Source: Azolla caroliniana
Taxonomy: Eukaryota; Plantae; Polypodiophyta
DNA length: 64,000 bases
Assembly (NCBI GenBank): GCA_043228905.1
Contig: JBHGNT010000015.1
Span: 8,432,001-8,496,000, forward strand
Direction: 5' to 3'
This document shows positions 1 to 64,000 of this stretch, one piece after another. Position 1 is the stretch's first letter, and every line of letters begins with the position of its first letter. The position numbers and the translations under genes are program-made. The notes under the pieces are model-generated. The model worked only from the letters and a program-made list of their open reading frames with translations. It did not search any database and was not told the DNA's origin.

Positions 1-260
1 TAGTGATGAGGGAGTCTTAGGAATCCATGCTTTTTTCTCTAACTATAGACTCCATGCTTTTCCTATAGATAGACTATATGCTTTATCTAAAGTGATCATG
101 CTTTTTCTAACTTGTGCATTTTTTATCAACTACAACGTTCATGGACGCTAGATGTGTATGCGTAGCTTTTTCTTTTAGCATGCGTTTTCTTTTAACTAAA
201 GTTTATCCTAGGTGAACTAAGCTTTCTATGTGGAACATCTATTTTTGAACACTAATGAAA

Positions 261-328
261 TGCTAGTGTAATGGTAAGACATTACATTATTAACGTGGAG
301 GTGCAAGGTTCGAATCTTGCCCTATGCA
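261..328 (+). other. tRNA-like (Pol III A-box/B-box) module, probably in the end of an LTR that closes at ...ACGACA (424)
   Basis: TAGTGTAATGGTAA (A-box-like), then a T-arm GCAAG-GTTCGAAT-CTTGC with a perfect 5-bp stem. No intact acceptor or anticodon stems. Confidence 0.55.
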
Positions 329-819
329 TGTTATATATATTTTAATATTTTCTACTATTTATTCATATTTATTAAATCGGTACTTTATAAGTTTTTCACG
401 TAATGTACGAAATACACTACGACACCGTGATACAAACGTATTCCTAACCGGCTACTAACCGGTGTGGTTAAGGATCGTAATACACGCGTAAGATAGATTC
501 TATTAAGCATAGAACAATAATTAACTAAAGCTTCAAAGATTAAACAAGATGTAGAACAACAACACTTTCATTAATAAACCGCTATCTTATTACAATCTAA
601 TCGGGTCCTTTTATAGGTCACCGGCTTTGGGTTACGAATTGGTGTCAACCGGCAACCAACCACGAACCGGTCCGGATCCGGATCGGCATACCAATTTCGG
701 GTCCGTCTGTTCGCTTCTCAAAATATAATAGTTATAGACAACAAATCCTGGTTCTAAAATAATTATCCCTTTCCCATTCTGGACTTTATCCAGCTTTTAA
801 GTCTTTGCCGGTCAACAAA

Positions 820-1316
820 AGATAGAAGACGGATTGGAGACAGCCAATTCGGGCGAAAGCGGGAATGAATTGGAAATGTTCAATTCAGTCATAATGTTCG
901 ATTCCGATACGCCAAATCAAGTAATGGTCAAGCGGAGAAAAAAGCAGCGAAAGAGGCACCAACACCGCAACACCAAAGGAGCTGAGAAAGGGCGCAAGAG
1001 TAGACAAGCCGATCGGAAAGGTTGAAGTGCACGGAATCGAACAGGTCGAGGAGCGCAAGCGAGGTGTGATGCCAGGAGAAGCTGGAGCGAAGATCCAGTA
1101 AAGTGGATGGAACCTCAAGTTGAGCTTGAGGGGGAGTGATGAGAGACAAGCTCAACATTGGGTGAGTATACGGGTACGTAACCAAGTGTGTAGATTGGGT
1201 GTGTAAAACCGTACGCAAAAATATGGTTATGGTGGTGTTTAAACCGAGAGGCCGTAAGAGTGTTATTCCTTGTAAGGAATAATTTTGGGAGTAAGTGTAG
1301 GATGCTCATTTATGAG
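820..1316 (+). mobile_element. 3' end of a dominant-family Copia: 3' extension, PPT and truncated LTR starting at 1137
   Basis: Homologous by eye to 19970-20490. PPT TTGAGGGGGAG is followed by TGATGAGAGACAAGCTCAACA. Confidence 0.75.
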
Positions 1317-4300
1317 TGGTCAAGTACATGACGAGCCACAAAGAGTGGTTCTCGTTTTTGGAGAAACTGGAACAACCAGGAATCGTCGAAATTGGAGACA
1401 ACACCCCTCACCCAATTGTGTATGTCGGAGAAGTCCCTTTAAGCCATGTTAGACAAAAAGGAAAGCGGATGAACGTACTACACGTTCCGAAAATCACAAA
1501 GAACCTGGTGTCGGTCGGACAAATTGTTGACAAGGGAATGCAGGTGCGATTTATGCACCTCGGGTGCTTCATCGATGAAGAAGGCCGGATAATCACGCAA
1601 GGGCGCAGAGAAGGGAGGATGTTCATCCTCAACACAAATGATGTTGGCACCGCCATGTTTGCCAAAGGACGAAAGATTGAATTGGACATCGATCTTTGGC
1701 ATAAGCAAATCGGCCACGTCAACTACCGGAGGCTTCAAGACCTGCAATCGAAACAAGTTGTGTTCGGGTGGCCGAAGTTTAGTGGCCGGAAGGCCCAAAT
1801 ATATGAAGCCTGCCAATTCAGGAAGCAACATCGGCGTCCATTCCCCATCGAACGAAACAGGAGCCGTAACAAGCTTGATCTAATCCATTCAGATGTATGG
1901 GGACCGACAGAGAACGTTAGTCTTAGCGGGAGTCAGTATTTCGTCTCCTTCATCGACGACTATAGTCGACACATGTGGATCCACCTCATCAAGAGGAAAA
2001 GCGAAGTCTTCAACTATTTCCGGAACCTTCAAAGCTTAGTCGAAAGGGAAACAGAGAGGAAGATAATGTGCATGCGGCTGGATGGCGGAAAAGAATACTT
2101 TTCCGGCCAATTCAACAGTTATCTGCACCAAAAAGGAATTTGGCCAATTGTGGCCAGAACAAAATGGTGTGGCTGAAAGAAAGAATCGGTCGATTGTCGA
2201 CACGGCAAGGGCAATGCTGGAGGAGAAGAGCATGCCCAAATTCTACTTGGCTGAGGCGGTCCGGACGGCTATCTACATCCAAAACTGGATCGGGGACAAG
2301 GTGTCAGCATGGGCGGAAGCCGAATTTGAGACACCTTCGGATATTCGGTAGCATAGCACATGTGCATGTACCGGATGAGAAGCGGAGGAAGCTGGATCCG
2401 AAATCAGAGAAGTGCATACTCGTCGGCTACTCGTATGAACAGAAGGGGTATAAGTGTTATTACCCCCGGACAAAACAAGTACAAGGAAGTTGAGATGTTC
2501 AGTTTGATGAGTCGGCATCATGGTACTCCCTACCGACTCCAACTCCCAATGAAGACCCAATTCCGAAGGATGAGGCTAGTGAACCCGGAGAGGTTCAAGA
2601 AGAAGATGAAGGATTCGGTACTCTAGATGAGAGTCTGATCTCATTCTTGCTAAGTGAACCGAATGATCGGTTGAGTTGGGATGACCAGTCGGATGAAGAA
2701 CCGACGAGTAGTGGAAACTCTGTTGTGCTATCCCCGCACAAGGAACCGAGGAGATGGTTCACGCGCAAAGGGAAGGGGAAGAAGAAGATGCCAGAATATG
2801 ATACCGGTAGTGAAGGGGGTCGGCTCGAAACGAATTTGACCCTAGAAAGGAAGAAGGTAGATCCTTAGAAAGGAAATCTGAACCAGCCAAGCAGGGCTTG
2901 AAACCGGGTAATGAAAAATTACACCGGTCATCCCGTCAAAAGAAAAACATCATGAGGTACGAGTATAATTACTACATGGCGCATTACTATGCGTACATGA
3001 CTAAGGTGGCGAAAGTGCGTGAGTCGGAGAGCTATGTAGAAGCAGCAAAAGATGCAAATTGGCGTGCTGCTATGGAGGAAGAAATGCGGGCACTTGATGC
3101 CGACGACAGATGGGGGACCTGGTTGACCCTCCCCGACAATGTAAACCAATCGGTTCTTAATGGGTATATAAGGTGAAGTACAATGCCAATGGTTCTGTCA
3201 ACCAGTACAAGGCCCGGTTAGTGGCAAAGGGATACGCACAGGCCGACGGATTCGAGTACGACGAGACCTGCATTCTGGTAGCGAAGATGACGACGATGTG
3301 TGTGGTACTTGCTATGAAGGATGGCATCGTCACCAAATGGACGTGAAGAATGTGTTTCTTCAAGGTGACCATGAAGAATGTGTCTATATGATCCAACCCC
3401 CTAGTTTCCAATCAGAGATGAACAAGTCGGCAGTGTCGCAACTCAAGGAGTCGCTTTATGATCTGAAGCAAGCCCCCAGAGCTTGGAATGCGAAGATCAC
3501 GCACCGGTTGCGTAAGATGGGGTTAGAAGCCTCAAAGTCTGACTCGTCACTGTTCATTCAGAAAGGACCGGACTGTCCGGTTTGTATCCTACTATATCTT
3601 GATGATTTAGTCATCACCGGACTCGGACTCGATGAAATCGGCAGAGTGAAGTCCTAGTTGTCAGATGCATTTGAAAGAAGGACCTGGGGGACCTTCATTA
3701 TTTTCTTGGGATCGAGGTGATCTGGATCCCCGATGGCATATTGCTCTCACAAAGACACTATATGCTGAATATGTTGTACAAGTTCGACATGACGGAATGC
3801 CGACCGATCTCCACACCCCTCAGCCAAAACCTGAAGCATTGTCTCGACTCCGGCCCGGCCTGCGATGAGAAACGGTTTTGACAAATTGTCGGAAACCTTA
3901 TATACTTGACAATCACCCGACCCGACACCAGTTATCCAGTCGAGGTGATCAACCAGTTTATGCAGACATTGACCGTGGAGCACCTTCAGTGCGCGCATCG
4001 ACTATTGAGATATGTGGGCGGCACGAAGGAACGGGGACTGTTATACCGACACAGTATAGCTGGTAGGCTAGTTGGATATACCAATGCCGGCTGGGCTGGT
4101 GATGCATCGGATCGTCGATCCACCTCCGACTACATGTTTTCTCTTGGTAGCGCGGTTGTTGCATGGAGCAGAAAAAAACAGCCAATAGTAGCTCTGTCAA
4201 GCAGTAAGGCTGAGTACCGGGGCGCTACCATTGCCACCTATGAAGCCATTTGGCTTTGGCGACTACTACGAGACCTCCGGATCGAGGTGCGGACCCCGAT

Positions 4301-4499
4301 CCTGATTTATTGTGACAACGTAAGCAACATACAGCTTGTCAAGAACCGTGTATTCCATGCTCGAACAAAGTACACAAAAGTGCATTATCACTTTTTTCGT
4401 GAGGGGATCCTGAGCGGTGAAGTTGAACTTCGGTGTGTTCACACGGATCGACTAGTTGCTGACATCTTCACCAAGCTGCTCGGATCGGACAAATTGTAG
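1316..4499 (+). pseudogene. pol: Copia pol remnant (protease, integrase, RT, RNase H), fragmented
   Basis: ORFs 1316-2176, 1975-2493, 3298-3657 and 3906-4499 carry the canonical Copia motifs in order. Confidence 0.9.
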
Positions 4500-4902
4500 C
4501 ATTTTTGGGAGATGCTCGACATTCAACATCTCGATGTGCCGCACTTGAGGGGGAGAACAGGAACGACAGGAACGGATGCCACCGGACAAGGAGCCAGAGA
4601 GGAAGAAAGAACCAAGGGGGGAGATGAGCAGATAAAGGAAACTGAGCTGACCGAAGGAGTTGGCACATCCGAACAAGTCGGAGCAAGCGGCTACGGTTGC
4701 AGAGTCAAGAAGAACAGAGCCGACCGCAAGAAGGCGAAGAACCGGACGTGGTTCGATGTGATAAAGGGCCTAAAAACGGAAGACGAGTTGGAGACTACCA
4801 ACTCGGACAAGAGCTGGAACGAATCGGAGGAAGCCAATTTGGTTCAACGATTGGATTCAGAAGAGCCGAATCAACTAAAGGCCAAGCAAGTGACAAGGCA
4901 GC

Positions 4903-4985
4903 TATAAAAAGAATAGCGTGCGAAAGCAATAGAAAACCGAACACAGAAATGTAGGTTTAATGGAGAGCTTGAATATACACAGTAG

Positions 4986-5044
<59 letters not shown>

Positions 5045-5334
5045 CACACAGAAAATCAATTCAAAATAATACTCAATCTGTACATAGGATGTGCTCAGTG
5101 AGCACTTTTATACAAGTCCATACGAACTGATAGAAGTACTGACACGTACTTCAATGCTCATAAATGAACTCTACACTAACTCCCAAAATATATTCTTACT
5201 CGGATTATATCTTTCCAACGACCTCGCGGTTTATGCACCACTACAGCCTATTGTGCGCACGGTTTTACGCACCCAGTTTACGCACTGGGTTACGCACCCG
5301 ATTATGCACCAAATGTTGAGCTTGTCTCTCAACA
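4903..5334 (-). repeat. 3' LTR of the 4903-9637 Copia
   Basis: Direct repeat of 9251-9637, adjacent to the PPT. Confidence 0.9.
4988..5041. repeat. (GA)n microsatellite inside the LTR
   Basis: About 27 uninterrupted GA units. The partner LTR has only a short interrupted tract. Confidence 0.95.
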
Positions 5335-8300
5335 CTCCCCCTCAAGCTCAACTTGAGGTTTCGTCCGTTCTTCCGGATCTACACTCCGGTATGCCTCGCT
5401 CGCGCTCCTCGACCAGTTCGATTCCGTGCACCTCGACCCTTCCGGTCCGCTTGTCTACTCACACGGCCCTTCTCAGCTTCTCTGTTGTTGCGGTGTTGGC
5501 GCCTCTTCTGCTGCCTTCTCTTCCACTTGGCGCTTGGTTGATTCAGCATGTCCGAATCAAACATCTGAACCGACTCGGCTTCCTTCGATCGCTTTTCACT
5601 CTCGTTTGAGTTGGTTGTCTCCAACTTGTCTTCGGTCTTCTCGCCATTGATGGCTTCGTTTCTCCCACACTTGGTTGTCTTCGGCTCTTTCTTTTGACTG
5701 CTCCCCTTATGTTCGCTTTCGGAATCTTCCGCGGATCCACCCTCAGCTTCTTCAGCCAATCCGAAATCAAATTTGTCAGCCGACTCGGCGTTGCGGTCTT
5801 CCAGAACTTCTCTCCCCCTTCCGTGGTCATTCGGGACGTCTCTCCCCCTCCAGTTCGGCACATCGAGGTGACGCAACCCAAGCACACCCGAGAATTGCCA
5901 CAACTTGTCCAGACCAAGAGGCTTGGTGAAGACGTCCGCGATCTGCTGATCCGTCAGAACATACTGAAGTTCGATGTCACCGGAGAGTACACGCTCGCGG
6001 ACAAAATGGTAGTGCACCTGAATGTGCTTAGTCCAGGCGTGGAAGATGGGGTTCTTTGCTAGCTGGATGTTGTTGAGGTTGTCGCAGTAGATTGTCGTTG
6101 GATCGGATACCTCCACCTGCAAATCCTTACGTAGCCGCTTCAACCATATGGCTTCGCACGTCGCGACAACCGCTCCTCTATACTCCGCTTCGGTGCTTGA
6201 CAATGCAACTGTTGGCTGCTTCTTGCTACTCCACGCGATCGCGGCACTCCCAAGAGAGAACGCGAAACCGGACGTGGATCAATGATCGACGACGTTACCA
6301 GCCCAGTCGACATCAGTGTAGCCGACCAACTGCGGTGTTGTACTGGTCCGATATAGTAGACCCCGGTCCTTAGTGCCGCTTACATACCGCAGTATGCGTT
6401 GCGCACACTGAAGATTCTCCTCGAACGGTCGCGCCATAAACTGAGATCTGGTCGGGTGATGGTCAAGTATATAAGGTTTCCGACTATCTGTCGGAACCTT
6501 GTCGGGTCACATACCTGTCCGGAATCGGGGCGAAGCTTGACGGTTCTATCCAAAGGAGTCGAGACGGACTTATAGTTGGCCATCCCGAATTTGAAGAGCA
6601 TACTCAGCACGTAATGCCGTTGGCTGATCAGTATGCCTTCGAGGTGCGGATCACTTCGATCTGGAGGAAGTAATGAAGGTCCCTAGATCCTTCATGTCGA
6701 ATGATGCTGCAACCTTGAGCTTCACGCAGTCAATCTCACTTAGGTCGGCGCCGGTGATGACCAAGTCATCAACATAAAGTAAAATACTAACCGCCCCGAG
6801 TCGACCTTTCCGGATGAACAGTGAGGAGTTCGATTTTGACGTCGCAAAGCCCATCCAACACAGTTGCTATGTGATCTTCGCGTTCCAGGCACGCAGGGCT
6901 TGCTTTAGTCCGTAAAGGGACTTCTTCAATCGGCACACCGCCGAAGTGTTCGTTCGAGAGTCAAATCTGGGGGGTTGTACCATCTACACCTGTTCCTCAA
7001 GCTCACCTTGCAAGAATGCATTCTTTACATCCATCTGATGTAAGTGCCACCCCTTCGCCGCAGCTACCGCTAGCAAAACACGGACGGTCGTCATCTTCGT
7101 GACTGGTTAAAACGTCTCATCATAGTTAATGTCGTGTTGTTGTGCGTAACCTTTTGCTATTAACCAGGCCTTGTATCGGTTGACCAAGCCGTCAATGTTG
7201 TACTTGACCTTGTACACCCACCTACATCCGATCAGCTTCACACCTTTCGATGCGTCAACTAGGTTCCAGGTTTCATTTCGTGCCAATGCGCGCATCTCTT
7301 CCTCTATGGCGGCACACCAATTCGTGTCGAATTCCCATCTGTTGTAGATACCCATTGAATTGACCAGAAAAGTACTCTTTTCCGCCATCTGACCGCAAGC
7401 ACTTGATCTGTCTTCCTGTTTCCCTTTCAACAAAACTCTTGAGGTCTTGGAAACAGTCGAAGACTTCACTCTTCTTCTCAATGAGGTAGATCCACGTGTG
7501 CCGCGTATAGTCATCGATGAAGGAGACGAAATATCGACTCCCGCCAAGACTAACATTCTGTGCCAGCCCCCATACATCTGAATGTATCAAGTCGAGCATG
7601 TTCGGGTTCCGGTTACGCTCGTTGGGGAAAGGAAGTGTTGCTTCCCTAGCTGGCAGGCTTCACAAATTTGTGCGTTCCGGTTACTAAATTTGGGCAATCC
7701 GAACACCACATGTTTCGATTGCAGGTCCTGAAGCCGTTGATAGTTGACATGGCCTATCCACTTGTGCCATAAGTCGGTATCCGACTCAAATTTTTGTCCT
7801 TTCACGAACATTGCGGTGCCACTGTCACTAGAGTCGAGGATAAACATCCTCCCGTCTCTGCACCCTTGCAAAATAACTTGACCTTCTTCCTCGATGAAGC
7901 ACCCAAGATGCGTGAACCGGACTTGCATCCCCTGGTCGACGATTTGTCCGACCGCCACTAGGTTTTTCGTGATGGTCGGGACGTGTAACATGTTCATGAG
8001 TTTCCCTTTCTGCCTGACATGGCTTAGGGAAACTTCACCAACATTTGTGATCGGATGCGGAGTGTCGTCTCCGGTTGCGACTACTCCTGGTTGCATCGGT
8101 TTTTCCAGGCACGAGAACCACTCCTTGTGGCACGTCATGTGGTTTGACACGCCAGAGTTGACGTACCACACCTTGTCCGACTTCGGGGTGATCTTCTTCA
8201 TCAAGTTTGCTTCATGTCTCATCACGAAGGCTGATCCTCTTCTGGCTCTTCCGGGTCCTTCGGCGTAGTGCGATCGCTGCCGATTTCCTTTGTCGATCTG

Positions 8301-9250
8301 TCTGGAACCTGATCCGGACCTGGTTCTCTCCGAATCGACGCACTTTTTCGAGCACTCACTCTCCATGTGGCCTTTCTTGCCATAGTACCAGCATTCCGTG
8401 GCGGATTTCGCTTGCCGGTTCTCATCGCCTCGACTCCCCTTGTTTCCGGAGTTGCTGTCGGCATCACTTCGGTGCCTTCTTCCTTGGTCCCATCGGCCGC
8501 CTCCATTGCGCACCAACGCACCTCTTCCGACACGTCCATGGGGCCTATCTCCCTCCATGTACAACATTTTGTTGTCGGTGTGTGTGCTCATAGATGCACC
8601 CGTGTGGTTCTCCTTTATAAGAAGCATTGATTGTAGGTCAAAAAAGGACGACGTATTCTCTCGTGTACACATAGTAGTTCAGAACGCTCCGAATTTTGAT
8701 GTCAAACCCCCGAGACAGATCTACACCATCTCACCTTCCTCGACATTCACATCGATAGAGGCTAAGGAGTCACATATCTCTTTGATCTTCGAGCTGTAAT
8801 CAGCCACCGACAAGTCGCGTTGTCGTAAGTTGCTTAGCTTCTATCGGAATTGAAGCTTCTTGGCTGTGGTGCTTGCGGCGAAATCTTCTTCAGATTTCCC
8901 CAAGCATCCTTCGGCGTTTTCGCATCCCGAATATAGCTCAGAAGTTGTTCGCCCACACAAGACGCGAAGCATTAGAGGACTGCTTGCTGACTGTTCCCAA
9001 GCCGGGAAGTCTTTGTGTGTCGAATTAGGTGTTGTATCATTAGCTCCATCGACATAGCTCCAGTAACCATGCCCAAGCAGGTACTAGTGCATCTTGTAGG
9101 ACCAAGACGCGTACTTGTTTCTGTCGAAATTCTCCGTCGGAAGCGAGCTAGCCATACCTCTATCCATCGGTTTTACCTGTTCTTCTTGGTTGGATTTCCT
9201 TTCAAGCTATGTCGGTTGCAGAGGTTCTCAACCCTCGCGCTGTGATACCA

Positions 9251-9637
9251 AGTAAAAAGAATAGCTTGCGGAAGCAATAGAAAACCGAACACAGAAATGC
9301 AGGTTTAATGGAGAGCTTGAATATACACAGTACGCGGGAGAGACAGAGAGAGGGAGAGAAGACACACAGAAAATCAATTCAAAATAATACTCAATCTATA
9401 CATAGGATGTGCTCAGTGAGCACTTTTATGCAAGTCCATATGGACTGACAGAAGTACTAACACGTACTTCAATGCTCATAAATGAGCTCTACACTAACTC
9501 CCAAAATATATTCCTACTTGGAATATCTTTCCAATGGCCTCACGGTTTACGCACCGCTACGGCCTATTGTGCGCATGGTTTTACGCAATGGGTTACGCAC
9601 CCGATTATGCACCGAATGTTGAGGTTGTCTCTCAACA
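9251..9637 (-). repeat. 5' LTR of the 4903-9637 Copia
   Basis: Direct repeat of 4903-5334, followed on the minus strand by a tRNA-Met PBS. Confidence 0.9.
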
Positions 9638-9905
9638 ACAGCGAAAGTCGACACCGACACGGAGAAACTGATGGGTCGACAAGCGTCGGCGTCATAATAG
9701 CGTAGGAGCTAAGATGGGCATGATGAGCAAACAAGCCGACCAAGGAGGTCGAGGTGTGTAGAATCAAATGGGTTGTGGGAAGTAAAACCGGACCAGACGA
9801 GGAGCGCGAGTAAGGCGGGAGGACGACAGAAGGAGCCAGAGGAAAGGACCGGCTACTACAGACACTGACACCACGATCTGACCTCAAGTTGACCTTGAAC
9901 GGGAG

Positions 9906-10367
9906 TGTTGAGCGAGCAAGATCAACCGTATCCAAATCGGTTGAACAAGCCAAAGCCGGATTGGTATTCGGATCGGAGAGCCTGATTGGTGTACGGATGG
10001 TATCCGAAACAAGGAGCCGGATCGGAGAGCCGGATTCAAATGTGAACCGAAAGGCTAGTAGTAGCCTATACTCCTAGACTACTAGGTAGTCTAAGTCTTC
10101 GTATTAGTGTCAGCCGCTCGTATGAGCATTGAATTACATATTACTTCTATCAGTCCCTTTGAGAACTTGTATAAATAATGCTATTTAGCACGTTGTATAG
10201 GTAGAGTGGTACAGAGTGTTATTTTTTTAATAGAGTATATGGTTTGTTCTCTATGTCTCTCCCGTGTATGCTAAATACTCTCAAGCGTCCATTGAACCTT
10301 TCTTTTTATTCTCTACTGCTACCTGGCTAAACCGGTTTTGTCAAGCTTCCACAGGCTAACTTTTACA
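9906..10367 (+). repeat. 3' LTR of the host Copia
   Basis: TG...CA termini after a PPT. Homologous to 21637-22082 and 42154-42599 (reverse complement). Confidence 0.85.
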
Positions 10368-10566
10368 AGAACCTTGCAACTCTTCATATTCAGCTCGAAT
10401 GATCATTATTAGATCATACCATAGAGCAATAATTTTCTCCCTTGGTTGAGCTATTGTCACCAGACATATCTCTTTTACCAAATGAGCATTTCTTTCGAAC
10501 TCACTACAAAATAAAATTATAGGTTTTCTTCTCCTAAGAGACATGATTTGCATTTGGTTTTCCACA

Positions 10567-11870
10567 TGTTACAAAATGTGATAGAGGCTATGGTGGGTGT
10601 GATGTCACACAACCTATCCAAACACCAAATCAACATTTCCCTTGTTGGTTGTACTGTTGAGAGATCATGCTCAACTTAGTTTAGTTATTTAGTCAACCAT
10701 GTAACTTCGTAGTTACCTAGATAGAATCTAGTTAGGAGTGTTGACTATAACACCTTAAATAGGACCTTGTACTTAAGTGGGATATTCTAGATCCTCCACT
10801 CCCAAGTACATTTAATATAGGATTTACACCTTTGTACCTATATTCTCCTCACACATGTGCACCCTTGCACATGAGATCTATATATACCTCATTGTAGGCA
10901 TTTTTGTATTTGATGATGATGATGCTAATTTAATATAGAGTTAATCATCCCCCATCTTGTGTTGTTCATAAGTGTAACTTCCTCTCTCTCTTCCTCTCAC
11001 ACACATACACACACATATCATATAATCTTCTACGCTTAACATAATCACATAATTAGGTACTAATTAACCCTTGCTTAATTACCTAATTCTTAACATGGTA
11101 CCAGAGCATGTGGTTTCGAAAATCCACTAAGCCCACCCGACTCTGTGATTGTGTGTTCGAGATGCCGACGACAAAATCCGGCTATCCGCTATCGTAGTGC
11201 CGCTACGTAGCACATGTACGTGACCAAAGGAAGTAAAGCAAAAACGGAAGACACTAAAATCAACATGAACACACAAATGGGTAGCTCGATCCCTAGTGAA
11301 AAGCTAGATCGGAGCAATTATTCATCTTGGGAGTACAAGATGAACCAATACCTTGTCGGCCAAGGGTATTAGAGCTACATCAACGACGCTAAAGAAAATC
11401 AACCCCACCCAAAGAACGCCGACTAGTCAACATGGGAGCAAGCGGTGAGTCGAGTCATGTATTACTTGGCAACATGTGTTCATGACCACATGCTTAGCCA
11501 CAGTCGAGACGCCAAGACGCCCAAAGAGGTGTGGGAGAACTTAAAGAAAATGTTTGCCTCCAACACAACCGCTCGAAAGACATGGCGGAATGCATGAACC
11601 GAATGATCCAGGGGAGAATGACGGCAATGCTCCAACATTCTAGACTGAAGCTGGAATTCTGGGTCGAAGCATTCCAGATGGTCGTCTACTTGATAAATCT
11701 ATCACCATCGAGAGCAATGTGGTTCGAAGTGCTACAAGCACTATGGTCTTGCAAAAAGCCGACCTACGATAGGGGTCCATACATTCGGATGTAAAGCCTA
11801 CACATTCATCCCTAGGGATAAGAGGACCAAACTAATGATGTATATTCTTTGGCTATGTTATAGATGGGGA
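10567..11870 (+). mobile_element. Copia fragment: putative 5' LTR (to 11095), PBS, gag and integrase remnants
   Basis: TGGTACCAGAGC PBS at 11096 after ...TTAACA. KLDRSNYSSWEYKM-type gag and FWVEA integrase motif. LTR start is uncertain. Confidence 0.7.
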
Positions 11871-14800
11871 TTCCGTCCGACCATTGGGGTTGGTCCGAAA
11901 ATTAAAAATCGTGATAGGTGGCCATGCCTTCTAAATTGCAGCCGTTGTTCTGGCTCTCGACTCCCCGAGTGCATACCCTATTCTGCTAGGTTGGCCATGG
12001 TTACGTTCCGCTAATATGAAGCAAAACTGGCAGTTCAGCAACATTAGCTTCCGACTAGGCCGTGCCAAGGTTTGGGTTCCGACAGAGGACACCACATCAC
12101 TCATACAAGCAATAACACCACTATATGTGGAAGAGGTCAACATGATGGAAGGACTGGAAGAAACGGCACTTGCGGCATACCTAGACAAGAATTTAAGAAT
12201 AGTACCGTTGTTCGAGATAGATGTTCTAGAAACAACGAACGAATATGTTGCGTCGACCGCACCAGATAAGGCGGATTACGAACTGAGCAGGGCGTGTGAT
12301 GCGTTTGATCAAGAAATGGAGATCTCGCAATGAGTCACAACATTGGCCTTGTAAGAAATTGATATACGGAATGTCGAGGCACCATGGCCTCTACCCATAG
12401 CAAAGGACCTGAAGCCTGCCAAAAGGGTAGCAATGATCAACCTACTACGGGAGTACAAAGATGTGTTTGCATGGTCACACGAACACATGAAGGGATTGGA
12501 CCCCAAGTTTTACCCACACCAAATCAATTTGGCAATAGATGCAAAACCAGTTCAACAATGACGCTATTGTATGAGCTGAATTACATGGCACACGTAAAGG
12601 AACAAATCAATAAACTTTTAAAAATCGGGTTCATTAGGTTGGTAAAGCAAGCCACATGGCTTAGTCCGATTGTAGTCGTACCGACAAAAAATGGCAAAAT
12701 CAAGGTTTGCGTTGACTATTGCAAATGGAATCCAGTTATGATCATGGACGCCTTTCCCTTGCCGTGGTAGGCCAGGAAATGTACAACTTCCTGGATGGGT
12801 TTAACGGGTACAATCAGATATGCATGCACCCAAACGACCAAGAGAAAACTGCCTTTGTAATAAATTGAGTCTTCGTGGCCGTCATCATGTTGTTCGGGTT
12901 GAAGACTGCCCCAACAACGTTCCAACGCATCATTGCCAAAATTTTCAACCAATTCATTCCTGCGTTCATGCAAGTGTTTGTCAATGACTTTGCGGTTTAT
13001 GGAACACGAGCGGATCATTTAGGCCATTTACGACTATGCTTTGAGAAATGTTGTTCATTACGGCTCAGCCACAATATGGCCAAATGAGCGTTCGGGGTCA
13101 AGAGTGGAGCCCTTCTCGGGCACATAGTGAGCAATGACGATATCACGGTGGATCACGGAAAAATCAAAGCCATCGTGGAGGCTCCAGCCCCACGTAATGC
13201 CAAAGATCTAAGTAGTTTCTTGGGGCAGATTCGTTGGCACAACTGCATGCTCCTCTACCTGGCGGATTTCGCTACGCCATTACACGTAATGGTGCACCAC
13301 ACTCCTTTCAAGTGGACGACAATGGAAAATAAGGCATACTTAGCGTTAAAATTCATGCCTACGCAGGTGCCAATCATACAGCCTCTGGTTTGGATGAAGT
13401 CATTTCACGTGTTTGTGGATGCATCCGACATAGCCATCGGTAGCACTCATGCAGCTAACCGAGCCGAACTAGTATCAGCCAGTGTACTACTCTAGCTGCA
13501 AATTAACGGATGCCGAACATACTTACTCCACGATAGAGCGTGAAGCATTAGGAATGACATCCAACATTAACAAATTTCGACATTACCTACTAGGCCGAAA
13601 ATTCACCTTTCACGTTGATCACCCGACACTACTTTATCTCGTCTCAAAACAGTCGTTGACCTGGAAGCCGACCGAGCACACAATGACAGATTATCTAAGC
13701 CGTATCGAAAATGGCGAAGAAGTAGTTGAAGGGCATGCCGACTTTACGGATACCAGAAACTTGCATATTTCGGCAAGTGATGCCGAAGAAGGCATGAACT
13801 CCCCGAACAAATGGGTGGAGGAAATCACCTATTTCTTAAGTACAAGGCTGCAATAGAAACATCTGGCAGTTCGAAGCCAGAACGTTTTCCTACTCGAAGG
13901 AATATTGTACCATAAGAGAAACGAAGACATCTAGCAAAGGTGTGTACGCCAAGACGAAAAGAGCGTGGTATTAAGAGAAGCTTACTGCGGAATAGCAGGG
14001 GGTCACTACGTAGGGGAGGCAAGCGCACGAAAGATATGGCAAGGAGGACTCCGGTGGCCGATGACACAAAAGGACGCCCACACATATTGTAAAGAATGTG
14101 ACCTACGGTAGTGAATGGGCCAACCAACTGAGTTAGTGCGGATGACCAATCAACCAGTGCTACCACTGGAGCCATTCTAGAAATGCGCTTTGGATTTTGT
14201 CGGACCATTTACTCCAGCCGCTGCACGAATACGTAACAAGTACATCCTAGGGGCCATGAACTACTGTACGAAATGGGTCAAAGCAAAATCATTATGAGAT
14301 AACACGGGCACATCGATGACAAGATTCTTATACGACCACATCTGGTGCTGTTTTGGCTGCCTTATAGAGTTAATCTGCGACCAAGGAAGCCATTTCCTCA
14401 ACACGGTAATTCACGAGGTCACCGACCATTACGCCGTAGTTCACAAGAAAAGCACATCGTATTATCCATAGGCCAATGGATTCGCCGAATCAACGAACAA
14501 CCAGAACATCCTAAAGAAAATCGTCAACGACAACCGCACGGATTGGGACACTAAGCTGCATAGCGCCCTATGGGCGTACCGCACCAGTTTCAAGACCAGT
14601 ATCCAACTAACTCCATTCCAGCTAGCGTTCGGACTAGAAGCCATAATGCCTCCTAAATTTCAGGTTCCAAGTTTACAAGTACAAGTTCAAGAGCACCTTT
14701 CCAAACGATAGTCTGAGCAAATCTGCTTACAACAACTTCTCGAACTCGGTGAAGCCACCTAGTCCACAATATGGCAATTTTGGAACACGAACAACAATGA

Positions 14801-15060
14801 CGAAAGACGTTCGTGGATCAACACAACGGCACCAACGAGAAATGGTTTTAAGTTGGAAAAGTTGTCCTAGTGTTCCAAACACACATGGGACAGATGCCAC
14901 ATAAACTATGATTCAGATGGACCAGACGTTATTGGATTATAGGCGTCGAAAATGGGACATTCGAGCCGGGCGGTCTTGCAGGAGAAGTATTATGCCAAAA
15001 GGTCAATGGGTTTTAGTAGAAGCCGTATTGGGGCCCCACAATGCCCAACCCTTTTCAAGT
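11870..15060 (+). pseudogene. pol: Decayed Ty3/Gypsy pol (PR end, RT, RNase H, integrase)
   Basis: WLSPIVVVPTKNGKIKVCVDY, FGLKTAPTTFQR, FVDASDIAIG and YSTIEREALG in Gypsy domain order, with many stops and frameshifts. Confidence 0.88.
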
Positions 15061-15289
15061 CAATGCGAAAAATGGGCCCACTTCTGCGAGGACGACCGAG
15101 CGGAACAGTCACAGGCCACATTATACGTGCCAAGCCAGTTCTCTACGGATTACGGAAAACCCTTACGATCTCTTAGCTCCCTATGCTCTCCTTGCTCACC
15201 ACGATATCACAAAATCTCTCTCGCTCGAACCGTGCATTCAATTCATTACCCTTGCTCCTCTCAACTCGTCTTCGAAGACATCAACAACA

Positions 15290-15780
15290 TGACGATTGAT
15301 ATCTCCTTAGCAATGCAGCGATGGCTCCAAGATAAGGGACTCGCATACTACATCCGGGTAGCAGAAGCGCCGCCCCACCCAAACTCGCAAGACATGGCAA
15401 GGAAGCTCAATATTGATACCATCACAAATGCCAGCATCAGGAAGAAGTTGGGCCTGTTCCGGAGTGGAGAATGCCACTTTGAGATCCCTGCAACAGGGGC
15501 TCTCGAGCGTTACTTTGGGGAGTACTCTGTCTTGGCCAAAGCTTATAGGACGAGGGATGCAACTGATCCTTTCTTTTGCGAACTTGCGAAGTTTCTATTA
15601 GAAGTGGGGAGCGTGCACACCAATGCGTTCAGGATGCCAAAACAAAATGCGGCCATCTTCATCGCGACATTCCAGGGACATACCATAGATTGGGGAGTCA
15701 TAAAAGGTCCAGCTCTACGCATGGTCTCCATGTGTTCTAGGCCGGGAAGAAACTTCGCCCCATCATCCAATCGTATTTGA
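15290..15780 (+). CDS. Unknown ORF downstream of the Gypsy integrase (possible extra ORF of the element)
   Basis: ATG-started ~163-codon 3' part of ORF 14908-15780 with a globular-looking composition. No recognised motif. Confidence 0.3.
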
Positions 15781-15934
15781 CAATACTATTTCTGCCCCAA
15801 CTTGCAGTCACACCCGCGTCCGTCAAAACGCAAGCTCACCGAACTCACCACTACCGAGTGGGAGAATGAAGAAAGTTGGTAGGGATCGGAACCCGTAGCT
15901 CCGCAAGCCGAACAACAGCCTACCCCCACCCAGA

Positions 15935-17110
15935 GTGTCGTCTCCCGTTTCGACTACTCCTTGCTTTTCCGGTTTCTCCAAATATGAGAACCAATCCTCA
16001 TGACTCATCATATGATTTGACACTCCGGAATCAACATACCACACCTCGCTCAATTTCGAGGTGTTCATGGCCATCGAATTGTCCTTGTGCTTCATTATGA
16101 AGGTTGGGCTCGATCCATTTCTGGCTCGTTGGGAGCCTTCGGCGTAGTGCGATTTCTGACGCCTTCTTGCGTCTCTTCCACTCGATTTGGCTTTGTCTGA
16201 ATCAGTTCTCTTCTTCTAGCACTCACTCTCCTTGTGGCCTTTCTTGCCATAGTACCAACATTTTGTCACGGCCTTCTCTTGCCTGCTTTTGGCGCCATTA
16301 TGACTCCCCCTGCTTCCGAAGGGTTCGGAATTGCTTCTGGTATTTCGATTATGTCATACGTTCTACAATTTTCAGCCACCTCCACTTCGCGCCGATCCTC
16401 CTCATCCGCCATGAGCATGGGGCCTGTCTTCCTCCATGTACAACATCCTGCAGTCAGCATGCGTACTCATGGACACACCCGTGTCATTTTCCTCCACAAG
16501 CAACATCGACTGAAGCTCGAAGAACGAAGGCCTAATCTCCCTTGTGTAGACCACCATCCAGAATGCTCTGAACTTTGATGCTAACCCCCCAAGACACACC
16601 AGCACCATTTCGCCCTCCTTGACGTTCATGTTGACGGAGGCAAGAGAGTCGCAGATCTCCTTGATTTGGGCCATGTAATCGGCCATAGACAGATCTTTTT
16701 GTCAGACATTGCTGAGCTCTTGCTTGAGCTGCAACTTCCTGGCCATTGCGCTAGCGGTGAAAATCCTCTTGAGATTTGCCCACGCGTCCTTTGGCGTCTT
16801 AGCATCCTGAATGGAGCTCAAGAGCTGGTTGCTCACACAGAACGTGAAGCAGTAAAGAACTCTGCTTGGCGCTTGTTCCCAAGCCGAAAAATCTTTGTGT
16901 GTCAGTTCAGGTGTTGCATCATTAGCTCCATCAACATAACTCTAGTAACCATGACCAAGCAGATACTGGTGCATCTTGTACGACTAAGATGCGTAGTTTC
17001 TCTTGTCGAGCTTCTCATTCCTGTGTCCATATTGTTATCTTATCCTTTCCGAAAAAAAAAAAACAATAACTTAACTTTGTCTTTATCGCAAGCTTTTTTG
17101 TCGGCTGGAG
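15935..17110 (-). mobile_element. Copia (dominant family) gag/protease fragment
   Basis: WYVDSGVSNHM, DYMAQIKEICDSL and YASxSYKMHQYLLGHG-type motifs on the minus strand. Confidence 0.85.
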
Positions 17111-17220
17111 AAGAGTTTAAGCCGAAGAGACAATGTCGGGGTAGTTGTGGTGCGAAGTCGCAAGGACGAAGGTTAAGGGGAGTTGAAGGAACTTAAATTT
17201 GAATAAGGCTTGTATGGTGA

Positions 17221-17980
17221 TGTTAGAAAGGTTAAGAATAGCAAGAAGAAGAGTTACGAGTAATGTGTGTGAGAGAGAGAGAGACGAGAATAGATAGAAG
17301 ATAGAGACAATATATGATTCAAGAAGCAAGTGTATTTGATATAAACATGATGTATATTAAAAAGACAATATTTTACCAACTTTACAATCCTTGATCGCAA
17401 ACTGAACACATTCTCTGTCGACCCTTGATTTGAACCCACGACCTCAACTTCGAAACGAGAAGTTCTCCACCCAATGAGCTAGTCTTCTTTACTTGAGTGT
17501 ATTATTTTCTCACTCTCTCTTGATTCCCTCTTTTTTCCTTGCCCCTCTATAGTGTTGCCATGCATATGGTAATGTATGGGAGCATAGCATGCATGCAATG
17601 CATGAGTTACATGTAATGCATGATTGCCATTTGGCGCACATGTATTGCACGTGATGCATGGTAGCCATCATGCTCACTTGAGCTCCCATGTATGAAAATA
17701 GATATGGGATAACTATAATGATGAAAATATATTCTAAAATAACTAACCTAGCTTAGTGGTGTATACTTTGTGTTTGGCATACAAGGTTGAGAGTTCAAGT
17801 CTCTCATTTTTAGTCAATACAATATATAACTTCATTCTTATATCATGAAGCACATTTATTACAAACTCGTGGTATGTACATTGTACTTCGTATATAAGGA
17901 TGTGGGTTCAAGTCTCTCAATTATTATTAAATACAATATTTAAGCTCATTTTTATATCCTGAAGCACATTCTTCATGACA
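17221..17980 (-). mobile_element. Putative LTR (TGTCATGAAG...CTAACA on minus) carrying three tRNA-like modules
   Basis: TG/CA termini, and the start resembles the TGTCGTGAAG LTRs. No partner LTR or TSD found. Confidence 0.4.
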
Positions 17981-20715
17981 CCTGCACACGCGCAAAGAAA
18001 AGGGAAAGAAGAAGATGCCGGAGTACGGCACGGATAGGGACGAGTCGGATCGACACAAATCTGACTCCGAGAAGAGCGATGATGGTACTTCAAGAACAAA
18101 GCCCGTGTCGACCAGAACGGCCTCAACATCGGCTAATGAGCAAATACGCCAATCTACCCGTTAGAAGAACCCTATTGGGTGGTTCGGATACAACGAGTAC
18201 ATGGCGCATCACTATGCTTACATGGCACATGTAGCGGAAGTGCGTGAGCCAGAGAGCTACGTTGAACCAGCAAAGGACGCAAATTGGCGTGCCGCCATGG
18301 AAAAAGAGATGAACGCACTTGCGGAGAATGAAACCTGGGACCTGGTTGATGCCCCCAAGAGTGTAAAGCGGATTAGATGGAGGTGGGTGTACAAGGTCAA
18401 AGTACAACACTGACGGCTCGGTCAACCGATACAAGGCCCGGTTAGTAGCAAAAGGTTACACACAGCAACACAACATCGATTACGATGAGAAGTTTGCGCC
18501 TGTTGCAAAGATGACGACCGTCTGTGTTTTGCTTGCGGTAGCTATGGCGAAGGGGTGGCACTTACATCAGATGGATGTAAAGAATGCGTTCCTGCAAGGC
18601 GAGCTTGAGGAACAAGTGTACATGGTACAACCCCTCGGATTTCACTCTAGAACAAATACTTCGGCGGTATGCCGGTTAAAGAAGTCCCTTTACGGACTAA
18701 AGCAAGCCCCGCGTGTCTGGAACGTGAAGATCACACAACGATTGCGTCGGATGGGATTTGTGACGTCCTAATCAGACTCTTCACTGTTCGTCCAGCAAGG
18801 TTGACTTGGGCTGGTTAGTATTTTACTCTATGTTGATGAATTGGTCATCGCCGTCATCGACCTAGGTGAAATTGACCGCGTAAAGATCCAGTTTGCGGCA
18901 TCATTTGTCTTGGGATCGAAGTGATCCGAACCCCCGAAGGCATACTGACTAGCCAACGGCATTACGTGTTGAGTATGTTGTTCAAGTTCGGGATGGCAGA
19001 CTGTAAGTCCGTCTCAACTCCTCTAGACAAAACTGTGAAGCTTTGCCCCGACTCCGAAAAGGTTTGCGACATGAAAAGGTTCCGACAGACTCTCAGAAGT
19101 CTCATATACTTGACTATCACCCAGTTGGACTTCAGTTACCCGGTTGGCTTGATTAGTCAGTTCATGGCGCAACCAACCAAGGAGCACCTTCAATGCGTGC
19201 AACGCGTACTCAGGTACGTCAGTGGCACTATGGACCGGGGGCTGCTATATCGAACCGGTACTGCCACGCAACTAGTTGGCTATACAGATGTCGACTGGGC
19301 CGGAAACGCCGGCAATCGCCAATCCACATCCATATTCGCGTTCTCCCTTGGCAGCGCCGCGATCGCTTGGAGTAGCAAGAAGCAGCCGATAGTTGCACTG
19401 TTGAGCACAGAGGCCGAGTATCGAGAAGCGGTTGTCGCAACATGCGAAGCCATATGGCTGAAGCGGCTACTTAAGGATCTGCAGGTGGAGGTGTCCGGTT
19501 CGACGACAATCTACTCCGACAACCTCAACAACATTCAACTTGTGAAGAACCCAGACTTCCACGCCCGGACTAAGCACATTGAGGTGCACTACCACTTTGT
19601 CCGTGAGCTTCTCCTCTCTGGTGAAGTTGAACTTTAGTATGTTTCGACGGATCGGCAGAACGCCGACATTTTAAGCCCCTTGGTCTGGACAAGTTCCGGC
19701 AATTCTCGGGTGCGCATGGGTTGCAGCACTTCGATGTGCCAAACTTGAGGGGGAGAGAAGTCCCACAAGACCACAGAAAGGAGCAGGAAAGGAGCAGAAG
19801 TAACCGCGACATCAAATCGGATGACGAATTCGATTTAGTGTTGACTGAAGAAGCCGAAGGTGGATCTGTGGAAGAGTCCGGAAGTGGACGAGAATGCAGT
19901 AGCCGAAAGAAAGAGCCGAAGCTAGCCAAACATGGGGGAGATGAACCCAACAAGCGCGAGAAGGCCAAGATTGAGGACGAATTGGAGATAGCCAATTCGG
20001 ACAAAAGCGGAGGTGAATCGGAGGCAGCTGATTCAGCTCGGATGTTTGATTCGGAGATGCCAAATCAACTGACGCCCAAGCAAAAGAAAGGGCAGCAGAA
20101 GAAGCGCCAACACTGTGACAGCAAGGGAGCTGGAAAAGGCCGCACGAGCAGACAAGCCGACTGTAAGGGTCAAGGCGCGCAGAATCGAACGGGTTGAGGA
20201 GCGCGAGCGAGGTGTGAAGCCCAGAGAAACCGGAGCGAAGGACCGGAAGAGCCTCAAGTTGATCTTGAGGGGAAGTGTTGAGATACAAGCTCAACATTGG
20301 CCGGATCACTTGTGCAAGCCGAGAACCAGATCTGTTCAGATAGATTGGTTAGGCTGTATCGGTGTGTAAACTGGTGCTCAAACCTGTGCGCAACAAGAGG
20401 CCAAATTGGTGCGGAAACCGGGAGGCCATTGAATAGATATTTTGAGAGGGAATATATTTGGGAGTTAGTGTAGGAGCTCAGTTATGAGCATTGAAGTACA
20501 TGTCAGTACTTCTGTCAGTCCTTATGGACTTGTATAAAAGTGCTCTCTGAGCACATCCTATGTATAGAGTTTACACATTATTCGAATTTAGTTCTTTTGT
20601 GTTTTATTCCCTCTCTGTCTCTCCCGCATACATTGTGTCTTAAGCTCTCCATTAAACCTCTTTTTCTCTCTCAGTATTTTGTGTTTCATATAGCTTCCGC
20701 ACGTAACATTTCACA
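17981..20715 (+). mobile_element. 3' half of a Copia (RT, RNase H, extension, 3' LTR 20276-20715) inserted into the KCS gene
   Basis: [19 protein letters not shown] and [19 protein letters not shown] then TGTTGAG...TTTCACA abutting the KCS coding sequence. Confidence 0.9.
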
Positions 20716-21192
20716 AGGCGAAAGGTAGGTCTCCTCACCCATGCCAGACCTCTCCATAGCCTTCCCTTTAAATTCCAAGCTCGCTTCGTTGAACATGCCT
20801 ATGCTCCTGATATGATCCAAGAAAGCTTGGCAAGAGACCTTCAGATTCTCTGTAGGCTTGTAGCTGGCGAAGTCGATGAGGTACACGGCCCTCAGCAGAG
20901 ACATGAAGTGTAGGGTCGCGGTGAAGACGATGGTTCCAAAGCAGGCCAATATACTAAACAGATCGAACTCGAAATCTTGCCATACCTGCGAGAAGCCTTG
21001 CTTGGAGAGAGCACCGAGCTCGGCACTAAAGGCTACCCGGAGAGTAGGAATGGTGAAGAGGCAGAAGCCATGGCTGATGAGGTAATGGTAGCTGAGCTTC
21101 ACGTACATTAGGTTACCGGACTGCAAGAAGTTCGGTAGGCAGCGGCGAACCCTAACAGAGAAGCTCACGGAGCCGTTGGGGACGATATCCAT
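20716..21192 (-). pseudogene. KCS: 3-ketoacyl-CoA synthase (FAE1/KCS family, FIDDLEHEAD/KCS10-like) N-terminal fragment, truncated by a Copia LTR
   Basis: FSVRVRRCLPNFLQSGNLMYVKLSYHYLISH ... VYLIDFASYKP ... MERSGMGEETYL match the plant KCS N-terminus. Several conserved residues are mutated and the catalytic domain is absent. Confidence 0.88.
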
Positions 21193-21367
21193 GGACCTCC
21201 TTCACCATGGCCGGGAAGCTGTAGAAAAAGGGATGGATGCTCTGAGGAAATGTTACAGAGGGCGAGAGGAGAAGCTATGCAGAGAATGATCTTCGCGTTG
21301 AGGAGAGGAGTCTAGCGATGCGATATTTGTTGCAGGTGGCCATTTCGTCTGTGAGCTCAGGGCGTGC

Positions 21368-21387
21368 TAGGGTTAGGGTTAGGGTTA
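21368..21387. repeat. Short (TTAGGG)n telomere-like / telo-box tract upstream of KCS
   Basis: TAGGGTTAGGGTTAGGGTTA read directly. Confidence 0.6.
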
Positions 21388-23038
21388 ATTGTAGTAGGGG
21401 CATATATCCACAAATGTTAAGACTTTGAGAGGGACAGAGGAACTTCTTCTCAAGGGAGGTTCATCCCTTCGGGCATACCAAAAGTGTTGTTGGGATGGGG
21501 GGTGAAGCCATCCTCCCAAGGGGGTTATGATAGAGAGAGAGTGAGAGAGAAAGAAAAATAGAAAATGACACAAAAATGACGGGGAAAAGCTCTCTCTTCA
21601 TTATGTGTCCCATAAGGGGTTTTTATAGTACATAATTGTGAAAGTTAGCGTGCGGAAGCTTGACAAAACAAGTTTAGCCGGGTAGCAGCAGAGAATAAAA
21701 AACAAGTTCAATGGAAGCTTGAGGGTATTTAGTATACACGAGAGAGACAAAGAGAGCAGAACATAAACTCTATTAAAAAATAGCACTCTGTATCACTCTC
21801 TAAAACTCGGCAGATATAACGTGCTAAACAACACTATTTATACAAGTCCTCAATAGGTCTGACAGAAGTACTATGTACTGCAATGCTCATACGAGCAGCT
21901 GACACTAAGTATGAGGACTCCGACTACCTAGAAGTCTAGGAGTGTAGGCTACTAATAGCCTTCCGGTTCACATTTGAATACGGCTCCCCAATCCGGCTCC
22001 TGGTTCCGGATACCATCCGGACACCAATCTGGCTCTGGCTTGTTCAACCGATCCAGATACTGTTGAGCGTGCTCGCTCAACACTCCCCCTCAAGCTCAAC
22101 ATGAGGTTGGATCATGGTGTCAGTGGGTCCATTCCTCCAACACCTTCTGGCGTCCTCCCGCTTTGCTCACACTCCTCATCTGGTCTGGTTATGCTTCGCA
22201 CAACCCGTCAGGTTCTGCGCACCTCGACCTCCTTGGTCGACTTGTCTGCTCAGGAGGCCCATCTCAGCACCTTCACTGCTATGACTCTTGTCGACCCATC
22301 GGTTCCTCCATGTTGGTGTCGACTTCCACTACCTTTTCATCTGCTTGGCCTTTAGTTGATCCGGCTCTTTCGAATCCAATTGTTGAACCGAATTGACTTC
22401 CTCCGATTCGTTCCCGTTCTTGTCCGGTTTGGTAGTCTCCAACTCGTCTTTCGTTTTTAGGCCCTTTACCACTTCGGACCACGTCCGGGTCTTGGCCTTC
22501 TTGCGGTCCGCTCTGTCCTTCTTGACTCCGCCACCATTACCGCTTGCTCCGACTTGTTCGAATGTGCCGACTCCTTCGGTTGGCTCGGCTTCCTTTATGT
22601 GCTTTGTCCGGGCATGGAATACAGGGTTCTTGGCGAGTTGTATGTTGCTTACGTTGTCACAATAAATCAAGATCGGGGTGGGCACCTGGATTTGGAGGTC
22701 TCGCAGCTGTCGTCGAAGCCAGATGGCTTCAGAGGTGGCAATGGTAGCGCCTCTATACTCAGCCTTAGTGCTCGACATAGCCACTGTTGGCTAGTTTTTG
22801 TTGCTCCATGCAACAACCATGCTACCAAGAGAAAACATGTAACCGGAGGTGGATCGGCGATCCGATGCATCACTAGCCCAGTTGGCATTGGTGTATTCGA
22901 CTAACTACACTCATCGCAGGCCGGGTCAGAGTTGGGATGTAGCTTCAAGTTCTGGTCTAAGGGTGTGGAGATCGGTCGGCATTCCGTCATGCCGAACTTG
23001 TACATCATATTCAACACATAATGGGTTGGCATTCCGTC

Positions 23039-23737
23039 GCTCTTGTTTGCCCCTGCATGACTTTTACCACAACTTTACATTTTCCTTCATGTCTCTTAGC
23101 CTATATTTCAAAACTTAGATTTTATTAGCTCATATTATAGCCTACGTCATTGGCTTCGATTCAACTATTGGAACTTGGAAATCCGATATCATATGAGGAC
23201 GCCATGATCTTTTTGATTCATGTGGTGGCTCTTGTTTGCCCCTACATGACTTCTACCACAACTTTACATTTTCCTTCATGTCTCTTGCCTTGAATTTCAA
23301 AACTTAGATTTTATTAGCTCATATCATAGCCTACGTCGTTGGCCTCAATTCAACTATTTGAAATCGGAAATCCGATGTCATATGAGGACACCGTGACCTC
23401 TTTGATCCATGTGGTGGCTCTTGTTTGCCCCTAATTCACTTCTACCACAACTTTACATTTTCCTTCATGTCTCTTGGCTTGAATTTCAAAACTTAGATTT
23501 TATTACCTCATATCATAGATTGCGTTGTTGGCTTCGATTCAACTATTGGAACTCGGAAATTCGATATCATATGAGGACACCATGATCTTTTTGATTCATG
23601 TGGTAGCTCTTGTTTGCCCCTGCATGACTTCTACCACAACTTTACATTTTCCTTCATGTCTCTTGGCCTATATTTCAAACCTTAGATTTTATTAGCTCAT
23701 ATCATAGCCTACTTCATTGGCTTCGATTGACCTATTT
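23039..23737. repeat. 189-bp tandem (satellite-like) array, ~3.7 copies
   Basis: TCTTGTTTGCCC recurs at 23041, 23230, 23419 and 23608, an exact 189-bp period. Confidence 0.95.
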
Positions 23738-24510
23738 GAACTTGTACAACATATTCACCTCTTTGTGGCTCGCATGTGGTTTGACGCTCCGGAATCAACA
23801 TATCATACTTCCTCCGATCCGAAAGTGGTCTTCTTCATCGAGTTTGCCTTGTGTTTCATCACGAAGGCTGGCCCTTTTCCATTCTATCTAGTTATGGATC
23901 CTTCTGATCCTCATGCGTATTGTGAGCTTTGTCGGTTCCCTTGTCCGGCCTTGCTAGATCCGGATTTATCCGAATCGGCACGATTATTCCAACACTCGCT
24001 CTCTCTATGGCCTTTCTTGCCACAGTACCAGCATTCCGTGCCGGTTTTTGACTACTGATTTCCAGCTCTGACTTGACTCCCCCTGCTTGTGGAGGGTCCG
24101 GAACGTTGTTGGCACCATCTCTATGACTTTAGTTTTGCTCTTGCCGGCTGCCTCGATTGTGTGTCGACCAACCTCGTCCTCCACGCCTACAGGTTCGATC
24201 CGCCTCTGTGTACAACATCCAGTTGTCTAATTGAGTGGTCCTCGAGCCACTCACGTGGTTTTCTTCGACTATCAAGATGGATTGTAAGTCGAAGAAGGAT
24301 GGTGGCTTCTGCCGAGTGCAAATTGTTGTCTGGATTGGCCCGTACCATTGTGCTAGACCACCAAGAAAGATTTGGACCATCTCTTCTTCTTCCACCATTA
24401 TCTTGATGGATCCAAGTGCATTGCAGATCTCCTTAATCTTGGTGTAGTCCATAACCGACCTCTCTCTCTATCGGATGTTGTTCAACTCTTGCTGGAGCTA
24501 CAACTTACGA

Positions 24511-25601
24511 TGTCGTGAAGATTTTCGGCGATAGTGTGAAACTTGTGAGGAACATACGACATCGAGTGGTTCTTCTCACGAAATATAAAATAATAATAGT
24601 GAAGATACTATTTTAAATAAGTTTAATATCTTGGTACAAAAAGATGGAGGTCTTGAAGAGCTTTTGAATGCACTTTGCTACATAACAAACGGTCAACTAA
24701 GTGTCAAGTTTCGAAAAAAGAAAAGAAAAGAAAAGAAAAACAAACCTGTGAGATGTCCCACATAGATAGGACAAACAAGGATCCTACAATATATAAAGCA
24801 AAGCCAAAAGCTATTATTTTGTGCTTATGTGTGGAGCATAGAGAGTTCAAGGTGACTTGAACTAAGTTAATCAAATGAATGGGTGTGCCCTAGCTACTTG
24901 CAATGGTTTTGGCCAACCAAAACCGAACCGGCGGCAACTGGCGATAGAGGCGATGGCCGGCGATTGGCCGGTGACAGAACCGGCTAGGGATGCGGACCAA
25001 ACGGGTACAAATCGGACGGATTGGTTGATCGCGATGCATGGTGTCTTAAAGATATTTTGTGTAATTACAAGACCAAAAGCCTAATAATATTTTGTGCTTT
25101 AAAAATTGATGTATGCAAGACTTCAACATTGCACCTCCAAGTTGAGAGTCTATAGGCTTACCATTAAGCCAAATCATTTCTTTAGGGATATATTTTTTAT
25201 CACTATACTTTTACATGTAATTCTCATACATGAGAGCTTAGATGATGACATGGCAAGCATGCATTTCATGCATTCCGTGCATGTCTTGCACCCTCACATG
25301 CACCATATGCATGGGGGCATCTATAAAAGAGTGGAGGAATCAAGCAAGGGGGGGGGACTAATGTAAAATAAAAATTGGAATATAAATTTTGGGGAAAATA
25401 TTAAGAAAACTCGTTATCCTATTGATATATCTTGTCTCTCAAATCTAAAGTCAAGCGTTCAATGTTTATTTTAATCTCTCTCTCTTTCAACCTATCTTAA
25501 ATACTTTCTCACTAAAGCTAGTGCAAACTTCGAATCCTTCTGGTCCAAGCCCCCGGTGGTTTCGCCTCACAATTCGCACCTAGTGACAGATCTTCATGAC
25601 A
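24511..25601 (+). repeat. 5' LTR of the Trp-primed Gypsy
   Basis: Direct repeat of 40856-41746, which lacks an internal segment. TATA-like CTATAAAA near 25321. Confidence 0.92.
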
Positions 25602-25609
25602 TAATTAAG

Positions 25610-25627
25610 TGGTGAACCCGACGTGAA
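25610..25627 (+). promoter_or_regulatory. Primer-binding site complementary to the tRNA-Trp 3' end
   Basis: TGGTGAACCCGACGTGAA is the reverse complement of the plant tRNA-Trp 3' end (...TCACGTCGGGTTCACCA). Confidence 0.85.
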
Positions 25628-27070
25628 AGAGGCGGCAGGAAGGATCAAGTCGAGGATCAACCGATACTTGGAGATGGCGTCCTCAAGCAATCAAGTGGGA
25701 GAGTTCGAAAGGATGATGATAATCGTTGAACAAATTATGAGATCTCGAGACAATGATGCAAGCCTGGAGAAGGCCGTCGACCGTGTCATAGAGCTCGAGG
25801 GTCAATTTGACGGAAGGAACATTACGAAGTTCCTTGACGCATACAAAAGGGAGATGAATCAGAGGGATGTGTTTGAAGCACGTCAAATCACAAGTTTCAA
25901 GAGAGTGGTCGCCAACAACACCCAAAGGCGCGTCATCAAGCTTCAAGAAGGGAAGACAACATGGTCAGAATTAGAGAAAGCGATATTAGCAGAGTTCGCG
26001 ATGGAAGATTTGTCGAGGATGACTCGACATACCTTGATGAAGTGGATAGAGAAGAAAAATAAGAAGATGAGCACCTTGAGGGTGTACGACGAATTCGACC
26101 AAATGTTTTGTCGTCTCCCCGCCACAGATCAAGTGATGCTTGAGGAGGGCAAAATTTTGTACTTCCTGAAAGCTGTGGACATGAAGGATAGAAGAGAATT
26201 GGGGACTCTTCTTGAAGATGATACCCAAGCGAATGGGCTTGTGGTGGACTGGGTTGTGGTGAAGCGAGCATGCAATAGGCTCGACAAGCATCGTGAGTGG
26301 GTTGATGACACCGACTTGGTGGGATCGACTGTTGCGGAGAAAACAAGACAACCAAAAGTAGTCGAGCCGCCCAAACAAAGTAGCCCGGAAGAAAAGAAGA
26401 TTGACGACGACATCATCGAAGAACTAGCAAAGAAGTTCGAGACGGTCACACTAGCCAACATGAATCGTCAAGGGCCCAAAGGAAAAGAACCCTTTAGATG
26501 TGTGTGGTGCGATAGCATGGACCACATGAGAAAAAATTGTTCAAGCCTTCGAGACATCATTTGACAAAATATCGTGTACATGGATGGCAACATGATCTGC
26601 TCGAGTGAGACTAGGAGACCCCTGTCAATGAATTTCGGAAGAGGGGGAATGAAGAAAGCTATGGAGGATGCGGAGGCGACTCATGTGGATGCGATGCACT
26701 ATGCTGTGTTGGCCGGAATAAGAGTCAGGAAAGACAAAAATGAAGCTGCGAAAGTGGGAGCCAAGTTTTGGTCTTTCATTCTCGAGTATGAGAAGATGGG
26801 GAAGGTAACATCGAACAAGGTAGAGCTTGCGGACCGAAGCGTGCAAAGCATAAACGGGTGGTTGGATCCGGTGGATGACAACCACGAGGTGTTCGTCGAA
26901 GAAAAGAGTAAAAGAATAGAAGAGCAAGGCCCATCAAAAAGACATGAAAAAAGGAACACGAAAAAGAAAGAAGATGCAGAAACGAGTCGACCTTTACAAA
27001 TGGAGGAAGGAGACGCTAGCCGAAAAGCGGAGTCGAACAAACGAGTCAAAGAAATGGTTCGGCCCGTGAA
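25623..27070 (+). pseudogene. gag: Gypsy gag (CxxC...H...C knuckle CVWCDSMDHMRKNC), with an in-frame stop at 26562; continues at 32528
   Basis: ORFs 25623-26564 and 26574-27101 lie directly after the PBS. Confidence 0.8.
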
Positions 27071-27075
27071 GATTG

Positions 27076-27708
27076 TATTAGAAATATTGAGAATCAAGTA
27101 GATAGGTATATAGAGTTACAACTGCAGAGATGGATATATGAAAACAGAATTTCTATTACATATGAGAGTAGTTCAAAATGGTAGTTTTCCCATGCGCTCA
27201 CACCTTAGAGCTTAGATAGGATATGGACCGGCTCACTACAAAATTAGTGGGGACTAATGATCAATCTGACCACTGTGTGAGAAAAGTGACTTATAATCTA
27301 TGTTTGGTCTTAGTATAAATGTGCAAGTCAGTTGACAGTAGTGGAGATATTCCTTTTCTGTCAACTGACTTGTCATTTAATATGACCCAACTCCCTAGGT
27401 ACAGGCTAGTGCTAGATAATACTTATCTTGAAGTCAATGACGCATACTTCAAGACTAAGTACATCGTAACTTGCCCACAAAATATTCTAGCTGACTTGAT
27501 TAGCCAATCCTTTTATCTATTTCTCTCTTTCCTAAATATATTGTGTCCTACGCATCTACGGTTTCCTAGATTAACACCTTATCGACCCATATGGTCGAGT
27601 TGCACACTAGCCGCTCCTCATTTGGGGCGCTATCACAAAATGTGCACTCTAAGAGCACATATGGGGATAGATTTACAACTTGGGGCTGATCATTGATTAT
27701 ATCTAACA
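27076..27708 (-). repeat. 3' LTR of the young Copia
   Basis: 633 bp, only a few differences seen against 31891-32522. Confidence 0.97.
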
Positions 27709-30700
27709 CGCCCCCTCAATGATCAACCCATTGAGTTCACTTGGAATTGGGCTAACACCTAGTCGTCGAAGGTGTTGTTGCAACTGTTCTGCTCCAAGCG
27801 CCTTTGTGAAGATATCTGCAGCATTTTCTGATGTTGGACAGTACTCAAGCTCCACAATCTCATCATTTATTAGCTCCCGCACATAGTGATACTGAATCTC
27901 TATGTGTTTAGTACGTGCATGAAATACGGGGTTCTTGGCAATGGCCATGCAACTCTGATTGTCACACCTCAATACCGTTGCCGTCCTTATTGGGACTGCC
28001 ACATCCATAAGGATTCTTCTTAGCCAAACTACCTCGCATGCCGCTATGCATGCTGCTTTGTATTCTGCCTCCGTTGAAGATAGTGCCACTGTTGGTTGTT
28101 TTTTACTACTCCATGAAACATCTCCAGATCCTATTGAAAAACAATATCCAGAAACTGATTTTCTGGAATCACTATCTCCAGCCCAATCGGAGTCGCAATA
28201 TCCACTAAGTTGGTCAATTGTTGGCTTGTAGAAGATTCCATAATTTAAAGTACCCACAATGTACTTTAATACACGTAGAGCAGCTTTCCAATGAGTCTCC
28301 TTCGGCTTGTTGCTGAATCGACTCACCACATTGACTGCAAAACAAATATCCGGCCTAGTGTTGCATAGGAAAATTAGACTTCCTACTAGTTGTCTATACT
28401 TCCATATGTCAACCATTGGTGATGAGTCTTCTTGGGATAGCTTGCAGTTTGACTCCATTGGAGTCGACTTCGACTTGCTGTCCATCATCCCGAAGGTCTT
28501 CAAGATCTCTGTTGCATACTTTCTTTGTGACATGAAGATGCCGACCGAGGTTTGCCAAACCTCAATTCCAAGGAAGTAGTGTAGAATCCCCAAGTCTGTC
28601 ATTTCAAACTCAGTTTTCAAACACTCTTGTGTTTGGCCAATGCACTCTTCATGGTCACCAGTAAGTACTAGATCATCCACGTAAATGATAATGATGACTT
28701 GTTTCCCGTCCTTCATTTTGACATACATACTTGCATCCGAAGCACATTGCTTAAAGTCGATTGATCGCAAGAAGCTGTCTATCCTCTTGTTCCAAGCTCT
28801 TGGTGCTTGCTTTAGACCATATAGTGCCTTCTTCAGCTTGCAAACTTTGTTTTCTGAATTCGGTATCTCAAACCCCGGTGGTTGTGTCACATATACCTCC
28901 TCCTTGAGATGCCCATTCAGAAATGCTGATTTGACATCCATTTGATAAATCGGCCATCCTCTTGAAGCAGCCAACGCTATGACCATTCGAATTGTTGTCA
29001 TGCGAGCTGTCGGGGCAAATGTTTCTTGTACATCGAACCCTTCAATTTGGGAGTATCCTTGCGCTACTAGCCTGGCCTTGAATTTCTCCAAAGAGCCATC
29101 AGCTTTATACTTTACTTTCCATACCCACTTCGTGCCTATCACCTTCTTCTTTGTTGGCCTCTCTACCAACTCCCATGTGTCATTTTTCATGATGCTATCA
29201 TATTCTGATATCATCGCCTCTTTCCACTTCGGGTCGGCCATAGCTTCCTCCACCGAGGTCGGCTCACTCACTGAGCCTATGATGTCCACCATCAGAGCCA
29301 TGTTGACAATGTGGTCAGAGGTTCTTCCTTGCTCCTGTATTCTTCTTGATCTTCGTAATCCATCAGTTGAAGTTTCAGGAAACTCAACTTTAGGAGTATG
29401 ATCATTGAAGAGTTGTTGAGCCCACTTAGGTATTTTCTTTACATGTGGGACTGGCATAGGCTGAACTAGTGAACCATTACCATCAGATGGTTCAGCTTCC
29501 TTTTTTGGATAATGGGTCGGGATTGGGTAAAATACTTCTTCAGTTGATGAGATAACTTGAGAATCGTTGTTCTCAGCTAGCTGTGGTTGTTCCTCATCGA
29601 ACACCACATCGCGGCTTGTCAATATCTTTCTTGCCTCTAGATCGTAGAGTCGATAGGCCTTTGACTCTTCACTATATCCGAGAAAGATACACTTTTTGCT
29701 TTTAGCATCCAACTTCTTTCTGCTCACATCTGGAATATGTGCGTAGCACATACACCCAAAGGTTCTGAAGTGCAGCACTGAAGGTTTCTTGCCTGAATAA
29801 GCTTCTTGGGGTGTTTTCCCTTGAAGTGCCTTCGTGTAGCTCCGATTGAGGATGTAAACTGTTGTGTTCACTGCTTCAGCCCAGAATGGGTCGGGCAGCG
29901 CTTGTGCCTTCAACATACACCTAGCCATCTCGACAACTGTTCGATTTCGACGTTCGACAACGCCATTTTGTTGTGGGGTGTAGGTAGTTGTAAGTTGGCG
30001 CTTAATTCCATGCTCTTTGCAATACTCACAGAATTCTATTGATAAGAATTCTCCACCTCGATCAGAGCGTAGCTCCTTCACTAACTTTCTAGACTCTCGC
30101 TCGACAAACTTATGCCATCTTTTGAAGATTTTAAAAGCTTCAGCCTTCTCCCGAAGGAAGTAAACCCACATCTTTCTGCTGAAGTCGTCGACTATTAGCA
30201 TATAGTAGAGAGATCCACCCATTGCAGGAGTCACCATTTTTCCAGAGAGGTCAATGTGTATTAGCTATAGAGGAGTCTTTGCCCGATTTTGACTCTCTTT
30301 TGGAATGGCTGATCTTTGATGCTTGCCCATCATACAAGCATCACAAACATGACTTAAGTCAGATAGGGTTGGCAACCCAACTACCATATTCGACTTCTTC
30401 ATCTCCTTCAACACAGCAACGTTGAGATGCCCAAACCTCTCATGCCATTGCTTTGTGTTGGTACTTGTGCTGTGGTCAGTAGAAATGGTAAACGCGCTCA
30501 GCTCATAGAGATTGTTGCGCCTCACCCCTATTCCTACAACCTTGCCAGCAGAATCTGTTATTTCTGCACCTGACTTCTTGAATCGAACATCAAGACCCTT
30601 GTCAGTCAGTGCAGAAATGGACAGTAGATTCTTCTTCAGATCTGGCACGTACAACACTTGAGAGAGATGCTTTGTCCCACCGGTCGTTGCTTTGAGGGAG

Positions 30701-31797
30701 ACGGTTCCGGTTCCTTTGGCCGGACATCGAGCATTGTTCCCGACCACAACATTGATGGGCTCTTGTAGAGGTGTCCAAGAACTGTACCAGTCACGATTAC
30801 TGGTCATATGTCGGGATGCTCCACTATCGAGAATCCAAGACTCATCAACAACTTGAGTGTCAACTGAAGAACACACTTCTTCAGTTGCGACCCATAACTC
30901 AAGTTCATCTACGACATTGTTAGCGGACTCGGGCTCTCTCCAAGAAGTCTTATTAGAACCATTCTTCTCATCCGCCATCTTCTTTCGACAATCCTTGATT
31001 GTGTGACCCTTCTTGTCACAGTAGAAACACGATCCATTGAACTTCTTCTTCTTCGGTATCCTATTCGCATTGTTTGAATTGGATGCCCCTTCACCCTTAG
31101 TCCTAGAGACAAATGCTGAATCTTCCCTTTCTTCTCTTGTCTTCAGCTGAAGCTCCTCTTCAAGCAGCATTGCACTTAGTTCATCAAATTTTAAAGGAGT
31201 GGGTCGAACCTGAGTGTTCAATGCTGTCACAATGCCATCATACTTGAAAGGAAGTACTCGAATGCACCGACGAGCCATATCCTCTTGAGAGACGACTACT
31301 CCAACAGCCGCCAGCTGATCTTGAAGATCCTTAATCCTTTTTACAAAGGATTCTACTTTCTCTCCATCAACAAGCTTCTCTGCAGCAAGCTGATTTTCGA
31401 GGTTTTGTATCCTTGTATAGTTTCTGGTCTCATACTGGCAGGCCAATATGCTCCAAGCTTCATGTGCCCTAGTTGTATGTTGCACTAGTGTTAGTACGGA
31501 GTCACATACACCAGTGACTATGGTACATAGCGCATCAGCATTCCTTCTCTTCTAGGCTCGAAGTAGATCAGCATTTGGAGGAATTGATGTGGTAGGGTGT
31601 GCAGGGTCAAAGGTTGCCATGGGCTCAGGGTCTCCCCCTGTGGGTCCCATGATTGTTTCCAACAACTCGTAGGAATCCAAAATGGCAGACATTTTGAACT
31701 TCCATAGAGTGTAGTTGGTTCCATCTAGCTTTCCATCAGACAATGGAGGTGGGCGAATGCGCAATGGAGCAGCTGCAACATTCGTGGACAAGGCCAT
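27703..31797 (-). CDS. gag-pol: Copia gag-pol polyprotein: one 1365-codon frame with two internal TAG stops (31552, 30265)
   Basis: ORFs 31552-31797, 30265-31485 and 27703-30237 share a frame. [35 protein letters not shown] and RTKHIE motifs. Confidence 0.95.
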
Positions 31798-31890
31798 TGA
31801 TACTCTGTCTCTCTCTCTATTTCTCTCTGTTGCTAGACAGCAACTACCCGTATATACCTAATCTAGATCAACCTCTTCGCTCTGATACCA

Positions 31891-32522
31891 TATCGAAATA
31901 TTGAGAATCGAGTAGATAGGTATATAGAGTTACAACTGCAGAGATGGATATATGAAAACAGAATTTCTATTACATATGAGAGTAGTTCAAAATGGTAGTT
32001 TTCCCATGCGCTCACACCTTAGAGCTTAGATAGGATATGGACCGGCTCACTACAAAATTAGTGGGGACTACTGATCAATCTGACCACTGTGTGAGAAAAG
32101 TGACTTATAATCTATGTTTGGTCTTAGTATAAATGTGCAAGTCAGTTGACAGTAGTGGAGATATTCCTTTTCTGTCAACTGACTTGTCATTTAATATGAC
32201 CCAACTCCCTAGGTACAGGCTAGTGCTAGATAATACTTATCTTGAAGTCAATGACGCATACTTCAAGACTAAGTACATCGTAACTTGCCCACAAAATATT
32301 CTAGCTGACTTGATTAGCCAATCCTTTTATCTATTTCTCTCTTTCCTAAATATATTGTGTCCTACGCATCTACGGTTTCCTAGATTAACACCTTATCGAC
32401 CCATATGGTCGAGTTGCACACTAGCCGCTCCTCATTTGGGGCGCTATCACAAAATGTGCACTCTAAGAGCACATATGGGGATAGATTTACAACTTGGGGC
32501 TGATCATTGATTATATCTAACA
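31891..32522 (-). repeat. 5' LTR of the young Copia
   Basis: 632 bp, adjacent to the PBS. Confidence 0.97.
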
Positions 32523-32527
32523 GATTG

Positions 32528-34696
32528 GTCTTGAAGACCCTGCTCGAAAGAAAAGGACTATGCCTACCTATAAGCTAAGGTCGGACATAGAGCAGACTGC
32601 AGACCTGAAGAAGATTCTCAAGGAACACGTTCTTGATACCCATGTGACTTTATCCTTGAGGGAATTACTCGGCATTACAACAAAGGAGTTCCATGACACG
32701 ATCGTGGACCTTGTAAAAAGAAAGAGGCAACAATCGGATGAAGAAGAAGAGAAGCCACAAAAAGCAAAGATAAATGCTATAACGATGGCAAGGGACGAAG
32801 TCAATGTGGACAACCACTACTATACTCGACCTCATTGGGCACGAGCGACAATGGAGACGCCGGTGAAGATTGGGGAGAAGAAAGACCGTGGTAGCCTTGA
32901 TCAACCATGGCTCAGAGATCAACCTCATGTTAACCGAGTTCTACAAAAAAAGGAAGATGGCCAATTAATACAAACCACAGATGGAAGATTCGAGCGGCAA
33001 CAAAGTCTACAGAGGACTTGTACAGAGCTTGTCCCAATGTTAAAGTCACGATCGGGTATGTGGAGATGGATCAACACTTCTTCGTGCAAGAATCGGCGTC
33101 GCATCCTGTCATCCTAGGACAACCGTATATCACATCATCCCGGTTGGAGACAAAGGTGTTCGATAATGGAGCATCCTTTGCGCGAATCAAGAGTCTTGAC
33201 AATCAAAGGTCTGTTCAATTCCTAACGGTGCGAGCTAATCATGAAAGAAATCGAGATAGTCTTGGAGGCGAAACCCCGGATTTTTAGAGCGGACTATTGA
33301 AGCATGGGGCATAAATAGTCCGAGCGATCACAAGTCCCAACAAGGGCGTAGAGCACGTGGATTGTGAGGAGAAGCAACATGTGTCACACCTAGTGGCGCA
33401 TGTAAACTAGTACTACCCGACAAGAAGGACAAGCGTCAGATACAAGACTTCGAGAAGATGCTGAAAGAAGAAAACATAATAGAAAAAGAAGAGTTCGTGA
33501 CTCATATTATGGAAGAAGCCTCATTTAACGACACCATCGGCGAAATCGAGGATGTCGTGGACTTGAGCTACACGATCATCGCGTGATTTTGGTTAGCTCC
33601 ATCAACATGTATGCAATCATCGAAACATCACGATGAAGGAAGTTGAAATCAACACAAAATATAAAACGGTGGATAGGAAAATCAAGCCAGTTGCGGTTCC
33701 ACTACCGAAAGGTAGCTGGCAAAAGATGAAGGAAGTCGCTAACGATCCAAGCTTAAGAGATCCGAAGACAATCGGTCATGTCTTCACCAAAGAGACGAAG
33801 GGGAAGCTACGAGTTCGAAGGGAGGATTTCCTTCTCCCTGAAGAGGAGCGAATGTTTCGCGACATGCTTGAGAGACATGGGAAGGCTTTCACATTTTTCC
33901 CACGAGAAATCGGATGTGCTGATCCAAGGATGATAGAGCCAATGGTAATCTTCATGGTGTCGCATGTGCCTTGGAATTTGAAACCAATTCCAGTTCCGAG
34001 AGCACAGCTACCAAAGCTGATCGAGCTCTTAAAGGAGAAGGTGAATATGGGAATTTTGGAACCATCAAATGCTCCTTACTCTAATAGGTGGTTCACGGTG
34101 CCGAAGAAGAATGGATCATTGCGATTCATCCAAGATCTTCAACCCGTCAACAAGGTGACAATTCGAAATGTTGGAATCGGTCCGAGTGTGGACGAAATTG
34201 CTGAGGCGTTTGCAGGCCGGTCCATCTACTCCATTGGTGATCTCTACTCCGGATATGACCAATTCCAGTTGGCAATCGACAATCGTGACATTACGACCAT
34301 GAGGAATCCGATCGGGCTCGTGCAGATGTGTACCTTACCTCAAGGTGCAACGAACTCGGTGGCTCATATGGTGAATGCCATGAACAAGGTCTTGAAGCAT
34401 TGCATCTCGGACATCATGATTCCATTCTTGGATGATATTCCGATAAAAGGATGTTCGGATGAGGAGAAAGATGAATCAAAAGATAAGGAAGGGTGTAGAA
34501 AGTTTATCGCGGATCATATGAAAGATTACGAGAAGGCGCTTCAAAGGCTTGAAGATGCGAATTGGACATTTTCGGGAGAAAAATCCGCATTCGGGCAACC
34601 GGAGATCTTGGTGGTAGGTCACTTGTGTGGAGCATACGGCTGGAAGCCTTCACCATCCAAGGTGAACGTGATCCAGGACATGAAAGAAGAATGCAT
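32528..34696 (+). pseudogene. pol: Gypsy gag end, protease and RT (resumes after the Copia insertion)
   Basis: ALINHGSEINL protease-like motif near 32890. VPKKNGSLRFIQDLQPVN, LPQGATNS and PFLDD in ORF 33633-34787. Confidence 0.88.
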
Positions 34697-34852
34697 TGTC
34701 GCGAAGATTCGCGTGTGCGTGTGCTACTCGAGCGACCACCGGGGTCTTGGACTGGGGAGGACGTTCGCGGAATTATCGAAGAGATGACGATCAATGTAAG
34801 ATTGGATGAAATTTGTTTACTTGAGAAGAAGAAAGATTGTACACTTGAGAAG

Positions 34853-35583
34853 TGACAGGAACTACACACTCCCTATGTGCAACGCTCGGCCACAACCAAG
34901 CTTAGAATCATACACAGAAAAACGGGAATGAATGCACGACACAGTGAAGAGAAGAGTACACAAGATGTTTACGTGGAAAACCCAAATACGGGAAAAAAAC
35001 CACGGCAGCCCACAAACTGCAAACTATCACTATGTCAGAATGTACAAAAATGGTAAAGCACCGAAGCAACGACCTCGAGCTTTCTATCTTCGCCACAGGC
35101 GGCGGTTACAACAGAGGCAACGACCTCTTCCTCTCTCTCACTCTCTCTGTACACAGTTGCGCGCACAAATCTTGCGCCAACAAGAATAACAACATTACTC
35201 AAAAGTTTTCCCTAAGTCATATTTATACTAATATGACTTTTTGGCTATTTACAAATATAGCCACGATGGACTCTCAGAAACATATTTACGAATATGTCTC
35301 TTCATCCGGTGAGCACTCCTCACCGGGCCTGCATTATCCGGCGCTTGCCGAGTACTCGTCATCCGGTTCTCAACGGGTTTGCACCATCCGGCTCTCCGTA
35401 GCTGGGTACTCGTCATCCAGTTCTCACCGGGTCTTCCGTAGCTGGGTATTCGTCATCCGGCGCTTGCCGGGTACACCACATCCGGTTCTCACCGGGTCTT
35501 CCGTAGCCGGGTACTCCACATCCGAGTTTGATCATCAGTACTGTTCTTCTCACTTCCCATCTGGAGGGACCTGTTTCCTAACA
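34853..35583 (-). mobile_element. Solo LTR inserted in the 3' LTR of the gag-only element
   Basis: TGACAGGAA...TTCCTAACA termini, perfect TSD AGAAG, absent from the partner LTR. Internal ~40-bp subrepeats at 35300-35525. Confidence 0.9.
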
Positions 35584-37023
35584 AGAAGTAGAAAAATATG
35601 AAGAAGATAAAGACGAATATAATTATATTGATGTTAGTGGTGTTGGTGATATCACATGTTGAGCCCCCCTTTACACAAGCTCCACTAGGGTTTTTATAGC
35701 TCTCTTCATCCACAAAACCATGGGTTTAGAACCATGGTTTTGGGGTCACGGTTTTGCTTATGCCATGCACAATCCATGGGTTTAGAACCATGGTTTTGTG
35801 CACATGGTTTTCTATAGTTGTTTCGTTTATAATTCGTATATGAAAAGGAAATACATAAAATTTACACTATATGATAGTTGTCCTAGTGGTAAGGCAAACA
35901 TCTTGTATCTTACAGGTGCAAGGTTCAAACCTTGCTTGCACCCCTCTGTATGAAGTCAAGTGCCACTAGGCCTTAGGCTTATTTGCTAAGTGCATGTGCA
36001 ATGTTGCACATCCTTAGTTTATTCGTCTCACTCGGTTTCACACCGTAGCCGAAAATCATCACGACATCCACCACCACCAAACCCGCACATCCTCCGGTAT
36101 GTGCCGAGAAAGGTGAAGAGGTGAGATCTTTGGCAACGGTGATCAACCGAGTTCCTCCGGACGCTTGTCGACCTCATCTAACTTCGTCTTCCACTTCGAG
36201 TATACCCAATCTTTCCAACTGAACCTCCGTAGCCACCCAATCCACCACATCCGGCACTCACACCTTCTTCCCCGGTCGGTTGTGGTAGATCTACCAAACG
36301 ATGTCATCAATCCGACCGCTCTTCCTTCGTTCACCGCGCTTGTCCTTCGATTGGACTCCTGGCCATTCCTCGCGCTCATCGTTTTCAACTGGGTGTTGTG
36401 GGTGTAGTAGATCTACCGAACGATGTCGTCGATCTGACTGCTCTTCCTTCGTCCACCGCACGTGTCCTTAGATTGGACTCCGGGCCACTCCTCGCACTCA
36501 CCGTCTTCAACTGGGTATCGTGTCAATCTCCGATTAGGCCGGGTTTGCCCTTGTTCGGATCGGTCTCCACCAATCACTTCTTGGCTCGGTTGGCCTTCGT
36601 CATGGCTACCTCCTCAATCACGTCGGACTCAAACACTTTATCTCCCTCGATCATGCAAGCTTTTCTCATGCTTGCACCTTCATCACCTGATGTTTCGTAC
36701 AAAATGCATGTTCTGAAACATTTATCCTCCCTCGAAGTGGCGTTCATTGTCTCCTCCTTGGCCGTCGTTTCTTCGTAAGACAAAAAGGTGACTTGTTTCA
36801 CACCTTCTCTCTCGGTACCGTCATACCGAACCTGAGCCTTTGTATCGGCCACTTCATTAAACCACATTTGTTGGGAGGTCTCTTCTTCCTCGATCACCAT
36901 TCACCTTGGTTTTGTCTCCCTTTTAAGCTTCATTTCTTTTGTTGGTGGCGCGTTGCTGCATCTTGTCCCTCTTTGATTGTCCCTCATGGGCCGTCTTGTT
37001 GTTGTCGATATTCTCGCCCGTCC

Positions 37024-37827
37024 CTAATCATGTAGTCGGCATACACTTTCCACTTTGCTCCAATCCTCGATGAGGCCATTTGCACCGTCATCTTCTTCGA
37101 GTTTGAGGCCAATGGCCATCCTTTCCATTCGATCGATTGACTTCACAAACATAAGGACCTTATCGACCCCCACCAATCTTTGTTCCCATTCCGAGAGTTG
37201 AGAAAAACGATGCTCGAAGTTTACGAATTCTTGTTTTGCGTCTTGGTGGGTCTTCGCCGATGTCACCCATTGGTCGAAGTTGCGTCGATCTCCTCCCTTC
37301 AGTCTGTCATAGCCATATTCCTCCAATAGAGCCTTCTCGAAAGTCGCCCACGAATCATTAGCTTCTAGAAGCTCTTTTACATCTTTGAAGATCGGTTGAG
37401 ACACCACCCTACAAAAGAACTCCCACCTCATCGCTTCGTCCACACCTCTTGAATCCATCTCCACATTGTACACTTTTAGAAAACTTTGGACTTTGGCGCC
37501 GTTGAAATAGCTCACTCGCTCGACTACCCTCTCGACGGCTTGTTGGGCTTCATTTCGTCTTTTCCCTTTTACATCTTTGAAGATCGGTTGAGACACCACC
37601 CTACAAAAGAACTCCCACCTCATCGCTTCGTCCACACCTCTTGAATCCATCTCCACATTGTACACTTTTAGAAAACTTTGGACTTTGGCGCCGTTGAAAT
37701 AGCTCACTCGCTCGACTACCCTCTCGACGGCTTGTTGGGCTTCATTTCGTCTTTTCCCTTCTCTCAGAAACTCCATCATACTTTTTGACATTGCCTCCAT
37801 GAGATATTTGGCATTCATCTTCATCAT
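37024..37827 (-). CDS. gag: Gag-like protein with an exact 64-aa tandem duplication
   Basis: AVERVVERVSYFNGAKVQSFLKVYNVEM aligns by eye with host gag AVDRVIELEGQFDGRNITKFLDAYKREM. Confidence 0.8.
   Translation of the reverse strand: MMKMNAKYLMEAMSKSMMEFLREGKRRNEAQQAVERVVERVSYFNGAKVQSFLKVYNVEMDSRGVDEAMRWEFFCRVVSQPIFKDVKGKRRNEAQQAVERVVERVSYFNGAKVQSFLKVYNVEMDSRGVDEAMRWEFFCRVVSQPIFKDVKELLEANDSWATFEKALLEEYGYDRLKGGDRRNFDQWVTSAKTHQDAKQEFVNFEHRFSQLSEWEQRLVGVDKVLMFVKSIDRMERMAIGLKLEEDDGANGLIEDWSKVESVCRLHD
37375..37758. repeat. 192-bp tandem duplication (in frame)
   Basis: Units start at 37375 and 37567. Confidence 0.95.
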
Positions 37828-38329
37828 CCCCTGTTGCTCTTCACGTCGGTTTCACCAAATGATGTCGTGAAGATTCGTGCGTGCGTGTGCTACTCGAGCA
37901 ACCACCGGGGTCTTGGACTGGGGAGGACGTTCGCGGAATTATCGAAGAGATGACAATCAATGTAAGATTGGATGAAATTTGTTCACTTGAGAAGAAGAAA
38001 GATTGTACACTTGAGAAGTAGAAAAATATGAAGAAGATAAAGACGAATATAATTATATTGATGTTAGTGGTGTTGGTGATATCACATATTGAGCCCCTTT
38101 ACACAAGCTCCACTAGGGTTTTTATAGCTCTCTTCATGCACAAAACCATGGGTTTAGAACCATGGTTTTGGGGACACGGTTTTGCTTATGACATGCACAA
38201 TCCTTGGGTTTAGAACCATGGTTTTGTGCACATGGTTTTCTATGGTTGTTTCATCTATAATTCGTATATGAAAGGAAATACATAAAATTTACACTATATG
38301 ATAGTTGTCCTAGTGGTAAGGAAAACATC

Positions 38330-38835
38330 TTGTATCTTAGAAGTGCAAGGTTCAAACCTTGCTTGCACCCCTTTGTATGAAGTCAAGTGCCACTAGGCCT
38401 TAGGCTTATTTGCTAAGTGCATGTGCAATGTTGCACATCCTTGGTTTATTCGTCTCACTCGGTTTCACATCGTAGCCAAAAATTGTCACAACAACGTAAA
38501 CCAATCGGAGGTTCGAAGGTTCCTTGGAGCATGTGCGTTATATCATATCTGGATTCCGCACTACGGTCATGTTGTTAAGCCATTGTATCTTAGAAGTGCA
38601 AGGTTCAAACCTTGCTTGCACCCCTTTGTATGAAGTCAAGTGCCACTAGGCCTTAGGCTTATTTGCTAAGTGCATGTGCAATGTTGCACATCCTTGGTTT
38701 ATTCGTCTCACTCGGTTTCACATTGTAGCCAAAAATTGTCACAACAACGTAAACCAATCGGAGGTTCGAAGGTTCCTTGGAGCATGTGCGTTATATCATA
38801 TCTGGATTCCGCACTACGGTCATGTTGTTAAGCCA
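38330..38835. repeat. 253-bp tandem duplication spanning the LTR/host junction
   Basis: Units start at 38330 and 38583. One C/T difference seen (CATCGTAG vs CATTGTAG). Confidence 0.95.
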
Positions 38836-40783
38836 TTATATGGACTAGTAAAGAAAAGAATGAAGTTCGAATGGCGATGCGAGCATACAAACGCGATGCG
38901 AAGATTGAAGAAACTACTTCTTGAAGCTCCAACACTAGAAAGGACGACTATACCGAAGGGAAGACCAACCGGAATTGGGTGGGTCATCAATCAAGAAGGA
39001 GAAGATAATGCGTGGTATGCCATCCAGTTCGGAGCAAAGGTTCTCAGCGAACGACAATGAGGATACACCCAAGTCAAACAGGAACTTTGGGGTATTGTGT
39101 CGGCAGTGATGACGGACAAAGACTACCTGATCAGGTCAGAAGAGATAATTGAGACAGATTGTCTCCCAATCCTCGGGATGATCTCAGGATGTGCGACACC
39201 TGATCTAGCTATGCTAAGGTGGATCACTTATATTAAATCTTTAAACCTAGAGATCCGCCACATTCCAGGAAAGAAGAACACCATATCTGACATGTGGTCG
39301 AGGGCAAGATTTGAGAATGAAGGTGACATGGTTTCGGAAGATGAAGATGTCACCCTCGACTTCTTCAAGATGGCTCAACTATCGGCATAAGACAAGGTCA
39401 CGCTAACCCTCCACGCCTTCAACATGGACGAGTACGAAAGGGGAGTGGTTACTAATTGACATATTCCTAAGAACAATGACGACGGATGCTTCATTGACGA
39501 AGGAGGAGGCCCTACGAATCCGGAAGAAAGCTTACCAATACTTCTTGAAGGAAGGATTACTTTAGCCACACCCAAAAGGAAGGACAAGAATACCACGTCG
39601 AGTGGTGGTGAAGAAAGAAGAGCAAGTGATGCTAATGACCGAACTCCAGGAGAGTGCTTGGGCAGGTCATAGAGGAACATGGGCGACGTTTGAGAAGTTG
39701 AAGGAGAAGTACTAGTGGCCACCCATGTACAAAGATGTACTCCATTTCGTGTCCACGTGCGAAACATGCCAAGTACATTCGAATATACGTGATCGTGATG
39801 AGCTACGACCGACATACCCGCTCACCATACACTTCAAATGGATGGTGGATCTGGTCTCAATGCCAATGGGAGTGGGACAAATGAAGTACTTAGCTCTAGC
39901 AAGAGAAGACTTGACAAATCAAGTGGAAGGACGGGCCTTGACAAATAAGACGACGTTGGCTGTTTGCAAATATCTACTCGAAGAGGTTGTTTGCCGATAC
40001 GGATGTGTGGGAAAGATAGTCGCCGATCGAGGGGAGTTGGATGCACACGAAGCAACGGAGCTTTTCGAACGACTAGGTGTGAAGCTCTCCCTCACGATTG
40101 CCTACAATCTAGAAGCAAATGGGAAGATCGAGCGAGGGCATGGACCTATCGTCAAAGCCATCGTACGAGCATGCAATGATCGAGTTGGGAATTGGCCACT
40201 ACTATTGCCCTATGCCTTGTGGGCTGACAGAACGACACGCAACTCGGTGACAGGGTATATGCCAATGGAGCTTATGTATGGACAAAAGCCGGTAATGCCC
40301 ATCGAAAGGACGATCGCCTCATGGGTAGCGATACCATGGGAGAACGAGATGAGCCGAGAAGAGTTATTAGCGGCACAGATAAGGCAACGTGAAAGAAGAC
40401 CTGAAGATCTAGAAAAAGTGCAAAAAATGATGGAGGCGGCCCGAGTGAAGAACAAATTTCGGTTCGACAAGATGCATCGACTGCGTCCCAAGAAGATCGA
40501 AGAAGGAGATTGGGTATTGGTCTACGACAATAGCCTTGACAATCAACACAGTACAACAAGAAAGTTCGCAAGAAAATGGTTCGGACCATATGTGGTGACA
40601 AGTGACAACAATAATGCCACATACCACCTTGCGGAGCTAGACGAATCAAGGTTGGTCGTACCCATTGCGGGGAAAAGAGTAAAGATTTTCAAGAAAATAC
40701 AAGACGAGGATCCTGACCTCGATCACCTCGACGATGAAGATAATAGGACGGATGTGAATGAGGACGTGGAAGAATATGATTGA
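38747..40783 (+). pseudogene. pol: Gypsy RT end, RNase H and integrase (ORF 39725-40783 open)
   Basis: EVRRFLG, ETDCLP, CETC, IVADRGE and NGKIERGH, with KWFGPY as the GPY/F motif. Confidence 0.9.
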
Positions 40784-40855
40784 TCACCGCAACTGAAATC
40801 TCGCACTCTCTCTTCTTGGCACGTACCGGAGGACGTGCAGTTTGGTGGGGATGGA

Positions 40856-41746
40856 TGTCGTGAAGATTTTCGGCGATAGTGTGAAACTTGTGAGGAACAT
40901 AAGAAATTGAGTGTGGTTCTTCTCACGAAATATAAAACAATAATAGTGAAGATACTATTTTAAATAAGTTTAATATCTTGGTACAAAAAGATGGAGGTCT
41001 TGAAGAGCTTTTGAATGCACTTTTGGCCAACCAAAACCGAATCGGCAACAGCCGGCGAGGCGGCAGCAACCGGTGACTAGCCGGTGACGGAACTGGATCG
41101 AGATGCGGCGATTGGCCGGTGACGGAACCGGCTAGGGATGCAGACCAAACGGGTGCAAATCGGATGGATCGGTTGATCGCGGTGCATGGTGTCTTAAAGA
41201 TATTTGGTGTAATTACAAGACTAAAAGCCTAATAGTATTTTGTGCTTTAAAAACTGATGTATGCAAGACTTCAACATTGCACCTCCAAGTTGAGAGTCTA
41301 TAGGCTTACCATTAAGCCAAATCATTTCTTTAGGGGTATATTTTTTATGACTATACTTTTACATGTAATTCTCATACATGAGAGCTTAGAGGATGACATG
41401 GCAAGCATGCATTTCATGCATTCCGTGCATGTCTTGCACCCTCACATGCACCATATGCATGGGGGCATCTATGAAAGAGTGGAGGAATCAAGCAAGGGGG
41501 GACTAATGTAAAATAAAAATTGGAATGTAATTTTTGGGGAAAATAATAAGAAAACTCGTTATCCTATTGATATATCTTGTCTCTCAAATCTAAAGTCAAG
41601 CGTTCAATGTTTATCTTAATCTCTCTCTCTTTCAATGTATCTTAAATACTTTCTCACTAAAGCTAGTGCAAACTTCGAATCCTTCTGGTCCAAGACCCCA
41701 GTGGTTCCGCCTCAGGATCCGCACTAAGTGACAGATCTTCACAACA
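40856..41746 (+). repeat. 3' LTR of the Trp-primed Gypsy
   Basis: Direct repeat of 24511-25601, following the PPT. Confidence 0.92.
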
Positions 41747-42153
41747 ACGGGCTGTGGTACTTGCGGCGAAAATCTTCCATAAATTTTCCTAGGTCTCCTT
41801 TGGTGTTTTTGCATCCTTGATGTAGCCAAGCATCTGATCGTGCACACCAGACACGAGGCAGTACAATACTCGGCTAGCTCCTTGCTCCCATGCCGGGAAG
41901 TCTTCGTGTGCCGGCTCCGGTGCTACCTCGTTGGTTCCTTCTACATAGCTCCAATATCCATGCCCCAACAGGTATTGGTGCATTTTATATGACCAGGATG
42001 CATAGTTGCTCCGATGGAGCTTTTCTATGGGAATTGAACTTGCCATACCTCTGTCCATTTCGGTTCTCTACTATTCTTCACCGGGTGTTAGGGTTTGTCT
42101 TCGAAAGCGTTTGTCGGCTGCAGAGGAGTCTCAACCCTCGCGTTTTGATACCA

Positions 42154-42599
42154 TATGAAGGTTCGCGTGTGGAATCTTGACAAAACCGGTTTAGCCAGGT
42201 AGCAATAGAGAATAAAAAATAGGCGTAATGGAAGCTTGAGAGTATTTAGCAAACACAGGAGAGACAGAGAGAGCAAAACATAAACTCTATTAAAAAATAG
42301 CAATCTGTATCAGGCTATAAAACTTTACACATACAACGTGCTAAACAACACTATTTATACAAGTTCTTAAAAGGACTGACAGAAGTACTATGTACTTCAA
42401 TGCTCATACAAGTGGCTAACACTAACTAAGAGGACTCTGACTACCTAGTAGTCTAGGAGTGTAGGCTACTAATAGCCTTCCGGTTCACATTTGAATCTGG
42501 CTCCCCAATCTGGCTCTTAGTTTTGTATACCATCCAGAGACCGATCCGGTTCTGGCTTGTTCAGCCGATCCGGATACCGTTGAGCTTGCTTGCTCAACA
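42154..42599 (-). repeat. 5' LTR of the outer Copia (partner of 21637-22082)
   Basis: Direct repeat with matching ATAAT TSD. Confidence 0.9.
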
Positions 42600-42889
42600 A
42601 TAATGTAACGGTTAATAATATGACCATTACACAAAGAAGACTGTTACATTCTTGTCACATGCACATAATTGTGCATGTGCTCACACATACTTATCCTCAC
42701 ACATTGATATACATTAAACACCTTAGACCATACACATTACACCTTATCCCTCCGTACACCTATACGGATAACACTAGGCTCGAATCAACTGAGCTGGATT
42801 CGGTTGTGTTAGTTGGAGGCCTGGTTTCGGTCAATTCGGAGGCCGATCCCATTTTCTCCATCTCCCAGTCAACAATCTTCTTCTCTTCA

Positions 42890-44150
42890 ATAAAGAAGAT
42901 ATCTCGGCTCTGAATCACCTTCTAAGTAGCTCAAAAATATGCACAATCGATAGCCTAATTCATCTTCACAGTAGCTGAGAAATATGCACGATCAACACTT
43001 GGAATCGAGTATCCCCCTCTAGTCCTTAGCTACATGCACATAGGCAAGGCAATCGACCACCCTCAAATGCCAGTATGGCACCTCTTTGCCAAACCACACT
43101 TTCGGTGGTACATTACCTTCTAGGGGCACTGAGGGAAACATATTTATAATGTAAATGACCACCATCAATCCCTCAGCCCAGAATCTCTTCAGCAACTTCG
43201 AATGTGCCAACATACTTCGAACTCTTTCCACAGTTCATTATCTCGGCTTGCCCATTTAGCTCCGATGTCTTGGCACTATATACTCCACCCGGATACCTTG
43301 ATATTAGTAGTATACTTCCAACTACCCTTGATACTCTCCTATGTTGTCTGTACGGACAACTTTCAACTTCTGTCAGGATTCCCTTTCTGTTTGGGCCTGG
43401 AAATCCTTGAACTGACTCAGTACTTGACCCTTCGTCTTCAGCACGTAAGCCCACAACTTGCGATTGTGATCATAAATGAAGGTTACGAAGTACTATCCAT
43501 CGGAAGGAGATCTTGCATCTACATAGCATACATCGGTGTGACAAGTTCCAAAATAGTTTTCCTCTGCATCAAAGGCCTTGGTCGGAAGGCAACCCCTATT
43601 TTGTTTGCCGGCCAAGCAGTTGACAAATTTGTTTAGATGCACGTTTATCATCTTAGACATGAGATCTTTCTCAAAATGCATCTGCATCCCCTTTTGACTC
43701 ATATGGCATAGCCTCTTGTGCCACAACTCGCCGGTTGTGTTTGTCACCATATTTACCTGGTCTCGGCACAGTTGTGCACACAATACAAACAATGTATTTT
43801 GCTTCTTGGCCCGAGCCACAATCAAGTTCCCCTTGCAAAATTTCCAGATTCCATTCAGGAAGCTACCATTGTAACCCTCATCAACCAACCGTCCATTCTA
43901 TATTAGATTCTGTCTAATATTTGATACATGGCGTACATCCTTGAGTACCATTCTGCAACCTGTCGATGTCAGCAAACATACATTTCCTATTCCCACAATC
44001 TTGCATGCTTGTTTGTTTCCCATCTTCATGTATCCATAGTCGCCAGTTGTATACGATGAGAAACAATCTTTCTTGGGTGTTAGGTGAAATGATGCACTAG
44101 AGTTCACCACCCAAGTAGATTCTTCATCGGCAAGTGCGAACTTTGACACC
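42890..44150 (-). pseudogene. Copia protease/integrase fragment of a third (Tnt1-like) family
   Basis: WVVNSSASFH, LKDVRHV, LWHKRLCHMSQKGM and RFWAEG motifs. Confidence 0.8.
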
Positions 44151-44154
44151 TATC

Positions 44155-45775
44155 GCATCACATCGGCTCAATATGGCTCTTTCCGAATTGGCACACTTTT
44201 TCCAACACTCACTCTCCTTGTGGCCCTTCCGGCCACAACACCAGTTGTCCTTCGCGGCATTTCCTTGCTGGCTTCTAGCTCCACCTTGACTACCCATGCT
44301 CATGGAGGGTCTGGAACTGTTGTCCGCATCTCTATTATCCCTCTGGGTCTACTCCTATCGGCCGCGTCCATGTACAACATCTTGTTCCTATGTCCATGTT
44401 CCTGTTGTTCTACAAGACAAAAACTTGTCTTTGACTTGTTCGCTTTGTTGGTAGCAAAGGATTCTTCTAACCCTTGTGCTCTGATACCATGTAAAGAATT
44501 ACTTGCGAAAGCGTATTCGAAGGACATAGAGTACCCAGTCGGTTATCTGGGAATATCAACAATTAGGTGTATACAAAGTGAGTGAGAGAGACAGACTAAG
44601 TGAGTAGACAAACCAAAAACTTTCATTACTTACTGCTCAGTACATACAATGTGCTCAGTGAGCACTTTTTATACAAGCCCTGACGAGTGGGTTGACAAAA
44701 GTACTAGCAATACTTTAATGCTCATGAATGAGCATGACACTAACTACCTATATTATTCCTATTTACTAAAATAGTAATATGGGCCCCTAATGGTGTCGTG
44801 AGAATTTCCGGCAACGGTGAGAAAACCGGGTGAGAGTGTATAAAATGGCGATGAGCAATGTTTGCACATCAACATCAAGGAAATGTAAATATTTATGAGA
44901 AAGGAAAACGGGACTATAATGTGTTGAAGTGCACTAAGGAGTTAGCAAGAGGTACGTGTGATGAGTACGTAGTGTATATCACACATTAGGTAGTAGGTAG
45001 TAGGGTGGGAGTTAGAAGAGATTTAATGTAACACCCCCTAGAATTGAGGCAAATATCCTCCCCTGAAATAGAGGGAAATATTTTGCCTCCCACATTGTAA
45101 TGTCCCTCCCTTCTTGGACTATAAAAGGACGGGAGGGTCTCTTGTAGAAAGGTTCCCCCATTTTGGTTTTTCTCTCTTCGGTTGTGGGGTCCCATTTTGG
45201 TGTGTTGAGGCGTTTAGGGTCTGAGGTCTCCTGACCTCGTATGCTCTGAGGGTTCAGGTTTTCTGTTGTGTCTCCTACGCAAGGTCTCCAGTAGTGGTAG
45301 TGACCATGAGAGCTCCCCGACTGGAGGCTTGCTTGCAGATATTCATTGTATCTAGTCCGTTCGGTTTAGCTCGAAGCTAGAGATGTAATCAAGTGCTCCT
45401 ATATTTATTTATTTTTATTGTGCATAACTGTCTTTGTCGGTGTCGAATGTGTTTCTTCCTTTCCGTTTCTACACACAAGGTGTGCACGTGTGTGGGTCTC
45501 TCTCTCTCTCTCTCGCTCTCTATCCATTGCTTCTGGTACATATCTGGAAACACTTTAGTCGGTGTCCTAGCTGGACACCAAAACCGGTGAGGTGAAGCTT
45601 GGTCTTTCATCCTCAGTCTCTCTCAGGTTCAAGACCCCGGTGGTCCCACGACCATGGCAACAACTTGTTGGATTCCATGCGACTCGGCATAACTGATCAA
45701 TCTCCATCCGATCCGGCTCCGGCATCTTTAGTAGATCTGGTTCTCAGCTTCGTCAGCCAATTTGGCCCAAGTTGA
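44155..45775 (-). mobile_element. Deleted Copia 5' end: gag scrap, PBS and LTR 44490-~45775 (interrupted by a solo LTR)
   Basis: GCTCTGATACCA at 44478-44489. LTR homologous to 56323-56766. Confidence 0.8.
44794..45653 (+). mobile_element. Solo LTR of the TGTCGTG type
   Basis: TGTCGTGAG...CCCACGACC termini, 4-bp TSD ATGG, TATA-like CTATAAAAG. Absent from the homologous LTR at 56323. Confidence 0.8.
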
Positions 45776-47547
45776 CCTTGGTCGCTCTTCTTCTTGATCA
45801 GGCATGCCCAGGTATGCCGAGTGTAGTCATTGATGAAGGTTACGAAGTAATGACTCCCACCAATACTCACGTTTTGCGTCGCCCCCCACACATCCGAATG
45901 GATTAAATCGAGCATGTTATGGCTCCTATTGCGGTCATTGGTGAATGGAAGTTGGTGATGCTTCCCTAATTGACAGGCTTCGTAGACTTGGCCCTTTCGG
46001 CCACTGAATTTCGGCAAGCCGAAAATGATGTTTTTCGTCTTCATTTCCTGAAGCCATGGGAAGTTGACATGGACAAATCTCTTATGCCACAGATTAATGT
46101 CTAACTCGACCTTTTACTCTTTGGTGAACATAGTGGTGCCAATGTCATTTTTCTCGAGGATAAGCATCCTCTGTTCCTCCCTTCTCGGTGCCCTTGTGCA
46201 ATAATCTGTCCTTCTTCCTCTATGTAGCACCCAAGGTGAGTAAATCGAACTTGCATGCCCTGGTCGACCAGTTTTCTAACTGACACCAGGTTCTTGGTGA
46301 GTTTCTACACATGCAAGACATTTCTCATGATTCCTTCCTCTCTTACTCACATGGCTTAGAGGGACATTATCATCATCGCCAGTTTCGACGATCCCCGACT
46401 GTTCCTTCGTCTCTAAGATCGAGCACCATAACTACTTGTGATTCATCATATGGTTTGATGCTCTACACCTCGTTTGATTTCAAGGTGCCCCCCATATCAT
46501 CAAGTGCGATCAGCATATTGTGATCTTTGATGCCTATCCACATCACCTTGGCTCAATGCGGCTTGGTCCGAATCGGCATGCTTTTTCCAACACTCGCTCT
46601 CTCTGTGGCCCTTCCGGCCACAATACCAGTAGTCCTTCGTGGCCTTTTCTTGCCGGATTCCAGCTCCCCCTTGACTCCCCATGCTTGTGGAGGTTCCGAT
46701 TGTTGGAATCTTTATTATGCCTCTAGTTCTACTCCTATTGGTCGCCGCCATTGTGTACCAATCCGCCTCCATGTACAACATCTTGCTGTCAATGTGTGTG
46801 CTCGTTAACACACCTAATGTGTGCTCGTCAACACACCCATGTGGTTCTCCTCTACGAGGAGCATCGACTGTAAGTCGAATCAGCTCATATTTTTGAGCTA
46901 ACCGCCCAAGGCAAATTTGTACCATCTCATCTTCGTCCACAGTGACACGGATGGACCCAAGTGCATCACAAATCTCCATGATCTTTGTGGTGTAGTAAAT
47001 TACCAACATACCTCCTTGTCAGATGTTGTTGAGCTCCTATTTGAGCTGTAACTTACGGGTTGTGGTGTTGGCAGCAAATATCCTCTTTAGATTCCCCCAA
47101 GCATCCTTTGGTGACTTCGCATCTTTTATATAGTTTAGCATCTAGTCACTCACATAGGACGTGAAGTAGTACAAGACTTGGCTTGTTGCCTAGTCCCAAG
47201 ATGGAAAGTCTCTCTGCGACAACTAAGTGTCATGATAACACTCACATCATGCATCGAAAGGATCATGACACTCACATTATGACTCAAAAGGATTTGAACC
47301 CACGACCTTGTTGTACACATGTCAAATCCTTAACCATTGTATTAATATTCTTAAATGTATAGTCTCTAGAATATGAAATCTAATATCATAGGAATATTCT
47401 ATATTACTCTACATTCTAGAATGACCTAGAATATTCTAGAGTGTTCTATACCACTAGAACCTTGTAGATTTTTTTTTCCTTTCATCTCTTCGTCTTCCAC
47501 AAACCCTAACAAGTTCTCTTCTTCCTTCTCCTCTCCCCTCGTAAGCT

Positions 47548-48558
47548 ATGGAGTCCGTGAGAAAACAAGAATACATGCGTGTTCTTACTGAGCTCGACAT
47601 GCTCACGAATAAATTTGTGGCATTAGAGCATGAGAATCAAAGGCTACTAGGAGATCTACAACACTTGAGCGCCGAAAAAGCTCAACAATATGAAGAGTTA
47701 TCACAACGGGTTCATCAACTCGAGGCGACTATATTGTCATTATGAGAGCAAGCGTCGGGGGCTTAGAACTCCCCTAGAGAGCCAATGATCAGCCTCCCTG
47801 CCAAGTTTGATGGTACGAGGTCTTTATTTCAAGGCTTTTTGAATCAAGTTCGTCTAGTTATTCAGCTACATCCCAATCGATATCCAACTGATGTTGCTCG
47901 TGTGGGATTAGTGGGAACTTTGTTATGTGGTATGGCGTTAGCATGGTTCGCACCACTTCTCGAGAAGAAATCACCATTGCTGGAGGATTTCGAGGCATTT
48001 GTTAAAGAGTTTCAAGCTAGTTTCGAAGACATTGACAGCACTAGGACAACGATAAACAAAATTTGAAGGCTTCGACAAGGAGATCGTCCCGCGTCGGCTT
48101 ATGCAGCTGATTTCCGTCTCTTGGCATGCGATATCCCTTGGGATGAGGCGGCCTTAATGGATCAATTCCGTCAAGGTTTGAGAAATGATGTCAAAGATCT
48201 TCTTCTTACTTTCCCTGAAGATCCGAAGTCACTTACAGAAGCCATTAGTCGAGCCGTGCGATGTGATAATCGCCTATTTGAGCGACGTTTTGAGCGCCAA
48301 CAAATGTTACGGTGCCAACCTGAGCAGACTTACACTTCCGTAGTCGCCACGCCACAACAAGTTTCTAGACCCATTACAAGGGATGGCCCAACTCCGATGG
48401 AAATAGAGTCAACACAATGTCATGGGCCGTTATTAGATGCTGAGAAGCAACGACGTTGAGCGCATTGCCTCTGCCTGTATTGTGGCGGTCCAGGACATAT
48501 AGCTGTAAATTGTCCACATAAACCTAGGCGTCAAGTATACCAAGTAAGTGCCCATTAA
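47548..48558 (+). pseudogene. gag: Chromovirus gag with several stops
   Basis: Coiled-coil N-terminus, PAKFDG, QFRQGL, GPTPMEI and the CLYCGGPGHIAVNC knuckle. Confidence 0.85.
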
Positions 48559-48799
48559 AACCCTACATCGAGTTCTATTGTTACTTCTAATAACATAAAT
48601 AAGCCTCATAGTCCATGCCATGAGAATAGATTCAATGTCTTGAGTCAATTAGAGGATGTGTTAAACGAGTAAGTCCAACCAAAATAGGAGGCATTTGGCT
48701 GGACCATCCTAGCTATGTAGAGTTAGTTCCTAGTCGTGGTTCCATTTCATCAAATCAAGTGAGTCGAGTTTTTTCAGCACAAGTCAAGCTTACCACATC

Positions 48800-51700
48800 C
48801 ACATGTCATTGAGTCCTAGCCTCTGCCCTTCTAGATTCTGGAGCCAACTCTTGTTTCATGGATCGTGAATTGGCCTTATCACAAAACATCCTATTGAATA
48901 AGCTTCCCATCCCAGTAGCCGTAGGAGTCATTGATGGACGTCCCATAGCATCAGGAGATATAGTCAAGGAGTTCGAGCCAATTAGGATAGTTCTTGGCAA
49001 TTTGGCAAGCATAATCTCTTTCAACATTATTTGTAGTCCGGAACACCCAATAGTTCTAGGTCTCCCCTGGTTTGAACTCCATAACCCGAAGATTGATTGG
49101 ATGAAAAGAACAATTGAGGAGACCCGGGAAAAAAGCACAAACCCCGCATCCCTCTCTCCTACATGTGATAATATATCCCCGGAGTTATCGCCCATCTCTT
49201 TACAACAGTTGCAGGAGGAAGGGGGGAACGAGGCCATGTTCATCTTCGCAATAATAGCAACTCTATCAGCCACTTCATGTGAAGCGGACATTACACTACC
49301 AGAGAAATACAAGGAGTTTTCAGATGTCTTTGATAAGGTGAAGGCCAATACATTGCCGGAGCATCAGCCATACGACTGCCCTATTGACTTACAACCAAGG
49401 AAAGAACCTCCATGGGGCCCAATTTATAATCTCTCCCCTGTAGAGCTAGAGACTTTGCGGGAATATATTGATGAGAATCTAGCAAACGGATTCATTCGGC
49501 ATTCTAGATCCCCTGCTGGTGCGCCTATCTTCTTCGTTAAGAAGAAGAATGGGACTCTTCGGTTGGTCGTGGATTATCGAGGGCTAAACAAAGTGACTAT
49601 CCGAAATAGATATGCTCTACCATTAATCTTGAATCTTTTGGAACGTCTTAGTGGTGCAAAATATTTCACGAATTTGGACCTTTGCGGGGCATATAATCTA
49701 GTTCGGATTCGCCCAGGGGATGAATGGAAGACAGCTTTCCGCACTCGCTATGGACATTTTGAGTATACAATGATGCCATTCGGTCTCACGAATGCACCTG
49801 CTGTTTTCCAACATATGGCGAACGATATTTTTCGAGATTTTCTTGATATCTTCACTATAGTTTACCTAGATGATATTTTAATCTACTCAAAGACCCAAGA
49901 GGAGCATGACGAACATGTTTGTCAAGTACTGCATCGACTCCGAGAATATGGTCTCTACACAAAATTAGAAAAGTGGAATTTTTGGGGTATGTTGTATCGT
50001 CAAATGGTATTGCTATGGACCCCATGAAGGTACAAGCAATTTTAGAGTGGCAAACGCCCCTTTCAGTGCGTGATGTGCAATGTTTTCTTGGGTTTACAAA
50101 TTTTTATCGAAAATTTATTAAAGATTATTCCAAGGTTGTGCTTCCGCTTACTCAGCTCACACATAAAGATCAACCATTTATATGGAGTTCAGATGCAGCC
50201 GAGGCATTCGAAAGCTTAAAACGAGCATTTACAACGGCACCTATCTTAGCACATGTCGACCCAACAAAACACTTCATCCTCGAAGCCGATGCATCCGATT
50301 TTGCACTAGGGAGTGTCCTCTCACAGACTGGAGATGATGGACAGCTACACCCTGTCGTCTTTCATTCACGAAAGTTTGAAGCTGCAGAGATCAACTACGA
50401 GATCCATGACAAAGAGCTTCTTGCAATTGTGGATTCGTTTCAACAATGGCGACATTTCCTAGAAGGTTCTTCTCAGCAGATCATTGTCTACAATGATCAT
50501 AAGAACCTGACTTATTTCCAAAATGCTCGAGTCTTGAGTCTTGTCAACAAGGCAAAGCAGATGCTCTTTCTCGGCGCTCTTATATGGAACTTCGTCCAGG
50601 GGAACCTGCATTTGAGCATCAAAAACAAATCCTTTTGGTTCCTAATTGATTATGATTAATGGTAGTTAACGCCATAACAACTCTTGAAAATTCCACTCTT
50701 CTTGATTCTATTCGAGATCATATGGCCACTGATGATTTCGCCAAGGATGTTTTGGATCATATCGTCCCGGATCGTGCTTCTTGCTCATGGTTGAAAAATC
50801 CTCGTAATGACTATTGTCAGTTCTATTGGCATGGTGGTTTTCTATTTCGACAAAATTTATTGTATGTTCCTGATGGTCCCCCAAGGCTACAAGTTTTGCA
50901 ACATTGCCATGACTCACCGATGGCTGGTCATTTTGGAGTTCACAAGACTCTAGAATTAATTTCTCGATGCTATTGGTGGCCTCGCCTTCGTCATTTTGTT
51001 GAGGAGTATGTTCGGAGCTGTGATATATGTTGTCGATCAAAGAATCCTCGTCACCGACCCTATGGCTTACTACAACCACTTCCCATTCCGGAAACTCCTT
51101 GGAAGTCTATATCCTTGGACTTCATTACTGATCTCCCAATTTCAAAAGGTTTTGATGCAATTCTCATAGTGGTTGATCAATTTACCAAAATGGCACATTT
51201 CTTGCCATGTACAAAGTTGATTACTAGTCAAGAGGCGGCTGATCTAGTTATGCGGGAGGTATTTAAGCATCATGGTCTGCCTGATGATATTATTAGTGAT
51301 CGTGGTCCACAATTCATCTCAAAGTTTTGGAAGCACGTGTTCAAACTTCTCCACATTTCAGTTAAGCTTTCTTCGGGCTATCATCCTGAAACAAATGGCC
51401 AAACAGAGCGTACCAACCAGACATTGGAAAAATATCTTCGTTGTTTCATCAACTATCAACAAGATGATTGGGTTGATTTTTTACACTTGGCGGAATTCGC
51501 TTACAACAACTCATCCCATTCTTCTACAGGATATTCCCCATTTTTCGCAAATAAGAGTTGTCATCCTCGGTGGACGATGAATACGCATCCAAAAGTTCCT
51601 ACTAACCCTGCTGCGGAGGATCTTCTTTGTCACCTCCAAGAAATTCAAGCTAACATTCTCCACAATTTGCACGATGCTCAATTTACACACAAGAGGCTTG

Positions 51701-52224
51701 CCGATCGTCATCGTCTAAACTCCTCAAAAAAGTTCCGCATTGGGGATCATGTATGGCTTCTCCAACACAACATCAAGACCACTCGACCTTGCAGTAAATT
51801 GGATTACCAATGTTTTGGCCCTTACATGATCACTGGTAAGATAAGTGATGTTGCATTTCGTCTTGACCTCCCTCCGCACATGCATCTTGATCCGGTGTTT
51901 CATGTATCCCTTTTGGAACCTTATACTACAAGTTCAATTCCGGGCCGTCTTACGACACCCCCACCACCTGTCGAGTTCTTGGACGGGCCTGAATTTGATG
52001 TTGTTGTCGTTCTCGATTCTAAAATCGTGCGCAACAAGCTGTATTACTTAGTCGATTGGCTTGGCTATACCCCCAATGATCGAACTTGGGAACCTGCCGC
52101 AAATCTTTCCAATGTTGCAAAACTCGTCAATGCATTTCATCGCCAATATCCTTGTAAAGCAGGTCCTAATACAAACCCTACAACACGTGAGACGTGTCGT
52201 CGAAGAAGGGGGATAGTGTCATGA
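48800..52224 (+). pseudogene. pol: Chromovirus pol: PR-RT-RH-INT-chromodomain, frameshifted
   Basis: ORFs 48858-50027, 49919-50659 and 50659-52224. Chromodomain YYLVDWLGYTPNDRTWEPAANL. Confidence 0.93.
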
Positions 52225-52678
52225 TAACACTCACATCATGCATCGAAAGGATCATGACACTCACATTATGACTCGAAAGGATTTGAACCCACGACCTTGT
52301 TGTACACATGTCAAATCCTTAACCATTTTATTAATATTCTTAAATGTATAGTCTCTAGAATATGAAATCTAATATCATAGGAATATTCTATATTACTCTA
52401 CATTCTAGAATGACCTAGAATATTCTAGAGTGTTCCATACCACAAGAACCTTCTAGAATACTCTAGAGATCTTCTAGATTACTCTACATTCTAGGATAAC
52501 CTAGAATATTCTAGAGTGTTCTCTATTACTTATAAATAGGGATCTACCACCCATCCCAAACCTAAATTGGTTCAACACCATCTCTTTGTAATCCATTTTA
52601 CGCTTCAATATAATAATTCTCTTTCAATTATCTCTCTATCTCTTTTTCTCTCTCTTTCTCTATCTCTCAGTCTTGACA
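52217..52678 (+). repeat. 3' LTR of the chromovirus
   Basis: TGTCATG...TCTTGACA. The first ~240 bp match 47228 onward. TATAAATA at 52531. Confidence 0.9.
52355..52522 (+). promoter_or_regulatory. Heat-shock-element-like nGAAn/nTTCn array upstream of the LTR TATA box
   Basis: Perfect AGAACCTTCTAGAAT at 52445-52459 plus repeated GAATATTCTAGA units. Confidence 0.55.
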
Positions 52679-52779
52679 CTCTGACGCTAAATCCTTCACT
52701 CCTTCCACATAACTCCAATATCCACTCCCAAGTAGGTATTGATGCATCTTGTAGGACCAAGATGCGTAGTTGCTCCTAT

Positions 52780-55700
52780 GGGACTATAAGTGATTCACGA
52801 TTGAAAGTAATGTTTTGGAATTGTAGAGGATATCCATGGAATAAGGGTTTAGGACTCAATGATGTAGCTCAAGGTATGGATATTATATTTTTGGCTGAAA
52901 CATGGGAGCATGATGCAAAACGTATACCTAAGATAGACGGTTACCTCATAAAATCGATATGGCCTCACTCCAAAGGGAATATTGGGCGTGTCGGGATAGC
53001 ATGTATTTACCATGAGAGCTTAGATAATTCTATTAGAGTATGCAAATATGATGACTATAAGAGATACATATGGATAGAGGTTAATTTGAGGAAAGAGAAG
53101 TTGTATATAGTTGCATGTTACATTCCTCACAAAGACTCAAACTACTATAGTAGGTTTGGGTTAGATTGTGATGAACCTTTTATAGAGTTATGCCATAATA
53201 TACTTTCATTTGAGAAGCTTGGTAAAGTTTTAATTATGGGAGACTTCAATGCAAGAGTTGGAAATTTCCAAAACGTGGAGACATTTGAAGAAAATGTAAT
53301 AGAACATTGTCTATTGCGTGACTCAAAGGATTGTGTCATGTCAAATTATGGAAAACTTTTGATACATATGCTAAATTGTACAAACTTGATTATCCTAAAT
53401 GTCATAAACACATTCCCATTGACAAATGTGCTCACATGTTTACCATCCTCGGGTGGAGGAAGTGTGGTTGATTACGCATTAATGTTGGCATGTGATCTAT
53501 CATTGGTGAATGTGTTTAAAGTTGGTTCTCTATCTCCGGCCTCAGACCACAAGCCATTGTACTTAGAGCTTGCAATTCCACATTCCACTAGATGTCGTGA
53601 AGTGAAAGACAAAAAGAGATGTATCATCTGACCTTGCTACGAAAAAGCTAAGATGTAAGCAAATGAAGTGGAGAACCATTTGTTAATTTTTTCTCTAAGC
53701 AACGATGTTAAAGAAAATTGACAACATTTGAAGGATATAATCCTTAAGGTTGGATATCAATGCTTTAAGAGACATGTGGGTGGGCATAAGGTGTGTGTAG
53801 TTTTCCATGTAATTCTTGGTTCGACGATGAATGTAAGATGTATCTCAAATGTTTTAAGTCCATAGAAGGGGGGAATGAAAAGATTGTTGCATGGCACATA
53901 TACAAGAAAGTAGTGAGGAGAAAGAAAAGAAGATATTTCCAAATGCAAGAGATGAAAAAGAAAAACTTGTTTAATCTCAAACCAAAATTACCATGGGGAC
54001 AACTCAAGGTTAAGAAAGAAGATGTGAAAGGTCACTTTACAAATGAAGAGATGCTAGACTATGTACAAAGGTTATATATGCATGACGGTGTGGCTCCTAT
54101 GGTTAAAAAAATTGAAACTCCATGCACTACATGTATTGATATTGATGATATCAATAAGGGAATAAAGAAGATGGCAAGTGAGAAAGCAGCAGATTCAACC
54201 TACGTCTCAAGTGAGCTTTTAAAATGGACAATGCCACCCACTCGTCATTGGATAATGACAATTTTAGAGCAAGCTATAAAACAAGGATTTCCAAATGATT
54301 GGATTATGAATTGGATTAAACCAATATAATTTTAAAGGCGGAGATAAGAATTAAGCAGCAAATTATCATACAATAATGGTGAGCTCAACTATTGCTAAAT
54401 TATATAGTACTATTATGGAGCAAAAGATAAGTACATGGGTTGAGAGTACAAGCAAAAGAGCACTTGGGCAAGCCGGATTTAGACCAAAACACTCCACCAT
54501 GGATCATTTGGTCACATTAAGAGTAATCATGGAAGAGAGTCGACTACAAAGAAAAACACTTTATTGTTGTTTTGTTGATTTCAAGAAAGCTTTTGATACC
54601 ATACCATGAAGTGGGCTTTGGAATAGAATGGTGGACATTGACATGCCATTAGAGTACCGAGTTGCGGTTGCATGCCTATATGAACAAGTTAAATGCCAAC
54701 TAAAAATGGATAGTGGATTCTCAAAGAGCTTTTTAAGTAACATGGGGGTCAAGCAAGGATGTCCACTATCACCCACACTCTTTGGTTTATGTATTGATAA
54801 ATTAGAAGAAGTGGTGAATAAGGTTGCAAGAGAAGAAGGATTGAATGGCCCCAATTTGATGCAACATGTTATCTTATTGCTTCTATATGCAGATGATGTG
54901 GTACTCTTCTCATATGATGTTGATAGTATGCAACATTTACTTGGGGTATTAGAAGAATTTTGCCATAGTAGTGGACTGGCAGTGAATGTGGAGAAAACAA
55001 AAATGATGGTAATGCAAACCATCCAACCTCATCATTACCCTATGCTCACATATAAAGGTGAACATATACACAATTTGTTAAAAGCTTTAAATATCTTGGT
55101 ATTGATGTACCCGCCACAAATAAATGGAGTGCATGCTTTGATTCTAGACTCCAAGCTGGTTCGAAATCATATTTACCTTTTGGAGAACCAATGCAACCAA
55201 AGAGATACTTGTGGATGGGAAGTAAAATTAATGTTGTTCAATGCCATGGTAACTCAAGTATTGCTTTAGAAGTATGGGGTGGCACCATCTCTCTTAATGC
55301 ATAGAACGAGATTGAGAAAATTCAAAAGATGTTTTCAAGGAGGCAATTAGGAGTTAAATGCACTACCTCTTACCAGGTTATGCTCTTAGAAATAGGTGTT
55401 CGACCCATAGAACTATTGGCACTCCAAAGAGTATATAAATACATTACAAAAGTCAAGAATATGCCGAATCATCGATTACCACATCTTTCTTGGAATGTTG
55501 GATGTAAGCTACAAAAGAATCATAAAAGTAAGATTCTCTCATATGGTTGGGTTGTTGACATAAATAAATGGTTTAGAAGATGGGGTGTGGATGATCTTTT
55601 AGAGCTTTCAGGCAATGCTATGCAATATGTAATGATTGAGGAAAGGTTGGTGGAATCATTAAGGATGAAGTGGGAGGATGCTAAGAGGACAAAGTTAGAA

Positions 55701-56204
55701 TACTACATTGCAAATGTCAACCCTGAATGTTGGTCTCAATATAAAGAAAGAATGTCTATTGATCGTATCCAACCTTATCTCATTACCAATATGAGTAGCA
55801 ATGCTCGTAGAGCCCTTACACTACTTCGCACTCGATCTCACAAGTTAGGTATTGAAGTTGCATCATGGTATCAAAATGTAATGAATTTGAAGACATGTAA
55901 AGTATGCAATGAAGGCATGGTAGAGGATGAATGTGACCTACTCTTCACATGGTCGACATATAGTGCAATTCGTTCAAGATATGTTGACATACTAAGAGGG
56001 AGTGATAACTTAAGACCCATACTTAAGACACCACCTAGAAGGTTGAGTTTATATGTGTATGCTTTATTAACACATAGACTTTTTGTGCTTCAACATATGA
56101 ATACCCCTTCTTAGGAAGACATATATCAAGAACACGTGTATACTCTGGTCCCATAGGTCAAAATTGGCCTCTTTATGGACGATAAAAATACTAATTCTAA
56201 TTAT
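52780..56204 (+). mobile_element. Non-LTR retrotransposon (LINE) with APE endonuclease and RT, decayed and 5'-truncated (RTE/RTEX-like, tentative)
   Basis: MFWNCRG, LAETW, MGDFNAR, SDHKPL, QAGFR, FVDFKKAFD, GVKQGCPLSPTLF, LLYADD and C-terminal RSHKLGIE..CKVC..VEDE. Confidence 0.92.
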
Positions 56205-56322
56205 GTTGGAAGCAAGCTACCCATACCCCTATCCATGTTCCTATTGTTCTAGAAGACAAAAACTTGTCCTTGACTTCCGAGCTATTGGATTCCATTCTTC
56301 TAACCCTTGTGCTCTGATACCA

Positions 56323-56766
56323 TGTAAAGAATTACGTGCGGAAGCGTATTCGAAGGACACAGAGTACACAGTCGGTTATCCGGGAATATCAATAGTTAGG
56401 TATACACAGAGTGAGTGAGAGAGAGAGACTAAGTGAGTAGACAGACAAAAACTTTTATTACTTAATGCTCAACTACATATAGTGTGCTTAATGAGAACTT
56501 TTTATACCAGCCCTGACAAGGGGGGGTTGCACAAGTACTCGTAGTACTTTAAGGCTCATGACTGAGCCTGACACTAACTAACTATAATATTCCTAGGCCC
56601 CTAACGGCTTGTCGAATTCCATCCAATTCGGCATAGCCAATCGGTCTCCATCTGATCCGGCTTTGGCTTCTTCAGTTGATTCGGTTCTCGTCTGATCTGG
56701 TCCTAACCGATCCGGTTCTCGGCTTCTTGAGCCAATATGTCCCAAGTTGAGGTTGCTCACTCAACA
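56323..56766 (-). repeat. 5' LTR of the Copia hosting the chromovirus and LINE
   Basis: TG/CA termini next to the PBS. Homologous to the 44490 LTR. Confidence 0.88.
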
Positions 56767-57627
56767 AATGTGCCATGACATGTCACTAAGTTTCATCTTG
56801 TACCCGTCTTCGGCTAACATGCCGATGGAGACCAAACTCCTTGTGAGATCGGGTACATGTCGGACATGATGTAGGGTGATCAAGCTTCCATTCGGTAGCT
56901 GAATGGGGATTTCGCCAATTCCAACGATTTTACATTCCTGTGCATTGCCAAGTTGGACCCAAGCCATCGGCTCCGGCCAAATAGTCTGAAAACCATTTGC
57001 GATGGGGGGTCACGTGAAATATGGCGCTTGAGTCGAACAAGCACGTTTGTGCATCTTGTGCACTGTGCAGGATCTCTCCAAGTGATGATTCTTCAAGTGA
57101 GAAAAATTCTCCTGATCGGGATTCAGCAACATTAATTTGGTTGCCAGATGGGAGACGATTGGATTCCGAAGAGCTTGCATCCCGATCAAATTTATGACCA
57201 GTCCCCTTCCTATTTTACGACCAACAGTCGGCAACGTTGTGTCTGACCTTCCTGCAATGTGTAGTAGGCATTCAGCTTCATGTTCCACGGCTTCAAACGT
57301 TGTTGGTTGTTTCTCCTCCTTGTCTAGCTTTGGCTTTGGCATGTTCCCTGAGTCGTATCTGCCGAAAAATGAGCTTTGGCATTATCATCAACAGAGAATG
57401 CCATTGATTTTCTTTGAAGATCTTCCGAGAGTATCTGTCTGATCGCTTCATTGTGTTAGCTTTGTTGAGCTATTTGAGATCATTCTCCAGAATACTTAGA
57501 GAAGTGTAAGGGTTTTGATTTCTTCTTCGAAGTTGAATCCTTGTGAGGAGAGCTTGGTTAGTACCTGGCTAAAGGTGTTGATCTAGGAGGTCGCCGACTC
57601 TGTTTCTTTCATCTTAATATTGAATAG
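56767..57627 (-). pseudogene. Copia gag/protease fragment of another family
   Basis: VQLGNAQECKIVGIG...LHHVRHVPDLTRSLVSIG. Confidence 0.7.
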
Positions 57628-59846
57628 TGTTGAACGGACAAGCTCAACATGGAGTGTGTACTGATAGGCTATTAGAGGCCTACGATCCTAGCCTAGTAGA
57701 TAGACATATTCTTAGGAGTTAGTGTCAGAGCTCAGTTATGAGCACTGATATACTTGCCAGTACTTCTGTCAATCCTTTTAAGGACTTGTATAAAAATGCT
57801 CTGTAAGCACATTATATGTACATAGTGTTTATAGATTATTGAGTATTTTGAATAGAGTTTTTTTTTTGTTCTGCTCTCTTTGTCTCTCCCGCGTACTCTC
57901 TGTGTGTTTCAAGCTTTCCATTAAACCTACATATACTCTCTGTTTCTATCTAGCTGGGCCGGTTGTGTCTAGGAGCTTCCACACGTAACTCTTTACATGG
58001 TATCAGAGCGCAATGGTTGAGAATTCTCTGTTGCCGACAGAAAGAGCTTAGACAGACCAAGACCAAGCTTTCGGTAAAGAACAGAAAGAAAGAAGGAAAG
58101 AATGGACAGAAGCATGGCAAGCTCGCTTCCTAAAGAAAAGATCGACCGGAGCACGTACGCATCCTGGTCGTACAAGATGCACAGTACCTATTGGGACATG
58201 GCTACTAGAGTTACGTAGAAGGAGCAAATGAAGTAGCACCAGAGCCGACACACAAGGACTTCCCGGTATGGGAACAAGCAACGAGTAGAGTGTTGTATTG
58301 CCTCACGCCCTGTGTACACGATCAAATGCTCGGCTACATTAGAGACGCGAAAACGCCGAAGGAAGCCTGGGAAAATCTCAAAAAGATTTTCCCCACCAGT
58401 ACCACAGCTCGGAAGTTGCAGCTCCGGCAAGAGCACAACAACATCCAGTAAAGCGACATGTCGGTCACCGACTACACCACAAAAATCAAGGAGAATTGTG
58501 ATGCACTAGGGTCCATCAATGTGACGGTGGACGAAGACGAGATGGTGCAGATTTGCCTCGGTGGTCTAGCACAGAGGTACGGGTCAATCTGGATGGTGAT
58601 ATGCACGGGGGAGAAGCCACCGTCCTTTTTCAACTTGCAATCGATGTTGATGGTCAATGAAAACCACGTGAGTGGATCGAGGACCACTCAATCGCACAAC
58701 CGATGTTTTATACGAAGGTGGATCGGTCCCCTGGGCGTGGCGAACGAGGTGGATCGGCATGCAACGGAGGTGGCCGACAAGAGTAGGAAATGCGGCACAA
58801 AGGTGGTACCGACATCAGTTCCAAGCCATCCACGAGTAGGGGGAGTCAAAGCGGTGCCGGAAACTGCCAAGGAAAGGCCGACACGGAATGCTGGTATTAT
58901 GGCAAGAAAGGCCACAAGGAGGGCGATTGCTGGAAGAAATGTGCCGATTCGGACAAATCCGGATCCGACAAAGTTGAACATGGGAATCCGCAAAGGTCGC
59001 ACTACACTAAAGGATCAGAAGGATCCGGAACAAGAAAACCCGAAAAAGGGCTAGCCTTCGTGATGTAGCACAAGGAAAACTCAATGAAGAACACCACCTC
59101 ACAATCGGATGAGGTATGATATGCTGACTTTGGAGCATCAAATCATATGACAAGCCATGAAGAATGGTTCTCATATCTAGAGAAACGGGAGCAACCATGA
59201 GTGGTCGAAACCGAAGACAACACTACGCACCCAATCGAACATGTCGGTGAAGTCCCCCTCAATCATGTCGGACAAAATGGGAAGCTCATGAACGTGTCAC
59301 ACGTCCCAACATTAACAAAGAACCTAGTGTCGGTCGGCGAGATCATCGACCAAGGATTTCAAGTTTGATTCACCCATGTCGCGTGCTTCATCGAGGAAGA
59401 GGACGAGTTTATTGCACAAGGGCGCTAGGACGGGAGGATGTTCATCCTCGACACCAATGACGTTGGCACCGCTTTGTTTGCGAAAGGAAAGAAATTAGAG
59501 TCGGATATAAACTTATGGTACAAGCAGATCGGCCACCTCAATTACCAGAGGTCGTATTCGGATTGCTGAAATTTAGTGGCCGGAAGGCCCAAATTTGTGA
59601 AGCCTGCCAACTTGGGAAGCAACACCAACTTCCATTCCCCAACGACCGAAACTTGAGCCAGAACAAGCCCGACTTGATACATTCGGATGTATGAGGATTG
59701 GCACAGAATGTGAGTCTTGGCGGGAGTCGATATTTTGTCTCTTTCATTGATGCCTACAACCGGCACAAATGGATCTACCTCATCGAGACGAAAAGTGAAG
59801 TCTTCGACTGTTTCCGGAACCTGAAAAGCCTTGTCAAAAGAGAAAT
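57628..59846 (+). mobile_element. Copia (dominant family) 5' half: LTR 57628-57997, PBS-Met 57998-58009, gag, PR and INT start
   Basis: TGTTGAA...TTTACA followed by TGGTATCAGAGC. YASWSYKMH, CWYYGKKGHKEGDC and SRYFVSFID. Confidence 0.9.
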
Positions 59847-60941
59847 TGTTAAGCGATCGGATCACACTGCGATCAGTAATGAAGAAGAGTGCATCGACAA
59901 GGACGTAGTATGGTTAAAGGACCTACGAAGACGGAATGGCAAGAGGAAAGAGGACTAAGGGACATCCAAGTGTGAAAGGTCTACACCCTAATTGTAAATG
60001 CTATATAAACCACATAGTGGTGGCTTTGTAATGGTTCTCCCATTTGTAAAGATCTCCCTAGTGATTAAGAGCTAGAGCTTCCTCTCCTCCTTCTTGTAAC
60101 CTTTAAGCTTAAGAGAGATTAGTGAAGTGTTTAGTTAGAGAACACTAATCTCTCTTCCTTGCTGGTGTTAGACCTCTTAGCAAAGAGGGTTAATAAACAT
60201 AACCGTTATTCTTGTTGTCTATATTCATTAACCTATTGTCTATGAGAGCGAGCTTGAGAGAGTGAGAGAGATATCGTGCTAATAATCTATTAATCGTTAA
60301 GTGAGTATGAGGCTCGGAGGTGAAATATCACGACAAAGGCCTCCCCGCGACTACACATAAGAGACGGAAATCCAAAAAAAATGCATCCACGCAGGCCTCA
60401 AAGCAAGATCAAGAACTAGAGGAAGACATAGAAACAATACCCATGAACCCTAACCAAGAGTTGTCAACACACCTAGCAGCATAGACAAACCTAGTGGGTG
60501 AAAAACAAAAGGTCGAAGAGTACATCAAACTCATACGACACGAACAATACAAAAGATTGCTTAGTCTCCCGAGCCTAAACTTCGAACATCTCGAAGAATG
60601 GGTAAATCCTCCACCCCAACACAGGGATACACCCCCCCTCGTTGTAACACCAATCGACACCCCAATCAAAGAGGTCAACACAACCCTACTCTAGCAAATA
60701 TTAAATTTAAAATTACGACTCACATTACGTGAAGTACAGAGCTACACCGGCACCTTCGTGACCGACAACCCCCAACTACGACCTATACTCGCCAAGGAAA
60801 TATAGTTCACACTCGAAGAGCTCCTCAAACTCGACATCCAACCATGGCCTGACACCATTCGCCACCTCAATGGAGGCCTATCAACAGGTTATGGAGAGAA
60901 GATACGCACCCACATTCCTCATACGACTACAGTCCCCAAAC

Positions 60942-61568
60942 TGATAGGAATACGGTTTCCTAAGCTATGCTTGGCCACAACCGAAATGTCGGATCAATCA
61001 CAGAAAACAGGGATGTGGTGAGATGTTTCTGCACACGAAACAGTAAAGAAGAGAGTGCACTAGATGTTAACGTGGAAAACCCAAATCTGGGAAAAAACCA
61101 CGGCAGCCCTCAGACTGCAAAAGATCACTATATCAAGATTACAACAATGGGGCACAGAGGCAACGACCTCTTGCTCCCTCGCTTCGCCACCAGGCACTTA
61201 CAACAGAGGGAATGACCTCTTCCTCTCTCTCTCTCTCTCTCTTCTCTGTACGTAGTTGCGCTCTAAATTATCGCCACAATGATAATAATACAACCAACTC
61301 TACCACATTACTATTAAGTTTTCCCTAGGTCATATTTATACTAATATGACTTTCGGGTTATTTACAAATATAGCCCCGGTGGGCTCTCTGGAACATATTT
61401 ACATATATGTCCCTTCCATCCGATGAGAGGTTCTCACCGAGCCTGCAACATCCGGTTCTCACCAGGTCTTCCATTGCTGGGTACTCCACATCTGGATTCG
61501 GCCTCGGTCGAGTTGCTCATCAACACTGTTCTTCTCACTTCCCATCCGGAGGGACCTGTTTCCTAACA
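60942..61568 (-). mobile_element. Solo LTR, same family as 34853-35583
   Basis: TGATAGGAA...TTCCTAACA termini, perfect TSD CAAAC, shared internal sequence. Confidence 0.9.
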
Positions 61569-61590
61569 CAAACAACCCAAAGGAACACCG

Positions 61591-62172
61591 GTGGATATAT
61601 GTGAAGCTCACTTCGAGAGCGACGATACTAGTTTCACTATCCCTGTCTGTGTCAACGGCATGAGGTGTGACGCAATCATTGACACCGGAGCAGGGGTAAG
61701 TATAGTCAGCTATGAATGTTGGTGTAAGTGTGGGAGCCCACAAATGCTTCCTTCGGACGTCAAACTCCAAATGGCCGATGGGTCCATCCAATGGCCAGAA
61801 GGCATGATCCCTACGCACCACTTCACTATCCACGAGGTCAAGTTTAATCTCACGTTCGTTGTCACAAGATCATCCAATCATGTGGCTTACGAGTGTTTAC
61901 TTGGGAGACCATTCCTACGTGTAAGTTTCCTTGTGATGGATTTCAGGAACGATACAATCTATATGCGTAAAAACAACAAAACCTTTCGTATCAAAGCATA
62001 CACACAAAAAGTCCACAAACAAGAAGGCAACCCTCTCGTGGACGACTGGTCAGAAACCACCGAGTTTGAGACCAACCTCCTAGCATGTCACCCCAGAAAG
62101 GCAGTTCAAATCTTGGCTAGGGGTCAACCGTTTCCCCAAAAATCCACTAATCCTAGGGTAGGGAATGCGTGA
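61591..62172 (+). CDS. Retropepsin-like aspartic protease
   Basis: D-T-G active-site motif and LLGRPFL. Confidence 0.75.
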   Translation: MDICEAHFESDDTSFTIPVCVNGMRCDAIIDTGAGVSIVSYECWCKCGSPQMLPSDVKLQMADGSIQWPEGMIPTHHFTIHEVKFNLTFVVTRSSNHVAYECLLGRPFLRVSFLVMDFRNDTIYMRKNNKTFRIKAYTQKVHKQEGNPLVDDWSETTEFETNLLACHPRKAVQILARGQPFPQKSTNPRVGNA

Positions 62173-63140
62173 GAAGACCAATCCGAAGCATCCTATGCGT
62201 CGGAGATGAATTGGGTGCATGCTCTAGCCATGACCGATGCAATGTACCCCATTGGTACAAAGTGTCGCAATGAGGATGGAGACACGATCTCGTGTTTTAA
62301 TGTCACCACTCTCGTACCCCAGCGGAAACCAGTAGAAGTAAAAGACGAAGACTTCACACAACGAATCACGTGCCAAGTGAATGCCTCCTGTCGCCAAGCA
62401 AGAACATCGTCTCCTTCCAAACAGAAAATGGGGTGAGGTCCGAGAAACTTGTTGCAACAACACTCGAATCACGTCTCACTGATCTCGACGAACTTCAAAG
62501 CGCGAAACCACCCAACCAAAAAGAAACCGCACAACCACTGGCCATCCACGACTAGAGCAACGCTAACATCAGAACAAAGACACCCGTGCCATGCAAATGG
62601 GTGAACATCCATGCGATTTTCGCTCAAGGACCACACCGTGGAGAAAAGCACTAAAAAACGCCCAATGCCGCTACCAGGTTCTGGGTCCCGAAACAAATCC
62701 CACTTCCCACCCGAGACCGTACCACAACTACACGGGACACCCGACAACTGCGCACATTGGTCAAATACCCTGCCCACGTAAAGGCCATAGAACTTGACAA
62801 GACTAAACAACTAGGAGGCCGAATGCCCCATAAAAGTACTTCACAGGCCCTCCTCGTCCCTTTGACAAAGATGTCACGGGTCTGGCTCCTTAAAAATATA
62901 CAAAGACCCTCGAACAACACCCCCCCCCCCCCCCCCACACCCACCCCCTAAAGTCCTCCCAAAAACTCCTAAATTTCCCAAACTCTCACGAAACCCCCAG
63001 TGGACCCCCGTCCAACTCTACTGTCCGCATATAAACCTTGGCCCGCCCCACACTCTTTTAAACCCACCTCCTACCTTATGTCATCCCGATCATCAACTAC
63101 TCGACCCGTCTTCTCCCCCGACCTCTGTTACCGCAACCGA

Positions 63141-64000
63141 TGTCGTAAAGATTTTCGCCAACGGTGTGAAAATTGAATGGAATGTACAAAATTGAGTGTG
63201 GTTCTTTACACACAACATAAAAAAATAATACTGAAGATACCATTTTATACTAGTTTAATATCTTGGTACAAAAAGATGGAGGTCCTCAAGAGCTTTTAAA
63301 TGTACTTTACTACATTTAAAACTAATAACCAAATGTCAAGTTATGTGAATGTGAAGTTTGAGAAGAAGAAGAGAAAAACAAAATTTTAAGATATCCCACA
63401 TAGATAGGACAACATCATGATTCAAGAGTATATAAGTAAAAGTTTGTGAAGTATGCAAGGAGCACAAAAAGGTTAAGTTGTATAACTTGGATGAATAGAG
63501 TGGCCAAGTTATTCGAATAGTATTTTGGACGGAATCGGAACCGGACTCGGACGGATGACGATGGATCCGGGAGCAGGACCGGACGATGATTGGATGAAGC
63601 CGGCGAGACGGCGATGGACAAGATCGGATTGAACCGGTCGGGACATGCGGATTAGTCAGTTGATCGCGATGCATGGTGTTTTGAAGATTTTCGGTGTAAA
63701 CACAAGACCAAAAGCTTGGTAGTATTTTGTGTTTTGAAAAGGATGTGAGCAAGGCTTGAACCTTGCACCTCCAAGTTGAAATTCAATAGGCTTACCATTA
63801 AGCAAAGTCATATCTTCAAAAGCTTTACTTTGATCATTTTCTATGTAAATTCTCATATATGGTTATCATGTAATACATGAGCGCCAAATGGCAAACATGC
63901 ATCTCATGCATGTCTTGCACCCTCACAAGCATCATGTGCTTGGGGGCATCTATAAAAGAGTGGATGGGGAGGAAAAACGAGCTATGTATTAATCAAGAAA
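63141..64000 (+). mobile_element. LTR related to 24511-25601, running off the window end
   Basis: Starts TGTCGTAAAGATTTTCG. Shares TTTAATATCTTGGTACAAAAAGATGGAGGTC, the tRNA-like module and the CATG-rich pre-TATA block. Confidence 0.85.

Follow-up and report, generated by a model that had tools for sequence, protein, structure and literature searches.

Elements and modules of the window

The window, i.e., the whole 64-kb stretch of DNA analysed here, probably that of a seed-free plant, carries LTRs and more complete elements of several Gypsy-type families, in which modules resembling the A and B boxes of tRNA-type Pol III promoters are embedded (Table 1). All 11 box pairs listed in the preliminary description were found at the coordinates and strands given there, and they belong to the LTRs, as had been claimed, being present in both LTRs of elements A, B, and C. 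Modules occur in 9 of the 10 Gypsy-type LTR segments of the window, in none of the 14 Copia-type segments, which agrees with their reported absence from Copia LTRs, and in none of the four unclassified ones; as these segments are related to each other, no p-value is claimed for the counts. A profile scan of the 64-kb window detected no free module copies outside LTRs. The occurrence of modules in several Gypsy families, autonomous ones included, was also borne out, elements A and C encoding gag, RT, and integrase (a Copia element and element B are nested inside A). The wording "large Gypsy elements" suits A and C, but not the gag-only element B, the gag of which is 32% identical to that of element A.

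Table 1. LTRs of the window and the modules located in them
Feature	Position	Strand	Remarks
LTR G, partial, Phygy-like	1..424	-	starts at 424, cut by window start; inserted in Copia-type LTR; flank CCGT fits NCGN target
Module G	264..319	+	antisense in U3 of LTR G; Rfam tRNA 20.6 bits over model 8-63
LTR E, lone, high-copy	17134..17980	-	Gypsy-like by U3 similarity to A/D and Tcn1-like LTRs; minus-strand TATA near 17550
Module E1	17424..17481	-	sense; ~65 bases downstream of TATA
Module E2	17749..17804	+	antisense in U3 of LTR E; canonical 5/5 T stem; T run at tRNA position 67
Module E3	17862..17917	+	tandem duplicate of E2; A-box start missing in this copy
Element A, 5' LTR, Phygy-like	24511..25601	+	target repeat ACGA/ACGG; tRNA-type PBS at 25610
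Module A5	25116..25171	-	antisense in U3; TATA 149 bases downstream; B box with G52T and C56G
Element B, 3' LTR	34697..36066	-	split by solo LTR at about 34940-35583
Module B3	35879..35934	+	antisense in U3, 179 bases upstream of TATA; B box within near-perfect dyad
Element B, 5' LTR	37863..38493	-	gag-only element; tRNA-type PBS
Module B5	38306..38361	+	B-box-only duplicate near 38590-38614, in local duplication
Element A, 3' LTR	40856..41746	+	internal deletion in U3
Module A3	41264..41319	-	identical to A5
Phygy-like solo LTR	44794..45653	+	target repeat ATGG/ATGG; no module (internal negative)
Element C, 5' LTR, Tcn1-like chromovirus	47228..47468	+	truncated before TATA
Module C5	47288..47344	-	antisense, close to LTR start
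Element C, 3' LTR	52217..52678	+	module, AT stretch, heat-shock-element-like array (6 TTC..GAA/GAA..TTC units), TATA near 52531
Module C3	52277..52333	-	antisense; TATA 196 bases downstream
LTR D, relative of A	63141..64000	+	~70% identical to A; cut by window end
Module D	63750..63805	-	antisense in U3; TATA 144 bases downstream; B-box core intact

Judging by their traits, the likely hosts of the modules are Tcn1 chromoviruses and Phygy non-chromoviruses. A chromodomain and self-priming are described for the former and a 4-bp NCGN target repeat for the latter (PMC6317226, PMC2864245). Element C carries a chromodomain on its integrase (PF00385), its homologues include a fungal (Absidia) protein, and a self-primer was found in its close relatives, the corresponding region being deleted in element C itself. 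Elements A, B, D, and G show the Phygy-like set of traits, namely, the NCGN target repeat (4-bp flanks ACGA/ACGG in A, CCGA in D, and CCGT in G, while those of B mismatch each other), the lack of a chromodomain, and a tRNA-type PBS, which presumably corresponds to tRNA-Trp; their named homologues are those of Riccia and Ceratopteris. The RTs of the Phygy-like and Tcn1-like host elements are 29% identical.

Detection and conservation of the modules

A generic A+B consensus composed of textbook motifs and untrained on the window (no more than two mismatches in total, spacing of 28-62) gave 11 matches in the window compared to 1.0 ± 0.95 in 40 block shuffles. Eight of these matches are module sites, each with an A-to-B spacing of 43-45, and the remaining three lie within Copia sequence. 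With a two-box profile trained only on 10 metagenome Tcn1-like LTR modules, all from outside the window, the top 10 ranks of the window were occupied by module sites (24.6-36.6 bits), the best score over 60 shuffles being 22.6. Module E3 (site 17865) scored lowest of the 11, at 10.9 bits; contigs of other LTR E copies run on with an intact A-box start, and thus the module in the window is a damaged copy. Tcn1-like and Phygy-like modules were each detected by the profile of the other clade.

That the modules are conserved beyond the surrounding LTR, as the preliminary description had implied, is indicated by the profile ranking, by the identity of boxes compared to spacer, and by the comparison of element A with LTR D. 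In nine Tcn1-like families the mean pairwise identity amounts to 0.84 in the A box (positions 14-20), 0.79 at positions 44-47, and 0.84 in the B box (53-61), vs. 0.33 in the spacer (26-43) and 0.27-0.31 at the acceptor positions, a contrast that owes part to anchoring, as G18-G19 and the B core served as alignment anchors, whereas positions 14, 20, and 44-47 largely did not. The identity of A and D is 50/57 in the module and 46/60 and 41/60 in its flanks, and the neighbouring U3 is often unalignable between module-bearing families. The LTR pair of element A differs at 0 of 57 module positions vs. 28 of 579 in the rest of the LTR; within the modules of the B and C pairs the differences number 3/57 and 1/58, respectively. 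Among close copies of element C, however, the module shows no excess conservation, with variable sites at 5 of its 55 bases and at 23 of the 411 bases elsewhere in the LTR.

The conservation is not uniform within the boxes. In the A box, the 5' half is loose (identity of 0.41), and the match to TRGYNNARNNG is 14/17 for T8, 16/17 for A14, 17/17 for G18, an anchor, and 8/17 for G10, which stands at 98% in the cross-taxon matrix given in PMC12498455. The B-box core GTTCRANNC is present in 9 of the 11 window modules, and both modules of element A carry C56G, a change reported in PMC5391098 to abolish TFIIIC-dependent targeting in Dictyostelium. Of 25 modules, 23 keep G18 and G53 at a distance of 35-38. 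As TFIIIC accepts 30-60 bases between the boxes (PMC12498455, PMC5391098), neither this tight spacing nor the conservation of positions 44-47 is explained by binding alone.

Modules in related elements

Relatives were fetched from metagenomes by the Tcn1-like integrase alone, without selecting on the LTR, which gave 79 loci, 48 of them scorable. Full modules were found in 13 and partial ones in 3 of these 48, in two subclades, all of them antisense and no farther than about 100 bases from where the LTR starts. The other 32 scorable loci, including L025, which is placed within a module-bearing subclade, have no module; the quick tree of these relatives omits six scored loci with fewer than 150 aligned residues. 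In the protease-RT linker of L008, an antisense tRNA-like piece was also noticed. Viral contigs yielded no useful relatives. Contigs of organisms A and B span module E1, those of organisms C and D covering its B-box side only thinly.

Self-priming, recognised as a match of 9-12 bases of the RNA start to the sequence immediately following the LTR, was found in 5 of the 10 Tcn1-like loci tried: L005, L008, and L013, which contain the module, L030, which contains a partial one, and L025, which contains none. The self-priming site of these relatives places the RNA start 31-35 bases after the TATA box.

Orientation and place in the LTR

Ten of the 11 window modules are antisense to their own element and lie in U3, the TATA box of the Pol II promoter following 144-196 bases further inward; this orientation is not mentioned in the preliminary description. 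The sole sense module is E1 of LTR E. The order of the LTR components is LTR start, module, AT stretch, cis-element array, and TATA box, the arrays next to the modules consisting of heat-shock-like or RY-like elements. A and T make up 65-90% of the 60-base stretch that precedes the A box, and TFIIIB is described as being placed on the upstream AT-rich region (PMC3395662). The first T4 behind the module falls at tRNA position 100 or earlier in 9 of 18 modules and beyond position 500, or is absent, in 4 of 18; the terminator position is not conserved.

These observations do not support the proposed role of the modules as Pol III promoters for the element RNA. The modules point away from the element, and the RNA start, as deduced from the self-priming geometry of the relatives, follows the TATA box, which indicates that the module does not make this RNA. 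A use of the modules as landing pads for insertions was likewise not supported, as no listed insertion junction in the window lies within 100 bases of any A-box start, the nearest one, at 116 bases, being the element's own end.

Tests for a tRNA gene, a shared RNA fold, and a SINE

ARAGORN predicted no tRNA genes in the window or in 60 of the 79 integrase-fetched loci, and an Rfam search with the full window gave no match. When short stretches were searched, one of the five modules tested matched the tRNA family (264-320, 20.6 bits, with a cut-off of 29), aligning to model positions 8-63 with one insertion. In no case did RF00005 reach 29 bits, nor was a four-stem cloverleaf present, and the modules were rejected as tRNA genes.

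The conserved T stem that had been reported was not confirmed. There is no covariation, and the T stem pairs no better than swapped partners; the GCAAG...CTTGC pairing encloses 8 bases instead of the 7 of a T loop, whereas only 2-3 of 5 pairs form in the tRNA register. Pairing of the anticodon and acceptor positions is at shuffle level, the D stem is slightly above controls (2.9 of 4 pairs, p about 0.04), and RNAalifold found 0 pairs in a shared fold. When a canonical T stem was required, the enrichment disappeared (10 observed vs. 6.8, with settings of 4 mismatches and 4 pairs), which indicates that the stem is not the signal.

Copy-by-copy insertion of a SINE is not supported either, since in Tcn1-like families the LTR terminus lies at tRNA position 67-124, which leaves no room for a SINE body. 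No clean module-free joint was found among the joints listed (15 of 18 and 15 of 39). Read-through into the primer as the origin of the modules does not agree with the mismatches of the module 3' side to the primer of element A.

Possible function of the modules

The retention of boxes and spacing together with the loss of the RNA shape likely indicates TFIIIC binding rather than tRNA production. The reading that we favour, with a confidence evenly balanced between belief and doubt, is that the module may be bound by TFIIIC as DNA and act on the LTR promoter next to it. The backward A/B-box pair, at tRNA spacing, lies at the upstream edge of the U3 promoter and would work as DNA, binding TFIIIC, likely with TFIIIB on the adjoining AT-rich stretch. 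The bound TFIIIC could keep the adjacent Pol II promoter open and shielded from flanking silent chromatin and from read-through. As part of U3, the module of the 3' LTR is placed by reverse transcription at the two ends of each new insertion. It would be accessory and inessential, given its loss from several lineages and from one copy pair. TFIIIC binding, the barrier action, and the gain for a transposing lineage are extrapolated from yeast and mouse work; TFIIIC-bound B boxes are described as barriers and as blocks to Pol II read-through in yeasts (PMC3395662, PMC4228148). The geometry of the modules fits the idea of a TFIIIC insulator. The integration of element A despite C56G in both of its LTRs speaks against this reading, as do the loose A-box 5' half, the absence of the module from many relatives, and its ordinary variability among close C copies, and we found no demonstration in the literature of barrier activity of plant TFIIIC. 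A wider proposal, which we put forward only tentatively, is that autonomous Gypsy elements of seed-free plants might carry a portable tDNA-type barrier, i.e., a TFIIIC/TFIIIB platform at the outer LTR edge, that would let them stay transcribable within nested silenced repeats, and that this U3 cassette might have passed between Tcn1 and Phygy elements. The U3 sequence shared between the clades fits one capture with later exchange equally well as repeated capture.

An unlikely alternative is that of a working antisense Pol III unit, with its RNA or the transcription itself as the function. Short RNAs would run outward from the 5' LTR and, from the 3' LTR, back over the PPT and the integrase end, and would tune the copy number or hold the promoter nucleosome-free. 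The A-box core, the B box, their spacing, and the AT-rich upstream region are all retained, half of the modules have a T4 close behind the tRNA 3' end, and degenerate type 2 promoters are reported to function inside the retroelement BLV (PMC12498455). However, the terminator is not at a conserved position and in several families is missing from the LTR, and neither RNA sequence nor fold is shared.

Quite improbable, in our view, is that a tRNA or SINE head inserted long ago into an ancestral LTR and left the module as a neutral, decaying remnant, which spread through inheritance and exchange between LTRs. The loss or damage of modules in many lineages and copies and the lack of excess module conservation in close C copies would be expected of such a relic, and the linker of L008 provides another antisense tRNA-like capture. 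Yet within the same 60 bases, the length of which is kept, spacer and acceptor are near-random and the box cores stay at ~0.8, even if anchoring accounts for part of this contrast.

We give little credence to a role at the RNA level, in which the sense-strand U3, by its complementarity to tRNA D and T loops, would pair with a host tRNA and aid priming, dimerisation, or packaging. It would account for the antisense orientation and the U3 position, the conserved positions are those common to most tRNAs, and in Ty3 the U3 base-pairs with two arms of the primer tRNA, T and D (PMC5371799). As the Tcn1-like relatives self-prime, though, they need no primer tRNA; the conserved bases are scattered and form no contiguous helix, and modules A, B, D, and G match the primer 3' end, as read from the PBS of A, at only 4-7 of 15 positions.

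The conserved bases are still less probably Pol II factor sites of an enhancer that merely resemble A and B boxes. The adjoining heat-shock-like or RY-like arrays and the loose A-box 5' half agree with this explanation, and the sense-strand bases of the module resemble MYB-type and W-box-type motifs; on the other hand, A14, G18G19, 44-47, and 53-61 stand at exact tRNA distances, and one module aligns with the Rfam tRNA model with a single insertion. It is hardly credible that the module drives Pol III transcription of the genomic RNA, which is the case in Cassandra and has been proposed for Helenus: the boxes are similar to those of Helenus (PMC10886601) and LTR E has its one sense module, but the other window modules and all LTR modules of the relatives are antisense, the elements are at least 5 kb long with T runs and a TATA box, and E1 is followed by a T4 at position 125.

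Relation to known systems

One close likeness is to Helenus/TRIMp3 (PMC10886601), in which tRNA-derived A and B boxes lie in both LTRs, conservation is centred on them, and there is no functional tRNA; one family comes from the seed-free plant Selaginella. Helenus elements, however, are non-coding and 311-1263 bp long, unlike A and C with their gag, RT, and integrase and B with its gag; their tRNA part is sense in the four LTRs examined, and this part is presumed to stand in for a Pol II promoter, whereas an intact TATA box accompanies the modules described here. According to the same source, the autonomous partners of Helenus must use Pol II, and "not a few" Repbase LTRs contain tRNA-like sequence, TRIMs alone being analysed (Kojima 2024, PMC10886601); some such LTRs may therefore already be deposited unremarked. 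Cassandra is also a TRIM whose plant LTR has Pol III promoter boxes under selection, but these are of the 5S type 1, replace the Pol II promoter of a non-autonomous element, and drive an LTR-to-LTR RNA (10.1101/2023.07.14.548913).

In yeast tDNA barriers, ETC and COC sites, and mouse B2 SINE boundaries, often beside divergent promoters, box DNA affects nearby chromatin and Pol II units with no need of a tRNA product (PMC3395662, PMC4228148, PMC8136502). Those are host loci or non-LTR elements, while the modules, as putative TFIIIC sites, are a fixed part of LTRs; ETC sites have only a B box instead of A and B, and the B2 SINE boundary is credited to CTCF (PMC8136502). The bipartite PBS of yeast Ty3 likewise places tRNA-complementary sequence in a Gypsy U3, but it pairs with its own specific primer (PMC5371799), whereas one of the host clades of the modules is self-priming, and the conserved bases are spaced as along a linear tRNA sequence. 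No tRNA-like LTR sequence is described for Tcn1 or Phygy elements in the consulted portions of PMC6317226 and PMC2864245, the terms "tRNA" and "polymerase III" do not occur in the Physcomitrium TE paper (PMC7466625), and we found no published description of an antisense U3 tRNA-like module.

Pol III boxes of LTRs have been described from tiny non-coding TRIMs, in which the Pol II promoter is replaced. Here, large high-copy elements of two distant clades retain an antisense box pair next to an ordinary Pol II promoter, which suggests a different role, possibly that of a cis-acting protection from silencing that relies on host machinery the host can hardly alter. In that case, these LTRs would act, in their thousands, as mobile TFIIIC sites that structure chromatin domains, and would provide a compact, naturally varied system for testing TFIIIC insulation in plants. 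Such modules probably also lead to false annotations of tRNA pseudogenes and SINEs.

Detection and conservation of the module

All 11 A-box/B-box pairs reported in the preliminary description were found again at their positions and strands. A generic two-box pattern matched the window 11 times versus 1.0 in 40 shuffles, and eight of these matches, with an A-to-B spacing of 43-45, were previously listed sites. With a matrix derived from 10 modules outside the window, 10 of the 11 sites took the top ranks (24.6-36.6 bits; shuffle maximum, 22.6). When the matrix was instead trained on six window modules, element C being left out, and applied to 404 kb of outside sequence, outside LTR modules occupied 11 of the top 12 places, the 12th being an insert similar to Helenus, a group of short non-coding TRIMs with tRNA-derived LTRs. 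Nine of the 10 Gypsy-type LTR segments of the window contain the module (LTR E being counted as Gypsy-type on U3 similarity alone), while it is present in none of the 14 Copia-type segments, as had been noticed earlier, and in none of the four unclassified ones. That the module is a tRNA gene was rejected: ARAGORN predicted 0 tRNA genes, and in the proposed covariance check the Rfam scores fell below the cut-off.

Among 17 non-redundant modules, the conserved bases of the A-box side (tRNA numbering) are T8 (14), A14 (16), T16 (16), T20 (16), and G18G19, whose count of 17 is set by their use as the alignment anchor; G10 occurs in only eight. Positions 44-47 are kept in 15-16 modules, and those of the B-box side are G53, T54, T55, and A58 (17 each), and C56 and C61 (16 each). 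The expected excess conservation of the boxes was observed across nine Tcn1-like families, in which the cores are 0.79-0.84 identical versus 0.33 for the spacer. Pairing in the anticodon and acceptor stems is at the shuffle level, that in the D stem is slightly above controls, and the T stem, for which compensatory changes had been anticipated, pairs no better than swapped partners. The paired T stem described previously does exist in A, B, D, G, and metagenome locus L007, but as a dyad that surrounds the B box, its loop being 8 bases long. No consensus RNA fold common to the modules was found, and T runs have no fixed place relative to them. Since the cores are kept while the spacer, fold, and T runs are not, selection appears, judging by the sequences, to target DNA boxes and their spacing rather than an RNA.

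The module is a real, conserved component of these LTRs, and as such it is apparently undescribed. No description of tRNA-like boxes in autonomous plant Gypsy LTRs was found in the full-text literature, Repbase and most subscription journals being outside the scope of this search. Kojima 2024 (PMC10886601) reports similarity to part of a tRNA for a fair number of Repbase LTRs, with only TRIMs analysed. The module extends the capture of Pol III boxes by LTR elements, with a function that we infer.

Host elements and layout of the LTRs

The window is composed of nested LTR retrotransposons and one LINE. The modules are hosted by elements A and B, chromovirus C, LTRs D and G, which are cut by the window ends, and the lone LTR E. 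Element A is Phygy-like, with a 4-bp NCGN repeat, and B is its gag-only relative. A and C share 29% identity in their reverse transcriptases. Named integrase homologues are liverwort and fern proteins for A, and include a fungal one for C; taken with how PMC6317226 describes the clades, they indicate a seed-free plant. In data from four coded organisms (four runs), several hundred contigs per run cover LTRs C and E. The start of many C copies lies some 25 bases away from the B box, and copies of E have either one or two antisense modules.

With the LTR orientation set by PPT, PBS, coding strand, or TATA, the common order is the LTR start, the opposite-strand module, about 60 AT-rich bases, a cis-element-like repeat array, and TATA. 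The A box lies 113-196 bases from TATA in LTRs where the latter could be placed. We take the arrays to be heat-shock-like in C, L006, L007, L036, and L038, and RY-like in A, D, E, L004, L005, and L041. The sole exception to the antisense layout is E1, a sense-strand module about 65 bases past TATA.

At five loci, the sequence directly past the LTR is complementary to a stretch of 9-12 bases starting 31-35 bases after TATA; such a match was not found in five other loci tried, some of which lack that region. A self-priming arrangement of this kind is predicted for Tcn1 in PMC6317226. By the self-primer position, the RNA would begin downstream of both TATA and the module, which argues against the module being a Pol III promoter for the genomic RNA of the element. 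By contrast with the antisense module described here, the tRNA part has the sense orientation in four Helenus LTRs of the PMC10886601 supplement.

Relatives and origin

A search with aligned C-terminal integrase and chromodomain sequences yielded 79 metagenome loci, selected without regard to LTRs. A 3' LTR was recognisable in 48 of them (31 were unscorable), with a full module in 13, five of which were first noticed by eye, a partial one in three, and none in 32. A quick tree with 47 rows shows the module in all nine scorable rows of the subclade containing C (support 99); in a second subclade (support 98), it is full in three, partial in one, and absent from one. Two changes would be enough to account for this distribution, and the module may have had one origin followed by losses.

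The view that the modules are part of the LTR and not later SINE insertions was supported: body and tail are absent, as are clean empty sites among the joints listed (15 of 18 and 15 of 39), which disfavours copy-by-copy insertion. The module could derive from a SINE head or tRNA captured long ago. The U3 behind the module in D or E is closer to that of Tcn1-like L005 and L041 (z 6-11 versus mononucleotide shuffles, partly owing to short motifs common to both) than the latter are to C, a likeness that hints at an exchange of U3 cassettes between clades.

Possible function

By analogy, the module most likely acts as a TFIIIC/TFIIIB barrier. TFIIIC would bind the A and B boxes and load TFIIIB onto the AT stretch between the module and the enhancer. 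In the 5' LTR, the bound module would form a barrier or open patch on the outer side of the promoter, from which read-through and adjacent heterochromatin would be expected to approach. Each step is extrapolated from yeast and mouse work (PMC3395662, PMC4228148, and PMC8136502). Against this reading stand the C56G change in the B boxes of both element A LTRs, the loose 5' half of the A box, the lack of the module in 32 of 48 scorable relatives, and the lack of extra module conservation among close copies.

Antisense Pol III transcription from the module is an unlikely explanation, and a neutral relic is somewhat less probable. Slightly less credible again is a Ty3-like tRNA-pairing site in U3, which accounts well for the antisense orientation but fits poorly with self-priming. 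That the conserved bases are Pol II factor sites is the least probable of these four.

Other features

Several further features were recorded (see table). The sense-strand B box at the predicted RNA start may be a coincidence of the self-priming motif. In element B, one B box may be common to two converging A boxes. No boxes like those in the L008 linker occur at the equivalent place in window element C and seven other linkers examined, which suggests a separate capture, and the L062 insert looks like a Helenus solo LTR.

Additional features of the window and of metagenome loci
Sequence	Position (strand)	Feature
Window	11860-15770	Degenerate, LTR-less Gypsy pol of a third kind
Window	14905-15777	ORF without Pfam family, after the decayed Gypsy pol
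Window	17424-17481 (-)	E1, sense module of LTR E
Window	20689-21201 (-)	FAE1/KCS-type fatty-acid elongase gene fragment, flanked by Copia LTRs
Window	23036-23742	Tandem repeats with a unit length of 189 bases, within a Copia element
Window, element B	35921-35973 (-), 38348-38400 (-), 38601-38653 (-)	B box forming a near-perfect dyad, with an opposite-strand A-box-like sequence 42 bases off
Window	52560-52575	Predicted RNA start/self-primer forming a good sense-strand B box, ~30 bases past TATA
L004, L005, L006, L041		Equivalent sense-strand B box in Tcn1-like LTRs
Window	52790-56200	LINE (endonuclease, RT) inserted directly past element C
L008	1008-1062 (-), 6332-6386 (-)	Second antisense A/B-box-like stretch, in frame, in the linker between protease and RT in each of two tandem Tcn1-like elements
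L062	~1476-1660	TG...CA insert (<200 bases) that contains an almost complete tRNA-like sequence and has a 5-bp target repeat, within a fungal-type RT
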